A stretch of 54,167 bases of DNA, taken from contig JACQCF010000023.1 in the NCBI GenBank assembly GCA_016201795.1, positions 1 through 54,167 of the forward strand, given 5' to 3'. The DNA is from Candidatus Omnitrophota bacterium (GTDB taxonomy: Bacteria; Omnitrophota; Gorgyraeia; Zapsychrales; Fredricksoniimonadaceae). The position numbers and the translations under genes are program-made. Numbering within the stretch: the stretch's first letter is position 1; the number at the start of each line of letters is the position of its first letter. Below, piece by piece: positions 1 through 54,167 of the stretch. Below the pieces are notes generated by a model. It did not search any database. It was given only the letters and a program-made list of their open reading frames with translations, and was not told the DNA's origin.

Positions 1-17
1 CGAGAGATTTGATTCAT
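1..17 (-). CDS. 5' end of a divergent gene running off the window (MNQIS...)
   Basis: ATG at 17-15 on the minus strand, GGAGG SD at 31-27, TTGCCT-17nt-TATTCT promoter-like motif at 69-41. Confidence 0.55.
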
Positions 18-162
18 AGTTTTATGCCTCCATTAAAAATAGAATAATCGTTTCTTTGAGGGGAGGCAAGTTCAAAAATCAAAACTCTCTGTAAACACAG
101 AAGATAAGAAGATTAAAAGCTAAAAGTTTTGACAAAAAGTAAAACAACAAAAGGAGGAGTTT

Positions 163-636
163 ATGAAAAGCATGAAAGTATTAATGATCACGGTTTTAAT
201 GTGTAGTGTTATGGCCCTGCCTTTGGTTTATGCCAATGACCAGGGTGGCAAGCATGAATGGAGGGGTAAAAAAATCCAGGAAATCTACAATCAACTGAAC
301 TTAACGGACGATCAGAAAAAACAATTGGAATCCAATAAACAAAAACAAAGACAACAGATGAAAGCCGTCTTCGAGCAAATGAAAACTCAAAGAGAAGCTT
401 TTCGTCAGGAATTGATGAAGCCTAATCTGGATATGGCTAAAATCAACAGCATTCATGCGCAGATGAAGACGCTTCAGGAGCAGATGGCGGACAACCGGCT
501 CAATTCCATCCTCGAGGTCAGGAAGATTTTGACGGTGGATCAATTTAGCAAATTCACCTCACTGATGGAGCAGCATCGACATAAACCATCTTCTAAAGGT
601 GAGCATAAAGCGTCTGAACATGAAGAGTCTGAGTAA
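163..636 (+). CDS. Spy/CpxP-family periplasmic chaperone
   Basis: Signal peptide, two LTxxQ motifs (LNLTDDQ, LTVDQ), helical Q/K-rich body, AGGAGG SD. Confidence 0.8.
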   Translation: MKSMKVLMITVLMCSVMALPLVYANDQGGKHEWRGKKIQEIYNQLNLTDDQKKQLESNKQKQRQQMKAVFEQMKTQREAFRQELMKPNLDMAKINSIHAQMKTLQEQMADNRLNSILEVRKILTVDQFSKFTSLMEQHRHKPSSKGEHKASEHEESE

Positions 637-641
637 AGTTT

Positions 642-1931
642 ATGGATAGTTTACGATTTATCGGACGGGCTCTGCGCTACCGCAACTACCGTCTCTTTTT
701 TGCCGGTCAGAGCGTGTCGCTTATTGGCACCTGGCTTCAGCAGACGGCTTTACCGTGGCTGGTGTATCGTTTGACATCGTCGGTATTTTTGTTAGGAGTA
801 GTTGGTTTCTTAAGTCAAATCCCTACCTTTCTGCTCACTCCTCTGGCTGGCGTCCTCATTGACCGCTTGGATCGCCGTCGTATTCTTATGATCACCCAAA
901 TAGCCGCCATGCTGCAGGCGTTGTTACTGTGGTTGTTACTTGTCAGTCATCATATGAGCATCCCGGCGGTGTTAATTCTTTCTTTTCTTTTAGGGGTGGT
1001 CAATGCTTTTGACATTCCTGCCCGTCAAGCGTTTGTCATTGATATGGTCGAGCATAAAGAAGATTTAGGCAATGCCATTGCCCTTAATTCGTCCATGGTG
1101 CATGCGGCGCGCCTGATCGGCCCGACGATCGCCGGCGTTCTCATCGGTTTTGCAGGGGAAGCCAGCTGTTTTTTGCTTAATGGTTTAAGTTTCTTGGCCG
1201 TGATTGTGTCTTTAATGAAAATGCGTATTCGTCAACGTCCACGGGCTTTCAAACAGGACAGTCTCTGGCAGGGCTTGAAGGAAGGTATCCGTTACGTCAG
1301 CAGCCATATTCCGATGAAAGCCGTTTTGGCCTTGCTGACCATTGTCAGTTTAACCGGTATGCCTTATATGGTGTTTATGCCGGTGTTTGCCAGAGATATT
1401 TTTTACGGCACCTCCTATACGCTGGGGTTTCTCATTGGTGCCTCAGGCTTAGGGGCTCTGGGCGGGGCCGTGTATTTAGCTTCCCGAGGGGGAATTAAAG
1501 GTTTCGGCCGTATGATTGCCGGCGCCTCGGCATTATTTGGCCTTGGACTTATGGCGTTTGCGCTTTCTAAAACCTTGTGGCTGTCCTGGGGCTGCATGGT
1601 GCTGGTGGGTTTTGGGATGATGGTGCAATTTGCCGCCACCAATACAGTGTTGCAAACCATTGTCGAAGACAGCAAACGCGGAAGAGTGATGAGCCTTTAC
1701 ACGGTGGCTTTTATGGGCACGACTCCCTTAGGTAGTTTGATCGAGGGCTGGATGGCGCATCGCTTAGGAGTCCCCATTACTATTTTCGCTGGAGGCCTAA
1801 TTTGTCTGATAGCTTCTTTGGGTTTTGCCCGCTACCTTCCTTACTTACGTGAAGTCATGTCCGCCTCTGCGACTATGTCGCAGGGCGAGATCTCGCCAAG
1901 CCAAAGGCTTGGCGGACTCCAACAACTCTAA
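642..1931 (+). CDS. MFS transporter (EntS/MFS_3-like)
   Basis: About 12 TM segments, motif A (GVLIDRLDRRR), typical N-terminus ALRYRNYRLFFAGQSVS. Confidence 0.9.
   Translation: MDSLRFIGRALRYRNYRLFFAGQSVSLIGTWLQQTALPWLVYRLTSSVFLLGVVGFLSQIPTFLLTPLAGVLIDRLDRRRILMITQIAAMLQALLLWLLLVSHHMSIPAVLILSFLLGVVNAFDIPARQAFVIDMVEHKEDLGNAIALNSSMVHAARLIGPTIAGVLIGFAGEASCFLLNGLSFLAVIVSLMKMRIRQRPRAFKQDSLWQGLKEGIRYVSSHIPMKAVLALLTIVSLTGMPYMVFMPVFARDIFYGTSYTLGFLIGASGLGALGGAVYLASRGGIKGFGRMIAGASALFGLGLMAFALSKTLWLSWGCMVLVGFGMMVQFAATNTVLQTIVEDSKRGRVMSLYTVAFMGTTPLGSLIEGWMAHRLGVPITIFAGGLICLIASLGFARYLPYLREVMSASATMSQGEISPSQRLGGLQQL
1859..1917. repeat. Double-hairpin palindromic element (GTCCGCC...GGCGGAC) inside the MFS 3' end
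   Basis: Terminal inverted repeats, central perfect palindrome GGCGAGATCTCGCC, two arms (ctgcgac-tat-gtcgcag; aagcc-aaa-ggctt); related copy at 11808. Confidence 0.8.
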
Positions 1932-2060
1932 AACGCCCCCGCCGCCTGTCGCCGACCCTTCCAATCCTTAAGGTAGCGCTTGCCTAAAATGTAAAGTTAA
2001 TGGTTTCTACCGTTGGCGCTATGTTAAAAGTATGATATCCTATAAGTATAGGAGGGTACC

Positions 2061-2462
2061 ATGACATCCAAGCGACAAGGCTCAGGTTTTTCTTTGCTGG
2101 AGATTCTTTTGGTGGCGGCGATCCTTTCTTATTCGCTTTCCGTCATACTTACCACGTTTATTACCAGCGTGGGTCTTGACGAAGCCAGCCGTAATTTGAC
2201 GACTGCCACCAGCCACGCCCAATATGTGATGGAGAGTGTTAAAAATACGGCATTTGCCAATATCGCCACCAGTATTACCAGCGGTACGTGGAACTGGATT
2301 ACCGCCACCGTGACCTCCAACGGATTAGCCGCTTTAAATAGCGAGTCGATTGCAACCACCTATTCGGGAACGAATCCTTTGACGGTGACGGTGACGGTCA
2401 GCTGGAATGATACTCATGCAAGGAGCCGGACCAAGGTCTTACAGACTTTGATGTCCGGATAA
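2061..2462 (+). CDS. Prepilin-type minor pilin/pseudopilin (PilV-like)
   Basis: G|FSLLEILL class III signal with E5; C-terminal VTVTVSW. Confidence 0.85.
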   Translation: MTSKRQGSGFSLLEILLVAAILSYSLSVILTTFITSVGLDEASRNLTTATSHAQYVMESVKNTAFANIATSITSGTWNWITATVTSNGLAALNSESIATTYSGTNPLTVTVTVSWNDTHARSRTKVLQTLMSG

Positions 2463-2464
2463 GG

Positions 2465-2926
2465 ATGAATACAAAAGCATTTACTTTAGTTGAAACCATG
2501 CTCTGTGTATTGATACTGTCCTTTGTGCTTCTGGGCGTTTACGGCACTCTGGCGACCGGCAATGCTCTTTACACCAAAGACAGCACTCTTCTGGATATGC
2601 AGCAGCAGACGCGAAACGCCATGGACCGCATTGTGCGCGAGGTGCGCCAGGCTTCTTCTCAGACGGTTACCAGCATCAGTGCCAGCAGTTATAAGATTGT
2701 TTTTAGTATTCCAACCGCCACGGGGGTTCAATATTATTTAAGCGGCACCAATTTAATCCGGCAAGCGCCATCGGGTTCAACCACGACGGTGGCCAGTAAT
2801 ATTGCTTTGTTGAAATTCACGCTTAACGGCACGCTTTTGCAGATTCAAATTCAGGCCAGCAAAACGATTTATAATAATACCATTTCATTTCCTTTAACCG
2901 AGCAAGTGAGGCTGCGTAATGAATAA
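2465..2926 (+). CDS. Prepilin-type minor pilin/pseudopilin (PilW/GspJ-like)
   Basis: A|FTLVETML class III signal; AMDRIVREVRQA helix. Confidence 0.85.
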   Translation: MNTKAFTLVETMLCVLILSFVLLGVYGTLATGNALYTKDSTLLDMQQQTRNAMDRIVREVRQASSQTVTSISASSYKIVFSIPTATGVQYYLSGTNLIRQAPSGSTTTVASNIALLKFTLNGTLLQIQIQASKTIYNNTISFPLTEQVRLRNE

Positions 2927-4133
2927 ACGAGGCTCTATTATTTTTGCTTTTTTGATCATTCTGGTCTTTGCGGCCCTGGGGGCGGCCATTGTTTTGCGCA
3001 GTGTCAACGAAGCGGCCGCGGCCAAGAGGACTTCAGATTCCACCGGTGCTTTATGGGTGGCGGAGGCCGGTGTGCAAAAAGTCTACTGGGAATACAGTTA
3101 TAATAATTGTGGGGGAATGGTGCCAAGTACAGCCTGCGGAAGTGGTAATAAAAGCCTTGCAGGGACTCTGACCGGATACGGCGATTATGACGTGACCTTA
3201 AACAACGCCTCCTCCCCCCTCATCCAGTCGATAGGGTCGGTGCCCAGCCGCAGTTCGTCTCGCAAAGTTCAGAGGAATGTTCAGGTGACTGTCAGCCGGC
3301 CGGCTATTTTTGGCAATGGCATATTCGCGCAGGGGCAGGTGACGTTATCCAAAAACGCTCTGGTTGATTCCTATAATTCGAGCAATGGCAATTACGGCGG
3401 TTCCAATATTCTTCATAATGGTAACGTGGGCAGCGACGGGACAACCGCGGGCATTATTATTATTGATAATAACGCGACCATAGAGGGCAATGTCTCAACG
3501 GGGCCGGGAGGTACAGTCACGCAAGGTAATGGTGATACGATTACGGGTACAATCAGCAGCACTAATAATATCACTACCCCTTCGGTGGTTGTGCCGTCGG
3601 CTTTAACCGGTTTGTCCAGCAGCGGGACATTAAGCGTGGGTAATAACGGTTCGAAGACGCTTAGCGACGGGGATTATAAATACACCAGTGCCAGTTTATC
3701 CAACGGCAGCACGCTCAATATTAGCGGTAATGTACGGATTTATCTGACGGGGGCCAATGATTTGACCACCGGCAATAATGTGACTCTCAATGTCAACAGC
3801 GGCGCGACCCTTACCGTTTATACCGATGGGACGCTTAATCTCAGTAATAATATCACCATCAATAATATTTCTAAAATTCCGGCGAATATGCAGATTTACA
3901 GCACCTATACCGGGGCCAATGGAGTGACTCTGACCAATAATGGTACAACTTACGCGGGGGTTTACGCGCCTGGTACGGATGTCGAGGTCAGCAATAACAA
4001 TGGTTTTTATGGGGCGGTGGTGGGTAAAACAGTCAAGTTAGATAATAACGGTGAGGTTCATTATGATGAGGCCTTAACCACCATGGCCAATCCTTTTGCG
4101 CAAGCCATTATCAGCAGCTGGCAGGAGTTTTAG
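2919..4133 (+). CDS. PilX/GspK-like minor pilin with large N/G/T/S-rich C-terminal domain
   Basis: KRG|SIIF signal lacking E5, ALWVAEAG motif, terminal HYDEAL...SWQE. Confidence 0.75.
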   Translation: MNKRGSIIFAFLIILVFAALGAAIVLRSVNEAAAAKRTSDSTGALWVAEAGVQKVYWEYSYNNCGGMVPSTACGSGNKSLAGTLTGYGDYDVTLNNASSPLIQSIGSVPSRSSSRKVQRNVQVTVSRPAIFGNGIFAQGQVTLSKNALVDSYNSSNGNYGGSNILHNGNVGSDGTTAGIIIIDNNATIEGNVSTGPGGTVTQGNGDTITGTISSTNNITTPSVVVPSALTGLSSSGTLSVGNNGSKTLSDGDYKYTSASLSNGSTLNISGNVRIYLTGANDLTTGNNVTLNVNSGATLTVYTDGTLNLSNNITINNISKIPANMQIYSTYTGANGVTLTNNGTTYAGVYAPGTDVEVSNNNGFYGAVVGKTVKLDNNGEVHYDEALTTMANPFAQAIISSWQEF

Positions 4134-4149
4134 CCCAGGAAGGGCTCAT

Positions 4150-5505
4150 TTGAAGCGGCTTTTTCTTCTTCCCCCATTATTTTTTTCTTTATATTTCTGC
4201 TTGGCAGCTTGGGCCGCAAGCGGTGATTCCTACGCAGTGTCTGGTCCATTGCCTCATGTTAAAACTCAAATGCATACAGCCGGTTTCTGGACAGCCCGGC
4301 ATACATCCGTCGATGATGTGGTCATGTCATCGGGACAAATCGAAGCTTTTAACAGGCGTGTGCGCAAGGATTTGAAGCTGACGAAGGATATTTTTTCGTT
4401 GGCGGATCATTTTCAGAGTGAATCCTTAATGGATACTTTTCATAAAACCCTGGCGGATTTTACCAACAAAGGTTATTACACGGCTCAGGGAATCAGAGAT
4501 GATGAAAGTTTTCTGGAGAAGGCCAGAAACAATATGAACTTAAACGGCGTGGTTTCAGGGATGGCGCCGCGCTATGGTCTGGTGATCCATGAGGCCAATC
4601 AAAGATTTCTGCCCACCCAGGAAGGTTTGTACGCGCAAAAAGGGGATATCGATTTCGATGAGCTTCAAAACAGCGCTTTGGAGGTAGGTACTGCCCTGGC
4701 CGTGGTTCATCAAAGCCTCGACGGAAAATGGGTTTATGTGCTTTCCGCTTTAAGCGACGGGTGGGTTGCGACGGATCATGTCGGGCTGGGGGATATCCAT
4801 CAGATAAAAAAGTTTGTTGAGTCTAAAGATTTTGTGGTTGTCACCAGCCCTCAAGCCGATATTTTTTTAGATGAAAAGATGAGAAGTTTTAACGGTGATG
4901 CGCGCATGGGAGTCAAGCTGCCTTTGGTAGGACAAAACGAGCATCAATGGATAGTCCAGGTACCGACGCAAGATAAGGAAGGCAGGCTGCAGTTGGTCAA
5001 AGGTTATATCCCCAAAGCCCAGGCCCATGAAGGTTATTTGTCTTATACCGCCAGGATGATTTACAACCAAGCTTTGGACATGCTGGATAAACCTTACGGC
5101 TGGGGGGATAGGGATGGTCGGCAGGACTGCTCGCGGTTTTTGCAAATGGTTTATGCCACCGTCGGTATTCAGCTGCCGCGGGATTCGAAAGATCAAGCAC
5201 AGACAGGAGAGGTGTTGGCTTCTTTTAATAAAAAGACTACCGACAAAGAAAAACTTCAAGCTCTACAAAACGCTTCAGGCGCGCTGACAATACTACCCAT
5301 GAAAGGGCATATCATGTTGTATTTGGGAATGATCGACGGTATTCCTTACGCGATTCACGAAACCTCAGGATATTCCAAAACCATTGATGAGAAAGAGATC
5401 AAATACGTGTTAAACCGTGTGGTGGTCTCTGACCTATCGCTGGGGGAAGGTTCAAGGAAAGGCTCGCTGTTAAGGCGTTTGTCGAAAGTTATTGAAATAC
5501 GATAA
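4150..5505 (+). CDS. SH3-containing NlpC/P60 peptidoglycan peptidase (YkfC-like), exported
   Basis: PYGWG...DCSRF catalytic Cys, GHIMLY His; signal peptide if started at TTG 4150. Confidence 0.85.
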   Translation: MKRLFLLPPLFFSLYFCLAAWAASGDSYAVSGPLPHVKTQMHTAGFWTARHTSVDDVVMSSGQIEAFNRRVRKDLKLTKDIFSLADHFQSESLMDTFHKTLADFTNKGYYTAQGIRDDESFLEKARNNMNLNGVVSGMAPRYGLVIHEANQRFLPTQEGLYAQKGDIDFDELQNSALEVGTALAVVHQSLDGKWVYVLSALSDGWVATDHVGLGDIHQIKKFVESKDFVVVTSPQADIFLDEKMRSFNGDARMGVKLPLVGQNEHQWIVQVPTQDKEGRLQLVKGYIPKAQAHEGYLSYTARMIYNQALDMLDKPYGWGDRDGRQDCSRFLQMVYATVGIQLPRDSKDQAQTGEVLASFNKKTTDKEKLQALQNASGALTILPMKGHIMLYLGMIDGIPYAIHETSGYSKTIDEKEIKYVLNRVVVSDLSLGEGSRKGSLLRRLSKVIEIR

Positions 5506-5508
5506 ACC

Positions 5509-6585
5509 ATGGATGCGCGGATTGAAAACATAACAGTTTCTTTATTGCAAGCGCCTTTGATACAGCCGTTTCGCATTGCCATTGGAGAGCACCATCATCT
5601 TAAGAATCTTTTGGTGAGATTGAAACTTACCAATGGTACGGTGGGTTACGGGGAAGCGGCAATTGCCACCCACATTACCGGCGAGACCATCGCACAAACA
5701 CAAGAGAATCTTTTGATAGCTGCCAAAGGTCTCCAAGGCCAGGGGGCGGCGGATTATTTAAGGATTTCCAATTGGCTGCACGATTCCTTCCCACTCAATA
5801 AAGCGGCGGTGGCGGCACTGGAGATGGCTTTGCTGGATGCGCTTACCCGCCAGATGAACATTCCTTTGTGGAAAATGTTTGGTCCAAAGCCCCATCGATT
5901 AAAAACCGATATCACCATTGTCATCGGCTCTTTGGAAGAAACCCAGGCGAACACTAAAGAGTTTTATCGACGAGGTTTTAGATCATTTAAGGTTAAAATC
6001 GGCCGCGACATGGATTTGGATTTTAAACGGGTGGCGGCCGTTGCGAAACTGGCGCCCAAATCCCCAATTATCCTCGATGCCAATCAAGCCTATAGCGATA
6101 AGCAAACGCTAACGTTTCTTAAAAGTTTGGATAAAGCTCGTATCCCTGTGGCTCTCATTGAACAGCCTGTCCTTAAGTCTGACAGCGAAGGCCTTAAACG
6201 CGTGACGCGATTATCCAAAATTCCTGTCTGCGCCGATGAGAGCGCTTCATCGATTTCGGATGTGATGGGTTTAATTAGAAACAAAGCCGTGGATGCCGTC
6301 AATATTAAACTGATGAAAACAGGTTTATTGCACGCCTTTGAAATTGCCCGTTTGGCCAGGGCCAATAACCTTAAAGTTATGATTGGCGGTATGATGGAAA
6401 GCAACCTCGCCATGACTGCGGCCGCCCATTTAGCTGCGGCGTTGGGATATTTTGATTTTATCGACTTGGACACACCGTTTTTTATTAAAGGTGCAGTGGC
6501 CCGAAATCCCTATTTGACTCATAGCGGCATTTATGATTTAACCAAGGTCAAAGCTGGCATTGGTATAAAACTTTTATCCTCATGA
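5509..6585 (+). CDS. L-Ala-D/L-Glu dipeptide epimerase (YkfB/YcjG-like, enolase superfamily)
   Basis: KVK motif, DANQ, EQP, ADES metal ligands, NIKLMK, DLD motif. Confidence 0.9.
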   Translation: MDARIENITVSLLQAPLIQPFRIAIGEHHHLKNLLVRLKLTNGTVGYGEAAIATHITGETIAQTQENLLIAAKGLQGQGAADYLRISNWLHDSFPLNKAAVAALEMALLDALTRQMNIPLWKMFGPKPHRLKTDITIVIGSLEETQANTKEFYRRGFRSFKVKIGRDMDLDFKRVAAVAKLAPKSPIILDANQAYSDKQTLTFLKSLDKARIPVALIEQPVLKSDSEGLKRVTRLSKIPVCADESASSISDVMGLIRNKAVDAVNIKLMKTGLLHAFEIARLARANNLKVMIGGMMESNLAMTAAAHLAAALGYFDFIDLDTPFFIKGAVARNPYLTHSGIYDLTKVKAGIGIKLLSS

Positions 6586-7751
6586 TTCATCATCCCCTGG
6601 CGTTGATTACGGTTTTATTATTGATTGAAAGTATTGTCCTTTATTTAGCTCATCACGTACGTTTTTCTAAATGTTTTAATATCCTTCCTGCGGTATTTTG
6701 GATTTATTTTTTGCCCATGCTGGCCTCAAGTGTGGGGCTTGTCGATTCCAAAGCTTCCGTTTATACGACGATCACGACGTATCTTTTGCCCATGGCTCTT
6801 TTCTTGCTTTTGATGAGTGTGGATATCAAAGCCATTGTGCGTTTAGGACCGCCGGCATTGGTGATGTTTTTTGCCGGCTCCTTGGGGATTATGCTGGGGA
6901 TGGTGGTGGTCTTTGCGTTTTTTAGAAACGTCGTCGGAGGGCAGTTTTGGTCGGGTTTTGCCGCCTTGTCCGCTTCCTGGACCGGCGGCAGCGCCAATAT
7001 GATTGCGGTCAAAGAAGCGTTAGGCACGCCGGATGCCGTATTTTTGCCGATGGTGATTGTCGACACCATAGTCCCTTACGTGTGGATGGCCTTCATGGTG
7101 GCCTTCGTGGGGTTAGCTCCTATCTTTGACCGTTGGAACCGTGCTGACAGGGCTATTTTCGATGATTTACACCAAAGGATTAAAGATGCTCCTTCCTCAA
7201 AGCCGCAGAAGCTGACTTTTACGACGAGCGTAGGTTTGGTGATGTTAGCCTGCATAGGAGGTTCGTTCTCCATTTATGTGAGTCATTTTTTGCCGCAAGT
7301 CAAAGGTATTATTTCTTCCTACGCGTGGGGAATTATCATCGTTTCCTGTTTAGGGGTTTTGTTATCTTTGACGCCGGCTAGAAAATTTGAAGCACATGGT
7401 TCTAACAGAATCGGTTATTTTATTCTATATTTTGTACTCACATCGATAGGTGCTAGGGCCAGTATCGCTCACATGGGTTCGGCATTTATATTGATGGCGG
7501 CAGGTTTTTTGGTGGTATTGATTCATGCCTTTGTTTTGTTGATCACCGCCAGGCTCATGCGCGCGCCTTTATTTTTGGCTGTTGTTGCTTCTCAGGCTAA
7601 TGTGGGCGGGGTCGCCTCAGCGCCGTTGGTGGCGGAAATTTACCAAAAAGGCTTTGCCAGTGTGGGGCTTCTTTTGGCCATTTTAGGTAATATTGAGGGC
7701 ACCTATATCGGCATTGTCACTGGCCAAATGTTGCATTGGCTGGTTCGATAA
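6582..7751 (+). CDS. DUF819-family membrane protein (putative transporter)
   Basis: About 11 TM segments, SWTGGSANM and SQANVGG motifs. Confidence 0.85.
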   Translation: MIHHPLALITVLLLIESIVLYLAHHVRFSKCFNILPAVFWIYFLPMLASSVGLVDSKASVYTTITTYLLPMALFLLLMSVDIKAIVRLGPPALVMFFAGSLGIMLGMVVVFAFFRNVVGGQFWSGFAALSASWTGGSANMIAVKEALGTPDAVFLPMVIVDTIVPYVWMAFMVAFVGLAPIFDRWNRADRAIFDDLHQRIKDAPSSKPQKLTFTTSVGLVMLACIGGSFSIYVSHFLPQVKGIISSYAWGIIIVSCLGVLLSLTPARKFEAHGSNRIGYFILYFVLTSIGARASIAHMGSAFILMAAGFLVVLIHAFVLLITARLMRAPLFLAVVASQANVGGVASAPLVAEIYQKGFASVGLLLAILGNIEGTYIGIVTGQMLHWLVR

Positions 7752-7784
7752 TTCAAGAAAATTCAGATACAAAACAGGCAAGCG

Positions 7785-7793
7785 TGATATAAT
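7785..7793 (+). promoter_or_regulatory. Extended -10 promoter (TGaTATAAT), 7 nt upstream of ATG 7801
   Basis: Consensus match; no SD between it and the ATG. Confidence 0.55.
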
Positions 7794-7800
7794 TTTCACC

Positions 7801-8094
7801 ATGAAAACAAAAGATGAAGTCATAGCAGTTCTTAAAACCGTCAAAGATCAACTTAAGGCCAAATATAAGGTTAAAGCTCTCTGGGCTTTTGGTTCTCTGG
7901 TTCGGGGAGAAAATACGGCTTTAAGTGATATTGACATTTTAGTGGACTTTGATGAGGGGGCGGATTTGTTTAGTCTCATCAGTTTGGAGATTTTACTCGA
8001 GGAAAAATTACAGCAAAAAGTGGACGTTGTTCCTTTAAGGGCTTTGCGTAAGGAAATCAAAGAAAATGTTTTTAGAGAAATGATCACGGTATGA
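7801..8094 (+). CDS. Minimal nucleotidyltransferase (MNT) antitoxin
   Basis: FGSLVRGE...SDIDILVDF motif; start reassigned from 7693 to ATG 7801. Confidence 0.9.
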   Translation: MKTKDEVIAVLKTVKDQLKAKYKVKALWAFGSLVRGENTALSDIDILVDFDEGADLFSLISLEILLEEKLQQKVDVVPLRALRKEIKENVFREMITV

Positions 8095-8420
8095 TCAAAG
8101 ATTACAAGATTTATCTTAACGATATTTTAGGCGCTATTAAGAGCATAGAAGAGTTTCTTAGTGGTGTTGATTTTTCAACCTTTCAGAGTGATGACAAAAC
8201 TTCCAGCGCGGTTATTCGTAAGTTAGAAATTCTCGGTGAAGCCGCCAAACAAATCCCAGAAGATATTCGACAAAGATATCCTCATATTCCATGGAAAGAA
8301 ATGGCCGGTATGCGTGATCGGCTTATTCATTTTTATGCCGGCGTGGATTATCGTTTGGTATGGGAGACTGTTCAGGAGAAATTGCCTGTCGTTAAAGAAA
8401 GCATCAAGAAGCTGATCTAA
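8091..8420 (+). CDS. HEPN/DUF86 ribonuclease toxin
   Basis: RDRLIH (Rx4H) motif followed by Y; ATGA overlap with the MNT gene. Confidence 0.9.
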   Translation: MIKDYKIYLNDILGAIKSIEEFLSGVDFSTFQSDDKTSSAVIRKLEILGEAAKQIPEDIRQRYPHIPWKEMAGMRDRLIHFYAGVDYRLVWETVQEKLPVVKESIKKLI

Positions 8421-8476
8421 TTCCCCAGCCATTGCGCAATGTCTTTATTGTTTCAATTCCGAAACATTTAAATCTA

Positions 8477-8505
8477 TTGAACCCTCCCGAAGATATATAT
8501 ATAAT
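8477..8505 (+). promoter_or_regulatory. Sigma70-type promoter for the trxA operon
   Basis: TTGAAC-17nt-TATAAT. Confidence 0.6.
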
Positions 8506-8602
8506 GTCTCCATTTTAGGAAAGGCCGTCCCGACATTATGTCGGGTCGAGCCTCGTCATTTCCTTTTTATAAGGGAATGAGGAAAAATGACGGGAAAATC
8601 CT

Positions 8603-8923
8603 ATGGACGCTTTACATCTAAATGACAAGAATTTTGAGACGGAAGTTCTGAAGGCGCAGGGGCCTGTCCTGGTGGATTTCTGGGCCGAATGGTGCGGGCC
8701 GTGCAAAATGATTGCGCCCATCATAGACCAGATCGCCGGCGAATTAGCCGGAAAAATAAAGGTGGCGAAGCTTAACGTGGATGAGTCCGCGGATTTAGCC
8801 GGGCAATATAATGTCATGTCCATTCCCACCTTGCTGATTTTTAAAAACGGGCAGGTCGTAGACCAAATCGTGGGGGCTATGCCTAAGGACAGGCTATTAG
8901 CCAAATTAAATTCGCATTTATAA
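8603..8923 (+). CDS. trxA: Thioredoxin
   Basis: WCGPC active site, 106 aa, SIPT cis-Pro loop. Confidence 0.97.
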   Translation: MDALHLNDKNFETEVLKAQGPVLVDFWAEWCGPCKMIAPIIDQIAGELAGKIKVAKLNVDESADLAGQYNVMSIPTLLIFKNGQVVDQIVGAMPKDRLLAKLNSHL

Positions 8924-8925
8924 CA

Positions 8926-8952
8926 GTAGGGGCTGGGTGACCCAGCCCCTAC
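8926..8952. repeat. GTAG-type REP-like perfect hairpin
   Basis: GTAGGGGCTGGG-TGA-CCCAGCCCCTAC, 12-bp stem, no U-tract. Confidence 0.7.
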
Positions 8953-8963
8953 AGGAGAAGCAT

Positions 8964-9314
8964 ATGTTTATTGAGGTTTTAAAATCTAAAATCGGCCATG
9001 CGCGTCTGAGTGCTGCCGAGCTTCATTACGAGGGCAGCATCACCATTGATGCGGACATTATCAAAGCTGCTGGGATTGTTGTAGGCGAAAAGGTGCATGT
9101 GCTCAATGAAAATAATGGTTCTCGTCTGGAAACCTATGTGATTGCCGGCAAGCCCGGCTCTGGCGAGGTGTGTTTAAACGGCCCGGCCGCACGGCATGGC
9201 TATGTGGGCGATACGCTGATTATTTTAAGCTACGTATGGTGCACGCCCCAGGAGGCCAAAAGCGTGCAGGTAAAAGTGGTCTATTTAGATCAGAAAAATA
9301 GGATCAAAAAATAA
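8964..9314 (+). CDS. panD: Aspartate 1-decarboxylase
   Basis: LKSKI, YEG|SITID autocleavage site, RLETY, LNGPAAR; AGGAG SD at 8953 supports ATG 8964. Confidence 0.95.
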   Translation: MFIEVLKSKIGHARLSAAELHYEGSITIDADIIKAAGIVVGEKVHVLNENNGSRLETYVIAGKPGSGEVCLNGPAARHGYVGDTLIILSYVWCTPQEAKSVQVKVVYLDQKNRIKK

Positions 9315-9319
9315 CCATT

Positions 9320-9838
9320 ATGCAATTAAAGATTCGTTTATACGGAGATCCTTGCCTTCGAGCTAAATCCAAGCCAGTGAAGGAAGTCACCTCTGCCGAG
9401 CGCATGCTTATTGCTTCGATGTTTGAAACCATGCGCGCGCAAAAGGGTGTCGGTTTAGCCGCAGCCCAGGTGGGTATCAATGAACAGATTTTTGTCATCG
9501 ATACCGGTCATGATGCCCTGGCCGTAGTTAATCCTAGGATTCTGCGACGTTCGGGCGCCCAGAGCGGTGAAGAAGGATGTTTGAGCGTCCCGCATCTGCA
9601 GGTCAATGTCGAAAGGGCCAAAGATCTGGAAGTGGAATTCCTCGATGAGGATAATAATCCGGTACGGGCTAGGATTTCAGGGCTGTTAGCTAAAATCTTT
9701 CAGCATGAAAACGATCATTTGCAGGGCAAGCTGATCATCGATTATCTGACAGCTCAGGAGCGCCGCCAGGTCCTCAAAGACATGAAAGACGGCGTTTACA
9801 TGGGGGAAAGTAATGGTCATGAAGACATGCGCGCCTGA
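9320..9838 (+). CDS. def: Peptide deformylase
   Basis: GVGLAAAQ, EGCLS, QHENDH motifs. Confidence 0.97.
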   Translation: MQLKIRLYGDPCLRAKSKPVKEVTSAERMLIASMFETMRAQKGVGLAAAQVGINEQIFVIDTGHDALAVVNPRILRRSGAQSGEEGCLSVPHLQVNVERAKDLEVEFLDEDNNPVRARISGLLAKIFQHENDHLQGKLIIDYLTAQERRQVLKDMKDGVYMGESNGHEDMRA

Positions 9839-10724
9839 AAAATTCAATCCTGGTGGTTTAGCGAAATTACCGGCGTGGTTTAAACAGCCCCTGCCGGATA
9901 TGGATAAAATTCGCGCTATGAAGGAGCTGTTTCGCGCCTCGGGTTTGCATACGGTTTGCGAAAGCGCGCATTGTCCGAATATGGGTACCTGCTGGGGCGC
10001 AGGGGTGGCTACCTTTATGATTTTAGGAGGCACCTGCACCCGCGCTTGCCGTTTTTGCGCGGTGCCGGCGGGCAGGCCGGATCTTTTAGATCCCCATGAA
10101 CCCGAACACGTAGCTCAAACCATAGAGAAATTAAAATTGCGTTATGTGGTGATTACCTCCGTGGCCCGTGATGATTTACAAGATCAAGGCGCCGGCCATT
10201 TTGCCGCCACCATCCGTGCGATTCGCGACTTAACACCCGACGTGAAAATTGAGGTCTTGATTCCCGATTTTTCCGCCCAAGAAGAGGCGCTGAAAGTTTT
10301 AAGCGATGCCGCGCCTGAGGTCATCAGTCATAATATCGAGACCGTGCGGCGTTTAAGCAGACACATCCGTCCGCAGGCCTTCCACGATCGCTCGTTGAGA
10401 GTGCTGAGGCGTTTTCGAGAGTTAAACCCATTAGCATTGGTGAAATCTTCCTTTATGGTCGGCTTGGGCGAAAGCCAGGAAGAAATCATGGAACTGATGC
10501 AGGAACTTCTTAAGGCCGGTTGTCAGATTTTAACCATTGGTCAATATCTGGCTCCCACCCAAATGAAAAGGCATGTGCCCGTGGTTAGATTCCTGACGCC
10601 CGAAGAATTTGAACGCCTGCATCACAGAGGCATGGAGATGGGCTTTAAATATGTCGAAAGCGGTCCTTTGGTGCGCAGTTCTTATATCGCGGAAAAAGGA
10701 TATCGAGAGGCCCTGCGGCGATGA
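9813..10724 (+). CDS. lipA: Lipoyl synthase
   Basis: CESAHCPNMGTC (Cx4Cx5C), CTRACRFC radical SAM motif, RSSY. Confidence 0.97.
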   Translation: MVMKTCAPEKFNPGGLAKLPAWFKQPLPDMDKIRAMKELFRASGLHTVCESAHCPNMGTCWGAGVATFMILGGTCTRACRFCAVPAGRPDLLDPHEPEHVAQTIEKLKLRYVVITSVARDDLQDQGAGHFAATIRAIRDLTPDVKIEVLIPDFSAQEEALKVLSDAAPEVISHNIETVRRLSRHIRPQAFHDRSLRVLRRFRELNPLALVKSSFMVGLGESQEEIMELMQELLKAGCQILTIGQYLAPTQMKRHVPVVRFLTPEEFERLHHRGMEMGFKYVESGPLVRSSYIAEKGYREALRR

Positions 10725-11713
10725 AAGAAAAATTTAAAGCGGTCTGGTCGTTTTTTTTACGTTTTGGTTTAAGCGCGGCTTTATTGACCTGGCTGTTTAG
10801 CCGTATTGATTACAAACACACCTGGGCCGCGGTGAAGGGGGCGGACAAAAGCTATTTACTGGCGGCCTTTGCTGTTTTTTTCGTCACCAATATGATGATC
10901 CTGGGGCGTTGGATGATTTTGATGAAAGCGTTGCGTTTACAATTCAAAGATTTAAGCGGGGTGCGCTGGTTTTTTATCGGGTTATTTTGTAATTTATTTT
11001 TACCGACCTCCGTCGGAGGAGACGTCATCAAGGCGCTGGGACTGGCCAAAGAAACAGGTTATAGGCCTAAAGTCTTTGCCTCGATTGTGCTGGATCGTTT
11101 GACCGGTTTTACGGCTATTGTTTTGGTAGCTTTCGTCTCCTTTTTTTTCGGCCGCCAGATGATCGGGGATTCTTCCTTAATCATTGCGATTGTCTGTATG
11201 GCGGGGGTTTCTTTGGGCTTGGCGGTAGTACTTTTTAGTCATCGTATTTTTTCCTGGGCTTGCAAAGCTTTCAAAACCTGGCCGCGGATCAAAGAAGGGC
11301 TTATGAGTCTGCATTATGATATCGTACTGATGCGGGGCAAACAAAAGCAATTTGTAGCCACCGTCGGTATTTCTGCTTTGGCCCAAATCGTGTTAGCCTA
11401 CGATTTTTACTTAACCGCCCAGGGCATGCATCAGCACATCTCTTTCGTGTACTTTATTATTTTTTCGCCATTGGTGTGTGTGGTGACTTCTTTGCCTTCG
11501 ATTGGCGGTTTGGGGGTCAGGGAAATTGGATGGGTGTATTTACTTTCTAAAGTGGGCGTGCCTCAGGGCGTGGCGCTGGGCTTGAGTTTGATTAATTTTG
11601 CGTTTATGATTTTAGTCGGGCTGGTGGGGGGGATCTGGTATGTCGCTTCATTTTCTACTGGACGGTTACAACATTATCCATCAGACGCCCGGCTTAAACC
11701 GTGGCACGCTTGA
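10721..11713 (+). CDS. Lysylphosphatidylglycerol synthase TM-domain / flippase-like protein (UPF0104)
   Basis: LPTSVGGD, DRLTG, LPSIGGLGVRE motifs; multiple TM segments. Confidence 0.85.
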   Translation: MKEKFKAVWSFFLRFGLSAALLTWLFSRIDYKHTWAAVKGADKSYLLAAFAVFFVTNMMILGRWMILMKALRLQFKDLSGVRWFFIGLFCNLFLPTSVGGDVIKALGLAKETGYRPKVFASIVLDRLTGFTAIVLVAFVSFFFGRQMIGDSSLIIAIVCMAGVSLGLAVVLFSHRIFSWACKAFKTWPRIKEGLMSLHYDIVLMRGKQKQFVATVGISALAQIVLAYDFYLTAQGMHQHISFVYFIIFSPLVCVVTSLPSIGGLGVREIGWVYLLSKVGVPQGVALGLSLINFAFMILVGLVGGIWYVASFSTGRLQHYPSDARLKPWHA

Positions 11714-12200
11714 ACAAGAGCGTCAGGCGCTGCTTCATTGGATCAATGTTGATCACCCGCAGGGCAGTGTTCACAATCGTGTGACGGTTGTCTTTGACGG
11801 GAAAGAAGTCCGCCATCTGTTAAAAACAGATGGTGAGACCTCGCCAATCGACAAGATTGATAGGCGGGAATTTTTCAGCTCCCACGCTGGTGGTGTGGCC
11901 AACGTGGTTTTTAGTAAAGGTCAATCGGCGGATGATCTTATCAAAAAGACGATTGAACAATCCACGGTGAAAAAGAGCTGGGTGGTGGTGAGCGATGATA
12001 AGCAGATCAAGTTTTACGTCAGGGCTTTGGGCGCCAATGTATTAACAGTCAAAGAATTCACGAGGGGTGATTCCAAGAAATCAAAACAGTCGGCAGCTAA
12101 GAATCAAGCTTTAGCAGCTGCTGGTAAATATATTTCTTTGACGCAACAGGCCAAGATTAATCAAGAATTAGAACGTATTTGGATGAATCCAAAATCATGA
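11640..12200 (+). CDS. NYN-domain (YacP/Rae1-like) ribonuclease
   Basis: LLDGYN, VVFDG, SADDLI, VVSDD motifs. Confidence 0.85.
   Translation: MSLHFLLDGYNIIHQTPGLNRGTLEQERQALLHWINVDHPQGSVHNRVTVVFDGKEVRHLLKTDGETSPIDKIDRREFFSSHAGGVANVVFSKGQSADDLIKKTIEQSTVKKSWVVVSDDKQIKFYVRALGANVLTVKEFTRGDSKKSKQSAAKNQALAAAGKYISLTQQAKINQELERIWMNPKS
11808..11868. repeat. Double-hairpin palindromic element inserted in frame in the NYN gene
   Basis: GTCCGCC-atctgtt-aaa-aacagat-GGTGAGACCTCGCC-aatc..gatt..-GGCGGG; same architecture as 1859-1917. Confidence 0.75.
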
Positions 12201-12970
12201 GTTTCGTCATTTTTAAAAATTTAGCCGGCCGTATTCATGCGATGGGGGAGGCGATTTTTTTCTTAAAGGACGTGCTCAAGGTGATGTTTTCAGGACGTGT
12301 GCGTTTTGCGCAGGTGTTGGAGCAAATGTATTATCAGGGTGTGCAGTCCGTGGTGATTATTATTTTATCATCGCTGGCTACTGGCGTTGTGTTGGGCTTG
12401 CAGGGATCCATCACTTTGCAGCGTTTCGGTGCGCGCGAATTTATAGCGCCATTGGTCGCTCTATCTTTGCTGCGTGAATTAAGTCCCGTATTTACCACTT
12501 TTATTTATTCCGGTAAATCCGGCGCCGGGATTACGGCGGAATTAGGGACGATGAATACCCATGAACAAATTCAAGCCACCCGTACCCTGGGCGTTGATCC
12601 TATTGAATTTTTGGTGGTGCCGCGGTTTTTAGCCTGTGTGCTGGTGATGCCGGCGTTGGTCGTCATATCGGAATTGGTGGGCATGTTTGGCGGTTATCTT
12701 GTTGCTATTTTTCAAGCGCAGTTGCCGTCGGCGATTTATATCAGACAGACGATTCAGTCCATTCATTACGTGGATTTTTTTAGCGGATTGGTCAAGGCCT
12801 TTTTCTTTTCGGTGATTGTGGCATGGATTTGTTGCTATCAGGGTTTTTTTACCTCGGGAGGGGCGTTGGGGGTGGGACGTTTTACCACCCGCGCGGTGGC
12901 GTATTCTTACATGGCGGTTATTCTTTCGAATGCGGTATTAACCATGTTCATTTTAACATTTTGGGGTTAA
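12197..12970 (+). CDS. mlaE: MlaE-family ABC permease
   Basis: RELSPV, ITAELGTM, LVVPR, GVGRFTT motifs. Confidence 0.9.
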   Translation: MSFVIFKNLAGRIHAMGEAIFFLKDVLKVMFSGRVRFAQVLEQMYYQGVQSVVIIILSSLATGVVLGLQGSITLQRFGAREFIAPLVALSLLRELSPVFTTFIYSGKSGAGITAELGTMNTHEQIQATRTLGVDPIEFLVVPRFLACVLVMPALVVISELVGMFGGYLVAIFQAQLPSAIYIRQTIQSIHYVDFFSGLVKAFFFSVIVAWICCYQGFFTSGGALGVGRFTTRAVAYSYMAVILSNAVLTMFILTFWG

Positions 12971-12975
12971 TTCAT

Positions 12976-13308
12976 ATGATTGATAAAAATAGTGTTTGGT
13001 CCCTGGTCTTTGGTCTTTTTTTGATCGGTTGTGCCCACATGACTTCTGGTAATAATGGGCAGTTGCAGAGCTATCCCGCTCCGGAAGTGGAAGCCGGCTG
13101 GGTTCGCAATGGTGATCCTATTGAATACGACGCTCAGAAATGGTACGCAGTCAATGATGTGGAAACTTTGTTGGACTCAGAAGTTTATCAGGTCGGGGAG
13201 TACAAAGGCGTTCAGATTTTTGTCGATAAAATAGATACAAAGCCTTACCATCGCCTGTATACTAAATTTGCTAAAAATCAATTCCGTTATTTTGAAAAAA
13301 GACCATGA
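12976..13308 (+). CDS. Hypothetical lipoprotein
   Basis: ATG 12976 gives a signal with lipobox LIG-C; overlaps the mlaF start. Confidence 0.7.
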   Translation: MIDKNSVWSLVFGLFLIGCAHMTSGNNGQLQSYPAPEVEAGWVRNGDPIEYDAQKWYAVNDVETLLDSEVYQVGEYKGVQIFVDKIDTKPYHRLYTKFAKNQFRYFEKRP

Positions 13309-14033
13309 TTAAAGTAGAGCATTTGTCCAAGACCTTAGGGGGTCAAAAAGTCCTTAACGATATTAGCTTTGAGGTGGCCACCGGCGAAATCTTGATTTTT
13401 TTAGGACCCAGTGGAATCGGAAAAACAGTACTGCTGAAACATCTCATTGGTCTTTTTCAACCGGACCAGGGGACAGTGATCGTCAACGGTACGGATATCA
13501 CCAAGCTTTCGCAAAGCCAGCAGCTGAAAATACGCAAGGATTTTGGTTATCTGTTTCAAGAAGGCGCGCTTTATGATTTTATGAATGTGTTTGAGAACGT
13601 GGCTTTTCCGTTGCGGGAACACACGTCTTTGAATTATCAACAGATCCGCCAGCGGGTACGTGAGGTGCTGGATATGGTGGATTTGGATGAGGTGGAAGCT
13701 AAAATGCCCTCCGAGCTCTCAGGGGGTATGAAAAAGCGCGTGGGGCTAGCCCGTGCGATTGTTCTGGGAGCCAAAGTGCTTTTATGCGATGAGCCGACCT
13801 CGGGGCTGGATCCGATCAGAAGCCGTGACATTTCGGATTTGATCCGCCAGGTCGCCAAAAAGATCGGGGCTACGACGGTGATTATGTCGCATGATGTTCA
13901 CAATTCTTTTCGTATTGCCGATCGGCTGGCTATTCTTAACGATGGCGCCATTGAGGTGGTTGGACGTCCGCAGGATTTGTTATCCTGTGATCATTCTTTT
14001 GTGAAAGAATTCTTGAAACCAGCGGCTGTCTAG
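13305..14033 (+). CDS. mlaF: MlaF-family ABC ATPase
   Basis: GPSGIGKT, ELSGGMKKRVGLARA, DEPTSGLDP. Confidence 0.92.
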   Translation: MIKVEHLSKTLGGQKVLNDISFEVATGEILIFLGPSGIGKTVLLKHLIGLFQPDQGTVIVNGTDITKLSQSQQLKIRKDFGYLFQEGALYDFMNVFENVAFPLREHTSLNYQQIRQRVREVLDMVDLDEVEAKMPSELSGGMKKRVGLARAIVLGAKVLLCDEPTSGLDPIRSRDISDLIRQVAKKIGATTVIMSHDVHNSFRIADRLAILNDGAIEVVGRPQDLLSCDHSFVKEFLKPAAV

Positions 14034-14042
14034 GAGAACCTT

Positions 14043-14636
14043 ATGGAAGAACACAGTACAGCAAAGAAATTTTCCGCCGGTCTTTTTTTCATCACAGGTC
14101 TTGGTTTAATCGCCATGATCATTTTTATCATTGGTTTTGACCGTGGTTTAACCCAGCCCAAATTTCAGGTGATTACGCTTTTTAATCAAGTGGGGGGATT
14201 AATTGAAGGCGCGCCTATTCGTATTTCGGGGGTCAACGTCGGGGTAGTGGGCAATATTGATTTTTTAAATCAACCCATTGAGGATAGAAGCCTTAAGGTC
14301 ACGCTTAATATCTTTAAGAAGTATGAATTTGAGTTCCGCAAATGTTCGCGCATCGGCATAAAAACCGAAGGGGTTTTGGGCCAGAAACTCATTGAAATCA
14401 GCGAAGATCACAGCCGCAAGATGTTTGATGTGAGCAAACCTATTATCGGGGAAGACCCTTTGGATGTGGAAGATATGGCGGCCGTGATCACGCGCACGGC
14501 CGTTTCTTTGCAGAAAACCAGCGAAGGCGCCAACGAGGTTGTGACTCAATGGAAAAATATGTCCCTTAAAGCCAAGCGTTTGATGAATCGGTTGGAAGAA
14601 AAATTAGTTGAAGGGAATTTATTTAAGGTATTTTAA
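14043..14636 (+). CDS. mlaD: MlaD/MCE-domain protein
   Basis: N-terminal TM, GGLIEGAPIRISGVNVGVV, TEGVLGQK. Confidence 0.88.
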   Translation: MEEHSTAKKFSAGLFFITGLGLIAMIIFIIGFDRGLTQPKFQVITLFNQVGGLIEGAPIRISGVNVGVVGNIDFLNQPIEDRSLKVTLNIFKKYEFEFRKCSRIGIKTEGVLGQKLIEISEDHSRKMFDVSKPIIGEDPLDVEDMAAVITRTAVSLQKTSEGANEVVTQWKNMSLKAKRLMNRLEEKLVEGNLFKVF

Positions 14637-14645
14637 AAGGCATCT

Positions 14646-14939
14646 ATGTTTGTGATGAGCAATTTTTTAAACGCTCTGGCCTATCTGGTCAATATTGTGT
14701 TGACGGTTATGTATTGGCTGATCCTCTTTAGAGCCATCATCAGCTGGGTGTCGCCGGATCCGTTTAATCCGATTGTACAATTTTTGCATCGCACAACCGA
14801 ACCGATTCTCGAGCCGATCCGCCGTCTTCTGCCGGCCATGCCGATTGATCTTTCGCCAGTGATCGCGTTTTTCGGCATTATTTTTTTAAAACAGTTTTTG
14901 GTTAACACCCTGTATGGCGTGGCCATGCGTTTACAGTAA
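14646..14939 (+). CDS. yggT: YggT-family membrane protein
   Basis: ISWV.PDPFNP, TEPILEPIRR, DLSP. Confidence 0.92.
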   Translation: MFVMSNFLNALAYLVNIVLTVMYWLILFRAIISWVSPDPFNPIVQFLHRTTEPILEPIRRLLPAMPIDLSPVIAFFGIIFLKQFLVNTLYGVAMRLQ

Positions 14940-15006
14940 ATGGACTATTGCTTGCAAAAATTCTTAGTTTAAGGTATATAAGAAAAGTATTACGGAAAGG
15001 AAAATC

Positions 15007-15303
15007 ATGTTTGATAAGGTTAAAGAGCTCTTCGAGCTTAAAAAGAAAGCGGATCGGCTCAAAAAAGAGCTGGAGGCCGTCATCATTGAAGTCAATGACG
15101 TGCGCCCGATTAAGGTGAAAATCAACGGTGCGCAGATTGTTCAGTCCATTGAGATTGACGAGAGCCTTTTAAATCCGGCGCAGAAAAACCGCATTCAAAT
15201 GGATTTATTGCGCAGTATCAATACCGCTGTTAAAAAATCACAGCAGGCAGCGGCCAATAAAATGAAAAATATACCGGGTTTTAATCTGCCCGGCCTCTCG
15301 TAA
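15007..15303 (+). CDS. YbaB/EbfC nucleoid-associated protein
   Basis: 98 aa; VKINGAQIVQSIEIDESLL...INTAVKK pattern. Confidence 0.85.
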   Translation: MFDKVKELFELKKKADRLKKELEAVIIEVNDVRPIKVKINGAQIVQSIEIDESLLNPAQKNRIQMDLLRSINTAVKKSQQAAANKMKNIPGFNLPGLS

Positions 15304-15323
15304 ACACTTAAAAAGGAGTAGTT

Positions 15324-15554
15324 ATGCCCTACGATGCTAGTTTAGATGTTTCCAGTTTTAAAGAAGTGTTGGATTTTGAGAATACCCGCGTTACCATCGG
15401 CGTCTTCTCTTATAATGGGGCGCCTAAAAAGCTTCAAATCAGCCGCGAGAATTTGATCGACGGTCAATGGAGCTACACCAAATTGGGCCGTTTAAGCAAA
15501 GAAGAGGCGGTGGCTGTCGCCCCCATCCTCATGAAAGCCATTGAGACGATGTAA
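15324..15554 (+). CDS. Small conserved hypothetical protein (possibly PC4-like fold)
   Basis: AAGGAG SD; beta-rich core followed by KLGRLSKEEA helix. Confidence 0.65.
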   Translation: MPYDASLDVSSFKEVLDFENTRVTIGVFSYNGAPKKLQISRENLIDGQWSYTKLGRLSKEEAVAVAPILMKAIETM

Positions 15555-15560
15555 TAAGAA

Positions 15561-15597
15561 CCCCCGCTGTTTTGCTTTGCAAAACAAAACACGGGGG
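15561..15597. other. Intergenic hairpin upstream of greA
   Basis: CCCCCG-c-TGTTTTGC-ttt-GCAAAACA-aaaca-CGGGGG. Confidence 0.55.
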
Positions 15598-15623
15598 TAA
15601 TTTCTGAATGTTAAAGGATTGAA

Positions 15624-16106
15624 ATGATGGCCAACGAAGTCTATTTAACCCGCCAGGGGTTTCACAAATTACAGCAGCAGCTGGAGTCTTTAAAGACGAC
15701 CGAGCGCCAGAAAATCGCCAAAGCCATCGGGGAGGCGCGCGCGCAGGGAGACATTTCCGAGAATGCTGAATACGATGCGGCCAAAGAGTCCCAGGCGCAT
15801 AACGAATTGCGCATCGCAGACTTAGAGACGAAACTGGCCAACGTACGCATCATTGAAAATGAAAATATCCCCTCGGATAAGGTTTTTATTGGGGCCATTG
15901 TCACGCTGGAAGATGTGGACAATAATGAGGAGCTGACCTACATGCTCGTCTCTGCGGAGGAAGCCAGCTACGAAGAAAACAAGATTTCCATTTTTTCTCC
16001 CATCGGCAAAGGTCTTTTAGGTCATAAAACAGGTGAGACGGTGGCGATTCAAGTGCCGGCAGGAACACTCAACTACAAAATCAAGAAAATCAAGCGTCCT
16101 TCCTGA
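15624..16106 (+). CDS. greA: Transcription elongation factor GreA
   Basis: GDISENAEYDAAKE, ISIFSPIGKGLLG. Confidence 0.97.
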   Translation: MMANEVYLTRQGFHKLQQQLESLKTTERQKIAKAIGEARAQGDISENAEYDAAKESQAHNELRIADLETKLANVRIIENENIPSDKVFIGAIVTLEDVDNNEELTYMLVSAEEASYEENKISIFSPIGKGLLGHKTGETVAIQVPAGTLNYKIKKIKRPS

Positions 16107-17373
16107 AGAGACTCAAAGCCAACCATAAGAATACCGTCGGCATGAGCGCAAAGACAATGCGATTAAAGGTCATGCTCATCCACCAGCCGATTTCAAAAAA
16201 CGTATTGATCTGATAATAAGCCATGAGCACGGCTAAATAGAGCGCGACAAAAAGGCCGATGATGTTGAGAGGTTTTTTCATAGCTTGACCTCCAGCCAGC
16301 ATTAAGCCGACGACAGCCAGTATCCAAAGCCCATTCCATTTGAGGCTGATGAATTCAAACCACGGATAAACCAAAACGTATTGTAATCGCAGGAAGGTTG
16401 AAGGTTTGCTGATGGTGGCCAGTCCGTTGATAAAGGTCTCATTGGGCGGAACCATCCAGAGGATAAAAATGATCGTCGGCAAAGCAACCGCTATCAAAGC
16501 ACTGATAAAGGCCCAGGGTCTATGGAGCTGCTGACTTAGCACAAGCAAAGTCAGAATCACAGAAGCGGCTAATCCCTCGTTTTTGGTAAAGCTTAACAAT
16601 CCTGTAAAGACGGCGGTTAAAATAAGCAGGCGGTTATCTTTAAGGTCGCGGGAAAGAAGATAACACACCAAAGCAGCCAGAAGATAAAGGCTAAAAAGAA
16701 TATCGCTGTATTGACTGATGGATAAAGTATTGCCAAAGGCCAGGGTAAAGACCGATAAAGTCACGACGATAGAAATCCATTGAGAAACTTTTAGCTCTTG
16801 TAAACCTAAAAGTAAAACTCCTGCCGTTAGAAGGGCGAGAACCACGGCGTTAAGCATGGGCACGCTTTGAGAAACACCGCTCCAGTGCCAAAACCATACA
16901 TTGATCGTCGGCAGGCCTAAAGGATAATGGATATTGCTTCGCCAGAGGATAGGCGTGAAGATATCTTTCCAGTGATCTTCTGCCAGATATATGAATTTGG
17001 CCTTTAAATTCCAGCACGACCAGGCATCCCAGCCGCCCAAAGGATAATAATTGGCTTCCAGCCACAGTGGGACGCTTAAAAGAATCAAAACCAAAAGACT
17101 TAATCCATTCGAATTTTTGTGAGATTGAATCTTTAGAGATTTATTGAGCCAAAATAAAACCACAAGAAGAAAAAGCGATACCAGAGGTGGCAAGAAATGA
17201 TTGAAGTTGTTTCCTAATAACTGCAGGTAGAAAATGATTTGACCGATGATGCCCAAACCTAACGCCGCGCCTAAAAACAAACTCAGATAAAAAGACAACC
17301 GTCCGGCAACGATGAGACGAAGGGTGCAATACCCCAAAGCAACAGCCACCGCTAAAGCAAAAAGATACATCAT
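16090..17373 (-). CDS. Polytopic GT-C-like glycosyltransferase (PMT/ArnT-like)
   Basis: WDAWSCWNLKAK acidic loop, HYPL, YSD, TKNEG; many TM segments. Confidence 0.7.
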   Translation of the reverse strand: MMYLFALAVAVALGYCTLRLIVAGRLSFYLSLFLGAALGLGIIGQIIFYLQLLGNNFNHFLPPLVSLFLLVVLFWLNKSLKIQSHKNSNGLSLLVLILLSVPLWLEANYYPLGGWDAWSCWNLKAKFIYLAEDHWKDIFTPILWRSNIHYPLGLPTINVWFWHWSGVSQSVPMLNAVVLALLTAGVLLLGLQELKVSQWISIVVTLSVFTLAFGNTLSISQYSDILFSLYLLAALVCYLLSRDLKDNRLLILTAVFTGLLSFTKNEGLAASVILTLLVLSQQLHRPWAFISALIAVALPTIIFILWMVPPNETFINGLATISKPSTFLRLQYVLVYPWFEFISLKWNGLWILAVVGLMLAGGQAMKKPLNIIGLFVALYLAVLMAYYQINTFFEIGWWMSMTFNRIVFALMPTVFLWLALSLFRKDA

Positions 17374-17783
17374 GGTTTAAGGCGATGCGCCTGAGGGTTA
17401 AACGCTAAAATAATGCCGAAATTATTCATTTTAAGTGGCTGTAACCCAAGTTCTTTGATTTTGTTGAAAGCCTCTTGAGGGGAAGTACAGTCAAAAATGA
17501 CCCAAGCATAGTCGGTATGATTCAAATCCAACACCGTCGGGGCTAAAAGATATTGTGCCTGTTCAAACTGGGCCACGACCAGAGGCTCATCGATATTTTT
17601 ATCCGTATAATAGCCTACGGCACGCACGTGGCTAAAGACGGTTTCTAAACCTTTAAACTTGTCACCTAAGCTGTGAAAGGCGATGGTGGACGGATGCCTT
17701 TGATGTTCCAAAATCTGTAAGGCCAATTGTCCGGCATTCAAAACTACGGATAAGCCCAATAAGACTAAAATAACCTGACGCAT
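17370..17783 (-). CDS. Membrane-anchored hypothetical protein
   Basis: MRQVILVLLGL anchor; AQYLLAP motif; overlaps the GT-C gene start. Confidence 0.65.
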   Translation of the reverse strand: MRQVILVLLGLSVVLNAGQLALQILEHQRHPSTIAFHSLGDKFKGLETVFSHVRAVGYYTDKNIDEPLVVAQFEQAQYLLAPTVLDLNHTDYAWVIFDCTSPQEAFNKIKELGLQPLKMNNFGIILAFNPQAHRLKP

Positions 17784-17789
17784 GGGGGG

Positions 17790-17870
17790 ATTGTACTGGC
17801 TCGGGACACCCAATGCAATAAAAATGATAGACAATAAATGCTTTGCTCGTCAGGAGACTTTCAGTATAAT
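17790..17870. promoter_or_regulatory. Back-to-back divergent sigma70 promoters, both apparently leaderless
   Basis: Minus: TTGCAT-17-TACAAT-6-ATG(17783); plus: TTGCTC-16-TATAAT-6-ATG(17877). Confidence 0.6.
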
Positions 17871-17876
17871 CTGCGT

Positions 17877-18902
17877 ATGATTTCCATAGGCGTTATTGGT
17901 TGCGGACAGTGGGGCCCCAATCATATCCGTGTTTTTTCACAACTGGCGGGTTCCCGGGTTCTCATGTGCGCGGATTTGGACCAGAAACGTTTGGCCGCCA
18001 TGGCCGCCTTATACCCGCAGATTCAGACGACGAACAATTATCAGGATATTCTTAAAAACCCTGCTATCGACGCGGTGGTAGTCGCTCTGCCAACGAATGT
18101 TCATTTTAAAATCACGCAGGAAGCTCTTTTGGCCGGCAAACATGTTTTATGCGAAAAACCTTTGTCGCTGGTGGCAGAGGAATGTCTGACGTTAAAAGAC
18201 TTGGCCGCCCAAAAAGGTAAATTGCTCATGGTCGGGCATATTTTTGTATTTAACCATGGTATCATGAAACTGCGCCAATACATTCAAAGCGGCGAGTTAG
18301 GTCAGGTGCATTACGCGCATTCCGAGCGTACCAATCTGGGGCCTTTCCGTTATGATGTCAACGCGCTGTGGGATTTGGCTCCTCACGATATTTCCATTTT
18401 CAACTACCTGTTCGACAGTGCGCCGGTGAGCGTCTCGGCGCGCGGGCATAAATGTTTGGGCGGTAATCTGGAAGATTTGGCTTTTGCCACCCTCGATTAT
18501 CCCCCTAATGTGATGGTCAATATTCATGTCAGCTGGCTGGACCCTAAAAAGGTGCGCCAGATTACTATTGTCGGTGATCACAAGATGGTAACCTTGGATG
18601 ATCTGGACATCGAAGGCCCCATCAAGCTTTATGATAAACACGTCGAGAAAACCGCGGTGTATTATGCCACCTACGGCGAATTTCAACTGCTTTCCCGCGA
18701 AGGCAGCATCACGATTCCTAAAATCGGCATCAATGAACCTTTGAAAAATCAAGCGCAGTATTTTTTGGACTGCATTGTTCATCAAAAGCTGCCGGTACTT
18801 TCCGACGCCCAAAAAGCCTATGAGGTGGTGCATACCCTGGCGGCTATTCAGGAGTCCGTCAACCGTAAAGGAGAGTTGGTGAAATTATGTCCCTCGCCAT
18901 AG
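17877..18902 (+). CDS. Gfo/Idh/MocA oxidoreductase (WbpB/WlbA-like sugar dehydrogenase)
   Basis: GVIGCGQWG Rossmann motif, HVLCEKP, WDLAPHD. Confidence 0.9.
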   Translation: MISIGVIGCGQWGPNHIRVFSQLAGSRVLMCADLDQKRLAAMAALYPQIQTTNNYQDILKNPAIDAVVVALPTNVHFKITQEALLAGKHVLCEKPLSLVAEECLTLKDLAAQKGKLLMVGHIFVFNHGIMKLRQYIQSGELGQVHYAHSERTNLGPFRYDVNALWDLAPHDISIFNYLFDSAPVSVSARGHKCLGGNLEDLAFATLDYPPNVMVNIHVSWLDPKKVRQITIVGDHKMVTLDDLDIEGPIKLYDKHVEKTAVYYATYGEFQLLSREGSITIPKIGINEPLKNQAQYFLDCIVHQKLPVLSDAQKAYEVVHTLAAIQESVNRKGELVKLCPSP

Positions 18903-18972
18903 CAAGCATATCTATACTGTCTCGGGACTATGGTGAGGAGCAGGATGATTTTTTAGGAGGTGACGAACCATG
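18890..18972 (+). repeat. Duplicated intergenic element, copy A (ends at ATG 18970)
   Basis: TCCCTCGCCATA..CTGTCTCGGGA..ATGGTGA..CAGG..AGGTGACGAA-CCATG shared with 27372-27457. Confidence 0.75.
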
Positions 18973-19527
18973 AATTATTTCAAACACGACCAAGCTTTAG
19001 TTCATCCCAAAGCCCAGATTGGCCAAGACAGTCGCGTGTGGGCTTTTGTTAATATCCTCGAGGGGGCTGTTATTGGTCATCACTGCAATATTGGCGACGG
19101 CTGTTTCATCGAGGGTGGGGCCGTTGTCGGCAACTATGTAACGGTCAAAAACGGCGTGGAGATTTTTAATGGCATTACTATCGAAGACGATGTTTTTGTA
19201 GGAGCGCATACGAGCTTTATCAATGACCGTTATCCACGCAGCCACCGTCTGGATGCCTGGACACTACAGAAGACTTTTGTTAAAAGAGGGGCCACGATCG
19301 GTGCCAATGCTACCATTCTTTGCGGCGTGACCATTGGCGAATATGCGGTGGTGGGTGCTGGCGCCGTCGTGACCAAGAATATCGCGCCTTATATTATTGT
19401 CATTGGTAATCCTGCGCGGCCCATCGGCTATGCCTGCCGCTGCGGCCGCAAGCTTAATGATGATTTACAATGCTCCTGCGGTTTAAACTACCGTATTGAT
19501 CAAAACCATTTGATACCAAAGTCCTGA
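18970..19527 (+). CDS. Hexapeptide-repeat sugar N-acetyltransferase (WbpD/WlbB-like)
   Basis: Left-handed beta-helix repeats, FINDRYPRS, GNPAR, C-terminal CRCG/CSCG. Confidence 0.9.
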   Translation: MNYFKHDQALVHPKAQIGQDSRVWAFVNILEGAVIGHHCNIGDGCFIEGGAVVGNYVTVKNGVEIFNGITIEDDVFVGAHTSFINDRYPRSHRLDAWTLQKTFVKRGATIGANATILCGVTIGEYAVVGAGAVVTKNIAPYIIVIGNPARPIGYACRCGRKLNDDLQCSCGLNYRIDQNHLIPKS

Positions 19528-19528
19528 T

Positions 19529-20266
19529 ATGAGCTTCAAAATTCTCGTCACCCCCGTTGCCTTTAATGAACATGTGAAATTGCGCAACGTCATTGAGAGG
19601 TTTCTCAAAAGCCGTATTCACGATAAGGTTGATTATTTAATCGTCGATGATGGATCCGATGATGGTACGACCCAAGTGATTGGCGAATACCAAACGCGCG
19701 GCGTGCACACCATCAAGCATGCCAAACGCGGCGGGGTGGGAGCCGCGATTCGCACCGCGATTCAATACGCCCGTCGGGGTGGGTACGATATCATCGTGAT
19801 TATGGCGGGCAATGACAAAGACAATCCCGAAGAAATTCCTCATTTGCTCGAACCCATGATCCACGACGGATTTGATCTGGTGCAAGGTTCGCGCTATCTG
19901 GGTAAAGTCGGCTCCGGAGGGGATATGCCGTTTTATCGCAAACTAGCCACCCGGCTTCATCCGTGGGTATTTTTTATTTTGACCGGACGTCGTTTAAGTG
20001 ATACGACGAATGGTTTTCGCGCTCTACGGCTTTCGCTGTTCGATGACAAGCGTATCAATCTTGATCAAGGTTGGCTCAATACCTATGAACTGGAACCTTA
20101 TATTTTATGGAAGGCCATCACCTTAGGGTATAAGTTCAAAGAAGTTTTTGTGACTAAAATTTATCCGTCCAAACAATTAGGCGGCTATACTAAAATGATT
20201 CCTTTTGTGAGTTGGTGGAGCATTTTGCGTCCGCTATTTTATTTGAGATTGGGGATTAAAAAGTAA
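19529..20266 (+). CDS. GT2 glycosyltransferase (polyprenol-phosphate sugar synthase-like)
   Basis: VDDGSDD, VQGSRY, DTTNGFRA. Confidence 0.88.
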   Translation: MSFKILVTPVAFNEHVKLRNVIERFLKSRIHDKVDYLIVDDGSDDGTTQVIGEYQTRGVHTIKHAKRGGVGAAIRTAIQYARRGGYDIIVIMAGNDKDNPEEIPHLLEPMIHDGFDLVQGSRYLGKVGSGGDMPFYRKLATRLHPWVFFILTGRRLSDTTNGFRALRLSLFDDKRINLDQGWLNTYELEPYILWKAITLGYKFKEVFVTKIYPSKQLGGYTKMIPFVSWWSILRPLFYLRLGIKK

Positions 20267-20275
20267 ATTCACCAT

Positions 20276-20995
20276 ATGAAACTTTACGGTAAAAATCCGG
20301 TTCTGGAGCGGCTCAAAACCAATCCCAAAAGTATCAAATACATTTTCATTGAACAAGGCCATATCGAGTCGGGCTATATTCATATGAAAGGCAAGCAATG
20401 GGGGATTCCTGTCTCGGTGGTGCCTTACACCAAAATTCAAAAACTGGCGCGAAATCTTAACACGCAGGGTATTGTTGCCGATGTGGAAGATTTTCCTTAC
20501 CTGGATATCAATGATCTTTTGCAAACAGCTCACCAGAAAAGATGGACGGTTCTTTTTTTGGATCGTTTAACCGATCCGCAGAATTTAGGCGGCATTATGC
20601 GTACCTGCGGCAGTTTGGGAGATTTTGCGATTGTTTTGCCGACCACGGAATCCGTCGGTATTACTGAAAGCGTATTGAGGGTTGCCTGCGGCGGCGACAA
20701 TTACGTGCCGGTCGCCCGTGTGGCTAATTTAGGTCATGCGATCGAAAAGGCCAAAAATTACGGCTTTTGGATCATGGGTACTGCCGTTAAAGAGGCCAAA
20801 TCTATTTTTGAAGTGTCCATGCAGTTTCCGTTAGGTCTGGTGTTGGGCTCCGAGGACAAAGGCGTCCGGGAGATTATCCGTAAAAAACTGGACCAGGAAG
20901 TGATGATCCCCATGAAGGCGGTACGCATGTCGCTCAATGTCGCTCACGCGACTTCCATTTTATGCTATGAAATCATCCGTCAAAAAAACAAATAG
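20276..20995 (+). CDS. rlmB: TrmH/SpoU RNA methyltransferase (RlmB-like)
   Basis: LYGKNPV, DPQNLGGIMR, GSEDKG, SLNVA. Confidence 0.8.
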   Translation: MKLYGKNPVLERLKTNPKSIKYIFIEQGHIESGYIHMKGKQWGIPVSVVPYTKIQKLARNLNTQGIVADVEDFPYLDINDLLQTAHQKRWTVLFLDRLTDPQNLGGIMRTCGSLGDFAIVLPTTESVGITESVLRVACGGDNYVPVARVANLGHAIEKAKNYGFWIMGTAVKEAKSIFEVSMQFPLGLVLGSEDKGVREIIRKKLDQEVMIPMKAVRMSLNVAHATSILCYEIIRQKNK

Positions 20996-21575
20996 GTCTC
21001 AAGAATTGAAACACGCGCTCAATTTCTTTGCCGAGGCGGGGCTTCTTAAGCGCGTTAAACGCAGCGGCTGGTGGGTGGCGGGCATCGAAAATCCCGAGAC
21101 CGTGGCGGAGCATTGTTTCCGCTGTGCGCTGATCGGCTATTATCTGGCCCACGCTGAAGGGGTGGATCCTTATCAGGTGATGGCCATGACGCTGTTTAAC
21201 GATATCCACGAGGCCCGCATCAATGATTTGCATAAAATGGGCCATTATTACATTGATTTCCATCCGGCGGAACAAAAGGCTTTTGTCGATCAAATTAAGC
21301 ACCTTAACAGCAAAGTCAAGCAAGAACTGTCTCGTTTTCGTGTATCCTATGATACACAAGCTACTCCTGAAAGCCTGGTAGCCAGGGACGCGGATATTTT
21401 AGAATGCCTGTTGCAGGCCAAAGAATACCTCGACAACGGTTATCCGGTGGCCAAAACGTTTTTTAAACGCGCCCCTGATCATTTGAAAACCAAAACCGCC
21501 AGGCAATTGTGGCAGGCGGCGCTCAAATGGAACAGCCATGCGTGGTGGCAAAAAGTCGTTAAGTTTGAGAGATGA
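20967..21575 (+). CDS. HD-domain hydrolase (YfbR/HDDC2-like)
   Basis: LKRVKRSGW, ETVAEH, NDIHE (HD appears as ND), DADILE. Confidence 0.8.
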   Translation: MKSSVKKTNRSQELKHALNFFAEAGLLKRVKRSGWWVAGIENPETVAEHCFRCALIGYYLAHAEGVDPYQVMAMTLFNDIHEARINDLHKMGHYYIDFHPAEQKAFVDQIKHLNSKVKQELSRFRVSYDTQATPESLVARDADILECLLQAKEYLDNGYPVAKTFFKRAPDHLKTKTARQLWQAALKWNSHAWWQKVVKFER

Positions 21576-21682
21576 TTTAGGAATTAAATATCTGTATTTG
21601 TCCGTCTATGATTAAAATGTTATGATGTGATGTTTGATATTCTTCAATAAAGAAGCTGAATAAAAATATTAACGGATACCTT

Positions 21683-21979
21683 ATGCACCGCATTGGACTG
21701 GCCGCCAGTAAAATTGCTAAAGGAAATATTTGGGTTTATCATTTAACGGTGGTGGTGATTGCTTGTCTGTTTGCGCTGTTTGTCTTTCTCATCTGTGGTT
21801 TTTCCATTGCGGTGACTTTGTTCGTGTTGTTTTTATTGGTTGAACGGTTTTTACCCTCGGGTACCCACGAGATCTGGATCGATGTATTAAAAACATGCCT
21901 GGCATTTTTAGGCATTCTCATCAGTCTTTTTACGCTAGTCGCCATTATTAAGAATACAAAGTTGAAATTCAAATTATGA
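21683..21979 (+). CDS. Small two-TM hypothetical membrane protein
   Basis: Hydrophobic ORF with ATGA coupling to the kinase gene. Confidence 0.65.
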   Translation: MHRIGLAASKIAKGNIWVYHLTVVVIACLFALFVFLICGFSIAVTLFVLFLLVERFLPSGTHEIWIDVLKTCLAFLGILISLFTLVAIIKNTKLKFKL

Positions 21980-23577
21980 CATCCAAAGCGTCCTCTCACA
22001 GCCGCCTGGAACAAGACCTTTCAGAATCGAAGGAAATGTTCCGCGTCATTTTTGAACATTCACCGGTGGCGATCATGGTTACGGATGCCCAGGAACGTAT
22101 GGTGGCCTGGAATCCTATGACCGAGAAAATGCTGGGGCTAGGCCGCCAGGACCTTTTTAATAGACCGGTACAGGCACTGTACCCGGCACAGGAGTGGAAG
22201 CGCATACGATCTCTGGGTATCCATAAACGCGGGATGCTTTCGGACATTGCCACCAAGGTCATCTGCTACGACGGTCAACTTCTGGATGTGAATGCCTCCA
22301 TTGCCGTGCTTAGAAACAGCACCGGTCAAATCATTGGTTCCATTGGTATTTGGCACGATATGTCCCGTCAGAAAATGGTGGAAGAAGAACTGGTGAAAGC
22401 GAAAATAATAGCGGAAGAAGCCAATAGCGCTAAAAGTATTTTTATGGCCAAAATGTTTCATGAAGTGCGCACCCCGATGAATACCGTTATTGGCATGCTG
22501 GATTTGACGCTCGATACTCCATTAAATGATGAGCAGAAAGACAATTTAATTGTGGCCAGAGATTTCGCCCAGAATCTTTCGAGTCTCATTGATGATACGC
22601 TGGATCTTTCCCGCGCGGAAGCCGGCAAGGTGGTCATCGAGGAGGTGGAAATCCAGGTGGCGGACATTATCAAAAATGTCTGCAAGGGGTTTTTCGTTCT
22701 AGCGCGCAATAAGCAAATTGATTTGCTCTGGTTCATCGATCCTCAAATCCCCCGCATTCTCATTGGAGATCCGGTACGCCTGCGTCAGGTGTTGATGAAT
22801 TTGATCAACAACGCGGTGAAATTTACTCATCAGGGCAAGGTGGAAGTGCACACCAAAGTGGAGTCTTTGACGGACAAAGACTGTATGATTAAATTCGACA
22901 TTATAGATCAGGGAATCGGTATTCCGCAGCAAAATTTAGCAACGATTTTCGACCTATTTACGCAGGCGCATAACAGTACTGCCCGTCGTTATGGCGGCAC
23001 GGGTTTAGGCCTTACCATTTGTAAGAAATTGGTGGAGATGATGTACGGACAGATTTGGGTCGACAGTGTGGAAGGTCAGGGGAGCACGTTTCATTTTACA
23101 ATCATGTTTGGCTACAGACCTCATGCACTTTTGAAAATGAAGGAAAATGCCGATGGTCAGGATACCGCTTTAGCTTTGCCTGAGGAGTTCAAGCATCTGC
23201 GTATCCTGGTCGCAGAGGATAGCGTGGTAGATCAGCGTATCACGGTTAAGATTTTACAGAAGCTTGGCTGGCAGGTGATGGCTGTTGCCAACGGCCAGGA
23301 AGTTTTAAATATTCTTAATCAGCAGTCTTTTGATGTGATTCTCATGGATGATCAGATGCCCCTTTTAGATGGCGTGGCCGCAACCCGGGTGATTCGCCGG
23401 GAAGAAAAACATACAGGGTTGCATATTCCGATCATCGCCATGACCGCTAATGCCATGGCCGGTGACCGCGAGCGTTATCTGTCAGGTGGTATGGATGGCT
23501 ATGTGTCTAAACCCATTGACCGTAGAGTTCTTTATAATGAAATTATGACGGTGGTTTCTTTGAGGACTAAAGGTTAA
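21976..23577 (+). CDS. Cytoplasmic PAS-domain hybrid histidine kinase with receiver
   Basis: PAS domain, HEVRTPMN H-box, NLINNAVKFT, GGTGLGL, C-terminal REC (LMDDQMP, SKP). Confidence 0.93.
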   Translation: MTSKASSHSRLEQDLSESKEMFRVIFEHSPVAIMVTDAQERMVAWNPMTEKMLGLGRQDLFNRPVQALYPAQEWKRIRSLGIHKRGMLSDIATKVICYDGQLLDVNASIAVLRNSTGQIIGSIGIWHDMSRQKMVEEELVKAKIIAEEANSAKSIFMAKMFHEVRTPMNTVIGMLDLTLDTPLNDEQKDNLIVARDFAQNLSSLIDDTLDLSRAEAGKVVIEEVEIQVADIIKNVCKGFFVLARNKQIDLLWFIDPQIPRILIGDPVRLRQVLMNLINNAVKFTHQGKVEVHTKVESLTDKDCMIKFDIIDQGIGIPQQNLATIFDLFTQAHNSTARRYGGTGLGLTICKKLVEMMYGQIWVDSVEGQGSTFHFTIMFGYRPHALLKMKENADGQDTALALPEEFKHLRILVAEDSVVDQRITVKILQKLGWQVMAVANGQEVLNILNQQSFDVILMDDQMPLLDGVAATRVIRREEKHTGLHIPIIAMTANAMAGDRERYLSGGMDGYVSKPIDRRVLYNEIMTVVSLRTKG

Positions 23578-23589
23578 TTTATAGAAAGG

Positions 23590-23949
23590 ATGATTATGGC
23601 CGAGGATATCATTGATTTAGCTGATGTGCTTGAGCGGGTGCAGAATGATAAAGAACTTTTATTAGAACTGCTGGATATTTTTCAAGAAGATTTTGTGGGC
23701 AAACGCCAGGCCTTGGCCGAGGCCATAGCTAAAAAGGATTTCACGACAATGAAAGAAGTGGCCCACTCTATAAAAGGTTCCTCAGGCAACATCTCGGCCA
23801 GACGTATGCATGAGACCTGTTCCCAGTTAGAGCAATTAGCTAAAACCAACAATAGTATCGGTATGGAAGATTTACTTAAGGCCATCGATAGTCAGTTTGA
23901 AGCCATCAAAGCTAATGCCATTAAATTGAAGAAGGAATTCCAAGGTTAA
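23590..23949 (+). CDS. Hpt phosphotransfer protein
   Basis: AHSIKGSSGNI motif. Confidence 0.9.
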   Translation: MIMAEDIIDLADVLERVQNDKELLLELLDIFQEDFVGKRQALAEAIAKKDFTTMKEVAHSIKGSSGNISARRMHETCSQLEQLAKTNNSIGMEDLLKAIDSQFEAIKANAIKLKKEFQG

Positions 23950-25469
23950 TGCCCTTGAGCCTGGTTGTTATTGCTTTTCTTGTTTTTTTTAACGCGATTA
24001 ACCACCCCTTTGTCCACGATGATGTTGTTTTTATCGTTCAAAATCCGCAGATTGGCCGTTTAGATCATCTGGCCGATGTATTTTTTCAGACCAGTCACTT
24101 CCCGCAAAGCGGGGGCATTAATTCATATTACCGTCCGGTTTTAGAGATTTTCTACCGTCTGGAGTATCGACTCTTTGGCCTGAAGGCGGCCGGCTTTCAT
24201 CTGGTTAATATCCTTATTCATATCGCCAACGGTCTTTTGCTCTTTGGACTGCTGTGTCGTCTGCAATTTTCTCGAGGACTAGCCTATGGGATTAGCCTGC
24301 TGTTTCTTATTCATCCGGTACAAAGCGAGGCGGTGGCCTGTGTGGCCGGGGTTTCCAATCTTTTAACCGCATTGTTTGTCTTACTTACTCTCTACTGTTA
24401 CGTTAGGCAAAAGTATGTTCTAGCTCTTTTGAGTTTGGTTTTGTCTCTTTTGACCAAAGAACAGGCGGTGATGGCGCCCTTGTTGTTAGTCCTTATAGAT
24501 TGGTATCAGCACAGAAAGCATAGGGGAAGTTTATGGCTGATTTTTGGCGTATTAACTTTAAGCTTTTGGTGGATGCATGCCACTGTTACCGGTGCGCATA
24601 TGTTGCAAGATATTCTGCAGTGGCCAGGGGAGTTGAAATTAAGGCTTTTGGCCATTCCCCGAACTCTTTTGATGTATCTGCGCTTGGTCGTTTTACCTTA
24701 TGATCTGCATTATTATCGTAATACAGATATCCTCCAGCCTAATGGTCTTGGTTTTATTCTTTGGGGACTGTTGTTGGCAGGCTTAGGTTGGCTGACTAAG
24801 AAATTTCAACTTAATGGTCGAAGCATTATTTTTGGTTTAGGTTGGTTGGTGGCTTGTCTTTTGCCGGTGTTAAACATCGTACCGCTGATTAATGAATATT
24901 CTTTCATTTTAACCGCGGAACATTTTCTTTATTTGTCGATGGTGGGGGCGGTGATTGTCATGGCGGCAGTGCTTCAACGTCTTATCCCTAAGAAAACATT
25001 TCTACCGTTGGCGGTCATCATTTTTTTAGGCTTAGGAGCGCTGACTGTTTATCAAAATACTTTTTGGCGGGGGGAAATTCCTTTATTTGAGAGGGTAGTT
25101 ACCTTTGAGCCCAATTTTGCCCGCGGCCATGTGCTTTTGGCCAAAGCGTATTTATATAATTCCCCTCCCCTAGTGGGAGGGGTAAGGGGAGGGGAAATAA
25201 GTGCAAATACCCCTCTCCCTAACCCTCCCCACAAAGGGGAGGGAATGATAAACTTGGCTATTGAACATTACAGCCGGGCTTTGACGATTATGAAAGAGTA
25301 TGAGCGAAAAGCCACCAACGATAAGGCCAGGCAGTTTTACAGGGGGTTTATTAAGGATATTTACGTTCAAATGGCGGTTTGCTATATTCAAAAAGGGGAT
25401 CAAATACAGGCCCAACAATTGCTGAAAATGGCCATCGGTCTTAATCCCTTATACTCCAGCCCGCGATAA
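23949..25469 (+). CDS. TMTC-like GT-C membrane protein with C-terminal TPRs
   Basis: FVHDD, YYRP, FHLVN, HPVQSEAV, KEQA, AEHFLY, TPR tail. Confidence 0.8.
   Translation: MPLSLVVIAFLVFFNAINHPFVHDDVVFIVQNPQIGRLDHLADVFFQTSHFPQSGGINSYYRPVLEIFYRLEYRLFGLKAAGFHLVNILIHIANGLLLFGLLCRLQFSRGLAYGISLLFLIHPVQSEAVACVAGVSNLLTALFVLLTLYCYVRQKYVLALLSLVLSLLTKEQAVMAPLLLVLIDWYQHRKHRGSLWLIFGVLTLSFWWMHATVTGAHMLQDILQWPGELKLRLLAIPRTLLMYLRLVVLPYDLHYYRNTDILQPNGLGFILWGLLLAGLGWLTKKFQLNGRSIIFGLGWLVACLLPVLNIVPLINEYSFILTAEHFLYLSMVGAVIVMAAVLQRLIPKKTFLPLAVIIFLGLGALTVYQNTFWRGEIPLFERVVTFEPNFARGHVLLAKAYLYNSPPLVGGVRGGEISANTPLPNPPHKGEGMINLAIEHYSRALTIMKEYERKATNDKARQFYRGFIKDIYVQMAVCYIQKGDQIQAQQLLKMAIGLNPLYSSPR
25159..25246. repeat. 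CCCCTCCCC-type palindromic element inserted in frame in a TPR
   Basis: ATTCCCCTCCCC...GGGGAGGGAAT ends with internal inverted arms; translates as SPPLVGGVRGGEISANTPLPNPPHKGEG. Confidence 0.85.
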
Positions 25470-25522
25470 TCTCCATCAGCTTTTTGTTTTTCATCGTCGT
25501 CTTTTGATGATATACTTTCTTT

Positions 25523-26197
25523 ATGTTTTGGATTATCATTTCAAGCTTCATCGTTCTGGTGGCGCTGGCGATCATTATTTACACCATGCCCTCGGAATCC
25601 GCGTCAAAATCAAAAAAGAAATCTAGAGAGCAAAGGCCGGAGTTGATTCCTGATCCCATGGCGGCAGGGGATAAAACCAAAGACTGGAAATCCATTGCCG
25701 AGCGCTGGGAAAAGCAGAACAATGCGCTTTTAGGCGATATGGAAAAGTTAAAGATACAGCAGAAAGATTTGGATCAAGAGCTCGAAACCCAGAAAGTGCA
25801 GAACAAAGAGATTTTAGAAAAACTCTCCCAGGAAAAAGGCTGGCGCGAGAAAGAACAGGCCAATCTCGATAAAGCTAAAACCCGCGAGAAAGATTTGAAA
25901 GATCAGATTCACCGCACGGAAAGCGAGTTGGAAAAAGAGCATTCTAAAGCGATCCGTCTGGAACAGCAGCTTGGGGAAATCAAAATTAAATACGATAGTT
26001 TGCAGGAAGAAAAAAGGGCCTTGTCCACCAAGGCCATGAGTTTAGAAACCACCCTCAAAGAGCTCAATAAAGAGTTGGTTCAGCTTCGCCAGGCAAACGC
26101 CGAGCTTTCCCGCAAGAGGGAAGATGTGCAGTGGGTGGCCAAGTCCCAATTCGATGAATTAAAAAAGCAATTAGAGCAAAAAAAGCAGGATGTCTAA
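25523..26197 (+). CDS. Membrane-anchored coiled-coil protein
   Basis: N-terminal TM then E/K/Q/L heptads; TGaTATACT 6 nt upstream of the ATG. Confidence 0.75.
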   Translation: MFWIIISSFIVLVALAIIIYTMPSESASKSKKKSREQRPELIPDPMAAGDKTKDWKSIAERWEKQNNALLGDMEKLKIQQKDLDQELETQKVQNKEILEKLSQEKGWREKEQANLDKAKTREKDLKDQIHRTESELEKEHSKAIRLEQQLGEIKIKYDSLQEEKRALSTKAMSLETTLKELNKELVQLRQANAELSRKREDVQWVAKSQFDELKKQLEQKKQDV

Positions 26198-27353
26198 TTT
26201 TCTCTTCGCCAACCGTACCAACTGGTCTTTGCAGAGCAATCCTTTAAGTTGTCTTTTAGAGAAACTGCAGGCGCAGGGCGTGGACATCCTGGATTTAACC
26301 GAATCCAATCCCACCCGATGCGGTTTTCATTATCCTTCATCCTGGCTTGAGGCCCTCTGCGGTCAGAATAATTTTACTTATGCCCCGCAGGCTAAAGGGT
26401 TGATTCAAGCCCGCAGGGCGGTGGCGGATTATTACGCACAAAAAAGTTTAAATGTCGATCCAAAGAGGATTGTTCTGACTTCCAGCACCTCCGAGGGTTA
26501 TTCGTTTTTATTAAAACTTTTAACCAACCCCGGCGATCATGTACTCATTCCTAAACCAAGTTATCCTCTGTTTCAGTTTTTGCTCCAGCTGCACGACGTG
26601 GAATTCGATTATTATCCTCTGGTTTATGATGGCGCCTGGCGCACAGATCAGAGGGCTTTTAAAAATTTAGTTATGCCTAAGACCAGGACGGTGATAGTGG
26701 TCAATCCCAACAATCCCGCGGGTTCTTATGTCGGTAAAGAAGATATCGCCTTTTTAAATGAGCAGTGCTTAAAAAATCACATGGCGATTATCTCTGACGA
26801 AGTTTTTTTTGATTATAAGCTTAATGGTCAAATCAATCCTTTGAGTTTAGCCTACAATACGGCGGTGCCGACATTTGTATTAAGCGGTATATCCAAAATT
26901 TTAGGTTTGCCGCAGATGAAATTGTCGTGGATCACAAGTCATGGTCCTCAACCCATCGTGGATATGGCTATGGATCGTTTGGAAATTATCGCGGATACTT
27001 ATTTGTCGGTGAATACCCCGGCGCAAAATGCTTTGTCGGTATGGCTGGCGGGTAACGCTCATATCCAGAAGCAAATTTTAGAACGCGTACGGGCTAATTG
27101 GGAAATTGTACGACGTCAGCATTTAAACGTATTGGCCGCCGAGGGAGGCTGGTATGCGCTTGTCCATGTACCGTCCGTCAAATCGGAAGAACAGCTTGTT
27201 TTAGATTTGCTCCAAAAAGATCACGTGTTGGTTCATCCAGGATACTTTTTTGATTTTGATAACCCAGGATATTTGGTCTTAAGCCTTTTACCCGTCTCAG
27301 AGATATTCACACAAGCTCTGGAAAGAATTTGCCGGCGGATTAAGCTTTTATAG
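26190..27353 (+). CDS. PLP-dependent aminotransferase, class I/II
   Basis: NPNNPAG, ISDEVF, SGISK (PLP lysine). Confidence 0.92.
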   Translation: MSNFLFANRTNWSLQSNPLSCLLEKLQAQGVDILDLTESNPTRCGFHYPSSWLEALCGQNNFTYAPQAKGLIQARRAVADYYAQKSLNVDPKRIVLTSSTSEGYSFLLKLLTNPGDHVLIPKPSYPLFQFLLQLHDVEFDYYPLVYDGAWRTDQRAFKNLVMPKTRTVIVVNPNNPAGSYVGKEDIAFLNEQCLKNHMAIISDEVFFDYKLNGQINPLSLAYNTAVPTFVLSGISKILGLPQMKLSWITSHGPQPIVDMAMDRLEIIADTYLSVNTPAQNALSVWLAGNAHIQKQILERVRANWEIVRRQHLNVLAAEGGWYALVHVPSVKSEEQLVLDLLQKDHVLVHPGYFFDFDNPGYLVLSLLPVSEIFTQALERICRRIKLL

Positions 27354-27371
27354 TAGAATATAAACCTATGA

Positions 27372-27457
27372 TCCCTCGCCATATTAACTGTAGATTATTG
27401 ACCCTGTCTCGGGATCATGGTGATGAACAGGGAAATTATTAAGGTGACGAATCCATG
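27372..27457 (+). repeat. Duplicated intergenic element, copy B (ends at ATG 27455)
   Basis: Blocks shared with 18890-18972. Confidence 0.75.
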
Positions 27458-27925
27458 AAAAGACCGGATTGGGATGAATATTTTTTGAAATTGGCGATGC
27501 TGGCTTCCGAGCGGGCCACCTGCCCGCGCATGCATTGCGGCTGTGTGCTGGTTAAGAATAAAAATGTGATTGCAACCGGTTACAATGGTTCCATCCCTGG
27601 CGATGATCATTGTGAGGATGCCGGTTGCATGATGGTTGACAATCACTGCGTGCGCACCGTGCACGCGGAGATGAATGCGCTGATACAGGCGGCTCGACGG
27701 GGTCATGCGGTAGAGGGGGCATCTGCCTACATCACCAACATGCCCTGCACCACCTGTTCCAAGGCGCTTATTACCGCGGGGGTTAAGAGGGTGGTGGTTT
27801 TCTCCGACTATCATGACACTCTGGCGGAGAGTTTTTTTGCCAAGGCGAATGTAAAAATCGACCGTATAGCCATACCGCAAAAAGAAATCCAATATGATCT
27901 TGGACGGTATTCTTCGGCCAGATAG
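27455..27925 (+). CDS. dCMP deaminase / ComEB-family deaminase
   Basis: RPDWDEYF, TGYNG, HAEMNA, PCTTC. Confidence 0.93.
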   Translation: MKRPDWDEYFLKLAMLASERATCPRMHCGCVLVKNKNVIATGYNGSIPGDDHCEDAGCMMVDNHCVRTVHAEMNALIQAARRGHAVEGASAYITNMPCTTCSKALITAGVKRVVVFSDYHDTLAESFFAKANVKIDRIAIPQKEIQYDLGRYSSAR

Positions 27926-27933
27926 AGGTTCTT

Positions 27934-28326
27934 ATGTCCGTGATTAAGGTTTTAATGGCTGATGATGAAGCCAGCGTCCTTGAGATTATGGCCCGTCAAG
28001 TGGCTTCCGCCGGCTTTGAGGTGATCACGGCCAGCGACGGCAAACAGGCCTGGGAGAAAATCCAGAGCGAAAACCCCGACGTGGTGGTCCTGGATTTATT
28101 AATGCCGCATATGGACGGCTTTGCCGTGCTCAGCCAGCTGCGCACCAATCCTCCTTCCAAGAAATGGATCCCCGTGATCATTGTCTCGGCCCTGAATGAA
28201 ACGCAGCATATGCAAAAGAGCTTTGATTTACAGGCGGATCATTATCTGGTAAAGCCTTGCCGGACCGAGGATGTCCTTCGAGCTATAAAACTCATGATCT
28301 CGTTAATTCCTTTAAGAAACTCCTAA
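27934..28326 (+). CDS. Single-domain response regulator
   Basis: ADDE, LDLLMP, VKP. Confidence 0.92.
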   Translation: MSVIKVLMADDEASVLEIMARQVASAGFEVITASDGKQAWEKIQSENPDVVVLDLLMPHMDGFAVLSQLRTNPPSKKWIPVIIVSALNETQHMQKSFDLQADHYLVKPCRTEDVLRAIKLMISLIPLRNS

Positions 28327-28328
28327 AC

Positions 28329-29150
28329 ATGCTGCGGCGATTTATGTCCACTTTAGCTGGAATTGTTTTTATTGTATTCGTTGGGCTTTTTGTTCTGGTG
28401 AAGTACTTGGAACATACGGCCGTATTTTTTCCCAGCAAATCCATGGATTCGACACCGGCCCAGGCCGGCATGCCTTACGAAGATCTGTATTTAACAACTT
28501 CCGACGGTGTTAAAATCAACGCGTGGTTAATCAAAAGCTCCCCGCAAGCCGCCACCATTCTTTTTGCCCACGGCAATGCCGGTACCATGAGTGATCGGGT
28601 GATGAAGATTAAATTTTTTCATGATTTGGGCTTAAACGTTTTGGTCTTTGATTACCGCGGCTACGGTAAGAGTCAGGGATACCCGACGGAAAAAGGGGTC
28701 TATCTGGATGCGGTGGCCGTTTACGATTATCTGCAAAGCCGGCCGGATATTGACCATCAGCGCATCATCGGCTATGGAGCGTCTTTAGGAGGAGTAGTGG
28801 CGGTGGATTTAGCGACCAGAAGAAAATTGGCAGCTCTGATGATCGAATCATCCATCACCTCGGCCAAAGATATGAGCCAACGCCTTTATCCGTTTCTGCC
28901 CTCATTTCTGATGAGCATCAAATTTGATTCGATGTCTAAAATCAAAAACATTGATGTCCCCAAACTATTTCTGCACAGCCCCGAAGATCAAATAGTACCT
29001 TTAAGCATGGGACAAAAACTCTATGAGGCGGCCCGTGGTCCTAAAAGTTTTTTATTCACTTATGGTGGGCATAATGATGGTTTTTTGATCAATGATCGCA
29101 GGGTGCGCAATGGTTTTAAGAAGTTTTTACAAACGTATTCTTTGCTATGA
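28329..29150 (+). CDS. Membrane-anchored alpha/beta hydrolase (ABHD13/BEM46-like)
   Basis: HGNAG, DYRGYG, GASLGG nucleophile, D and GGHN triad residues. Confidence 0.9.
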   Translation: MLRRFMSTLAGIVFIVFVGLFVLVKYLEHTAVFFPSKSMDSTPAQAGMPYEDLYLTTSDGVKINAWLIKSSPQAATILFAHGNAGTMSDRVMKIKFFHDLGLNVLVFDYRGYGKSQGYPTEKGVYLDAVAVYDYLQSRPDIDHQRIIGYGASLGGVVAVDLATRRKLAALMIESSITSAKDMSQRLYPFLPSFLMSIKFDSMSKIKNIDVPKLFLHSPEDQIVPLSMGQKLYEAARGPKSFLFTYGGHNDGFLINDRRVRNGFKKFLQTYSLL

Positions 29151-29992
29151 ACCAGGGCTTTTTAAAAACTCAAAAGACCTCCATTGTTGATGCCGGTGGC
29201 CGAGAGGTTCAATATGCTTCTCTCAAACAGGCCATGGCTTTGCGGGATAGGAAAGCCCGACGGCAGAGCCAGTTGATGCTTATTGATGGGGTGCGTGAGA
29301 TTCATCGCGCCTGTGCCGCCGGAGTTGAGATTGAGAAAGTTTTTATTTGCCGCCCTCTGTTGGGCGGGCGTGATGAATATCATTTGCTGGCTTTACTCAA
29401 ACAAAAGCAGGTGAAAATCGTGGAAGTTACTGAAGCGGTATTTGAAAAAATCGCTTATGGTCAGCGTATGGAAGGGATGTTGGCTATCGGCCGGATTCCG
29501 CAAAAATCTCTGTCGGACTTTAAACCTCGCGGACAATCCCTGTATGTGGTGGCGGAGTCTTTGGAGAAACCCGGTAATATCGGAGCGATTTTACGTACCT
29601 GCGATGCCGCCGGTGTTGACGGGCTTCTGATCGCCGATGCCCAAACGGATTTATATAACCCCAATGTGATCCGTGCCAGTACCGGCACTGTCTTTAGCGT
29701 GCCGACGGCCAGCGCTGATCATCAAGCGATTTTGGATTTCTTGAGACGTTATAAAATTAAAATCTGCGGTTTATTTGTGCAAAGCCCTAAGGATTACACA
29801 CAGACAGATTTCACTGGTCCTGTAGCTATTGTTTTAGGCAGTGAGGATAAAGGCTTAAGTGATTTCTGGAAGAAAAACACGGATGCGGCGATGAAAATCC
29901 CCATGAAGGGTCAAGCGGATTCCCTTAATGTGTCTGTCTCTGCGGCCATTGTTATCTACGAAGCCTTGCGCCAGCGCGCCAGAAAATTATAA
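29147..29992 (+). CDS. TrmH/SpoU RNA methyltransferase
   Basis: EKPGNIGAILR, GSEDKG, DSLNVS. Confidence 0.9.
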   Translation: MNQGFLKTQKTSIVDAGGREVQYASLKQAMALRDRKARRQSQLMLIDGVREIHRACAAGVEIEKVFICRPLLGGRDEYHLLALLKQKQVKIVEVTEAVFEKIAYGQRMEGMLAIGRIPQKSLSDFKPRGQSLYVVAESLEKPGNIGAILRTCDAAGVDGLLIADAQTDLYNPNVIRASTGTVFSVPTASADHQAILDFLRRYKIKICGLFVQSPKDYTQTDFTGPVAIVLGSEDKGLSDFWKKNTDAAMKIPMKGQADSLNVSVSAAIVIYEALRQRARKL

Positions 29993-30699
29993 TGCGCCTG
30001 CAAGTTTTTCTTTCCCACAATGGTATTTGTTCCCGACGAGAAGCGATGCAGGTCATTCAAACCGGACGGGTCAAGATTAACGGTCAGGTGATTAATGAAC
30101 CATCGGTGGATGTCAGCGGCAGCGAAGATATCACGGTCGATGACCGCAAGGTCATGGCCCAAGATTATACCTACGTGATGCTGCATAAACCCCCCGGCAC
30201 CACCACCACCAAAGAGGATCCTCACGCGGAGCAGACCGTGTTAGATCTTTTGCCTGAGCATTTGCATCATTTATCTCCCGTCGGACGTTTGGATCGCGAC
30301 AGCCAGGGGCTTTTGCTGTTGACCAATGACGGTGCTTTAGCGTATCGGCTGACGCATCCGAAATTTCACCTGGATAAAACTTATCTGGTACGTGTTAAAG
30401 GGCGATTAAGCAAAGATCATCAGAAAGAATTACAGCAGGGGGTTGTGATTGAAGATCACAAAACCGCTCCTTGCCGTATCACAGCAGTCCGTTATAATGG
30501 CGAAATCACGGAATTTCACATCACCCTCCACGAGGGCCGCAAACGACAAATTCGTTTGATGTTAAAAAGCGTAGGGCATCAGGTGCATTTTTTGGCGCGT
30601 ATCAGCATCGGGCCTTTGAGGTTAGGTGATTTAAAAATCGGCCAGTGGCGGTATTTAACGGACGAAGAACTTAAAGCATTACGAATGACAAAACAATGA
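29992..30699 (+). CDS. RsuA/RluB-family pseudouridine synthase
   Basis: S4 domain (SRREA), GRLDRDS, EGRKRQIR. Confidence 0.93.
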   Translation: MRLQVFLSHNGICSRREAMQVIQTGRVKINGQVINEPSVDVSGSEDITVDDRKVMAQDYTYVMLHKPPGTTTTKEDPHAEQTVLDLLPEHLHHLSPVGRLDRDSQGLLLLTNDGALAYRLTHPKFHLDKTYLVRVKGRLSKDHQKELQQGVVIEDHKTAPCRITAVRYNGEITEFHITLHEGRKRQIRLMLKSVGHQVHFLARISIGPLRLGDLKIGQWRYLTDEELKALRMTKQ

Positions 30700-32642
30700 T
30701 TACCATCATCCATTTAAGCAAGAATTTCGACGAGCGAATGCTTTTGGAGGATGTGTCTTTGAGCATTTTCCCCCACGAGCGCATAGGCCTGACAGGTCCC
30801 AACGGTGCCGGCAAATCGACCTTGTTTCAAATTATTTTAGGACAGATGGAGCCATCCACCGGCAGTGTGCAAATTCAAAAGAATTTAAAAATCGGCTATA
30901 TGGCCCAGGAGGCCAGGTATACCAGCGACCGCAGTATCATGGATGAGATGACCTGCGGTGATGAGGAAATCAAAAAGTTAGTTGATGAAAAACATAAACT
31001 CGAGGATGAGCATAAGGCCGACAGCTCCCGCTACGGCGATATTGTAGACCTTTTAGAAAAAAAAGGTATTTATGAGCTCGAGCACAAAGCCGAAAAAATT
31101 TTAACCGGCTTAGGCTTTAAAGAAGAAGATTTCCACCAACCGATTGCCCAGCTTTCCGGCGGTTGGCAGATGCGCACCCAGCTGGCCAAACTTCTGACTT
31201 ACCAATACGATTTGCTTTTGCTGGATGAGCCGACCAATTATCTTGATTTGGAAGCCACCCTTTGGCTGAAGGAGTATTTGTCCAAATACGACGGGACTTT
31301 TATTACCATCTCCCACGATAAAATTTTTCTTAATGATGTGACCAATTACACCATCATCCTCGAAGATGCCGCCATGACCAAGGTCAAGGGTAATTACGAA
31401 GCTTATGAAGAGGCCAAGGCCGTCAGGCTACGTACCCTCGTGAAACAGCAGAAGGTCATTGGACAAAAGCGTCAGCAGCTGGAACGTTTTACCGAGCGTT
31501 TTCATGCTCAGCCTAATCGGGCCTCCGCGGTACGCAATAAACGTAAAATGCTCGAGCGCCTGGAGGAAATCCCTATCCCGCCAGAGAAACACAGTATTGG
31601 TGATTTTGAATTTCCGCCCACCCTCGCAAGCGGATATACAGTTTTGACCATGAGTAAAATTTGTAAATCTTACGGCGAGAAAAAAGTTTATAAGGATTTG
31701 GATTTGGAAATCACCCGCGGCCAAAAGATTTGTCTGGTTGGCCCCAACGGTGCTGGCAAATCCACGCTTTTAAAGATGATCGCCGGCGTTTTGCCTTTTG
31801 ATGCGGGGACGTACAAGCTCGGGCATCAGGTGCAGTCCGGCTATTTTTCGCAGACCAGGCTTGAGGTGCTCAACCCTACGCGTTCGGTTTTGGAAGAATT
31901 GCTTTCAGCCAGCGATAAGAGCATTGCTCAGGCGCAGGCAAGAACCTTGCTGGGGGTGTTTAATTTCCGCGGGGATGATGTGTTCAAACCCGTGCGGGTG
32001 CTCTCCGGTGGGGAAAAAAGCCGTTTGATTTTAGCCAAGCTTTTGATTAACCCGCCTAATTTTATTTTGCTGGATGAACCAACCACCCATCTGGATATCG
32101 ACGGGGTGGAGGCTTTAACGGATTGTTTCAAGAAATACCAGGGCACGTTATGTTTTATCAGCCATGACCTTTTTTTCGTTAATGAAATCGCCAGCCATAT
32201 CGTTGAGGTCAACAACGGTCATTTGAAACATTATCACGGCGGCCTGGATTATTATTTAGAGAAGAAGGCCGGCATCGACGCTGATATCAAAGGGCAGCCA
32301 CCGCGCGCCGCGCAGAAAGCTACAGGGACTCTAGAGCAGCCGCTCAAGCCAACCAAAAAGGAGCCTCACAGCCCTCATCTGCAAAAAGCTTATCAACAGC
32401 ATCAGCAGGCGCTCAAACGCTTGGAAGAGATTAAAAAAGAAACCAAAGCTTTGGAAGAGGAACAAAAGCAGCTGGAGACAGAAAGTTATGTGAAATCCCG
32501 GTTTTTAAGCGATGCCTTTGGGCGGGATCCTCATCTGATCAAAGATTACGGCATCAGACTGAAAGAAATTCAGAGACGTTTCAGGGAAATTGCGGTAACA
32601 TTAGATAGATTGCACCAAGAAAAAATTAATATCACTAAATAA
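30696..32642 (+). CDS. ABC-F family ATPase
   Basis: Two GPNGAGKST cassettes, LSGGW/LSGGEK, DEPT, no TM. Confidence 0.93.
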   Translation: MITIIHLSKNFDERMLLEDVSLSIFPHERIGLTGPNGAGKSTLFQIILGQMEPSTGSVQIQKNLKIGYMAQEARYTSDRSIMDEMTCGDEEIKKLVDEKHKLEDEHKADSSRYGDIVDLLEKKGIYELEHKAEKILTGLGFKEEDFHQPIAQLSGGWQMRTQLAKLLTYQYDLLLLDEPTNYLDLEATLWLKEYLSKYDGTFITISHDKIFLNDVTNYTIILEDAAMTKVKGNYEAYEEAKAVRLRTLVKQQKVIGQKRQQLERFTERFHAQPNRASAVRNKRKMLERLEEIPIPPEKHSIGDFEFPPTLASGYTVLTMSKICKSYGEKKVYKDLDLEITRGQKICLVGPNGAGKSTLLKMIAGVLPFDAGTYKLGHQVQSGYFSQTRLEVLNPTRSVLEELLSASDKSIAQAQARTLLGVFNFRGDDVFKPVRVLSGGEKSRLILAKLLINPPNFILLDEPTTHLDIDGVEALTDCFKKYQGTLCFISHDLFFVNEIASHIVEVNNGHLKHYHGGLDYYLEKKAGIDADIKGQPPRAAQKATGTLEQPLKPTKKEPHSPHLQKAYQQHQQALKRLEEIKKETKALEEEQKQLETESYVKSRFLSDAFGRDPHLIKDYGIRLKEIQRRFREIAVTLDRLHQEKINITK

Positions 32643-32646
32643 TTCC

Positions 32647-33039
32647 ATGCCCCTGCTCAAAAATCTTTTGATGGTGACGGTCTGTTTTGGATGCTGCGGT
32701 TGTACGATTTTGAATCATTTGGATGAGATTTCAACCCTTGGTGACTACTCCCGGGATAAAGACGACCAGCATAAGCTGGTCAATGGCATCAATGCCCGTT
32801 ATGATGCCCTGGTAGCAGCTATGAAGAGTGGGGATATTAAAAAATATCCTGATCAGAAAGCCGTACGCCAAGCTTTTGGTGAGTCTATTTTGATTAAAAG
32901 GATCGACGATCATGGGCAACCCCAAGAACAGTGGCTTTACCGCCACGCTCTTCCTATAAAAGCGCAAGATAAAGTGTATTTGTATTTTAACGCTCAAGGG
33001 AAATTGCTTCGATACGAGCAGGAGAAAATTCAATGGTAA
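32647..33039 (+). CDS. Hypothetical lipoprotein
   Basis: Signal with CCGC lipobox-like end; WLYR...YLYFN. Confidence 0.65.
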   Translation: MPLLKNLLMVTVCFGCCGCTILNHLDEISTLGDYSRDKDDQHKLVNGINARYDALVAAMKSGDIKKYPDQKAVRQAFGESILIKRIDDHGQPQEQWLYRHALPIKAQDKVYLYFNAQGKLLRYEQEKIQW

Positions 33040-34151
33040 GTACCGTTTTAATCATTTTAACCGTCGCTGGAATTGTTTTATTGATTATGATCTTTTCGCG
33101 TCAGAGTTCTTTGGAAAAGAATCAGGATCGCGGCCAGCAGATGATGGCGCAGAATTTGAGTTCTTTCGCGCAAATGCACGAACAGAAGCTCGAGCGCATC
33201 CGCGAGTCGGTGGAGAAAAAACTTGGCGACATTGCGCAGGATAACAGCCAGAAACTGGAGAAAATACGTGAGACGGTGGATGAAAAATTACAGGCCACCC
33301 TCGAGAAACGTTTGGGTCAATCCTTTCAATTAGTCAGCGACCGTTTAGAAAAAGTACACCAAGGTTTGGGTGAAATGCAAAACCTGGCAACAGGCGTCGG
33401 GGATTTAAAAAAGATCTTAACGAATGTAAAAACACGCGGCACCTGGGGAGAAATACAATTAGGAAATTTGTTGGAACAGATTTTAATTCCGGAGCAGTAC
33501 GAAAAGAATTTTATTACGAAAAAAGGAAGCAATGATCCGGTTGAATTTGCCATTAAACTTCCCCGGGAAAAAGGGGTTTATATCCCTATAGATGCGAAAT
33601 TCCCCAAAGAAGATTATGAGAGGCTGTTGTCTGCCCAGGATTCGAGCGATTATGCTTTAATGGAAGAATGTTCTAAAGCTATTGAGAATAGGATTAAGTT
33701 GGAGGCGAAGAAAGTTAAAGATAAGTATATAGATCCTCCATTCACGACGGATTTTGCCATTCTTTATCTGCCCATCGAAGGGCTTTATGCGGAAGTATTA
33801 CGCCGGCCGGGTTTATGTGAATTTCTTCAAAGAGAATACCGCATCAGTATTGCTGGTCCAACGACGATTGCGGCTTTACTCAACAGCCTGCAAATGGGAT
33901 TTCGGACTTTGGCCGTCGAAAAGAGGGCCAGCGAGGTATGGGAGCTTTTGGGAACGGTGAAAACCGAATTCGGCAAATTCGGCGATCTTTTGGATAAAAC
34001 CAAAGAGAAGTTAGATTTGGCCAGCAAGAATATTGAGGATGCCACCCGCAAATCCCGTACCATTGAAAAGAAACTGCGGGATGTGCAGGACATGCCCGGC
34101 AGGCAGGATTTGCCGAGCTCGGTAGAAAAACCTTTGTTGGAGGAAGTATGA
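33033..34151 (+). CDS. rmuC: DNA recombination protein RmuC
   Basis: KTRGTWGE, PIDAKFP, GPTT, LQMGFRTLA. Confidence 0.95.
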   Translation: MVSTVLIILTVAGIVLLIMIFSRQSSLEKNQDRGQQMMAQNLSSFAQMHEQKLERIRESVEKKLGDIAQDNSQKLEKIRETVDEKLQATLEKRLGQSFQLVSDRLEKVHQGLGEMQNLATGVGDLKKILTNVKTRGTWGEIQLGNLLEQILIPEQYEKNFITKKGSNDPVEFAIKLPREKGVYIPIDAKFPKEDYERLLSAQDSSDYALMEECSKAIENRIKLEAKKVKDKYIDPPFTTDFAILYLPIEGLYAEVLRRPGLCEFLQREYRISIAGPTTIAALLNSLQMGFRTLAVEKRASEVWELLGTVKTEFGKFGDLLDKTKEKLDLASKNIEDATRKSRTIEKKLRDVQDMPGRQDLPSSVEKPLLEEV

Positions 34152-34843
34152 AATTTTTTGAAGGTCAAAATGTCGTCGCTTTTATCGGCGATAAAGGCAT
34201 GGATTTTCAACCCGACGATTTTGACGCGCCTTTAACGGATGAGCAAAGAGCCTATTTGAAAAAAGAATGCTCACTGGACGTGCCTCATGTGTTCTGGCGC
34301 AGACAAATTCACGGTGACGATATTTTAGTCGCTAAAGATTCCTCATATTCTTCTCGAGGCTGTCCTGACGCGGATGCTTATATCACTTGTCAGAAAAATT
34401 TGCCCGTGGCCATCCGTACGGCCGACTGTGTGCCGGTGTTATTATTTGATCCGATCAAACGTGCCGTCGGTGTGGCGCATGCGGGATGGAAGGGGACGGT
34501 CAAAGAAATCGCTTATAAGACAATCCTTCGTATGAAAGAAACTTTTGGCAGTAAGCCTGAAGATATTCAAGCGGTGTTGGGTCCGGCGATTCAGCCGTGC
34601 TGTTATGAGGTCAGCGCAGAATTCCGTCAGTATTTTCCCAATGAAATCATCGAGCGCGGGGGCACGCTCTATGTGGATGTGACCAAAAATAATTATAAAC
34701 AGCTGCTTAAAGCCGGCCTTAAAAAAGAACATATCAACAACACGGGAACCTGCACGCATTGCAGCCCAAAATATTTTTCTTTCCGTCGAGACGCGGAAAA
34801 AGCCGGGCGGATGATTTCCCTGATGATACTGCTCCAGACGTAA
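34148..34843 (+). CDS. pgeF: PgeF/YfiH-family protein
   Basis: QIHG, TADCVP, HAGWKG, GPAI..CCYEV, FSFRR. Confidence 0.93.
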   Translation: MKFFEGQNVVAFIGDKGMDFQPDDFDAPLTDEQRAYLKKECSLDVPHVFWRRQIHGDDILVAKDSSYSSRGCPDADAYITCQKNLPVAIRTADCVPVLLFDPIKRAVGVAHAGWKGTVKEIAYKTILRMKETFGSKPEDIQAVLGPAIQPCCYEVSAEFRQYFPNEIIERGGTLYVDVTKNNYKQLLKAGLKKEHINNTGTCTHCSPKYFSFRRDAEKAGRMISLMILLQT

Positions 34844-34878
34844 TGTCTGGGGCATCCTGAGCCGTCTAGCGAAGGATC
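34830..34878 (+). repeat. 49-nt two-hairpin repeat, copy 1 (pgeF stop codon in the loop)
   Basis: TGCTCCAGACG-TAA-TGTCTGGGGCA-TCCTGAG..CGAAGGATC. Confidence 0.75.
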
Positions 34879-34882
34879 CATA

Positions 34883-35203
34883 ATGCATAAATATATCGTC
34901 ATTTTCATTACCGCTCAAAATAAAATGCAAGCAAAAAAGATCGCTCAGGGCCTTCTGAAGGATCGATTGATTGCCTGTGCCAATATCCTTAGAGGGGTTG
35001 ATTCTCTATTCTGGTGGCAGGGCAAGCTCGACCATAGCCGCGAGGTGCTGCTGATGATCAAAACAAAACAAAAATTTTTTGAAAAAGTGGTTTCCAAAGT
35101 TAAGCTGCTGCACAGTTATCAAACACCGGAGATTATTGCCTTGCCCATCGTCGCTGCCAGCAGAGATTATTTAAAGTGGATTGATGAAGTGATTCCGACG
35201 TAA
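34883..35203 (+). CDS. cutA: Divalent-cation tolerance protein CutA
   Basis: LIACANI, SLFWWQG, HSYQTPEII. Confidence 0.95.
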   Translation: MHKYIVIFITAQNKMQAKKIAQGLLKDRLIACANILRGVDSLFWWQGKLDHSREVLLMIKTKQKFFEKVVSKVKLLHSYQTPEIIALPIVAASRDYLKWIDEVIPT

Positions 35204-35238
35204 CGTCGGAATCATCCTGAGGCAACGGCCGAAGGATC
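35190..35238 (+). repeat. 49-nt two-hairpin repeat, copy 2 (cutA stop codon in the loop)
   Basis: TGATTCCGACG-TAA-CGTCGGAATCA-TCCTGAG..CGAAGGATC. Confidence 0.75.
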
Positions 35239-35256
35239 TCATTGGAAAAGGAGTTT

Positions 35257-35757
35257 ATGGTACGCTTCATAATACTGGTTATTTTTGCTTTAGCTTCACC
35301 TTATGCTTTGGCTATGGGGAATTTGCCTTCAAACGAGCTAACCGATAGCCTGATCGGCAAACCCGCTCCTGAGTTTACGTTGCAGACGGTCTCGGGCGCT
35401 CAACAAAGTTTAACTCAGGCGCGGGCCGGCAAAAAGGCCGTTATATTTTTTTGGGCTGCGTGGTGCCCGCATTGCCGCCAGGAGCTGAGGAATTTGGCTT
35501 TCCATTTGCAGACAATCCAGAACAAGGGTATTCAAATTCTTCTAGTCGATGTGGGAGAAGCTAAAGAAGACGTCAAAGCTTATTTAGATCACCGCAAGCT
35601 GCCATTGGATAGTTTTGTGGATGAAGATAACACCGTTGCCGGTCGCTACGGTGTTGAGGGGATACCGACACTATTTTTTATCGACGAAAAGGGCATGGTG
35701 CGTGCCATTGAGCATGAATTTCCTGAGGACTACCAGACGCGGTTTCATTCGAAATGA
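35257..35757 (+). CDS. TlpA/ResA-like exported thiol-disulfide oxidoreductase
   Basis: GKPAPEF, WCPHC, GIPT; AAGGAG SD before ATG 35257. Confidence 0.9.
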   Translation: MVRFIILVIFALASPYALAMGNLPSNELTDSLIGKPAPEFTLQTVSGAQQSLTQARAGKKAVIFFWAAWCPHCRQELRNLAFHLQTIQNKGIQILLVDVGEAKEDVKAYLDHRKLPLDSFVDEDNTVAGRYGVEGIPTLFFIDEKGMVRAIEHEFPEDYQTRFHSK

Positions 35758-35767
35758 CAGAGGTTAT

Positions 35768-37243
35768 TTATCGTTTTTGTCTGTTGCGCTCCACATTGCT
35801 TTGCACATTAGCTTCAAATTTTAATTGGGTCAAGAAGCCTATGATGGCCTGACTGCGCCTCTGGGCTATCATCATTTGTCTGAAATTTTCTTTATCCGCC
35901 TCAAATTGGTTTTGGTCGACGGGCTCGGTACTGTCTAAATAAATAATGGCCGGGCCTTGGGTCGTGGTTATCACCGCGCTTAAGCGGTTTTGCATATTCA
36001 TCTTGAGCGTCTCTTCCTGAAATTCCGCTAGCAACCCCCTATTGGCCTGATATTCCCCCCGGCCAAAGGGCGGCGCTTGATCCACTTTAGCACCCGCGGC
36101 TTCGGCTAATTCTTTAAAACTTTTATTGGCTTTTAATCCTTCTTGAATGTTTTTAAGCGCGGCGTCGGCTTTGGTTTGGGCCAGCCCAAAACCCCTGTCG
36201 GTCAATAACGCGTTTTTGACTTGGGGTTTGATTTGTTCCAAAGGCGGGATCGAGGATTCCTGGCGCTCTTTAATTTTCAACACTTCCCAACCATCGGGAG
36301 CTTCGATCACAGGACTGTATTGGCCCTGTTTCATACTAAAGATTCTATCCACAAGCTCCGGCGACCAGGCAAAGGTCAACAGAGGCTGGGACTGGGAAAA
36401 GAGGCCGCTTTCTTTGAGTTGGATTTTATGTTTTTGGGCCAGCGCATTAAAATCGCTGTCAGCTTTTAGTGGTTCTCTGGCTAAAGCCACCACTTCTTTT
36501 TTTACATCTTCTTTTTGTGCGTCGGTGGCTTTATCCGGATAGGAGAGCGCAGCATACTCGACGTTAACCATCACGGGTTTGTGGAACAGCTCTTTGTTTT
36601 TATCGTAGTACTGTGTAACTTCCACTTCGGTGACTGTCAAATCTTCGGCTGCTTTGAGGGGCTCAAAAAGAGCATAGGTCAATTTGATTTTTTCATTGCG
36701 CAGCGTATATTCTTTTTTGAGTTCTTGTTCAGTTAAGGTGGAAGGTACGGCGACTTGATCCAGCAGTTTTTTGATGGTTAGCTGCGTACGAATGCCTTCT
36801 TCAAAATCATGCACCGTGCGGTCGAAAACACCGGCATTCTCTACAATGGCTTGATACAGTAACGGTTCGAATTTACCATTGCGCTGGAAAAATGGTACGG
36901 CGGCAATAAAATCGACCACTTCTTCGTTGAAAGTTTTCAGGCCGCGTTTTTTAGCCTCACGCAAAAGCAGCAGGCGATCCCAGGCTTCAGATTCAAGATT
37001 CAAACGGTTGCCAAGCTTAAAAAATTGGTCACCATAGAGCATGATGGCTTGATCGCGGCTGTCTAAATAGGCTTTGTTGAAGTCGCGTATAGAAACGCTG
37101 CGGCCGTACATTTTACCGGCACTGTTGACGGAATTATCCATCCGCCAGGCGGTACCGAAAACGCCGAAGGAAAGGATGATGATGACCGCAATCACCCAGA
37201 GAATTTTTTTGGAAATGCCTTTGTGACGAAGAATATTGAGCAT
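35768..37243 (-). CDS. PpiD/SurA-N-domain periplasmic chaperone
   Basis: MLNILR..KKILW TM anchor, SurA-N region, degenerate parvulin region (DFNALAQKH...SPVIE). Confidence 0.8.
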   Translation of the reverse strand: MLNILRHKGISKKILWVIAVIIILSFGVFGTAWRMDNSVNSAGKMYGRSVSIRDFNKAYLDSRDQAIMLYGDQFFKLGNRLNLESEAWDRLLLLREAKKRGLKTFNEEVVDFIAAVPFFQRNGKFEPLLYQAIVENAGVFDRTVHDFEEGIRTQLTIKKLLDQVAVPSTLTEQELKKEYTLRNEKIKLTYALFEPLKAAEDLTVTEVEVTQYYDKNKELFHKPVMVNVEYAALSYPDKATDAQKEDVKKEVVALAREPLKADSDFNALAQKHKIQLKESGLFSQSQPLLTFAWSPELVDRIFSMKQGQYSPVIEAPDGWEVLKIKERQESSIPPLEQIKPQVKNALLTDRGFGLAQTKADAALKNIQEGLKANKSFKELAEAAGAKVDQAPPFGRGEYQANRGLLAEFQEETLKMNMQNRLSAVITTTQGPAIIYLDSTEPVDQNQFEADKENFRQMMIAQRRSQAIIGFLTQLKFEANVQSNVERNRQKR

Positions 37244-37253
37244 AATGCCGTGC

Positions 37254-37315
37254 ATTATATACGAGCCCATTGGCTTTGACAAGGGCTAGATATTTGAATT
37301 GATGGGTGATATACT
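37254..37315. promoter_or_regulatory. Divergent promoters for the ppiD-like and phosphoesterase genes
   Basis: Minus: TTGTCA-17-TATAAT-10-ATG(37243); plus: TGaTATACT-8-ATG(37324). Confidence 0.55.
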
Positions 37316-37323
37316 TATTTTTT

Positions 37324-38010
37324 ATGAAAACTTTTTGTATCGGTGACATACACGGTGCTTACCAGGCGCTCTTGCAGTGTTTCAAACGTTCGGGTTTTGA
37401 TTATCAAAGCGACCGGTTGATTGCCCTGGGCGATGTGTGCGACGGATATCCGCAGGTGCATCTTTGTATCGATGAGCTCTTGAAAATTAAACATTGCGAT
37501 TATATCATCGGCAATCATGATGTATGGGCTTTGGATTGGGCCTTACGGGGGGATAAACCGGATATTTGGACCAGCCAGGGCGGAGCAGGAACGATTCTCT
37601 CTTATAGCGGCGGGCCAGTACCCCAGACGCATGTGGATTTTCTAAAAAACGCGCATCCCTGGCTGGAGGTAGGAAAGAAATTATTTGTGCACGGCGGCTT
37701 TGATCCCCGCATTCCTTTAGCTCAACAAAGCCTGGAGAAACTGGTATGGGATAGAGACTTGCTTTATAGTGCCTGGAAAAAATATTTGACGGGTGAAGAT
37801 TATCAGTTCAGTGGCTATGAAGAGATTTTTGTCGGGCATACCACGACCGAAACGTTTCATTCGACATTGCCGCTCCATCTTTGCAATGTCTGGGCTTTGG
37901 ATACGGGGGCCGGCTGGTCGGGTCCATTGACGATCATGGATATTCAAACAAAACAATACTGGCAGTCTGATGTTACAACTAAACTTTATCAGGGCTTCCG
38001 GAGTCGATAA
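37324..38010 (+). CDS. Metallophosphoesterase (PPP/ApaH-like)
   Basis: GDIHG, GDVCD, GNHD, VHGG, GHT, LDTGAG. Confidence 0.9.
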   Translation: MKTFCIGDIHGAYQALLQCFKRSGFDYQSDRLIALGDVCDGYPQVHLCIDELLKIKHCDYIIGNHDVWALDWALRGDKPDIWTSQGGAGTILSYSGGPVPQTHVDFLKNAHPWLEVGKKLFVHGGFDPRIPLAQQSLEKLVWDRDLLYSAWKKYLTGEDYQFSGYEEIFVGHTTTETFHSTLPLHLCNVWALDTGAGWSGPLTIMDIQTKQYWQSDVTTKLYQGFRSR

Positions 38011-38016
38011 ATATTT

Positions 38017-38748
38017 ATGCCAGCGAAATTATATTTAATCCCTAACACGTTAACTCAAGAAGCCGGCGCGTCTTTTATACCAGAGGCGGTGGCCAAGGCT
38101 ATCCAAGAAGTGCGGGTATTTTTCGTCGAGGAACCTAAATCTGCCCGCGCGCTGTTAAAAAAACTTCGACCCGATTTTCCTCTGGCTGAATGTACATTTT
38201 TTGCGCTTAATGAACATACCTCTTTGATAGAGACAAGGCAATGCCTTGTCTCTACAGTCAATCAAGGCAAAGACATTGGTATTATCTCCGAGGCGGGCTA
38301 TCCGTGTGTGGCTGATCCGGGTGCGGATTTAGTGCGTTTGGCTCAAGCCCAAGGCATAGAGGTGGTGCCTCTGGCGGGGGCTTCCTCTATTATATTAGCG
38401 CTGGCAGCCTCCGGACTTAACGGCCAGAGCTTTGCTTTTAACGGTTATTTGTCCAAAGACAAGGGTGAGCGTCTCAAAAAGATCAAAGCTTTAGAACAAC
38501 ACTCAGCGCAAGAAGGCCAAACTCAAATCGTCATGGAGGCCCCTTACCGCAATCAAAATCTTCTGGAAGATTTTTTAAGCGTCTGCCATCCCAAGACACT
38601 TTTATGCGTAGCTTCTGATATCACCGGTTCTTCACAAATGATCAAGTCCTGCTCTATCCAGGAATGGAAAAAGAAGCCTCTGGTTTTAGAAAAAAAGCCC
38701 ACTTTGTTTATGATTAACTTTACCACGGGTTTACCTGTGGATGGATAG
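38017..38748 (+). CDS. RsmI-like tetrapyrrole methylase-family methyltransferase
   Basis: LYLIPNTL, SEAGYPCVADPG, EAPYR. Confidence 0.85.
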   Translation: MPAKLYLIPNTLTQEAGASFIPEAVAKAIQEVRVFFVEEPKSARALLKKLRPDFPLAECTFFALNEHTSLIETRQCLVSTVNQGKDIGIISEAGYPCVADPGADLVRLAQAQGIEVVPLAGASSIILALAASGLNGQSFAFNGYLSKDKGERLKKIKALEQHSAQEGQTQIVMEAPYRNQNLLEDFLSVCHPKTLLCVASDITGSSQMIKSCSIQEWKKKPLVLEKKPTLFMINFTTGLPVDG

Positions 38749-38812
38749 GGTTCGTTTGACTGAAGGTCGTTATACAAAACATTTAAGGAACCACGGGCTT
38801 GCCCGCGTGGAT
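38723..38812. repeat. Pair of CCACGGG-NN-CCCGTGG-type hairpins (possible IS200/IS605-like remnant)
   Basis: CCACGGGTTTACCTGTGGAT (38723) and CCACGGGCTTGCCCGCGTGGAT (38791). Confidence 0.6.
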
Positions 38813-39112
38813 CCAATTTATGTTTGACATTATATTTACTTATAAAATTTAGCATTTTATTGACATTATTCAAAAATTTATGTTAGCATAATTTGTTTAT
38901 ATAACATTTATTCCTTTATATACATTATCCAAAGTACCAGCTCTAGAGGCTTAACACTTTGCGTAAATCCGTCGAGATAATAGAAAAAGTTCTAAACTTT
39001 TGCGCGGCAATAAGACAAAAAAGAATATGAGAGGGAAATTGACTGTTAACTATATATTAAGGAAGAGGCTAATTGGGAAGAAATTAGCCTCTTTTCTTTT
39101 TAGGGTGGCCCC
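38813..39112 (+). promoter_or_regulatory. AT-rich regulatory region upstream of the secretin/giant-gene locus
   Basis: TTGACATTAT twice (38824, 38860); the second is followed after 18 nt by TAGCAT with an upstream TG. Confidence 0.5.
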
Positions 39113-39985
39113 ATGAGTTATTTTAAAGTTCTGGGATTTGAGGAAGAACCATTTTCTACCAGCCCCGATCCCGACTTTTTTTATCTTTCTCGTGAGCACG
39201 AAACCGCGTTGACTAATATCATGATTGAACTGCGCCTTAAGAGAGGGCTTTCTGTTATCTTGGGAGATGTGGGGACCGGTAAGACGACTCTCTCGAGAAA
39301 ATTGATTCAAGAACTCAAAGAGCGGGAGGATTGCATATTTCATATCATCCTCGACCCCAGCTTTGAGAACGAAACTTTGTTTCTTACTTCTTTGGTGAAA
39401 AATTTTGAAATCAATGTCTCCTATCCTGTGGCTACCATCATTGACCTTCGGGATGCCTTACGGCGTTTCCTTTTTCAAAAGGGCGTCACCGAGGATAAAA
39501 CGGTCACTCTCATCATCGATGAAGCGCAGAAGCTTAGCGAAGACTCGTTGGAGATTCTGCGTCTGCTTTTAAACTATGAGACTAACGAATTTAAGCTTTT
39601 GCAGCTCGTCATCCTGGGGCAACTGGAGCTCTATTCTAAAATTATAAATATTGCTAACTTCCTTGACCGCATAAGCTTTAAGCTCACTTTAAATCCGCTG
39701 GGTTTTGAAGAAACCAAGGAGATGATTGAATTCCGTATCCGGCAGGCTGGCTATAAGGCGAGTATGCATATATTCTTGGATGATGGGGTAAAGGAGATTT
39801 TTCAGTATAGCCGCGGTTACCCCCGGCGTATAACCATGCTCTGTCACCGCGCCCTGAAGGCGCTCGTGTTAAGGAAGAGGTTTGCAGTGGATGCGGCGTT
39901 GGTGAGAGAACTTATTGATGAGGAAATAAAATCGGGATGGCACCGGAAAGATCTATTACTCCAGAAAAACAGCTACTCAGGTTAA
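39113..39985 (+). CDS. ExeA/GspA-family AAA+ ATPase
   Basis: FEEEPFSTSPDPDFFY, Walker A GDVGTGKT, LIIDEAQ, LGQLEL, GYPRRI. Confidence 0.9.
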   Translation: MSYFKVLGFEEEPFSTSPDPDFFYLSREHETALTNIMIELRLKRGLSVILGDVGTGKTTLSRKLIQELKEREDCIFHIILDPSFENETLFLTSLVKNFEINVSYPVATIIDLRDALRRFLFQKGVTEDKTVTLIIDEAQKLSEDSLEILRLLLNYETNEFKLLQLVILGQLELYSKIINIANFLDRISFKLTLNPLGFEETKEMIEFRIRQAGYKASMHIFLDDGVKEIFQYSRGYPRRITMLCHRALKALVLRKRFAVDAALVRELIDEEIKSGWHRKDLLLQKNSYSG

Positions 39986-40626
39986 TTGAGGAACACAAGG
40001 TCCAGAGGAATACCGCCACCCTTCAGGTGCAGGCCTTAAAATACCACAATCTCAGTTTTCTGTCTTTGGGGGCGTGGGTGGGAAGACTCTCTTTTTCCAA
40101 GGATTGGCTGCAAAAGAGGCTGCATGGAGTAAGGGGACAGCCCTTTGATATTAAAATTATAAACCAAGCGGCCGTTGTCTGTATATATATTTTGGCTGTC
40201 TATTTCTCATTTAATTTTATTTCTTCTCTGGTTGATCTATGGAGAATTCCCAATTTAGAGATTAAATCTTCTGAGAAGATAAGGCCTTTGAGTTTCCGAG
40301 AAAATTCGGTTTTGAAGACAGTTGCCTCTTCCTATCTTGAAAAGGTCAGGGAAAGGGATCTCTTTAAGATCGGCAAGGGGACCGATAGGGCAACAGAAAA
40401 TAAGGAAGTTAAAGGCCCCTCCTCCCAGGTGATCGAGGCTTCTGGAAATTTGAAATTGGTAGGAATCTCCTGGTCCAGCGATCCTGACGCGATCGTTGAA
40501 GACACCAAAGCTACCAAGACTTTTTTTGTCAAGGTGGGGCATACGATCGGAGAGGGGAAGGTACAGGCAATTTTTAAGGACAGAGTGATCTTAAGGTATG
40601 GCGACGAGGAGATCGAGTTAAAATGA
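39937..40626 (+). CDS. GspC/PilP-like bitopic protein
   Basis: One TM; C-terminal LKLVGISW..DAIVED..FVKVG..VQAIFKDRVIL domain. Confidence 0.7.
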   Translation: MAPERSITPEKQLLRLIEEHKVQRNTATLQVQALKYHNLSFLSLGAWVGRLSFSKDWLQKRLHGVRGQPFDIKIINQAAVVCIYILAVYFSFNFISSLVDLWRIPNLEIKSSEKIRPLSFRENSVLKTVASSYLEKVRERDLFKIGKGTDRATENKEVKGPSSQVIEASGNLKLVGISWSSDPDAIVEDTKATKTFFVKVGHTIGEGKVQAIFKDRVILRYGDEEIELK

Positions 40627-42569
40627 GAGATCCAAATGCGCTTATCTTCCCGATTGTTATTTTCATTGCCACGGGCCTGTGGTTATCGGCGGGAGGGACT
40701 CTTTATTCCGAGGAAAGGGCTGATATCGTAGTGAACGTTTCCAACAACTCCACTACCAATCAAGTTATCGCGCAGAATGTTGTTACCGAAGAAAAGGCGG
40801 CACAGCAACCTAAGCAGGAATCGGTTTCGAGCGAGAAGGTTGTTTCTCCTGCACCCCAGAAGGGAGACGAGGTTTCTCCCATTCCCGGCGGTATGGAAGG
40901 AAAGCTTTCCCTCGATTTACGTAGTATCGACATAGTGGATGCTCTTAAATTTTTAGCTGTCAAAGTCGGATTGAATATCATTGCGACCAAGAATGTCACC
41001 GGCAGGGTAACGCTCATGGTTGATAGCGTTCCCGTCAAGGATGTATTCGATATTATGTTGCGCTCCAACGGCCTGGCGTTTGTTAAAGAGGGAGATATCT
41101 ACAATGTGATGACTGAGGATGAATACAAAGCAATGTACGGCAGAAAATTTTCTGATTTGCGTCAGGTTAAAGCTTTTCGACTCCAGTACGCCATACCCGA
41201 ACAGGCCTTCAGTATGCTGGATGCCTTGAAAAGCGATGTGGGCAGGGTGCTCGTTGATCCGGATTCGGGAACTGTCATGATTATGGATACGCCGGATAAT
41301 ATCAAGCGTACCGAACAGGCCTTGTTGACGCTGGAGCAGAAAAATCTGGTGCAGGTTTTTACTCTTAAATATGCCAGGGCCAAAGAGGTGGAAGAGCAGC
41401 TCAAGCCTCAGTTGGATGGCAAAAAGGTAGGTTTCATTAAGGCCGATGATCGTTCTAACCAGATTATCGTCCAGGCCCTGCCTGAAAGGATGAGCGCTAT
41501 CGAACGCTTGATCAGCTCCATGGACAAAAAAACCAAAGAGGTTCTCATTGATACCAAAATCGTAAAGGTCAAATTATCTACCGAGCTTACCTCAGGGGTG
41601 GACTGGGAAGGATTATTTAACGTGGGCTCACAATTAGGCACCACCTATGTAGGTTCGTATCCTTTCAGCGTTTTACAGGCGTCTACCGCGGCGTGGCAGT
41701 CGCGGCAGAGTTTTCTTAATTCGCAGGGCGGTAATATCGGTGCCTATCCTTTCAGCGGCAATAGCGCAAGCGTAAATGCCAGCCAGAAGGTTGCTCCCGG
41801 TGAAATGCACGTTGGTGTCATCAAAAACAAGAAGGATTTTGATACCGTGATTAAGTATCTTCAGACGCTCGGGAATACCCAGCTTCTTTCCAATCCCAAG
41901 CTAGCGGTAATCAATAACCAAGAAGCCAAGATTCACATCGGAGAGCGCCAGGCCTATGTGACGAGTACCACGACCAGTGGCCAGACCACCTCCACCGTTT
42001 CCGAAGAGGTTACCTTCATAGATGTCGGTATCCAGCTGTCTGTAACCCCGACCATCAATGACGATGGCTATGTCACTATGAAGGTTAAGCCCGAGGTGTC
42101 GAGTGTTGTCTCCTACATCACCACACCAAGCGGCAATAAGATCCCCATCATTGATACTTCCACCGCGGAGACTACGGTCATGGTAAAAGACGGTTCCACG
42201 ATTATCATCGGTGGCTTGCGTAAAGAAGAAAAGGCTTCGAGTTCCACGGGCATTCCTTTCTTAAGTAAGATCCCTTTTATCGGTTTGTTTTTTCAATCAG
42301 GAAGCAAGAAAACGGAAAGAACGGAATTGTTGGTTATGTTGACTCCGCATATCGTCACCGGAGATACCCTGGTCACCGGAGATGAAAGGGAGTTTGGGAC
42401 CAAGCCCGGCAAGGAATATCAACCATACAAGCCGTTTCTCGCTGATACCGATTTGGAACCCGCCCAACATGTTATCGAGCAGAAGATGAAACCTTATCGG
42501 GAATATGGTGACCTTAAGCCGCAGCTCAAAGAATTGGCCCCAGTTATCAAAGGAGGCATAAGTGACTAA
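40623..42569 (+). CDS. Secretin (GspD/PilQ family)
   Basis: N0 and N3-like repeats, LLSNPKL, DVGIQLSVTP, VKDGSTIIIGGL, GIPFLSKIPFIG. Confidence 0.95.
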   Translation: MRDPNALIFPIVIFIATGLWLSAGGTLYSEERADIVVNVSNNSTTNQVIAQNVVTEEKAAQQPKQESVSSEKVVSPAPQKGDEVSPIPGGMEGKLSLDLRSIDIVDALKFLAVKVGLNIIATKNVTGRVTLMVDSVPVKDVFDIMLRSNGLAFVKEGDIYNVMTEDEYKAMYGRKFSDLRQVKAFRLQYAIPEQAFSMLDALKSDVGRVLVDPDSGTVMIMDTPDNIKRTEQALLTLEQKNLVQVFTLKYARAKEVEEQLKPQLDGKKVGFIKADDRSNQIIVQALPERMSAIERLISSMDKKTKEVLIDTKIVKVKLSTELTSGVDWEGLFNVGSQLGTTYVGSYPFSVLQASTAAWQSRQSFLNSQGGNIGAYPFSGNSASVNASQKVAPGEMHVGVIKNKKDFDTVIKYLQTLGNTQLLSNPKLAVINNQEAKIHIGERQAYVTSTTTSGQTTSTVSEEVTFIDVGIQLSVTPTINDDGYVTMKVKPEVSSVVSYITTPSGNKIPIIDTSTAETTVMVKDGSTIIIGGLRKEEKASSSTGIPFLSKIPFIGLFFQSGSKKTERTELLVMLTPHIVTGDTLVTGDEREFGTKPGKEYQPYKPFLADTDLEPAQHVIEQKMKPYREYGDLKPQLKELAPVIKGGISD

Positions 42570-43629
42570 ATTTAAAATACTGGCTATCGTTGTTTTAATC
42601 TTCATCCTTGGCCAGAGCGCAGGACTGCTTTATTTCGTCAGTAAGACACAAGGGCTTTTGCAGAAGAATCAGGAGCTGGTCGCTAAAGTCGAAAGGTACG
42701 GCCCGGGGTACGAAAAATTGGATAAACAGTTTCAGGAAGTGAGTAGTAAATATACCGCGGCGGCGAAGGAGCTGGAGACGGTTAAGGCAGACCGCGAAAA
42801 CATTCTCGCTCAGGCAAAAAGCCTTTTGGGAGAAAGGGCAAAAGCAGGAGAACTGGAAGAGGTAGCGGAGAAGGCGAAGGCAGAGGTAAGCTCAGTAAAA
42901 AAGGAGTTGGAGGAGGCAAAGAACCAAGGCCTTTCTTTGAAAGAAGAAATAAATAAATTCCAGGTCACGCAGGCCCAGCTGACTAAGGAAAGAGACGAGC
43001 TTAAAATTGCCTATGAGAAGGCGGCAAAAAACACTATCGTAAAGGAGCTCAACAACAAGATTTCTGGCTTGCAGAAAGATTTGAAGAGCAAGATTGCCCA
43101 GGCCCAGACGGAAAAGAAGAAACTGGAAGCGAAATTGAAACTGGCCGAGAAGGAAAACTCTCGCCTTACCGAAGAGAAGAACAAATGGAATACCGCCAGG
43201 GATCAGCTGACCGGTCAGTTGAATGACTATAAGAAAAATTACGTTGGGGCAGTTAAGAAAAACAAGGCGCTGGAGTCGAAGATAAAGGAGACGCCGGCTA
43301 AGTTCACCGAGATTGCCCGTCAGAACAAGGTTCTTTTAAGGCAGACTGCCGAGATGCATTATAACCTGGGGGTATTTTATACCAAGAACAAGGAATATGA
43401 TCGGGCGGTAGCGGAATTCGAGAAGGGTATCGAGATCAATCCCAACGATGCCTCTGCCCACTTTAATCTCGGGTATATCTATTCCGAATATCTAGTGAAC
43501 CGCAAGAGGGCGATGGAGCATTTCCGCCATTTTTTAAGGCTGACAAAGAGCGACGATCCCGATGTGGATTGGGTGAAGAAATACGTGCTTACGTGGGAGA
43601 CGTATGAAGGCAAAATGCCGATGCAGTAA
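42562..43629 (+). CDS. Membrane-anchored long coiled-coil protein with C-terminal TPRs
   Basis: TM, about 230-aa coiled coil, HYNLGVFY and HFNLGYIY TPRs. Confidence 0.85.
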   Translation: MTKFKILAIVVLIFILGQSAGLLYFVSKTQGLLQKNQELVAKVERYGPGYEKLDKQFQEVSSKYTAAAKELETVKADRENILAQAKSLLGERAKAGELEEVAEKAKAEVSSVKKELEEAKNQGLSLKEEINKFQVTQAQLTKERDELKIAYEKAAKNTIVKELNNKISGLQKDLKSKIAQAQTEKKKLEAKLKLAEKENSRLTEEKNKWNTARDQLTGQLNDYKKNYVGAVKKNKALESKIKETPAKFTEIARQNKVLLRQTAEMHYNLGVFYTKNKEYDRAVAEFEKGIEINPNDASAHFNLGYIYSEYLVNRKRAMEHFRHFLRLTKSDDPDVDWVKKYVLTWETYEGKMPMQ

Positions 43630-43679
43630 AAGTAAGTGGCATAATAAAAAAGTAAGGTGCATCATAAAAGGAGGAGAAG

Positions 43680-44234
43680 ATGGACAAGATAGGCAAAATA
43701 GCAGCATTAGTGGTGGTCGCAGTTTTGGTAGGGTCGGACTTGGTCTATGCCGGATTGTGGGGGAAATCCGAGCCGGAGGCATCCCAGCCGGTTCCCGCGG
43801 CACTTAAGGTAGTTCCAACCCAAGAGGTGCTGGCGAAAAAGAAGGCTGACCTCAATAACACGGAGTGGGCTGTCGAAGTAAAACCCATGAACGGCAAGGG
43901 TCAAGCGGAAAAGGATACGCTGACTTTTACTGACGGCAAGGTGGTTTCCAAGAATATGGGGCAGAAAGGTTACAGCCCTACCAATTATTCCGTTAGATTA
44001 CTGGATGATGAAACCTTTACTTGGGAAACCATGCAGACCTCTGAGAAGGATGGTGTCGCATTCTGGCGTGGCGACATCGGCCCTGATGGAATAATGCGCG
44101 GTGTCATCAGTAAACGTGACAAGAAAAATAATGGCAACGATTTTAGTTTCTTAAGCGTGAGCAGCCAGAAGATTACTCCGGTACAGCCTGAACCAGCACC
44201 GGCGCAGCCTGAACCAGCTCCCGCTAAGAAATAA
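43680..44234 (+). CDS. Exported beta-rich hypothetical protein
   Basis: AGGAGG SD, signal peptide, Pro-rich tail from a 21-nt tandem duplication (44184-44218). Confidence 0.75.
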   Translation: MDKIGKIAALVVVAVLVGSDLVYAGLWGKSEPEASQPVPAALKVVPTQEVLAKKKADLNNTEWAVEVKPMNGKGQAEKDTLTFTDGKVVSKNMGQKGYSPTNYSVRLLDDETFTWETMQTSEKDGVAFWRGDIGPDGIMRGVISKRDKKNNGNDFSFLSVSSQKITPVQPEPAPAQPEPAPAKK

Positions 44235-44269
44235 GTGAATATGCGGAGCAGTGTGGCCGAGGTGCGTCT

Positions 44270-44830
44270 ATGACGAAAGATAAGGTTTTTCATAGGCAGA
44301 TTATATTTATAATTGCCTTAGGCGCAGTCTGTCTCCTTGCGGGGGCGAGCCTTGCCGCTGCTGGCATCAAGTTTAGCGCGGCAGTGGATAAAATGGAATA
44401 TAAAACCGATGAGCCGATAAACATCATCTTTAGTTTGAAAAACGAAGGTAAAGAGGCGGTTTATGTCAACAGGCGATTTTATGTTGGTTTGGAGTCGATG
44501 CCGAAGCAGAAGCGGGATGTCTATCTTTTAGTAACCTCTCCTTCCGGGAAAAAGCTTACTTCTCCCAATAATTACGAGGCGGGTTTACCTAAAAGCGATT
44601 ATTTTGAACTGCTGGAGCCAGGAAAGGAAGTAAAATCAGAATACCCGCGCAACTTAAGAGGTTTTTTTGAGTTTAACGAGCCGGGGACTTACAAGGCGGT
44701 GGCTGTCTATCAGAATGTGTTTGGTGAAGAATTGGGCCTGAATGTTTTTAAGGATAAACTTGTTTCCCAACCGGTGTCATTTACCATTGTAAAAGCGGCG
44801 AGTGCCGCTCAAGGGACGGATAAGAAATGA
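44270..44830 (+). CDS. Exported hypothetical protein (Ig-like beta-sandwich suspected)
   Basis: Signal peptide; DKMEYKTDEPI..LKNEG, LEPGK, PGTY, SQPVSFTIV. Confidence 0.7.
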   Translation: MTKDKVFHRQIIFIIALGAVCLLAGASLAAAGIKFSAAVDKMEYKTDEPINIIFSLKNEGKEAVYVNRRFYVGLESMPKQKRDVYLLVTSPSGKKLTSPNNYEAGLPKSDYFELLEPGKEVKSEYPRNLRGFFEFNEPGTYKAVAVYQNVFGEELGLNVFKDKLVSQPVSFTIVKAASAAQGTDKK

Positions 44831-46302
44831 ACTTTTTTGTTTTTTTCTTAGTGTTATTTGGGTGTTGCTCCGCTGGGGCCTACGATTATAAGGAGATCCT
44901 CAAGGTGGATGAGGTGGGCGAGGCCTTCGGTAAATCAGTAAGTCAAAGGGACTTTCTCTATTATTATATCACCGCCTCCCGTTTTACCCGCTCAGAAAAT
45001 AAAGGGGAGCGCACCGATGAGGATGTACGGCAGGAGGCCTGGCAGAACCTCATTTTTGTTAAAGAAGCCAAAAACCTCGGCATTGAAATTCCCGCACAAG
45101 AAGTCACGGTAGAGGTCAAACGCCTGGTGGAAGAAAAAAATATAAACTATGGCACAGAAAAATATGCCGTGTGGGTAATGAATACTTTTGGGGAAGACTC
45201 CCAAACTTTTGAGCGCCGGATTGAGGATTTGTTGACCATTAATAAACTTCTTAAGATGAAACTGGACCCACAGGTCACCGTCACCGAAGAGGAAATGAAA
45301 GAGAGATTCCTCAATGATTACAATTCTTTTGAGAGCGAGTACATTCTTTTCGGTAAGGACAAAGAAGCCGCGGATTTCGTCAAACAATGCCGGCAGAACC
45401 CTAAATTGTGGTTTGACACCTACCAGGCCAAAAAACCTTTAGGCCAGAAGGGGGCCTCCTGGATTAACATTATGGCTTTGGGCGCCCTTATCGACCTGTG
45501 GCACATTCCCAAAGACGATGCCATTCGCATCCTCAACAGCAAGCCGGGAGATTTCATCGCCGCTAATAATTATTACGGTCCTGTAGCCGTGCGTCTGCTT
45601 TACGCCAAAAAGGTAAATTTAAAAGACTATGATGAGACTAAGCAGAAATATTACCGCCAGATGCTGACCGCTGGCAAAAAGCACAAGATCGCCCAGGACT
45701 GGCTCAATGAGCTTTTTAAGAGGGCCAGTTTTCGGGATTTTATTAAAGAGAAGGAGGACGCGGCCAAGAAGGAAGAAATGAAAGGAAAATCCTCCATCGT
45801 TTTAGAAACCAACCAGGGCAGGATAGAATTGAAATTATTCCCTGATATCGCGCCGCTGGCCTGTGAAAATTTCATTGGATTAGTGGAAAAAGGTTATTAT
45901 AACGGCGTTACTTTTCATCGGGTGGTTAAAGATTTTATGATCCAGGGTGGAGACCCCACGGCCACAGGCGGCGGGGGAGAGTCGATTTGGAAAAAACCTT
46001 TTGCCGATGAGATTTCTGACAAGGTTCAATTTGACAAAGGCGGTATTTTAGCCATGGCCAACAGCGGTTCCGACACTAATGGCAGTCAGTTTTTTATTAC
46101 CGCCAAGCCCACACCGTGGCTCAATGGCAGGCACACGATTTTTGGTGAGGTGACCTTCGGCATGGATGTGGTCAACAAAATCGATACTGTTTCGACGGAT
46201 AAAAATGACAAGCCCCAAAAGATTCAGAAGGTTATCAAGGCTTATGTGAAAAAAATGGAACCTGTGGAAAAACAGGAGAGGAAGAAAAATGAAGGCGCAT
46301 AG
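44827..46302 (+). CDS. SurA-N-like domain fused to cyclophilin-type PPIase
   Basis: C-terminal FHRVVKDFMIQGGDP, LAMANSG, GSQFFIT, HTIFGEV; N-terminal EAKNLGIEI..VTEEEMK. Confidence 0.85.
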   Translation: MNFFVFFLVLFGCCSAGAYDYKEILKVDEVGEAFGKSVSQRDFLYYYITASRFTRSENKGERTDEDVRQEAWQNLIFVKEAKNLGIEIPAQEVTVEVKRLVEEKNINYGTEKYAVWVMNTFGEDSQTFERRIEDLLTINKLLKMKLDPQVTVTEEEMKERFLNDYNSFESEYILFGKDKEAADFVKQCRQNPKLWFDTYQAKKPLGQKGASWINIMALGALIDLWHIPKDDAIRILNSKPGDFIAANNYYGPVAVRLLYAKKVNLKDYDETKQKYYRQMLTAGKKHKIAQDWLNELFKRASFRDFIKEKEDAAKKEEMKGKSSIVLETNQGRIELKLFPDIAPLACENFIGLVEKGYYNGVTFHRVVKDFMIQGGDPTATGGGGESIWKKPFADEISDKVQFDKGGILAMANSGSDTNGSQFFITAKPTPWLNGRHTIFGEVTFGMDVVNKIDTVSTDKNDKPQKIQKVIKAYVKKMEPVEKQERKKNEGA

Positions 46303-46777
46303 ACTCATGTTAAAAACGGTGATTGTCTTAGTCTGCGGGTGGTCGGGCATTGCTTGCGCGCAATCGATCAATAGTCAGACTAATACAACTACTCAGACGA
46401 CAAATGCCACAGCTGCCGCTGTGACAGATACCACGACGGCTGCCACTCAAGATAGTGGTGGGGCTATCGCCACTTCTGGGCAAAAAGAAATCCAAGGCGA
46501 GGTCAGTGCTATTGGTAAGGGTTATATTTCCATTGTTTATGAGCGCGATACGGCAAAAGGCATTGAATACGAAATGATGTTGCCCCTCGATGAGAACATA
46601 CAGTTTCAACATAAAAAAAGTCTTAAGGAGTTCGCTATCGGTGATACTGTTAAGGTAAGATTTGAAGATGCCACCGAAGAAGATAATGCGAAGGTTCAAC
46701 ATTTGAAGCGCAAGGCCAGGGTGATCAGTTTTGTGAGTTCGGCGGCGCCGACTCCGCCTGGATCCAGCGCTCAATAA
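46289..46777 (+). CDS. Exported hypothetical protein (Thr-rich linker plus small beta-barrel)
   Basis: Signal peptide, T/A-rich stretch, GEVSAIG...LKEFAIGDTVKVRFE. Confidence 0.7.
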   Translation: MKAHRLMLKTVIVLVCGWSGIACAQSINSQTNTTTQTTNATAAAVTDTTTAATQDSGGAIATSGQKEIQGEVSAIGKGYISIVYERDTAKGIEYEMMLPLDENIQFQHKKSLKEFAIGDTVKVRFEDATEEDNAKVQHLKRKARVISFVSSAAPTPPGSSAQ

Positions 46778-46806
46778 ATAAAGCGTGCAGGGTGATAAAA
46801 TAGGAG

Positions 46807-49800
46807 CTGGCTATCCTTAAAAGACAAAATCGTTTCGCCTTTTGTCATTTTTTATTAAAGGGTATTTGGGGTGTAGTGTTTGCCGCCCTGTTCTTCTGGT
46901 CTGCGCAGGCCCAGGCCACTGTGCAGATTAACCAGGTGTTGAGGGGCAGCTATACTTTTACTGGTGGAAGCAGCGGAGTTGGTGGAGAGGCAAGCACAGT
47001 CGTTGCTATTGGCGCAACCGTCAATACGGCCAAGTCCATTATACTACTAAGCACCTCTGCCAGCTATAATGCCCCCGGCGAGTCGCTTTTTTCTGCCTAC
47101 TTTGATGACAGTTCTCACATTATCATTCAGCGCGGTCTGGCCAGCGAGAATAATACCGGCACTCCCACCGTCAACTGGCAGGTCGTCGAATTTGCCAATG
47201 GCGTAACGGTCACCGCAGGTTCTACCAGCCTAGGCACTACCATCACTTCTAAAGTAGTTACTTTGCCCAGCAGTCTTACCGATGGCAAAGCCATGGTCAT
47301 TCTTAACGGAGGCACTCTCACCGGTATGTTTGAAAATTACTATTATTCACTCGGTAACCAGAGCGGCCGCACTTTAGCTGCCGGCAACGACGAAGTCTGG
47401 ACGCCAACGGCAGATATCACTACTTACGGTGATGCCAATAATGCTGCTCAAATAACCATCCAGCGTAATGATAAGGATTCAGACTCCTCATCGAAGTCGG
47501 TGAATGTTGGACTGACGGTGTATTATCAGGTCATCTCGTTTGACGCGGATGTGAGTATACAGCATGGTACGAGTAGCATCACCAATACTGCGTCCTCAGT
47601 CACAGCTACTGTGACATCGGTTGATACTACCAAATCGATGCTGTTTTTTACTTATCGTGCCCCGGCGAATGCCAGTGGTGCAGGTTTAGGGGTGGAATCA
47701 GATTATGCCTTAAGTGGCGCGATTACCAACTCTACCACTTTAACCTTTACCCGTGCCACCACCGGCTCCACCGGCTCATCAGCACCGCTGAATATTGCTT
47801 GGTTTCTGTTGACCTTTACAGACGCCACATCAATCCTCAGCGGGAGCTTAAGTAGCGGCACTAATGCTTCGATTTCGACTGGGACACTGACGCTGGATAC
47901 TGTCCATAATTTCAGTCTTATCTCGGCCTCCGGCGCCAGCGGTGATAGCGCCACTGGATTTGGTGATATATTATGGCGACAAACTTTCAGCAGTACCGTT
48001 CTCACGGCCAACCGTGACGGCGGCGGGACCACCGCCACTACCATTCCGTATTTTATAGCCCAACCTCCGTTAGTCAAAGTGGTTACTCCCGCTGGCAGCG
48101 AGACTTGGAAAGTGCACGATACTCAAAATATTACTTGGACAGCAGCAGCTTCGGTTGCCAATGTCAAAATCGAATATTCTGGCAATAATGGAGGAGCGTG
48201 GAATACCATCATTGCCTCCACCGCTTCCTCGGCCGGTTCTAATAACTATAGCTGGACCGTGGGCTATAATTCTGACGGCAGCAGCATATTCCCAAGTTCG
48301 GAAGTAGCCACCCAGTGTTTGGTCAGGATTACAGATACTGCCAGTTCTAGTAATACGATGACCTCTCCCGCGTTCACTATTAAAAGCCAACTTTCCATTA
48401 CGGCACCCGTGGGCGGGGAACTCTGGCTGGTCACCGATACCACGCGTGCTATCACCTGGAACAGCTATGGGAATTTTAACAGCACTGTTAAATTGCAGTA
48501 TTCCATTGATGCGGCTCACACGACTTGGACTAATATCAGCGGTGCCACCACTATAACAACAGCAACCAATGGATCTAATAGCTATACCTGGAGCTCCATT
48601 CCCATCGCTGCGACCGGGGCAACCGACAAGATACAAGTGGTTTCCAATGCCGCCACTCCTACCGTTTCCAGTGCCAGCCCCAGCAATTTTGAAATCCGCG
48701 GTTCCATCACCGTTACCGCTCCCGCGGCCAATGCCGTATGGTCTACCGGCTACGCCAACACTATCACATGGACCTTAGGTTCCACCACCACCAACGTAGA
48801 TCTTTCCTATTCTGTGGATAACGGAGTCACTTATACCTCCATTGCTACCAATCAAAACGCGCAGAATATTGACTCTACTCACGGCTCCTATAGCTGGACT
48901 CCGGCGCTTAGTCTAACCCCCAGCACCACATCCTACATCAAGGTGGTTGACCACAGCAGTAGTAACGTGTCTGCAATCAGCGGTAAGTTTACTATACAAG
49001 CATCGATAACGGTCAATTCTCCTGTCGGCGGAGAAGTCTGGAAGGTGGATGATACCAATGCCATAACATGGACCTTGGGCGGCGGCACCAGCATCACCTA
49101 TGTTACCATTAAATACTGCACGGATTTCAATACCAGTCAGACCTGGCAGACTGTGACAGGCGCAGGACAGGTTGATGCTACCCTGGGCACTTTTAACTGG
49201 ACTGTCCCTGATGCCATTGGCGCTGCTACTGGAGTGAGGATTTATAAATATCTGGATGCCACCATTTATGGTACATCCCCCGCCGCTTTTAGTATCAAAG
49301 GCAACATTTCAATCATTAATCCCGCCGCAGGCATCTACATGCCCGCTAATTCGAATTACGTGATTACCTGGACTCCTCACGGCGGTTTGCACACGGCTTA
49401 CGGTGATAATTTCAAGCTGGAATATTCTAAAAACGGGGGTACAAGCTTCAGCACTATTTATACCGGTCTCAATGGAAGTTCCGGCTCAACTACCTGGAAT
49501 TCTGCAGACATTCCTATAGATAACCTGCAGGCAAGCAACACACAAATAAAAATAGGTTTGTCAGGAGATGACAGTGCCCCCAATGGTGTTTATGGTCAAT
49601 CGAGCAGTTTTTATATTATTGGAAATCTTAGCCTTACTTATCCTACTGGCGGTCAAACTTTTAATATCGGCAATGCTTGTGTGATCACGTGGACCGCTTA
49701 TCCGAGCGGTAATAACCAATTGGGCGCGGTACGCATCGCTTACTCTATAAATAGCGGGACTGACGGATATCCTGACACCCAGGTCATTGCAACCGGTATC

Positions 49801-52800
49801 GACGCTTCCACGGGCCCCACCGGTTATAGTTGGACTATTCCCAACACCGACCTTTTGTATTCTACGGACAGGATACAGGTAAAACTTGCCAGTGATGCAA
49901 GCGGACAAGTCAAAACTGCCTCGACTACTGATTTTAATATAAAAGGAAGCTTGACCCTGACCCGTCCTTCTACCAATTCGGGAGACACTGCTTTAACCTG
50001 GTTATGCGGAACCCAAGAGAATATTACCTGGACGAGGCAGGGGAGCTCCATGGGCGCGGTCGATATCTTTTATTCCAAAGACAATGGCAATGACCTGTAT
50101 GTCAACGTTATAGATAATAGCGGGACAATTGCTTCTTCTGCCCAGACTTATGCCTGGACCATTCCCAGCGATGCTACGGTTTTCAAGACCGGAGATAACG
50201 GGGAAAATACTCAGGTTAAAATCAAGCTGGTTTTGCATAGCGACTCCTCGGGTGTTAATTCTAAGTCTGCCCAACCGCTGACCATTAAGTCTCAATTCAC
50301 CAACCTTGTCCCTAACGGCGGCACTATAACGGTGGGGTCACCTTTTAATATTACGTGGACCACCAAAGGTGATGTGGCAACGGTCAATGTCAACTACAGT
50401 ACTAACAGCGGCGCCGACGGCTACCCCAATGCTATCGCTACGAATGTGAGTAATGCCGGGGGCTGGAACTGGAATCCTGTCAACTGTCCTGTTAGCGGCA
50501 CCATACGAGTGAAAGTTGTAAGCACCGCTCATAGTGACATTAACACCCCATCCGCGGGGGATGTCAATGCCAAGGGTAGTTTGCAAATAACGGCCCCCAC
50601 TTCCGCCAACACGGGGACCAGCGCTTTGATTCCCGGCCATACGTTTAGGATTACCTGGGTGACTAACGGCGGGGTGGGTTCGAATGTTGGATTGGTGGAT
50701 TTATATTATGCGCAGGATGGCACCACGTTTGGCAGCTCTTTTGCTCAGGTGGATACGTCAGTGCAAAATTACTACGACTGGACCGTTCCCAGCCCAGCCA
50801 GTCTTCCGATTACTACTGCTAAACTCAAGGTGACGGAGCATGATGATAGCAGCGTAACCTCTACCTCGCCGGATCCCTTTGATATTAGAGGAAATCTCTG
50901 GGATGGCACGACCAATCATGCCCTCGTCGAGCCCAACGGCGGAGAAATATATTATGTCGGCGGTAGCAATATCAACATGCAATGGAAATTTCAAGGAGTT
51001 GTCGGTAACTGTGACCTTTATTACGATACCAGCGCAGGTAGCGGCGGTTATCCCAATCACATCGCCACGGTTGCCTATAATAACAATGTCAGCAACGGCA
51101 TTGCCTCTTACAGCTGGACGGTCCCCGGTTCTGCCGGCACCCAATATAGAGTCAAACTTGTTTCTGTCAATGACCCAACCTATGCTTATGCCAACTCCCA
51201 GGGGAATTTTGTTGTCAAAGGTAATGTGGTGCTGACAGCACCGGGTATGAATGCCGGCTCCCCTGAGGTCTGGTATGTGGATAGTACCAATCCCGTTTCC
51301 TGGAATATGACAGGCGGCATATCCCAGGTGGATTTACTTTTGGATACTCACGGCGGAAGCGATAGCTATACCGACTATGTCATTGCCTCCGGTATTGGTG
51401 GCAGCGCATCACCTTATCAATGGAGCATTGCCCAGGAGACAGACAGACAAACGATAACTTCCAACACTTGCCGGGTGCGCGTTAGGGACCATAATGACAC
51501 CACGGTCTATTCCAGTTCCACCAATAACTTTTCCATGAAGCCTCGGGTCACTATTGGCGCACTTCAAAATACACCGTGGGCAGTACAAGATCAGCCGACC
51601 ATTACGTGGACTAACAGTGGTACTATTTCCCAATTGAATTTGTATTATTCGTCAGCTGGCCAAAGCGGACCATGGGGAAGCGCACAAATAACCGGTATTA
51701 GCGCCGCGGCGGGAAGTGTTATTTGGACCATTCCGACCAGCGCAGTTTCGTGGGGGAATGCGGTTTTGAAATTGGTGAGAGTAGAGAGCGGAACGGAAGA
51801 TACCGCTGTTACCAGTCAATCTCCCAACTTTACAATTAAAGGGAAGATTAATGTTACCGCGCCTTTGACCAATCAGACTTATAATGTCCAGCAGACCGGG
51901 ACGATTACCTGGAATGTGGTGGGAGCCGTGGGCAATGTGGACATCAAATACAATACGAATTCTGCCGGCGGTTATCCGGACACGGACTGGGCTGCTTTTA
52001 CGGGGGCAACAGGCATAGTCCCTGATTATTGTACCAATGTCCCTGGAACACCCTACACCTTTACCATTCCCAGCACTACGGCACCATCGGTAAAAATTAG
52101 AATCTTTGAATCCAACCATGCTGAGGTATTTGGCCCTCCCATGGCTGGTTCACCGACGCATAATTTTAAAGGAAGTATTATTTTTGATAAACCCCCTGGC
52201 AATCCAAGTACTAAAAATCAAACCATCACCATAGGACCCAGTTCCTACACCATCAACTGGTCACTGGTGGGTGATTTTACCACGCTGCGCGCTTATTATA
52301 AGAAAGTCGGCGATGCTCAATGGTCGCAGATTGGCTCTGATTTAGGAGGGACCATTACTCAGACGAATTATACACCCATTGACTCTGATATCACCGCTGC
52401 CGATGGTTCCAATAAGGTTCTCTTTCGTGTTGAGGATGCCTTAGATCCTAGTAACGTGTACGCTGAGACCGGTACTAATGAAGGCAATACCGTTGTGGGT
52501 GCTTTGCAGATATTAGAACCCGTCACGCCAGTGGAGCTGACCGTGGGCAGCACGGTTGAGGTAAAATGGAAAAAATATGGAAACATAGGGAATCTCAAAT
52601 TCGAATTGTGGAATGGCTCCCAATGGTTGAATAATGCCGGGGGTTCCAATCTTCCCGATACTTATCCTTCTGGAACATCGGGGGAGAGCGGTATTGTGCT
52701 CGTACCCAACTGGACAGTGCCGGATAAAATTGGATCTGGTCTCCAAATTCGCGTCACGTCTATTACTTATCCATCACTCACCAGCACGACGGGCCAATTC

Positions 52801-54167
52801 ACTATTAAAGGCGGCTTCTCTTCCATTAATACTCCTGCCACTTGGTATGTGGGTCAAGATCATGTGATCAACTGGCAGGCCAATGGCAGTATGTCCAGTG
52901 TGAAAATCGAACTTTACAATGGTACCACTTGGGCGACCATTGCGAATGCTTATGATAACGGGGGGGCCGGACTTATCAACGGGGCCAACTCTTACACGTG
53001 GAGCGGTTCGGATACTCTTCAGCAGCAGAGAAGTTCAACGTGTAAAATCAGGGTTACCTCCAATCAGAACCCCGATGTTTACATCGAAACAGGTAATTTC
53101 ACCTTAATTCCCCAAGTGACTGTCACAACACCCTCGCAGGCGTGGATTGCCGAAAGTAACAGCAACACCATTTCGTGGAATACCATCGCCGCTCCCACTA
53201 CCAATGTGGATATTATTCTCTCCGATGCCAACAATGGGACCGGTTACCCGGTGACTTTAGCCAGCAATATAGCCAAAGGTTCTTCTCCTTATGCCTCAAC
53301 CGTAACCCTTCCGGCGACATTAACGGCGGGGGCTACAATCCGCGTTCGGGATCACGATTTTCCTAACCTCATTTACGGAGACTCCAGTACCTTTAACGTG
53401 ATTGGTCAGATCATCATGTCTCCGACGGACAATACCCCCAACGCTTCTTCCAACTGGCCTGCGGGTTCCAGTCAGGCCATCACCTGGTCCAGCAAGGGGA
53501 ATTTAGGTCAGGTCAATATCAAGTTTAAACATGATGGCGGCTCCTATTCAGCGCCGTTGGCTGGTTCTCCTGTGGCGGTTTCTGACCATTCTTATACTTG
53601 GAGCTTGCCTACGGATGTCATTTCTCAACATGTGCAGGTTAAAATAGAATCGGTCAATAATCCCACACAGGAGTATGTGGAATCGCCGGAATTTTCAATA
53701 AGAGGAAGCTTTACTATCGACAGTCCGGGAACTGTAAATTCAGGAGATCCTTATACCATAACCTGGAGCCAGCCCGCTAATCAGGCGAATCTCATCCCCA
53801 ATGTTATTTTGCAGTTTTATGATGGTGCCGCTTGGAATTATATTATTTCCAGCGCGCCCCATACGGTTTCTAACACGGGAAGCTACAGCTGGTCAGTGCC
53901 TACCAATGTTCGTGCGACTACTTGCAAATTACAGGTTTCCGACCCTAATAATTCATCGGCAGTGGATCAGACCGACAATTTCGAAATCAGGCCTTCCATC
54001 AATGTTACTGCCCCCACCTCTGCCGCCCAATGGACCATCGGCACTCAAACGGGTAACAATATCGTCTGGTCCACCGTGGGACCTGTGCCCACAGTCAAGA
54101 TTGAATACTCCAAGGACAATGGCACCACCTTTAGCTATGTCATCGAAAGCTCCATTGACGGGGCCAG
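46807..54167 (+). CDS. Giant exported repeat protein (putative adhesin/surface filament), truncated by the window end
   Basis: Frame 1 after TAG 46801: no stop in the lines translated fully (to ~49980 and the last line), and repeat motifs stay in this frame to the end (>2450 codons); signal peptide ending AQA|TVQ; 4 N-terminal repeats then about 20 S/T/G/N-rich ~100-aa repeats; start codon uncertain. Confidence 0.92.
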   Translation, partial: MAILKRQNRFAFCHFLLKGIWGVVFAALFFWSAQAQATVQINQVLRGSYTFTGGSSGVGGEASTVVAIGATVNTAKSIILLSTSASYNAPGESLFSAYFDDSSHIIIQRGLASENNTGTPTVNWQVVEFANGVTVTAGSTSLGTTITSKVVTLPSSLTDGKAMVILNGGTLTGMFENYYYSLGNQSGRTLAAGNDEVWTPTADITTYGDANNAAQITIQRNDKDSDSSSKSVNVGLTVYYQVISFDADVSIQHGTSSITNTASSVTATVTSVDTTKSMLFFTYRAPANASGAGLGVESDYALSGAITNSTTLTFTRATTGSTGSSAPLNIAWFLLTFTDATSILSGSLSSGTNASISTGTLTLDTVHNFSLISASGASGDSATGFGDILWRQTFSSTVLTANRDGGGTTATTIPYFIAQPPLVKVVTPAGSETWKVHDTQNITWTAAASVANVKIEYSGNNGGAWNTIIASTASSAGSNNYSWTVGYNSDGSSIFPSSEVATQCLVRITDTASSSNTMTSPAFTIKSQLSITAPVGGELWLVTDTTRAITWNSYGNFNSTVKLQYSIDAAHTTWTNISGATTITTATNGSNSYTWSSIPIAATGATDKIQVVSNAATPTVSSASPSNFEIRGSITVTAPAANAVWSTGYANTITWTLGSTTTNVDLSYSVDNGVTYTSIATNQNAQNIDSTHGSYSWTPALSLTPSTTSYIKVVDHSSSNVSAISGKFTIQASITVNSPVGGEVWKVDDTNAITWTLGGGTSITYVTIKYCTDFNTSQTWQTVTGAGQVDATLGTFNWTVPDAIGAATGVRIYKYLDATIYGTSPAAFSIKGNISIINPAAGIYMPANSNYVITWTPHGGLHTAYGDNFKLEYSKNGGTSFSTIYTGLNGSSGSTTWNSADIPIDNLQASNTQIKIGLSGDDSAPNGVYGQSSSFYIIGNLSLTYPTGGQTFNIGNACVITWTAYPSGNNQLGAVRIAYSINSGTDGYPDTQVIATGIDASTGPTGYSWTIPNTDLLYSTDRIQVKLASDASGQVKTASTTDFNIKGSLTLTRPSTNSGDTALTWLCGTQENITWTRQGSSMGAVDIFYSKDNGNDLYVNVIDNSGTIASSAQTYAWTIPSDATVFKTGDNGENTQVKIKLVLHSDSSGVNSKSAQPLTIKSQFTNLVPNGGTITVGSPFNITWTTKGDVATVNVNYSTNSGADGYPNAIATNVSNAGGWNWNPVNCPVSGTIRVKVVSTAHSDINTPSAGDVNAKGSLQITAPTSANTGTSALIPGHTFRITWVTNGGVGSNVGLVDLYYAQDGTTFGSSFAQVDTSVQNYYDWTVPSPASLPITTAKLKVTEHDDSSVTSTSPDPFDIRGNLWDGTTNHALVEPNGGEIYYVGGSNINMQWKFQGVVGNCDLYYDTSAGSGGYPNHIATVAYNNNVSNGIASYSWTVPGSAGTQYRVKLVSVNDPTYAYANSQGNFVVKGNVVLTAPGMNAGSPEVWYVDSTNPVSWNMTGGISQVDLLLDTHGGSDSYTDYVIASGIGGSASPYQWSIAQETDRQTITSNTCRVRVRDHNDTTVYSSSTNNFSMKPRVTIGALQNTPWAVQDQPTITWTNSGTISQLNLYYSSAGQSGPWGSAQITGISAAAGSVIWTIPTSAVSWGNAVLKLVRVESGTEDTAVTSQSPNFTIKGKINVTAPLTNQTYNVQQTGTITWNVVGAVGNVDIKYNTNSAGGYPDTDWAAFTGATGIVPDYCTNVPGTPYTFTIPSTTAPSVKIRIFESNHAEVFGPPMAGSPTHNFKGSIIFDKPPGNPSTKNQTITIGPSSYTINWSLVGDFTTLRAYYKKVGDAQWSQIGSDLGGTITQTNYTPIDSDITAADGSNKVLFRVEDALDPSNVYAETGTNEGNTVVGALQILEPVTPVELTVGSTVEVKWKKYGNIGNLKFELWNGSQWLNNAGGSNLPDTYPSGTSGESGIVLVPNWTVPDKIGSGLQIRVTSITYPSLTSTTGQFTIKGGFSSINTPATWYVGQDHVINWQANGSMSSVKIELYNGTTWATIANAYDNGGAGLINGANSYTWSGSDTLQQQRSSTCKIRVTSNQNPDVYIETGNFTLIPQVTVTTPSQAWIAESNSNTISWNTIAAPTTNVDIILSDANNGTGYPVTLASNIAKGSSPYASTVTLPATLTAGATIRVRDHDFPNLIYGDSSTFNVIGQIIMSPTDNTPNASSNWPAGSSQAITWSSKGNLGQVNIKFKHDGGSYSAPLAGSPVAVSDHSYTWSLPTDVISQHVQVKIESVNNPTQEYVESPEFSIRGSFTIDSPGTVNSGDPYTITWSQPANQANLIPNVILQFYDGAAWNYIISSAPHTVSNTGSYSWSVPTNVRATTCKLQVSDPNNSSAVDQTDNFEIRPSINVTAPTSAAQWTIGTQTGNNIVWSTVGPVPTVKIEYSKDNGTTFSYVIESSIDGA

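What the first reader, a model, noticed from the sequence alone, without database searches (positions are those of the whole stretch)
39113..54167. Candidate dedicated export and folding system for a giant protein: ExeA ATPase, GspC-like, secretin, coiled-coil/TPR, 3 exported unknowns, SurA-cyclophilin, giant adhesin
Seen: nine tightly packed co-directional genes, several overlapping, behind an AT-rich gap. Known: ExeA/GspA assists secretin assembly, GspC/PilP contacts secretins, and SurA and cyclophilins fold exported proteins. No GspE/PilB ATPase, GspF/PilC platform or pseudopilin lies between 39.1 kb and the giant ORF, so this part is not a canonical T2SS or T4P operon. Inference: a stripped-down secretin channel with its own foldase for one giant, Pro-containing repeat substrate. 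Giant genes near T2SS-like genes have been reported in Omnitrophota, but I do not know of a described mechanism or role for the small accessory proteins.
Basis: partly seen in the sequence, partly recalled or inferred. Interest (0 to 1): 0.88.

Follow-up and report, generated by a model that had tools for sequence, protein, structure and literature searches.

The report
Front half of giant-protein secretion locus
The nine genes are the outer-membrane and periplasmic half of a complete type II secretion-like locus built around a giant repeat-protein gene, a layout already reported in outline for Omnitrophota bacteria, so it is not a stripped-down new channel.

Summary
The window is a whole contig (C1), so the giant ORF is cut by the contig end.

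Its only repeat relative in the genome is a 5'-cut giant ORF on contig C4. That ORF is followed by F1-like ATPase genes, GspE-PilZ, GspF, GspG, minor pseudopilins, GspK, a PilM-PilN fusion (GspL role) and PilO/GspM. C4 has no secretin and no GspC. In genome G095 the orthologues of both halves form one contiguous locus around an 8096-aa giant gene. Contiguous paralogous loci show the same order in G016, G011 and on the genome's own contig C27.

The cassette-to-giant gene order is conserved across families: 8 of 8 assessable loci. The SurA-like-cyclophilin fusion is an optional module, always paired with unknown 2 (16 of 16 loci).

T2SS-like loci beside giant genes and F-type ATPases beside pilus-like clusters in Omnitrophota are already published. 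Verdict: a new member of a known kind with some undescribed details; moderate interest.

The parts
38749..39112 (.). AT-rich intergenic region with a promoter-like site (38860-38889) and a hairpin plus T-run (39061-39095) just before the first gene
   Evidence: 33% G+C against 46.5% for the window. TTGACA, 18-nt spacer, TG-extended TAGCAT, 10 of 12 matches; 14-pair hairpin. No Rfam match. Fold z = -1.7. Not conserved in 4 orthologous loci.
39113..39985 (+). Cytoplasmic AAA+ ATPase of the ExeA/GspA/MshM kind (290 aa), with no membrane or peptidoglycan-binding part
   Evidence: AAA_22 73 bits. TIGR03015 176 bits, below its cut-off. No hydrophobic segment. 316 relatives among GTDB species genomes; followed by the GspC-like gene in 69 of 71 loci and by a secretin in 65 of 67.
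39937..40626 (+). Bitopic GspC/PilP-HR-like protein (229 aa), overlapping the ATPase gene by 49 nt; a GspB-like role is an alternative
   Evidence: T2SSC 28.1 bits against a 27-bit cut-off, residues 126-222. GspC_delta 26.5 bits against 150. Hydrophobic segment at residues 70-101. No PDB sequence relative.
40623..42569 (+). Secretin (648 aa): signal peptide, low-complexity linker, N0/STN, two Secretin_N domains, secretin domain, C-terminal tail of about 70 aa
   Evidence: Secretin 168 bits, Secretin_N 85, STN 28.5. GspD 264, PilQ 252 and MshL 193 bits, all below their cut-offs. PilQ 6ve2 134 bits and GspD 5wln 129 bits.
42562..43629 (+). Membrane-anchored coiled-coil protein with a C-terminal TPR domain (355 aa); MshN/TadD/PilW-like secretin-assembly candidate
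   Evidence: TPR_11, TPR_1 and related hits at residues 263-309; coiled-coil-type hits at 35-275. N-terminal hydrophobic segment. Present after the secretin in 37 of 39 related loci.
43680..44234 (+). Exported unknown 1 (184 aa); its conserved domain also occurs in 146-480-aa paralogues inside related cassettes
   Evidence: No Pfam or NCBIfam hit. Alignment A2 of 11 sequences. Present in 28 of 39 related loci. No PDB profile hit.
44270..44830 (+). Exported unknown 2 (186 aa), probably a single beta-sandwich domain; constant partner gene of the PPIase fusion (4-nt overlap)
   Evidence: Alignment A1. Upstream of the fusion in 16 of 16 loci that have it and never found alone. Family of 1035 representatives, some with 7-18 tandem copies in Ig-like repeat proteins. 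Weak arrestin-like PDB hit, E = 0.012.
44827..46302 (+). Periplasmic SurA-like N-part (residues 1-315) fused to a cyclophilin PPIase (residues 325-472)
   Evidence: Pro_isomerase 181 bits; SurA_N_2 19.3 bits, sub-threshold. 119 of the 120 listed relatives carry PF00160. Orthologues have ordinary signal peptides and no conserved lipobox. Only the cyclophilin part matches PDB sequences.
46289..46777 (+). Exported unknown 3 (162 aa), lying directly upstream of the giant gene in most orthologous loci
   Evidence: Alignment A3. Directly before the giant gene in G266, G331 and G323; one gene removed in G063. Followed within 0.4 kb by a hit to the giant's N-terminus in L106 and L108. No PDB profile hit.
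46804..54167 (+). N-terminal fragment (at least 2430 aa) of a giant exported protein: signal peptide, a unique domain of about 400 aa, then Ig-like repeats of about 96-100 aa; cut by the contig end
   Evidence: Open at the contig end. Kre9_KNH in 4 stretches. Repeat period. Only relative in the genome is the C4 giant fragment, E = 1.8e-120. Orthologues at 30-59% identity. Conserved signal peptide and mature N-terminus.

Best explanation
The cassette is the outer-membrane and periplasmic half of one large operon-like locus of roughly 45-55 kb. The locus encodes a complete type II secretion-class (Gsp/Msh-like type IV filament) machine with the gene for its giant cargo placed in the middle. The order is: ExeA/MshM-like ATPase, GspC-like connector, secretin, TPR assembly factor, periplasmic accessory proteins, giant Ig-repeat protein, F1-like ATPase genes, GspE-PilZ, GspF, MA-type peptidase, GspG, minor pseudopilins, GspK, PilM-PilN fusion (GspL role), PilO/GspM. 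Shown: the gene content, the conserved order across families, and the split of this genome's copy over contigs C1 and C4. Inferred: the giant protein enters the periplasm through Sec by its signal peptide. There the SurA-like-cyclophilin protein with unknown 2, plus unknowns 1 and 3, hold and fold it. The pseudopilus machine then passes it through the secretin to the cell surface. It stays tethered by the conserved C-terminal membrane-anchored domain and serves attachment to other cells. The ATPase, the GspC-like protein and the TPR protein are inferred to assemble the secretin and couple it to the inner-membrane platform.
For: (1) The window is the whole of contig C1, so the giant ORF is cut by assembly. 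(2) Among 16 large ORFs of the genome, only the 5'-cut 3716-aa ORF on C4 shares its repeats (27.6% identity over 2130 aa, E = 1.8e-120, many registers). (3) C4 then carries F-ATPase epsilon, c, b/delta, alpha, gamma and beta, GspE with MshEN and PilZ domains, GspF, an MA peptidase, GspG, an N_methyl protein, GspJ, GspK, PilM-PilN and PilO/GspM. GspG passes its NCBIfam cut-off, 137 against 88.85 bits. C4 has no secretin and no GspC-like paralogue. (4) G095 holds everything in one 351-kb contig: ATPase 67%, GspC-like 40%, secretin 48%, TPR 32%, an 8096-aa giant, then alpha 65%, beta 64%, GspE-PilZ 55% and GspF 50%, through to PilO. The C4 fragment aligns collinearly with residues 4892-8096 of that giant. 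(5) Contiguous paralogous loci with the same order occur in G016, G011, G060 and on the genome's own C27. (6) Genomes with the closest C1-type cassettes also hold the closest C4-type alpha subunit: 68-81% in 5 of 5 searched, against 41-50% in the own genus and family. In 4 of 4 fetched, that module follows a 5'-cut orthologue of the C4 giant. (7) A giant orthologue follows the cassette in 8 of 8 assessable loci that were chosen by the PPIase alone. (8) The signal peptide and mature N-terminus are conserved among orthologous giants. (9) The genome has a single prepilin peptidase gene, on C12.
Against: The C1-C4 join is inferred, not sequenced. The two contig ends share no sequence, and a metagenome scan with the last 42 bases of C1 found nothing. 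A second pair of cut ends exists (a 3'-cut giant on C2; a 5'-cut ORF followed by F-ATPase, GspE and GspF on C17). The pairing C1-C17 is excluded only by lack of similarity. No experiment or expression data shows that the giant protein is the cargo. Within this genome, proximity of secretins to giant ORFs is no better than chance at 10 kb (2 of 9, P = 0.62) and marginal at 25 kb (6 of 9, P = 0.055). The paralogous C27 locus has only an 868-aa protein in the cargo position, so giant size is not required. Most Gsp assignments fall below the curated NCBIfam cut-offs. Whether a folded fibre of about 8000 residues could pass a secretin is unknown.
Confidence: 0.7

Rival explanations
1. The machine is an attachment or motility filament (the T4aP/MSH-like cluster with a 'symbiotic' F-type ATPase described for Omnitrophota) whose product is a pilus, not secretion of the giant protein. 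The giant gene sits inside the locus only because both serve host attachment and are co-regulated, and the giant reaches the surface by another route.
For: Seymour et al. 2023 (passages read) describe F-type ATPase genes beside T4aP-classified clusters in many Omnitrophota and propose attachment or motility. GspE carries the MshEN and PilZ domains typical of c-di-GMP-controlled pilus ATPases. The secretin scores as well against PilQ as against GspD. The C27 paralogue has the same machine around an 868-aa protein. The within-genome proximity test is not significant.
Against: The major pilin is GspG-type and passes the GspG equivalog cut-off. GspJ, GspK and GspM models score best for the minor parts. 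No PilT-type gene and no AMIN-domain secretin is in the locus. The giant gene keeps its exact position between the TPR/accessory genes and the ATPase module across several families while its sequence diverges to 30-60% identity.
Confidence: 0.2
2. One reading: a minimal secretin channel with its own assembly ATPase, connector and foldase exports the giant protein without GspE, GspF or pseudopilins.
For: No GspE, GspF or pilin gene lies between 39.1 kb and the contig end. The join to C4 is inferred, not sequenced.
Against: The ORF is cut by the contig end. Every contiguous relative places GspE, GspF and the pseudopilins after the giant gene. All four fetched C4-type contigs of relatives show the same module after the giant fragment. 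C4 lacks exactly the parts that C1 has.
Confidence: 0.03
3. The locus builds a mechanical surface organelle. The giant Ig-repeat fibre is anchored in the inner membrane by its C-terminal domain and passes through the secretin. It is moved or tensioned by the F1-like ATPase that lacks an a-subunit, by analogy with the F1-like motor and giant leg proteins of Mycoplasma mobile gliding.
For: Three extra F-type alpha/beta sets each sit directly before a GspE-GspF pair. The only ATP-synt_A gene lies beside the fourth set, on C7. A conserved bitopic protein sits between the giant gene and the ATPase genes, and is fused to the giant's C-terminus on C4; in G266 and G331 the epsilon gene directly follows the giant ORF, consistent with the same fusion. 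Seymour et al. place such Omnitrophota alpha subunits with the Mycoplasma type 2/3 ATPases.
Against: Here alpha and beta pass the ordinary atpA/atpD cut-offs, and the gliding-type models score below theirs. A c-subunit and a b/delta fusion are present, as in ordinary rotary enzymes. No structural or physical evidence exists, and no phylogeny was run here.
Confidence: 0.1

Closest known systems
T2SS-like loci next to giant genes of Omnitrophota (West-Roberts et al. 2023, bioRxiv 10.1101/2023.11.21.568195; abstract, section 11 and term passages read)
   Same: Same phylum by the record titles of the relatives (60 of 80 say Omnitrophota or Omnitrophica). A very large exported protein gene lies beside gspD, gspE, gspF, small pilin-like genes and a peptidyl-prolyl isomerase, with a PilZ domain nearby.
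   Different: Their text places the secretion genes before the giant gene. Here the giant gene splits the system into a secretin half and a GspE/GspF/pilin half. Their PPIase is of the Rotamase_2 type; here it is a cyclophilin fused to a SurA-like part. 'ATP synthase', 'secretin', 'cyclophilin' and 'SurA' do not occur in their main text. This giant, at 6146 aa or more (8096 aa in G095), is smaller than the proteins of 30,000 aa or more that they focus on. Their figures and supplements were not visible to me and may show more.
[quoted passage not shown] 2023, PMC10066038; passages read)
   Same: A non-respiratory F-type ATPase gene set lies within a few kb of a type IV filament gene cluster; giant ORFs are common in the same genomes.
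   Different: They treat the ATPase/pilus loci and the giant ORFs as separate traits. Here they are one locus. The filament genes score best as T2SS (GspG, J, K, M) rather than T4aP. Membership of this alpha subunit in their type 2/3 clade was not tested here.
MSHA pilus system of Vibrio cholerae (mshL-M-N-E-G; PMC4624765 Table 1; MSH model in Denise et al. 2019)
   Same: An ExeA-like ATPase without a peptidoglycan-binding part (MshM), a TPR protein (MshN, homologue of the secretin-assembly factor TadD), a secretin, and an extension ATPase with the MshEN domain.
   Different: The gene order differs. The secretin scores below the MshL cut-off (193 against 250 bits). The major pilin is GspG-type, not MshA-type. 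A GspC-like gene, an F1-like ATPase and a giant cargo gene are present.
Canonical T2SS with ExeA/ExeB (GspA/GspB) secretin-assembly factors (recalled from Aeromonas and Vibrio work; no paper on it read here)
   Same: An AAA+ ATPase gene is translationally coupled to a bitopic membrane protein gene directly upstream of the secretin. GspC, D, E, F, G, J, K, L-like and M-like parts are all present.
   Different: The ATPase has no membrane segment and no peptidoglycan-binding domain. Cargo, foldases and an F1-like ATPase are embedded in the locus. GspH and GspI were not identified.

Membership tests
Type II secretion system (Gsp type) | Outer-membrane secretin of the GspD kind | tested here: inconclusive
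   Secretin superfamily clearly met (PF00263 168 bits, two Secretin_N, N0/STN). The GspD equivalog scores best but below its cut-off (264 against 351 bits), with PilQ close behind at 252. PDB: PilQ 134 bits, GspD 129 bits.
Type II secretion system (Gsp type) | GspC with an HR domain (mandatory in the T2SS model of Denise et al. 2019) | tested here: inconclusive
   PF11356 T2SSC 28.1 bits against a 27-bit cut-off. NCBIfam GspC_delta 26.5 against 150. No PDZ or coiled-coil C-domain. No PDB sequence relative.
Type II secretion system (Gsp type) | GspE ATPase and GspF platform in the same locus | tested here: met
   Not in the window. Present on C4 directly after the giant fragment and the F-ATPase genes: T2SSE 435 bits, T2SSF 185 bits. 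GspE and GspF equivalogs score best but below their cut-offs (580 against 630; 360 against 424). The link to the window rests on synteny.
Type II secretion system (Gsp type) | Major pseudopilin GspG and minor pseudopilins | tested here: met
   On C4: TIGR01710 GspG 137 bits against an 88.85-bit cut-off. T2SSJ 31.7 against 28 and T2SSK_1st 61.4 against 26.2. One further N_methyl protein. GspH and GspI not identified.
Type II secretion system (Gsp type) | GspL and GspM assembly platform; prepilin peptidase | tested here: inconclusive
   The PilM_2 plus PilN fusion (54.8 and 42.6 bits) fills the GspL role. PilO and T2SSM_b hits lie just under their cut-offs (21.0 against 22; 20.8 against 21.7). 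One Peptidase_A24 gene, on C12. TXSScan/MacSyFinder could not be run.
MSHA-type pilus system | Mandatory genes of the MSH model: mshA, mshE, mshG, mshL, mshM (Denise et al. 2019) | tested here: not met
   An ExeA-like ATPase (the kind MshM belongs to) and an MshEN-domain ATPase (69.9 bits) are present. The secretin is below the MshL cut-off (193 against 250 bits). The major pilin is GspG-type. No MshM-specific model was available to me.
Type IVa pilus | PilQ with AMIN domains, separate PilM/N/O/P, PilT retraction ATPase in or near the cluster | tested here: not met
   No AMIN hit. PilQ subfamily 252 bits against a 284-bit cut-off. PilM and PilN are fused. No PilT-type gene on C1 or C4.
ExeA/GspA | AAA+ domain plus a membrane segment and a periplasmic peptidoglycan-binding domain | tested here: not met
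   AAA_22 73 bits, but no hydrophobic segment and no PG-binding domain in the 290 aa. It works like the ATPase part only, as MshM does.
SurA | N-terminal chaperone domain plus parvulin domain(s) | tested here: not met
   SurA_N_2 19.3 bits against 28.5. Some relatives carry precomputed PF13623/PF13624 hits. No parvulin domain reaches threshold. About 320-aa paralogues in other cassettes have Rotamase_2 at 18-23 bits against a 27-bit cut-off in 3 of 8. SurA-like, not a SurA.
Cyclophilin-type PPIase | Pro_isomerase domain with the conserved catalytic motif | tested here: met
   PF00160 181 bits against 21.7. PDB cyclophilins up to 217 bits. The FHR...QGGD block is invariant in 9 orthologues. The identity of the catalytic residues is recalled, not tested.
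Omnitrophota 'symbiotic' type 2/3 F-type ATPase beside a T4P-like cluster (Seymour et al. 2023) | F-type alpha/beta genes within 10 kb of the filament cluster, and alpha in the type 2/3 clade | tested here: inconclusive
   Co-location met on C4, C17 and C27. No a-subunit gene in these sets. Clade membership not tested: alpha and beta pass the ordinary atpA/atpD cut-offs, and the gliding-type models score below theirs.

The most novel reading that the evidence does not exclude
The locus encodes a new kind of surface organelle. An Ig-repeat fibre of about 6000-8000 residues is tail-anchored in the inner membrane and threaded through its own secretin by a T2SS-class pseudopilus machine. It is mechanically coupled to an F1-like rotary ATPase that lacks an a-subunit: a diderm counterpart of the Mycoplasma mobile leg-and-motor apparatus. 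A modular periplasmic foldase slot serves it, filled here by a SurA-like-cyclophilin protein with an obligate beta-sandwich partner.
Probability: 0.12. Interest if true: 0.85.

Novelty: new member of a known kind. Interest (0 to 1): 0.45.

Why it matters
Omnitrophota are uncultivated, very small bacteria thought to live on other cells. Their giant genes and many pilus-like systems are their most striking traits, and both remain unexplained. This work shows that three things form one conserved unit: the secretin half, the giant gene, and the F1-like ATPase with the GspE/GspF/pseudopilin half. Short-read assemblies routinely cut this unit in two at the repeats. That gives a concrete parts list for experiments on how a protein of thousands of residues is exported, and it warns against reading 'incomplete' secretion systems from contig-end fragments. 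It also defines three conserved accessory families and a strict gene pair (unknown 2 with the cyclophilin fusion) that can be tested directly.

Tried and rejected
1. Scan of metagenome contigs with the last 42 bases of C1, to find a bridging contig: 0 hits.
2. Sequencing runs: four DNA runs of one groundwater study hold the stretch; no RNA holder is listed. No reads were laid, because contigs could not link two separate contigs of this assembly.
3. Riboswitch or leader idea for the hairpin before the first gene: no Rfam match, unremarkable fold (z = -1.7), not conserved in 4 orthologous loci.
4. Profile searches of unknowns 1-3 against PDB sequences: nothing significant. The unknown families are unrelated in the two pairs compared, A1 vs A3 and A2 vs A3 (hhalign probability 1% and 14%).
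5. Lipoprotein reading of the PPIase fusion (LFGC in this copy): rejected, because orthologues have ordinary signal peptides.
6. Post-giant membrane protein as a divergent F-ATPase a-subunit: rejected; it is bitopic with one C-terminal helix.
7. Within-genome proximity test of secretins and giant ORFs: not significant.
8. Pairing of the C2 and C17 cut ends: unresolved, since the first ORF of C17 matches nothing.
9. A first reading that the fusion is unique to this genome (0 of 60 family genomes): overturned by the wider searches.
As a result there are no models of unknowns 1-3 and no binding test of unknown 2 with the fusion.

Full report
OBSERVATION. Five of the eight junctions overlap and the other gaps are 35-98 nt. 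The 364-nt gap upstream has 33% G+C against 46.5% for the window, and it holds the best promoter-like site of the region.

Pfam and NCBIfam confirm the labels:
- an AAA_22 ATPase of the ExeA kind, 290 aa;
- a weak but above-threshold T2SSC (GspC HR) hit, 28.1 bits against a 27-bit cut-off;
- a secretin with N0/STN and two Secretin_N domains;
- a membrane-anchored coiled-coil protein ending in TPR repeats;
- two proteins with no family;
- a cyclophilin domain (181 bits) behind a SurA-like N-part that scores below threshold;
- a third protein with no family;
- an open giant ORF with Ig-like Kre9_KNH repeats.

The ATPase has no hydrophobic segment. The other seven small proteins each have one, N-terminal in six and at residues 70-101 in the GspC-like protein. 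The giant is Ser/Thr/Asn/Gly-rich but not proline-rich: 4.7% Pro against 4.0% in the proteome.

THE CONTIG END. The window is the whole of contig C1 of a 1.59-Mb, 28-contig genome that is 94.8% complete, so the giant ORF is cut by assembly. The genome has:
- 9 secretin matches;
- 16 T2SSE matches, 14 over the cut-off;
- 18 T2SSF matches, two per gene;
- many very large ORFs, several cut at contig ends.

None of the GspE or GspF genes is on C1. Among 16 large ORFs compared, the C1 giant resembles only a 3716-aa ORF on C4 whose 5' end runs off that contig (27.6% identity over 2130 aa, E = 1.8e-120, many registers). Both have repeats of about 96-100 aa.

Downstream of the C4 fragment lie, in order: F-type ATPase epsilon, c, a b/delta fusion, alpha, gamma and beta; GspE with MshEN and PilZ domains; GspF; an MA-type peptidase; GspG; an N_methyl protein; GspJ; GspK; a PilM-PilN fusion, which is the GspL arrangement; and PilO/GspM. 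C4 has no secretin and no paralogue of the GspC-like protein. C1 and C4 therefore hold complementary halves of one system.

TESTING THE JOIN WITH RELATIVES. In G095, orthologues of both halves lie in one 351-kb contig. The order there is:
- ATPase (67% identity), GspC-like (40%), secretin (48%) and TPR protein (32%);
- accessory genes;
- an 8096-aa giant gene;
- a 282-aa protein equal to the C-terminal domain of the C4 fragment;
- epsilon, c, b/delta, alpha (65%), gamma and beta (64%);
- GspE-PilZ (55%), GspF (50%), the peptidase, pseudopilins, GspK, PilM-PilN and PilO;
- the PPIase fusion on the opposite strand at the end.

The C4 fragment aligns collinearly with residues 4892-8096 of that giant. 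Paralogous contiguous loci with the same layout occur in G016, G011 and G060, and on the genome's own contig C27.

The genomes with the closest C1-type cassettes also hold the closest C4-type alpha subunit: G266 81%, G331 76%, G323 75%, G347 74% and G133 68% (5 of 5 searched). Same-genus and same-family genomes reach only 41-50%. In 4 of 4 fetched, that module follows a 5'-cut orthologue of the C4 giant. These assemblies break in the same place.

A caveat remains. C2 (a 3'-cut giant behind a paralogous cassette) and C17 (a 5'-cut ORF before F-ATPase, GspE and GspF) form a second open pair. C17's first ORF matches nothing, so the pairing C1-C4 rests on repeat similarity and on the co-varying identities. 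Under either pairing, a GspE/GspF/pseudopilin module follows a cassette of this type. The giant in this genome is at least 6146 aa, and in G266 the two fragments sum to at least 7381 aa.

HOW CONSERVED THE CASSETTE IS. A search with the fusion's N-part in 300 genomes of the phylum found about 12 full-length fusions, scattered over several families. None were in the 8 genomes of the window's own family, and none in 60 genomes of that family searched earlier.

I fetched 11 of the 12 neighbourhoods. Nine hold ATPase, GspC-like, secretin and TPR on the same contig. In 8 of those 9 a homologue of the giant follows: 7 cut by a contig end and 1 complete. In the ninth the contig ends first. The two remaining contigs, from G153 and G320, are too short to judge.

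Identities to G266 and G331:

| Protein | G266 | G331 |
|---|---|---|
| ATPase | 77% | 77% |
| Secretin | 67% | 61% |
| Unknown 1 | 64% | 55% |
| Unknown 2 | 59% | 53% |
| PPIase fusion | 69% | 67% |
| Unknown 3 | 35% | 45% |
| Giant | 49% | 59% |

The closest relatives lie outside the window's own family. That fits transfer of the whole unit within the phylum, or patchy loss.

In a second sample chosen by the ATPase alone, I examined the 80 best of 316 relatives among the GTDB species genomes. By my count, 60 of the 80 record titles say Omnitrophota or Omnitrophica. Composition downstream of the ATPase:

| Gene | Loci with it | Loci with enough downstream sequence |
|---|---|---|
| GspC-like | 69 | 71 |
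| Secretin | 65 | 67 |
| TPR protein | 37 | 39 |
| Unknown 1 | 28 | 39 |
| Unknown 3 | 10 | 39 |
| Unknown 2 and the fusion, downstream | 8 | 39 |
| Unknown 2 and the fusion, either side | 10 | 39 |

The 10-kb flank reached a giant-type ORF in only 9 of 39, which says nothing about the rest.

ACCESSORY PROTEINS. Unknown 2 lies about 0.5-0.6 kb upstream of the fusion in all 16 loci that have the fusion, and never occurs without it. In the window the two genes overlap by 4 nt. The unknown-2 family has 1035 representatives (38 at E of 1e-30 or better). Its domain also occurs in 7-18 tandem copies in proteins that Pfam reads as invasin, filamin, BsuPI or MG2-type Ig-like repeats. It is therefore probably a single beta-sandwich domain.

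The fusion family is large: 161 proteins at E of 0.001 or better, and 119 of the 120 listed carry the cyclophilin domain. The orthologues have ordinary signal peptides. Cassettes without the fusion often hold other proteins in the same neighbourhood:
- a paralogue of about 320 aa of its N-part, with a sub-threshold Rotamase_2 hit in 3 of 8. This resembles the Rotamase_2 PPIase reported by West-Roberts et al.;
- FGE-sulfatase-domain proteins, in the C27 and C2 paralogues;
- an FKBP gene between unknown 2 and the fusion, in one relative.

The foldase position is thus a variable slot, not a fixed part. Unknown 3 sits directly before the giant gene in G266, G331 and G323, and one gene removed in G063. 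In L106 and L108 a hit to the giant's N-terminus follows within 0.4 kb. None of the three unknowns has a significant relative among solved structures.

THE GIANT PROTEIN. Orthologues show a full signal peptide and a conserved mature N-terminus. In C1, no ATG, GTG or TTG lies in frame between the upstream stop at 46801-46803 and the GTG at 46876. The upstream residues nevertheless complete a normal signal peptide, so a non-canonical start is likely.

A conserved bitopic domain follows the repeats: about 180 soluble residues and then a C-terminal membrane helix. It is fused to the giant on C4. In G266 and G331 the epsilon gene directly follows the giant ORF, consistent with the same fusion. It is a separate gene in G095, G016, C17 and C27.

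WHAT KIND OF MACHINE. The NCBIfam results for the C4 module are:
- GspG passes its equivalog cut-off;
- GspE, GspF, GspK and GspM score best among their alternatives but below cut-off;
- the F-ATPase alpha and beta pass the ordinary atpA/atpD cut-offs, while the gliding-type models score below theirs.

The secretin lies midway between GspD and PilQ. The ExeA-like ATPase without a peptidoglycan-binding part, the TPR protein and the MshEN-domain ATPase recall MshM, MshN and MshE of the MSHA pilus. No PilT-type gene and no AMIN domain is in the locus. The one prepilin peptidase gene is elsewhere in the genome. I file it as a T2SS-class type IV filament machine with MSH-like assembly factors. TXSScan could not be run.

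The genome has four F-type alpha/beta pairs. Three of them sit directly before a GspE-GspF pair, and only the fourth has an a-subunit gene nearby.

WHAT IS KNOWN. West-Roberts et al. 2023 state that Omnitrophota giant genes are generally preceded by a T2SS-like locus of more than 10 subunits. It includes gspD, gspE, gspF, rcpC, a Rotamase_2 PPIase and small pilin-like genes, and is followed by pilZ genes (section 11 read). Seymour et al. 2023 report non-respiratory F-type ATPase genes beside T4aP-classified clusters (57 of 66 contigs within 10 kb) and frequent giant ORFs (passages). A 2026 preprint counts T2SS/T4P genes flanking 13 of 14 giants (passages).

The following details were not in the text I could read:
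- the cargo gene lying between the two halves of the system;
- the F1-like ATPase inside that same unit;
- the MshM/MshN-like factors;
- the pair of cyclophilin fusion and unknown 2;
- the C-terminal anchor domain.

This rests on term searches and on library searches. Figures and supplements were not visible to me and may show some of these points.

MECHANISM AND LIMITS. Shown: the gene content, the conserved order, and the assembly split. Inferred, in order of the export path:
- Sec export of the giant into the periplasm;
- periplasmic holding and folding by the SurA-like-cyclophilin protein with unknown 2;
- secretin assembly by the ATPase, the GspC-like protein and the TPR protein;
- passage of the giant through the secretin, driven by the pseudopilus machine;
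- tethering of the giant by its C-terminal anchor.

Points against, or left open:
- The join is not sequenced.
- No expression data exist; no RNA holder is listed.
- Proximity of secretins and giant ORFs within this genome is not significant: P = 0.62 at 10 kb and 0.055 at 25 kb.
- The C27 paralogue carries only an 868-aa protein in the cargo slot.

Noticed in passing
window 2061-4133: Three small co-directional genes far from the cassette: one with a prepilin N-methylation motif (2465-2926), one with DUF7305 (2919-4133) and one with no family. An SH3b/NlpC-P60 peptidase gene follows at 4096-5505. This looks like an orphan pilin-like cluster.
   Followed up: no
window 35768-37282 (- strand): An ordinary PpiD/SurA-like PPIase (SurA_N_3 plus Rotamase_2, 504 aa) lies 1.8 kb upstream of the cassette on the opposite strand. 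It is 28% identical to the N-part of the cyclophilin fusion. West-Roberts et al. mention a Rotamase_2 PPIase in giant-gene loci.
   Followed up: partly
window 39061-39095: A 14-pair hairpin followed by a T-run ends 17 nt before the ATPase start codon, about 170 nt downstream of the promoter-like site. It has no Rfam match and is not conserved in 4 orthologous loci. It may be a terminator of the upstream unit or a local attenuator.
   Followed up: yes
G000 contigs C4:8999-13964, C17:2870-8140, C27:54270-59676: Three extra F-type ATPase gene sets (c, b/delta, alpha, gamma and beta; an epsilon gene seen in two of the three), each directly followed by GspE and GspF. The only ATP-synt_A (a-subunit) gene of the genome sits beside the fourth set, on C7.
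   Followed up: partly
G000 contig C15:87945-145442: An ORF of at least 19,166 aa runs off the contig end. A secretin, a T2SSE-type ATPase and two T2SSF-like genes lie in the 22 kb upstream.
   Followed up: no
L066:8362-9651 and L084:11452-12672: In related cassettes, a conserved protein of about 400-430 aa joins an N-terminal IS200-like Y1 transposase domain (Pfam Y1_Tnp, E = 6.5e-11 and 8.7e-8) to a C-terminal part related to unknown 1. This is an odd combination for a gene between a foldase and a giant adhesin gene. It is absent from the window's copy.
   Followed up: no
L070:12491-13021: An FKBP-type PPIase gene lies between unknown 2 and the cyclophilin fusion in G284. BLAST equivalents occupy the same place in G133 and G320. 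Some cassettes therefore carry two kinds of PPIase.
   Followed up: partly
G000 contig C12:22132-23725: A T2SSE-type ATPase gene is interrupted by one in-frame TAG and is called as two ORFs of 226 and 303 aa. It could be a pseudogene, a sequencing error or read-through.
   Followed up: no
G000 contig C2:43952-57072: The paralogous cassette on C2 starts right after secA. It has a DUF2283 gene and a Fic gene inserted between the TPR gene and an FGE-sulfatase-domain gene, ahead of its own 3'-cut giant ORF.
   Followed up: no
L066:17713-19546 and equivalents: A response regulator and a PAS histidine kinase lie directly upstream of the ATPase in G331 (Pfam). By BLAST equivalence the same holds in G266 and G347; in G133, G232 and G284 these genes lie nearby but not adjacent to the ATPase. 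In the window the upstream genes are a phosphoesterase and a 16S rRNA (RsmI-type) methyltransferase instead.
   Followed up: no
C17:3218-3508 and L064:13541-13879: Small GIY-YIG endonuclease-domain ORFs sit inside two of these loci: between the F-ATPase genes on C17 and between the TPR gene and unknown 1 in G266. They are possibly mobile elements.
   Followed up: no

Follow-up and report, generated by a model that had tools for sequence, protein, structure and literature searches.

Results

Genes on the secretin side of the cluster

The window, a stretch of 54,167 nucleotides that makes up the whole of contig C1 of an Omnitrophota genome, carries towards its 3' end a series of plus-strand genes whose first member on the secretin side encodes an AAA_22 ATPase of the ExeA/MshM-like kind (39113..39985, +; PF13401, E 2.8e-20). 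It is followed by a gene for a T2SS protein C-like product (39937..40626, +; PF11356, E 2.1e-6, 28.1 bits against a cut-off of 27) and by the gene of a 648-aa secretin, an outer-membrane channel of the T2SS/T4P type (40623..42569, +), which matched Secretin (E 1.5e-49), Secretin_N (E 4.9e-24), STN and the GspD N0 domain. The secretin gene lies 4 kb upstream of the start of the giant gene that is the subject of this work. Next comes a gene for a coiled-coil and TPR protein (42562..43629, +; Pfam TPR families, E down to 9.8e-11), which from its position may be MshN-like.

The genes that follow encode an exported 184-aa protein (43680..44234, +) and a 186-aa protein with a hydrophobic N-terminus (44270..44830, +), neither of which had a Pfam match or belongs to a known family, then a 491-aa exported protein that ends in a prolyl isomerase domain of the cyclophilin type (44827..46302, +; PF00160, E 3.2e-53, residues 325-472), a possible folding helper. 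Directly upstream of the giant gene is that of a 162-aa exported Ser/Thr-rich protein (46289..46777, +) with a conserved C-terminal domain of ~95 aa, for which Pfam gave only a sub-threshold, compositional match. The 29 loci of other genomes that bear the N-terminal head described below share these neighbours unequally: homologues were found directly upstream of the head for the 162-aa protein in 19 loci, upstream of it for the 184-aa protein in 18, and for the cyclophilin-domain protein in two. A gene for a SurA-like periplasmic prolyl isomerase (35768-37282) is also located near the cluster.

A giant gene split over two contigs

Frame 1 of the window contains no stop from 46807 to 54165, that is over 2,453 residues. 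The in-frame stop on its 5' side is a TAG at 46801-46803, from which the frame remains open to the end of the window; on a uniform-codon estimate, (61/64)^2453, the chance of a stop-free frame this long is ~1e-51. An earlier note on this DNA had reported an unannotated giant frame of more than 2,450 aa, still open. The computed translation bears out the frame and the lack of an in-frame stop. It was not wholly unannotated, though: the ORF listing shows it, only as a 3'-open ORF of 2,430 aa beginning at GTG 46876, and the protein collection includes this 2,430-aa version (P0044). The open end likewise needs rewording. Because the window is the entire contig C1, it is an assembly break and not a biological end, and the gene continues elsewhere.

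The rest of the gene was found on the minus strand of contig C4, from 25111 down to 13964, as a 5'-open frame of 3,716 codons that runs off the contig end without a stop. The two pieces amount together to 6,169 residues, and the window frame is the 5' 40% of one gene of ~18.5-18.8 kb with a product of ~6,170-6,275 aa. The C4 part adds 28.5 repeat units and, behind them, a conserved 880-aa C-terminal module that is followed by a single transmembrane (TM) helix and a cytoplasmic tail. When the window protein was compared with the genome by tblastn, Ig units appeared only on C1 and on this end of C4. Both phases fit at the join: C1 leaves two bases of a codon and C4 supplies one, while the last C1 unit ends at position 49 of the unit HMM and the C4 piece begins at position 54. 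The orthologue in genome G040 is colinear with both pieces. In other genomes head and anchor lie on one contig and one strand, 17-22 kb apart, in open frames reaching 7,257-7,630 aa (e.g. G403:C64, G263:C1), and the full-length P0020 (6,107 aa) unites signal peptide, head, units, C-terminal module and TM helix in one protein.

The terminal 141 nt of the window (54027..54167, +) are the first k-mer of a branch node of the assembly graph, not a biological end. Four sequencing runs, all of one study, were retrieved, none of them listed as RNA. In two runs that are a possible source of the DNA, a 591-nt contig starting at 54027 extends 450 nt past the window (depth 32.6 and 28.7) and a flanking contig ends at 54056 (depth 11.6 and 10.1). 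Other contig ends of the genome overlap by exactly 141 nt (C6/C16, C16/C20); the ends of C1 and C4, when compared, had no common 141-nt overlap. In the G040 orthologue, 106 residues separate the position corresponding to the end of C1 from that corresponding to the start of C4, so that about one unit (~309 nt) is probably missing at the join. A direct abutment (0-nt gap), which had first been assumed from the codon phase, is less likely, being disfavoured by the absent 141-nt overlap, the 591-nt contig and the additional G040 residues. The depth ratios leave room for more than one missing unit, and the gene length could rise if a block of repeats has collapsed.

Start, signal peptide and N-terminal head

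The first canonical start of the frame is GTG 46876. We prefer as start an ATC at 46813, a likely non-canonical codon preceded by a ribosome-binding site AGGAG (46802-46806) and a 6-nt spacer (element 46802..46815, +), since initiation at the GTG would leave the signal peptide without its charged n-region and with only half of its hydrophobic core. This peptide (46807..46917, +) has, in translation, a basic n-region, a hydrophobic core and A-x-A motifs at residues 33-35 and 35-37; the G040 orthologue starts with ATG and has a 35-aa signal peptide of the same build.

It is followed by an N-terminal head of ~390 aa (46918..48084, +) made of three beta-rich lobes, each closing in a W-x-V-x-E-F-like strand in a 12-sequence alignment. 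An AF2 model of the head with two units reached a mean pLDDT of 81.7 and a pTM of 0.77. The head is present in 41 of 400 other genomes of the phylum, always within large open frames, and is missing from the other genomes of the same family (0/24 in one survey, 0/14 in another), indicating that it is not a conserved function of the lineage. It had no Pfam match and no PDB relative by sequence profile. Comparison of the head-plus-two-units model with PDB, VIA wide and BFVD returned only Ig/FN3 arrays aligned on the two units, with TM-scores <=0.2; no recognised ligand-binding fold was found in these structure searches, which barely covered the head. A word-based search with the head gave just three weak matches, all to peptidase-C25 proteins (E 7e-10 to 2e-7). 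We treated them as compositional and left them out of the family counts, because phmmer aligns them repeatedly to a Ser/Thr-rich stretch at query positions 194-315. In the protein atlas the head fell among unnamed, mostly viral clusters (score 0.93), a lead only given the low recognition (1309).

A stalk of divergent Ig-like units

Between the head and the contig end, the frame encodes a stalk of Kre9_KNH-type Ig-like units (48082..54165, +), delimited by a custom HMM, PF10342 and a structure model. The HMM, built iteratively from one unit, recognised 20 units of ~102 aa in the window piece (per-unit E 1e-12 to 1e-26), 19 of them whole and the 20th cut after its first half by the contig end. 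The units start at 48082, 48400, 48715, 49015, 49315, 49636, 49978, 50305, 50602, 50926, 51250, 51559, 51856, 52201, 52513, 52822, 53134, 53431, 53728 and 54007. Each of these positions is 6-28 nt downstream of one proposed in the earlier note, whose count of 20 units of about 100 aa and whose consensus motif were thus correct. The C4 piece yielded 29 unit matches with the same HMM, bringing the whole protein to 48-49 tandem units. Identity between units averages 28% at the protein level (range 13-46%, 47 whole units from both contigs), and Tandem Repeats Finder detected no repeat of period near 300 nt in 46807-54167, in agreement with the high divergence and old amplification suggested beforehand.

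A resemblance of the motif to Kre9/KNH domains had also been guessed, rightly so at the level of the domain: PF10342 (Kre9_KNH) matched the window piece in nine stretches with 103.6 bits against a cut-off of 24.6 (E 9.5e-30) and the C4 piece with 78.2 bits (E 8.4e-22), again above the gathering cut-off, while NCBIfam gave 0 families on the window protein. The GPI anchor of the fungal Kre9 family does not carry over to the giant protein, which ends in a TM helix and a charged tail. The units at residues 391-603 were modelled by AF2 as all-beta, Ig/FN3-like beta-sandwiches (pLDDT 83-93). In structure they are matched best by FN3/Ig-like modules (3pdg_A, Z 9.4, rmsd 3.4, 88 aligned), and Foldseek likewise returned Ig/FN3 arrays. 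If extended, a stalk of 48-49 such units would measure of the order of 200 nm.

A membrane-proximal module shared across the phylum

The earlier note had recommended looking for an anchoring domain downstream, and such a domain is present in the C-terminal module on contig C4. Its ~880 aa comprise beta-sandwiches, a long coiled coil, an Ig domain and a helical bundle, and close with a further beta-sandwich and a three-helix bundle (mean pLDDT of the model 74.3); one TM helix and a conserved charged cytoplasmic tail of ~45 aa follow. The 6,169 residues contain only two hydrophobic segments, one at the N-terminus and one at residues 3643-3673 of the C4 piece. In a relative, P0085, a GGDEF domain comes after the TM helix, which places this end in the cytoplasm. 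Signal peptide, C-terminal TM helix and cytoplasmic tail therefore predict a type I topology, with the bulk of the protein outside the cytoplasmic membrane and the tail inside. Pfam and NCBIfam revealed no outer-membrane anchor and no T1SS, T5SS or T9SS signal in the giant protein, and Pfam no RTX, T9SS C-terminal or autotransporter domain.

The C-terminal module is common to 41 other proteins of 2,051-6,234 aa with 26-64% identity, and those that carry a taxon name are nearly all from Omnitrophota; 58 of the 65 family proteins longer than 700 aa contain at least three Ig units. Its last 250 aa (beta-sandwich, three-helix bundle and TM helix) constitute the anchor domain of an unannotated Omnitrophota family, which we found in 192 of 400 other genomes of the phylum and which also occurs as small membrane proteins of one, two or three copies. 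A search with this domain retrieved 839 cluster representatives at E <=0.001 and 645 at <=1e-10; two-copy paralogues in the same genome match it with E ~1e-25 to 1e-27. Among ten proteins scanned, the anchor domain had no Pfam match above the curated cut-off, the sole match being the separate GGDEF domain of P0085, and in the protein atlas it belongs to unnamed Omnitrophota clusters. Structural comparisons of the C-terminal module were generic: Foldseek against PDB returned multi-sandwich proteins (C3, alpha-2-macroglobulin, SlaB) with TM-scores <=0.19, and VIA wide returned transthyretin-like, Ig and three-helix-bundle matches with Z about 11 or less. A complex prediction of the anchor part (residues 616-882) with the b/delta subunit, run without controls, gave no answer (score 0.00) and weighs neither for nor against an interaction.

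The giant gene heads an F-type ATPase operon lacking subunit a

The giant gene ends in a stop codon that overlaps the start of a gene for an epsilon subunit, and it is the first of an operon that continues in the order epsilon, c, b/delta, alpha, gamma, beta, that is an F-type ATPase without subunit a. Downstream on C4, Pfam identified b/delta, alpha, gamma, beta, T2SSE (with MshEN and PilZ) and T2SSF, with pseudopilin-like genes further on. The ATPase operon is thereby nested between the secretin side (ExeA-like, GspC-like, secretin and TPR genes) and genes for a PilB/MshE-type ATPase, a GspF/PilC homologue and pseudopilins. The genome contains four alpha/beta pairs and one subunit-a gene, the latter in a canonical operon on contig C7. 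The beta subunit retains a P-loop and a Walker-B/Glu region, and the c subunit its carboxylate. An anchor-domain gene directly precedes a-less F-type ATPase genes in 40 of the 40 distinct places examined (3/3 in the same genome, 9/9 loci from relatives and 29/29 across the phylum, with one duplicate locus).

Neither the Omnitrophota family with its common C-terminal module nor the position of the giant gene, first in an a-less ATPase operon inside a T2SS/T4P-like cluster, figured in the earlier note.

Discussion

Proposed working of the fibre

The giant gene product is probably the surface arm of an attachment machine, since an anchored fibre heads an unusual rotary ATPase operon within a secretion/pilus cluster. 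On balance we favour the view that it is a Sec-exported fibrillar adhesin, tethered to the inner membrane and docked to the ATPase of an Omnitrophota 'symbiotic F-ATPase/T4aP' locus. The data show how the protein is built, to which family it belongs, its topology signals and a gene order without exception; adhesion to host or prey, which the earlier note had suggested for the filament, is inferred, as are surface exposure and a physical or mechanical coupling to the ATPase. The fibre would be exported via Sec and threaded outward through the co-encoded secretin, aided by the pseudopilus system, while the C-terminal module would keep it tethered to the inner membrane. This module may dock to the a-less ATPase, where it would fill the place that subunit a has in the operon and perhaps act as stator in its stead. 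Contact with a host or prey cell would be made by the distal head and stalk, and ATP hydrolysis could move, tension or reset the fibre under c-di-GMP control. In a diderm, tethering to the inner membrane does not obviously leave a protein exposed at the surface, and we know of no precedent for tethered passage through a secretin. A single TM helix cannot stand in for the ion path of subunit a, and conserved gene order indicates co-expression, not contact.

A bolder version of this model, which we put forward as a tentative possibility, sees in the fibre the output arm of a rotary machine that a diderm bacterium drives with ATP: the C-terminal module would replace subunit a beside the c-ring and the b/delta stalk of an ion-blind F-type ATPase, and hydrolysis would turn, pull or reset a 200-nm arm reaching out through the secretin. 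If this holds, flagella and pili would be joined by a third kind of surface motor, one that corresponds in Gram-negative cells to the F1-like ATPase systems of mycoplasmas (gliding legs, MIB-MIP), and the small anchor proteins of one to three copies would be adaptors holding separately encoded fibres on the same motor.

Alternative explanations

It is somewhat unlikely, though to be taken seriously, that the protein is a passive fibrillar adhesin or coat, static or S-layer-like, and that the ATPase and T2SS/T4P genes serve only its export or assembly, or are merely co-regulated, without mechanical work on the fibre. Head, Ig stalk, coiled coil and C-terminal TM helix do form the architecture of static stalks. 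The best Foldseek match of the C-terminal module is the archaeal S-layer anchor SlaB (8qox_B, E 1.9e-8), a generic match whose TM-scores are only 0.11-0.18, and S-layer proteins recur in its VIA list (7ptp_A, Z 11.2); a coat or adhesion role has also been proposed for Omnitrophota giant proteins, in the accessible part of PMC10066038. On the other hand, the anchor domain precedes the a-less ATPase in all 40 places, including those where it belongs to small proteins without a fibre, which is tighter than usual co-regulation, and the T2SS/T4P system already has an ATPase of its own (T2SSE).

An envelope-internal role is rather improbable, in which the protein would never pass the outer membrane and would act as an inner-membrane-tethered spacer, corset or platform for the secretion/pilus system. 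The periplasm is the default destination of a protein with a Sec signal and a C-terminal TM helix, and both the lack of outer-membrane anchor or T1SS, T5SS and T9SS signals in Pfam and NCBIfam and the nearby periplasmic prolyl isomerases, cyclophilin-type and SurA-like, agree with such a location. However, an array of some 49 tandem Ig domains with a variable, horizontally patchy head is typical of surface proteins that are exposed and evolve fast, the fibre would be longer than any periplasmic dimension unless it were folded back or wound, and a secretin is encoded close upstream.

We consider it very doubtful that the PF10342 units bind or organise a beta-glucan-type polymer, of the cell itself or of its prey, making the protein a polysaccharide scaffold and not a protein adhesin. 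The PF10342 match is strong, and the literature found on this family, in its accessible part, concerns fungal wall or secreted proteins; yet to our knowledge no carbohydrate-binding site has been described for this domain, and the mean difference of 72% between units is of the kind seen in purely structural stalks. Finally, it is extremely improbable that the frames on C1 and C4 belong to two genes or to a pseudogene, or that a chimeric bin produced them, for although the join lies outside any sequence covered, the assembly graph has a branch at 54027 where a second contig of higher depth comes in and the start codon is non-canonical, codon and repeat phases agree across the contig ends, the G040 orthologue is colinear with both pieces, relatives have head and anchor in single open frames and the 2,453 + 3,716 codons include zero stops.

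Significance

Omnitrophota are abundant, ultra-small and uncultured bacteria that are thought to live on other cells. Their extra F-type ATPase beside pilus genes had already been noted, and the giant-fibre family described here offers a candidate for its partner or output: a very long exported fibre whose anchor is encoded immediately before the ATPase in every case examined. The anchor domain itself represents a widespread family that had been without annotation. If the link between fibre and ATPase is physical, it would provide a concrete and testable model for an F-type ATPase without an ion channel, and a tie to the mycoplasma systems where similar ATPases drive surface proteins. For annotation, the lesson is that such proteins are fragmented by assemblies, may begin at non-canonical codons and are misnamed 'GPI-anchored'.

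Comparison with known systems

The repeat unit is akin to fungal Kre9/Knh1 and Ser-Thr-rich GPI-anchored proteins in fitting PF10342, an Ig-like beta-sandwich. Those proteins have one domain, a Ser/Thr-rich linker and a GPI signal, whereas the giant protein is bacterial, strings 48-49 copies together in tandem and ends in a TM helix with a cytoplasmic tail, and does not belong with them as a protein; where NCBI calls two relatives 'Ser-Thr-rich GPI-anchored membrane family protein', the name of the domain has been transferred. SlaB, the membrane stalk of the Sulfolobus S-layer, resembles the C-terminal module in its succession of beta-sandwiches, coiled coil and C-terminal TM anchor. With an identity of 12% and the TM-scores given above, the likeness is generic, and SlaB is archaeal and has no link to an ATPase.

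The giant proteins of West-Roberts and colleagues are said to exceed 30,000 aa, a threshold that ours does not reach, and to combine many TM regions with SecA-like and enzymatic domains. They share with ours a very large Omnitrophota gene beside T2SS-like genes, for which prey adhesion was proposed (West-Roberts et al. 2023, bioRxiv 10.1101/2023.11.21.568195); the text of this preprint, in its accessible part, is without 'Ig-like', 'immunoglobulin', 'Kre9', 'secretin' and 'ATP synthase' and has one unrelated 'ATPase'. The available portion of Seymour et al. 2023 (PMC10066038) relates F-ATPase/T4aP loci of Omnitrophota to attachment and motility on host cells. Likened by gene content, our locus resembles the 'symbiotic' type-2/3-like loci described there, in which a non-respiratory F-type ATPase set lies within 10 kb of T4P/T2SS-like genes: it possesses a second F-type ATPase set distinct from the respiratory one and T4P/T2SS-like genes within that distance. 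It differs by the gene before the ATPase set, the Ig-repeat fibre, the anchor domain and the secretin, of which the accessible part of that account makes no mention. The 'giant ORFs' in the same partial source exceed 20 kb and have many TM helices, whereas the present gene is ~18.5-18.8 kb as assembled and encodes one TM helix besides the signal peptide.

In mycoplasmas, an atypical F-ATPase is required for the surface MIB-MIP system and co-purifies with it, according to the accessible part of Berlureau et al. 2026 (PMC12994834). The Type 3 'F1-like X0'/MIB-MIP clusters and our operon have in common a second, non-respiratory F-type ATPase in an operon with the membrane-anchored surface proteins that it serves in mycoplasmas; as far as that source was available, Type 3 clusters are without c and b/delta, and their membrane subunits are a 12-TM protein and an 87-kDa protein with two C-terminal TM helices. 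In contrast, the Omnitrophota operon includes c and b/delta and a partner with one TM helix and goes with a secretin/T4P system, and mycoplasmas are monoderm. In Mycoplasma mobile gliding, the Type 2 F-ATPase reportedly has very large TM-anchored surface proteins (Gli349, Gli521) as its output.

A fibrillar adhesin consists of a stalk, an adhesive domain and an anchor. Tandem stalk domains are present here, with 20 units in the window and 29 matches on C4, the well-modelled head is a candidate for the adhesive domain, and the C-terminal TM helix, as an inner-membrane anchor in a diderm, is no more than a candidate for the cell-surface anchor. SprB of Flavobacterium gliding, LapA, SiiE and MpIBP are fibrillar adhesins with Ig-like stalks that leave the cell by T9SS or T1SS and stay attached at the outer membrane, while the giant protein has a Sec signal and a C-terminal inner-membrane helix. 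They nevertheless combine, as it does, a long tandem Ig array with a distinct distal domain, and SprB is moved by a rotary motor.

A giant open frame built of Ig-like units

The frame that runs out of the window at its end belongs to a real gene, which encodes a giant, exported and membrane-tethered fibre of Ig-like repeats. Computed translation of positions 46807-54165 gave 2,453 residues with 0 stops, behind an in-frame TAG at 46801-46803, and thus upheld the claim of the earlier note that a giant ORF remains open to the window end. A stop-free run of 2,453 codons would occur by chance with a probability of ~1e-51 (uniform-codon estimate). In the ORF listing the frame appears only as a 3'-open ORF starting at GTG 46876. 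A profile HMM grown from a single unit recovered 20 units in the window piece (per-unit E-values 1e-12 to 1e-26), 19 of them whole and the last one truncated where the sequence stops, at HMM position 49; the 20 unit starts listed in the earlier note were all recovered, each HMM start lying 6-28 nt downstream of the coordinate proposed for it. Units have a mean length of 102 aa (range 95-118). Their supposed origin in an old amplification agrees with a mean identity between units of 28% (maximum 46%) and with the lack of any ~300-nt repeat detected by Tandem Repeats Finder in the window-gene DNA.

The likeness to Kre9/KNH domains, suspected from the motif, was a correct domain call: in Pfam the units fall into PF10342 (Kre9_KNH), which nine stretches of the window piece match at 103.6 bits (cut-off 24.6; E 9.5e-30). 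Reelin subrepeat B was a secondary Pfam match, and NCBIfam returned no family for the window protein. The literature that we found mentioning PF10342 has, in the portions of text available, fungal subjects throughout. The head (the ~390-aa N-terminal part, 46918-48084) and the first two units were modelled with AlphaFold2 from a 12-sequence alignment (mean pLDDT 81.7, pTM 0.77). Both units were predicted to be all-beta (pLDDT 83-93), with FN3/Ig-like modules as their best structural matches, e.g. CbhA 3pdg_A (Z 9.4, rmsd 3.4, 88 residues), and Foldseek likewise matched Ig/FN3 arrays, as expected of repeats folding as beta-sandwiches.

Continuation of the gene on a second contig

The window is the entire contig C1 of a 1.59 Mb genome in 28 contigs, rated 94.8% complete. 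A tblastn search of this genome with the window protein revealed units at one other place, on the minus strand at the edge of contig C4. The frame left open in the window finds its end here: 3,716 codons, open on the 5' side, extend inward from the contig edge and are closed by a stop at C4:13961-13963. The C4 piece opens at HMM position 54 of one unit and has 28 more units behind; at the junction C1 leaves two bases of a codon and C4 provides one. We took the two frames as one gene because relatives carry head to anchor in single proteins or open frames. P0020 is a complete 6,107-aa relative with signal peptide, similar head (holding an inserted repeat region), units, C-terminal module, TM helix and tail. 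In two other genomes (contigs G403:C64 and G263:C1), head and anchor were found on one contig and one strand, ~21 kb apart, the open frames there spanning 7,231-7,257 aa and 7,617-7,630 aa, respectively, and the longest anchor-bearing open frame, in genome G222, reached 12,861 aa. Within P0020, a block of several units, judged by eye, is present three times in near-identical form; this would suggest recent intragenic duplication and a variable stalk length in the family.

Other contig ends of the genome (C6/C16 and C16/C20) overlap by exactly 141 nt, indicating an assembly from a k=141 graph. Three contigs from two runs, which are possible sources of this DNA, meet at the window end: a 591-nt contig (depth 32.6 and 28.7) whose start at 54027 lies exactly 141 nt short of the window end and which extends 450 nt past it; a flanking contig (depth 11.6 and 10.1) that ends at 54056; and a 1,623-nt contig (depth 18.6 and 18.9) that enters at the same junction point. 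The window therefore stops at a graph branch. The orthologue P0003 of genome G040 is colinear with the C4 piece (residues 955-4693 versus 2-3706, 61% identity) and also matches the final part of the window piece, as far as P0003 residue 848; 106 residues of P0003 separate the aligned stretches. A junction gap of 309 nt, i.e. one unit, follows if C4 begins with the last 141-mer of the 591-nt contig, and such a gap preserves both the codon phase and the repeat phase. Our best estimate for the whole gene is ~6,270 codons and 49 units; without a gap, the total would shrink to 6,170 codons and 48 units. Depth ratios at the junction, roughly 1 : 1.6-1.9 : 2.8, are compatible with a second strain as well as with a collapsed in-frame multi-unit block of ~2,154 nt (seven units) within the gene.

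Signal peptide, translation start and head

Only two hydrophobic segments were detected in the 6,169 residues of both pieces, one spanning residues 10-33 of the window piece, the other residues 3643-3673 of the C4 piece. The former makes up the core of a signal peptide that also shows a basic n-region and A-x-A sites and that is intact only when translation starts upstream of the first canonical codon, as GTG 46876 would truncate it. An AGGAG at 46802-46806 on the plus strand is followed by 6 nt and then by ATC at 46813, and this non-canonical codon is the likely start. Together with the missing stop, such a start would explain why the gene was missed by the ORF track. The G040 orthologue has an ATG start and a 35-aa signal peptide of like build.

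In the alignment and the AlphaFold2 model, the head is divided into three lobes rich in beta structure, and a W-x-V-x-E-F-like strand is conserved in each lobe. Pfam gave no match for the head and a profile search against the PDB gave no relative; its fold cannot be called new, because structure searches with the head plus two-unit model aligned almost wholly on the two units. Its distribution is patchy: it is present in one of 40 close relatives and in 41 of 400 other phylum genomes, was not found in 38 searched genomes of the window's own family, and has its best match (51% identity) in a different family of the class, a pattern suggestive of exchange or of very rapid turnover at the distal end. 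Two exported proteins encoded upstream in the window measure 162 aa (46289-46777) and 184 aa (43680-44234); among 29 head-bearing loci of other genomes, 19 have a homologue of the former on the upstream side of the head and 18 a homologue of the latter. Neither could be assigned to a known family; these companions may be tip partners or dedicated chaperones.

A conserved C-terminal module with a widespread anchor domain

Anchoring domains, which the earlier note proposed to look for downstream of the repeats, were found on C4 in the form of a conserved C-terminal module with a TM helix. The 882-aa module was modelled from a 30-sequence alignment (A1) with a mean pLDDT of 74.3. The predicted model comprises beta-sandwich domains (residues 1-270), long helices (275-389), an Ig-like domain (392-479), a helical bundle (493-613), a further beta-sandwich (620-700), a three-helix bundle (708-789) and the TM helix (811-854); in the alignment, the TM helix and tail motif hardly vary from one family member to another. 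Comparison with solved structures yielded generic matches (SlaB, complement C3 MG arrays and three-helix bundles). The module is common to 41 other proteins of 2,051-6,234 aa (E from about 0 to 1e-34), the named ones being almost all 'hypothetical protein' of Candidatus Omnitrophota/Omnitrophica. The label 'Ser-Thr-rich GPI-anchored membrane family protein' is attached to two of them, and Deltaproteobacteria, Margulisiibacteriota and PVC group are recorded for one each. Most of these relatives are fragments beginning within the repeats, which indicates that assemblies break these genes. Three or more units are present in 58 of the 65 family proteins longer than 700 aa.

The last ~250 aa of the module (beta-sandwich, three-helix bundle and TM helix), which we call the anchor domain, match numerous small proteins: 839 cluster representatives at E <=0.001, and 645 at <=1e-10, were recovered in an exhaustive HMMER search. 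Among the best 150 matches, one is under 200 aa (likely a fragment), 40 measure 200-340 aa (likely one copy), 60 measure 341-530 aa (likely two copies) and 16 measure 531-700 aa (likely three copies or other), while 10 of 701-1,500 aa and 23 of over 1,500 aa are likely fusions. Pfam reported nothing above cut-off for the domain itself in 10 anchor-domain proteins, and the protein atlas returned only unnamed Omnitrophota clusters. Among 400 other phylum genomes, 192 encode the domain. In one relative, P0085, a GGDEF domain lies behind the TM helix, as would be expected if the C-terminus were cytoplasmic. The genome studied here also has two two-copy anchor paralogues, on contigs C17 and C27. 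At the latter locus (L016:2342-6258), an 868-aa repeat protein is followed by the two-copy anchor protein and then by an F-type ATPase gene set without subunit a (hereafter a-less); fibre and anchor therefore occur either as separate genes or fused.

Genomic association with an a-less ATPase and secretion genes

The anchor domain is invariantly encoded ahead of an a-less F-type ATPase, within a T2SS/T4P-like cluster. All three anchor-bearing places of the genome (C4, C17 and C27) have F-type ATPase genes directly next. The anchor gene directly precedes the ATPase genes in 9 of 9 loci of relatives and in 29 of 29 loci across the phylum, one of which is the same place as a relatives' locus, so that the adjacency holds at 40 of 40 distinct places with 0 exceptions. 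The genome has four F-type alpha/beta pairs versus one subunit-a gene, the latter in a separate canonical operon on C7, and each of the three a-less sets (C4, C17, C27) is preceded by an anchor-domain gene. The position of this gene is roughly that of the subunit-a gene in canonical ATPase operons. A P-loop and a Walker-B/Glu region are both retained in the beta subunit of the locus, as is the carboxylate in its c subunit.

On C4, the giant gene is followed by epsilon, c, b/delta, alpha, gamma and beta, the epsilon start overlapping the giant-gene stop. Behind beta lie a PilB/MshE-type secretion ATPase with MshEN and a C-terminal PilZ (L002:787-2916, minus strand), a GspF/PilC homologue, pseudopilin-like genes and three further genes. 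PilZ/MshEN in this ATPase and GGDEF in P0085 point to c-di-GMP control of the system. Upstream in the window are encoded an ExeA-like ATPase, a GspC-like protein, a secretin, a TPR protein, two small exported proteins, a cyclophilin fusion and the 162-aa exported protein. Two exported prolyl isomerases are found near the giant gene, the 491-aa cyclophilin fusion (44827-46302) and a SurA-like PPIC protein (35768-37282, minus strand), as is a thioredoxin-like protein (35242-35757). These are possible folding helpers for a ~49-domain stalk.

Discussion

These results establish the gene, its domain architecture, its topology signals, its family and the invariant gene order that places the anchor domain ahead of the a-less ATPase. 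The fibre would reach the cell surface most simply via the co-encoded secretin, and would attach the cell to host or prey. We propose that the anchor module contacts the a-less ATPase, and ATP hydrolysis may act on the fibre. The boldest reading, that of an ATP-driven surface arm, strikes us as possible and rather doubtful.

The locus type is that of the 'symbiotic' F-ATPase/T4aP locus, for which host-cell attachment and motility were proposed; the available portions of that main text mention no gene in front of the ATPase set (Seymour et al. 2023, PMC10066038). Ig-like domains, Kre9 and secretin are absent from the texts of the West-Roberts 2023 preprint and of a 2026 complete-genome preprint, and the ATPase mentions in both are unrelated. 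In the main texts searched, we found no published description of the fibre family or the anchor domain. Giant Omnitrophota surface proteins are known, as are ATPase/pilus loci, so that the giant gene is not categorically new. The variant found here, in which the fibre is fused to a conserved and unannotated ATPase partner, is undescribed, and this fusion gives the enigmatic a-less ATPase a candidate output.

In mycoplasmas, according to the portions of text available, an atypical F-ATPase is encoded after MIB-MIP, is required by that surface system and co-purifies with it, by a mechanism described as unknown (PMC12994834). The mycoplasma MIB-MIP F-ATPase is thus a functional precedent for the Omnitrophota locus, a likeness that does not make their surface parts homologous.
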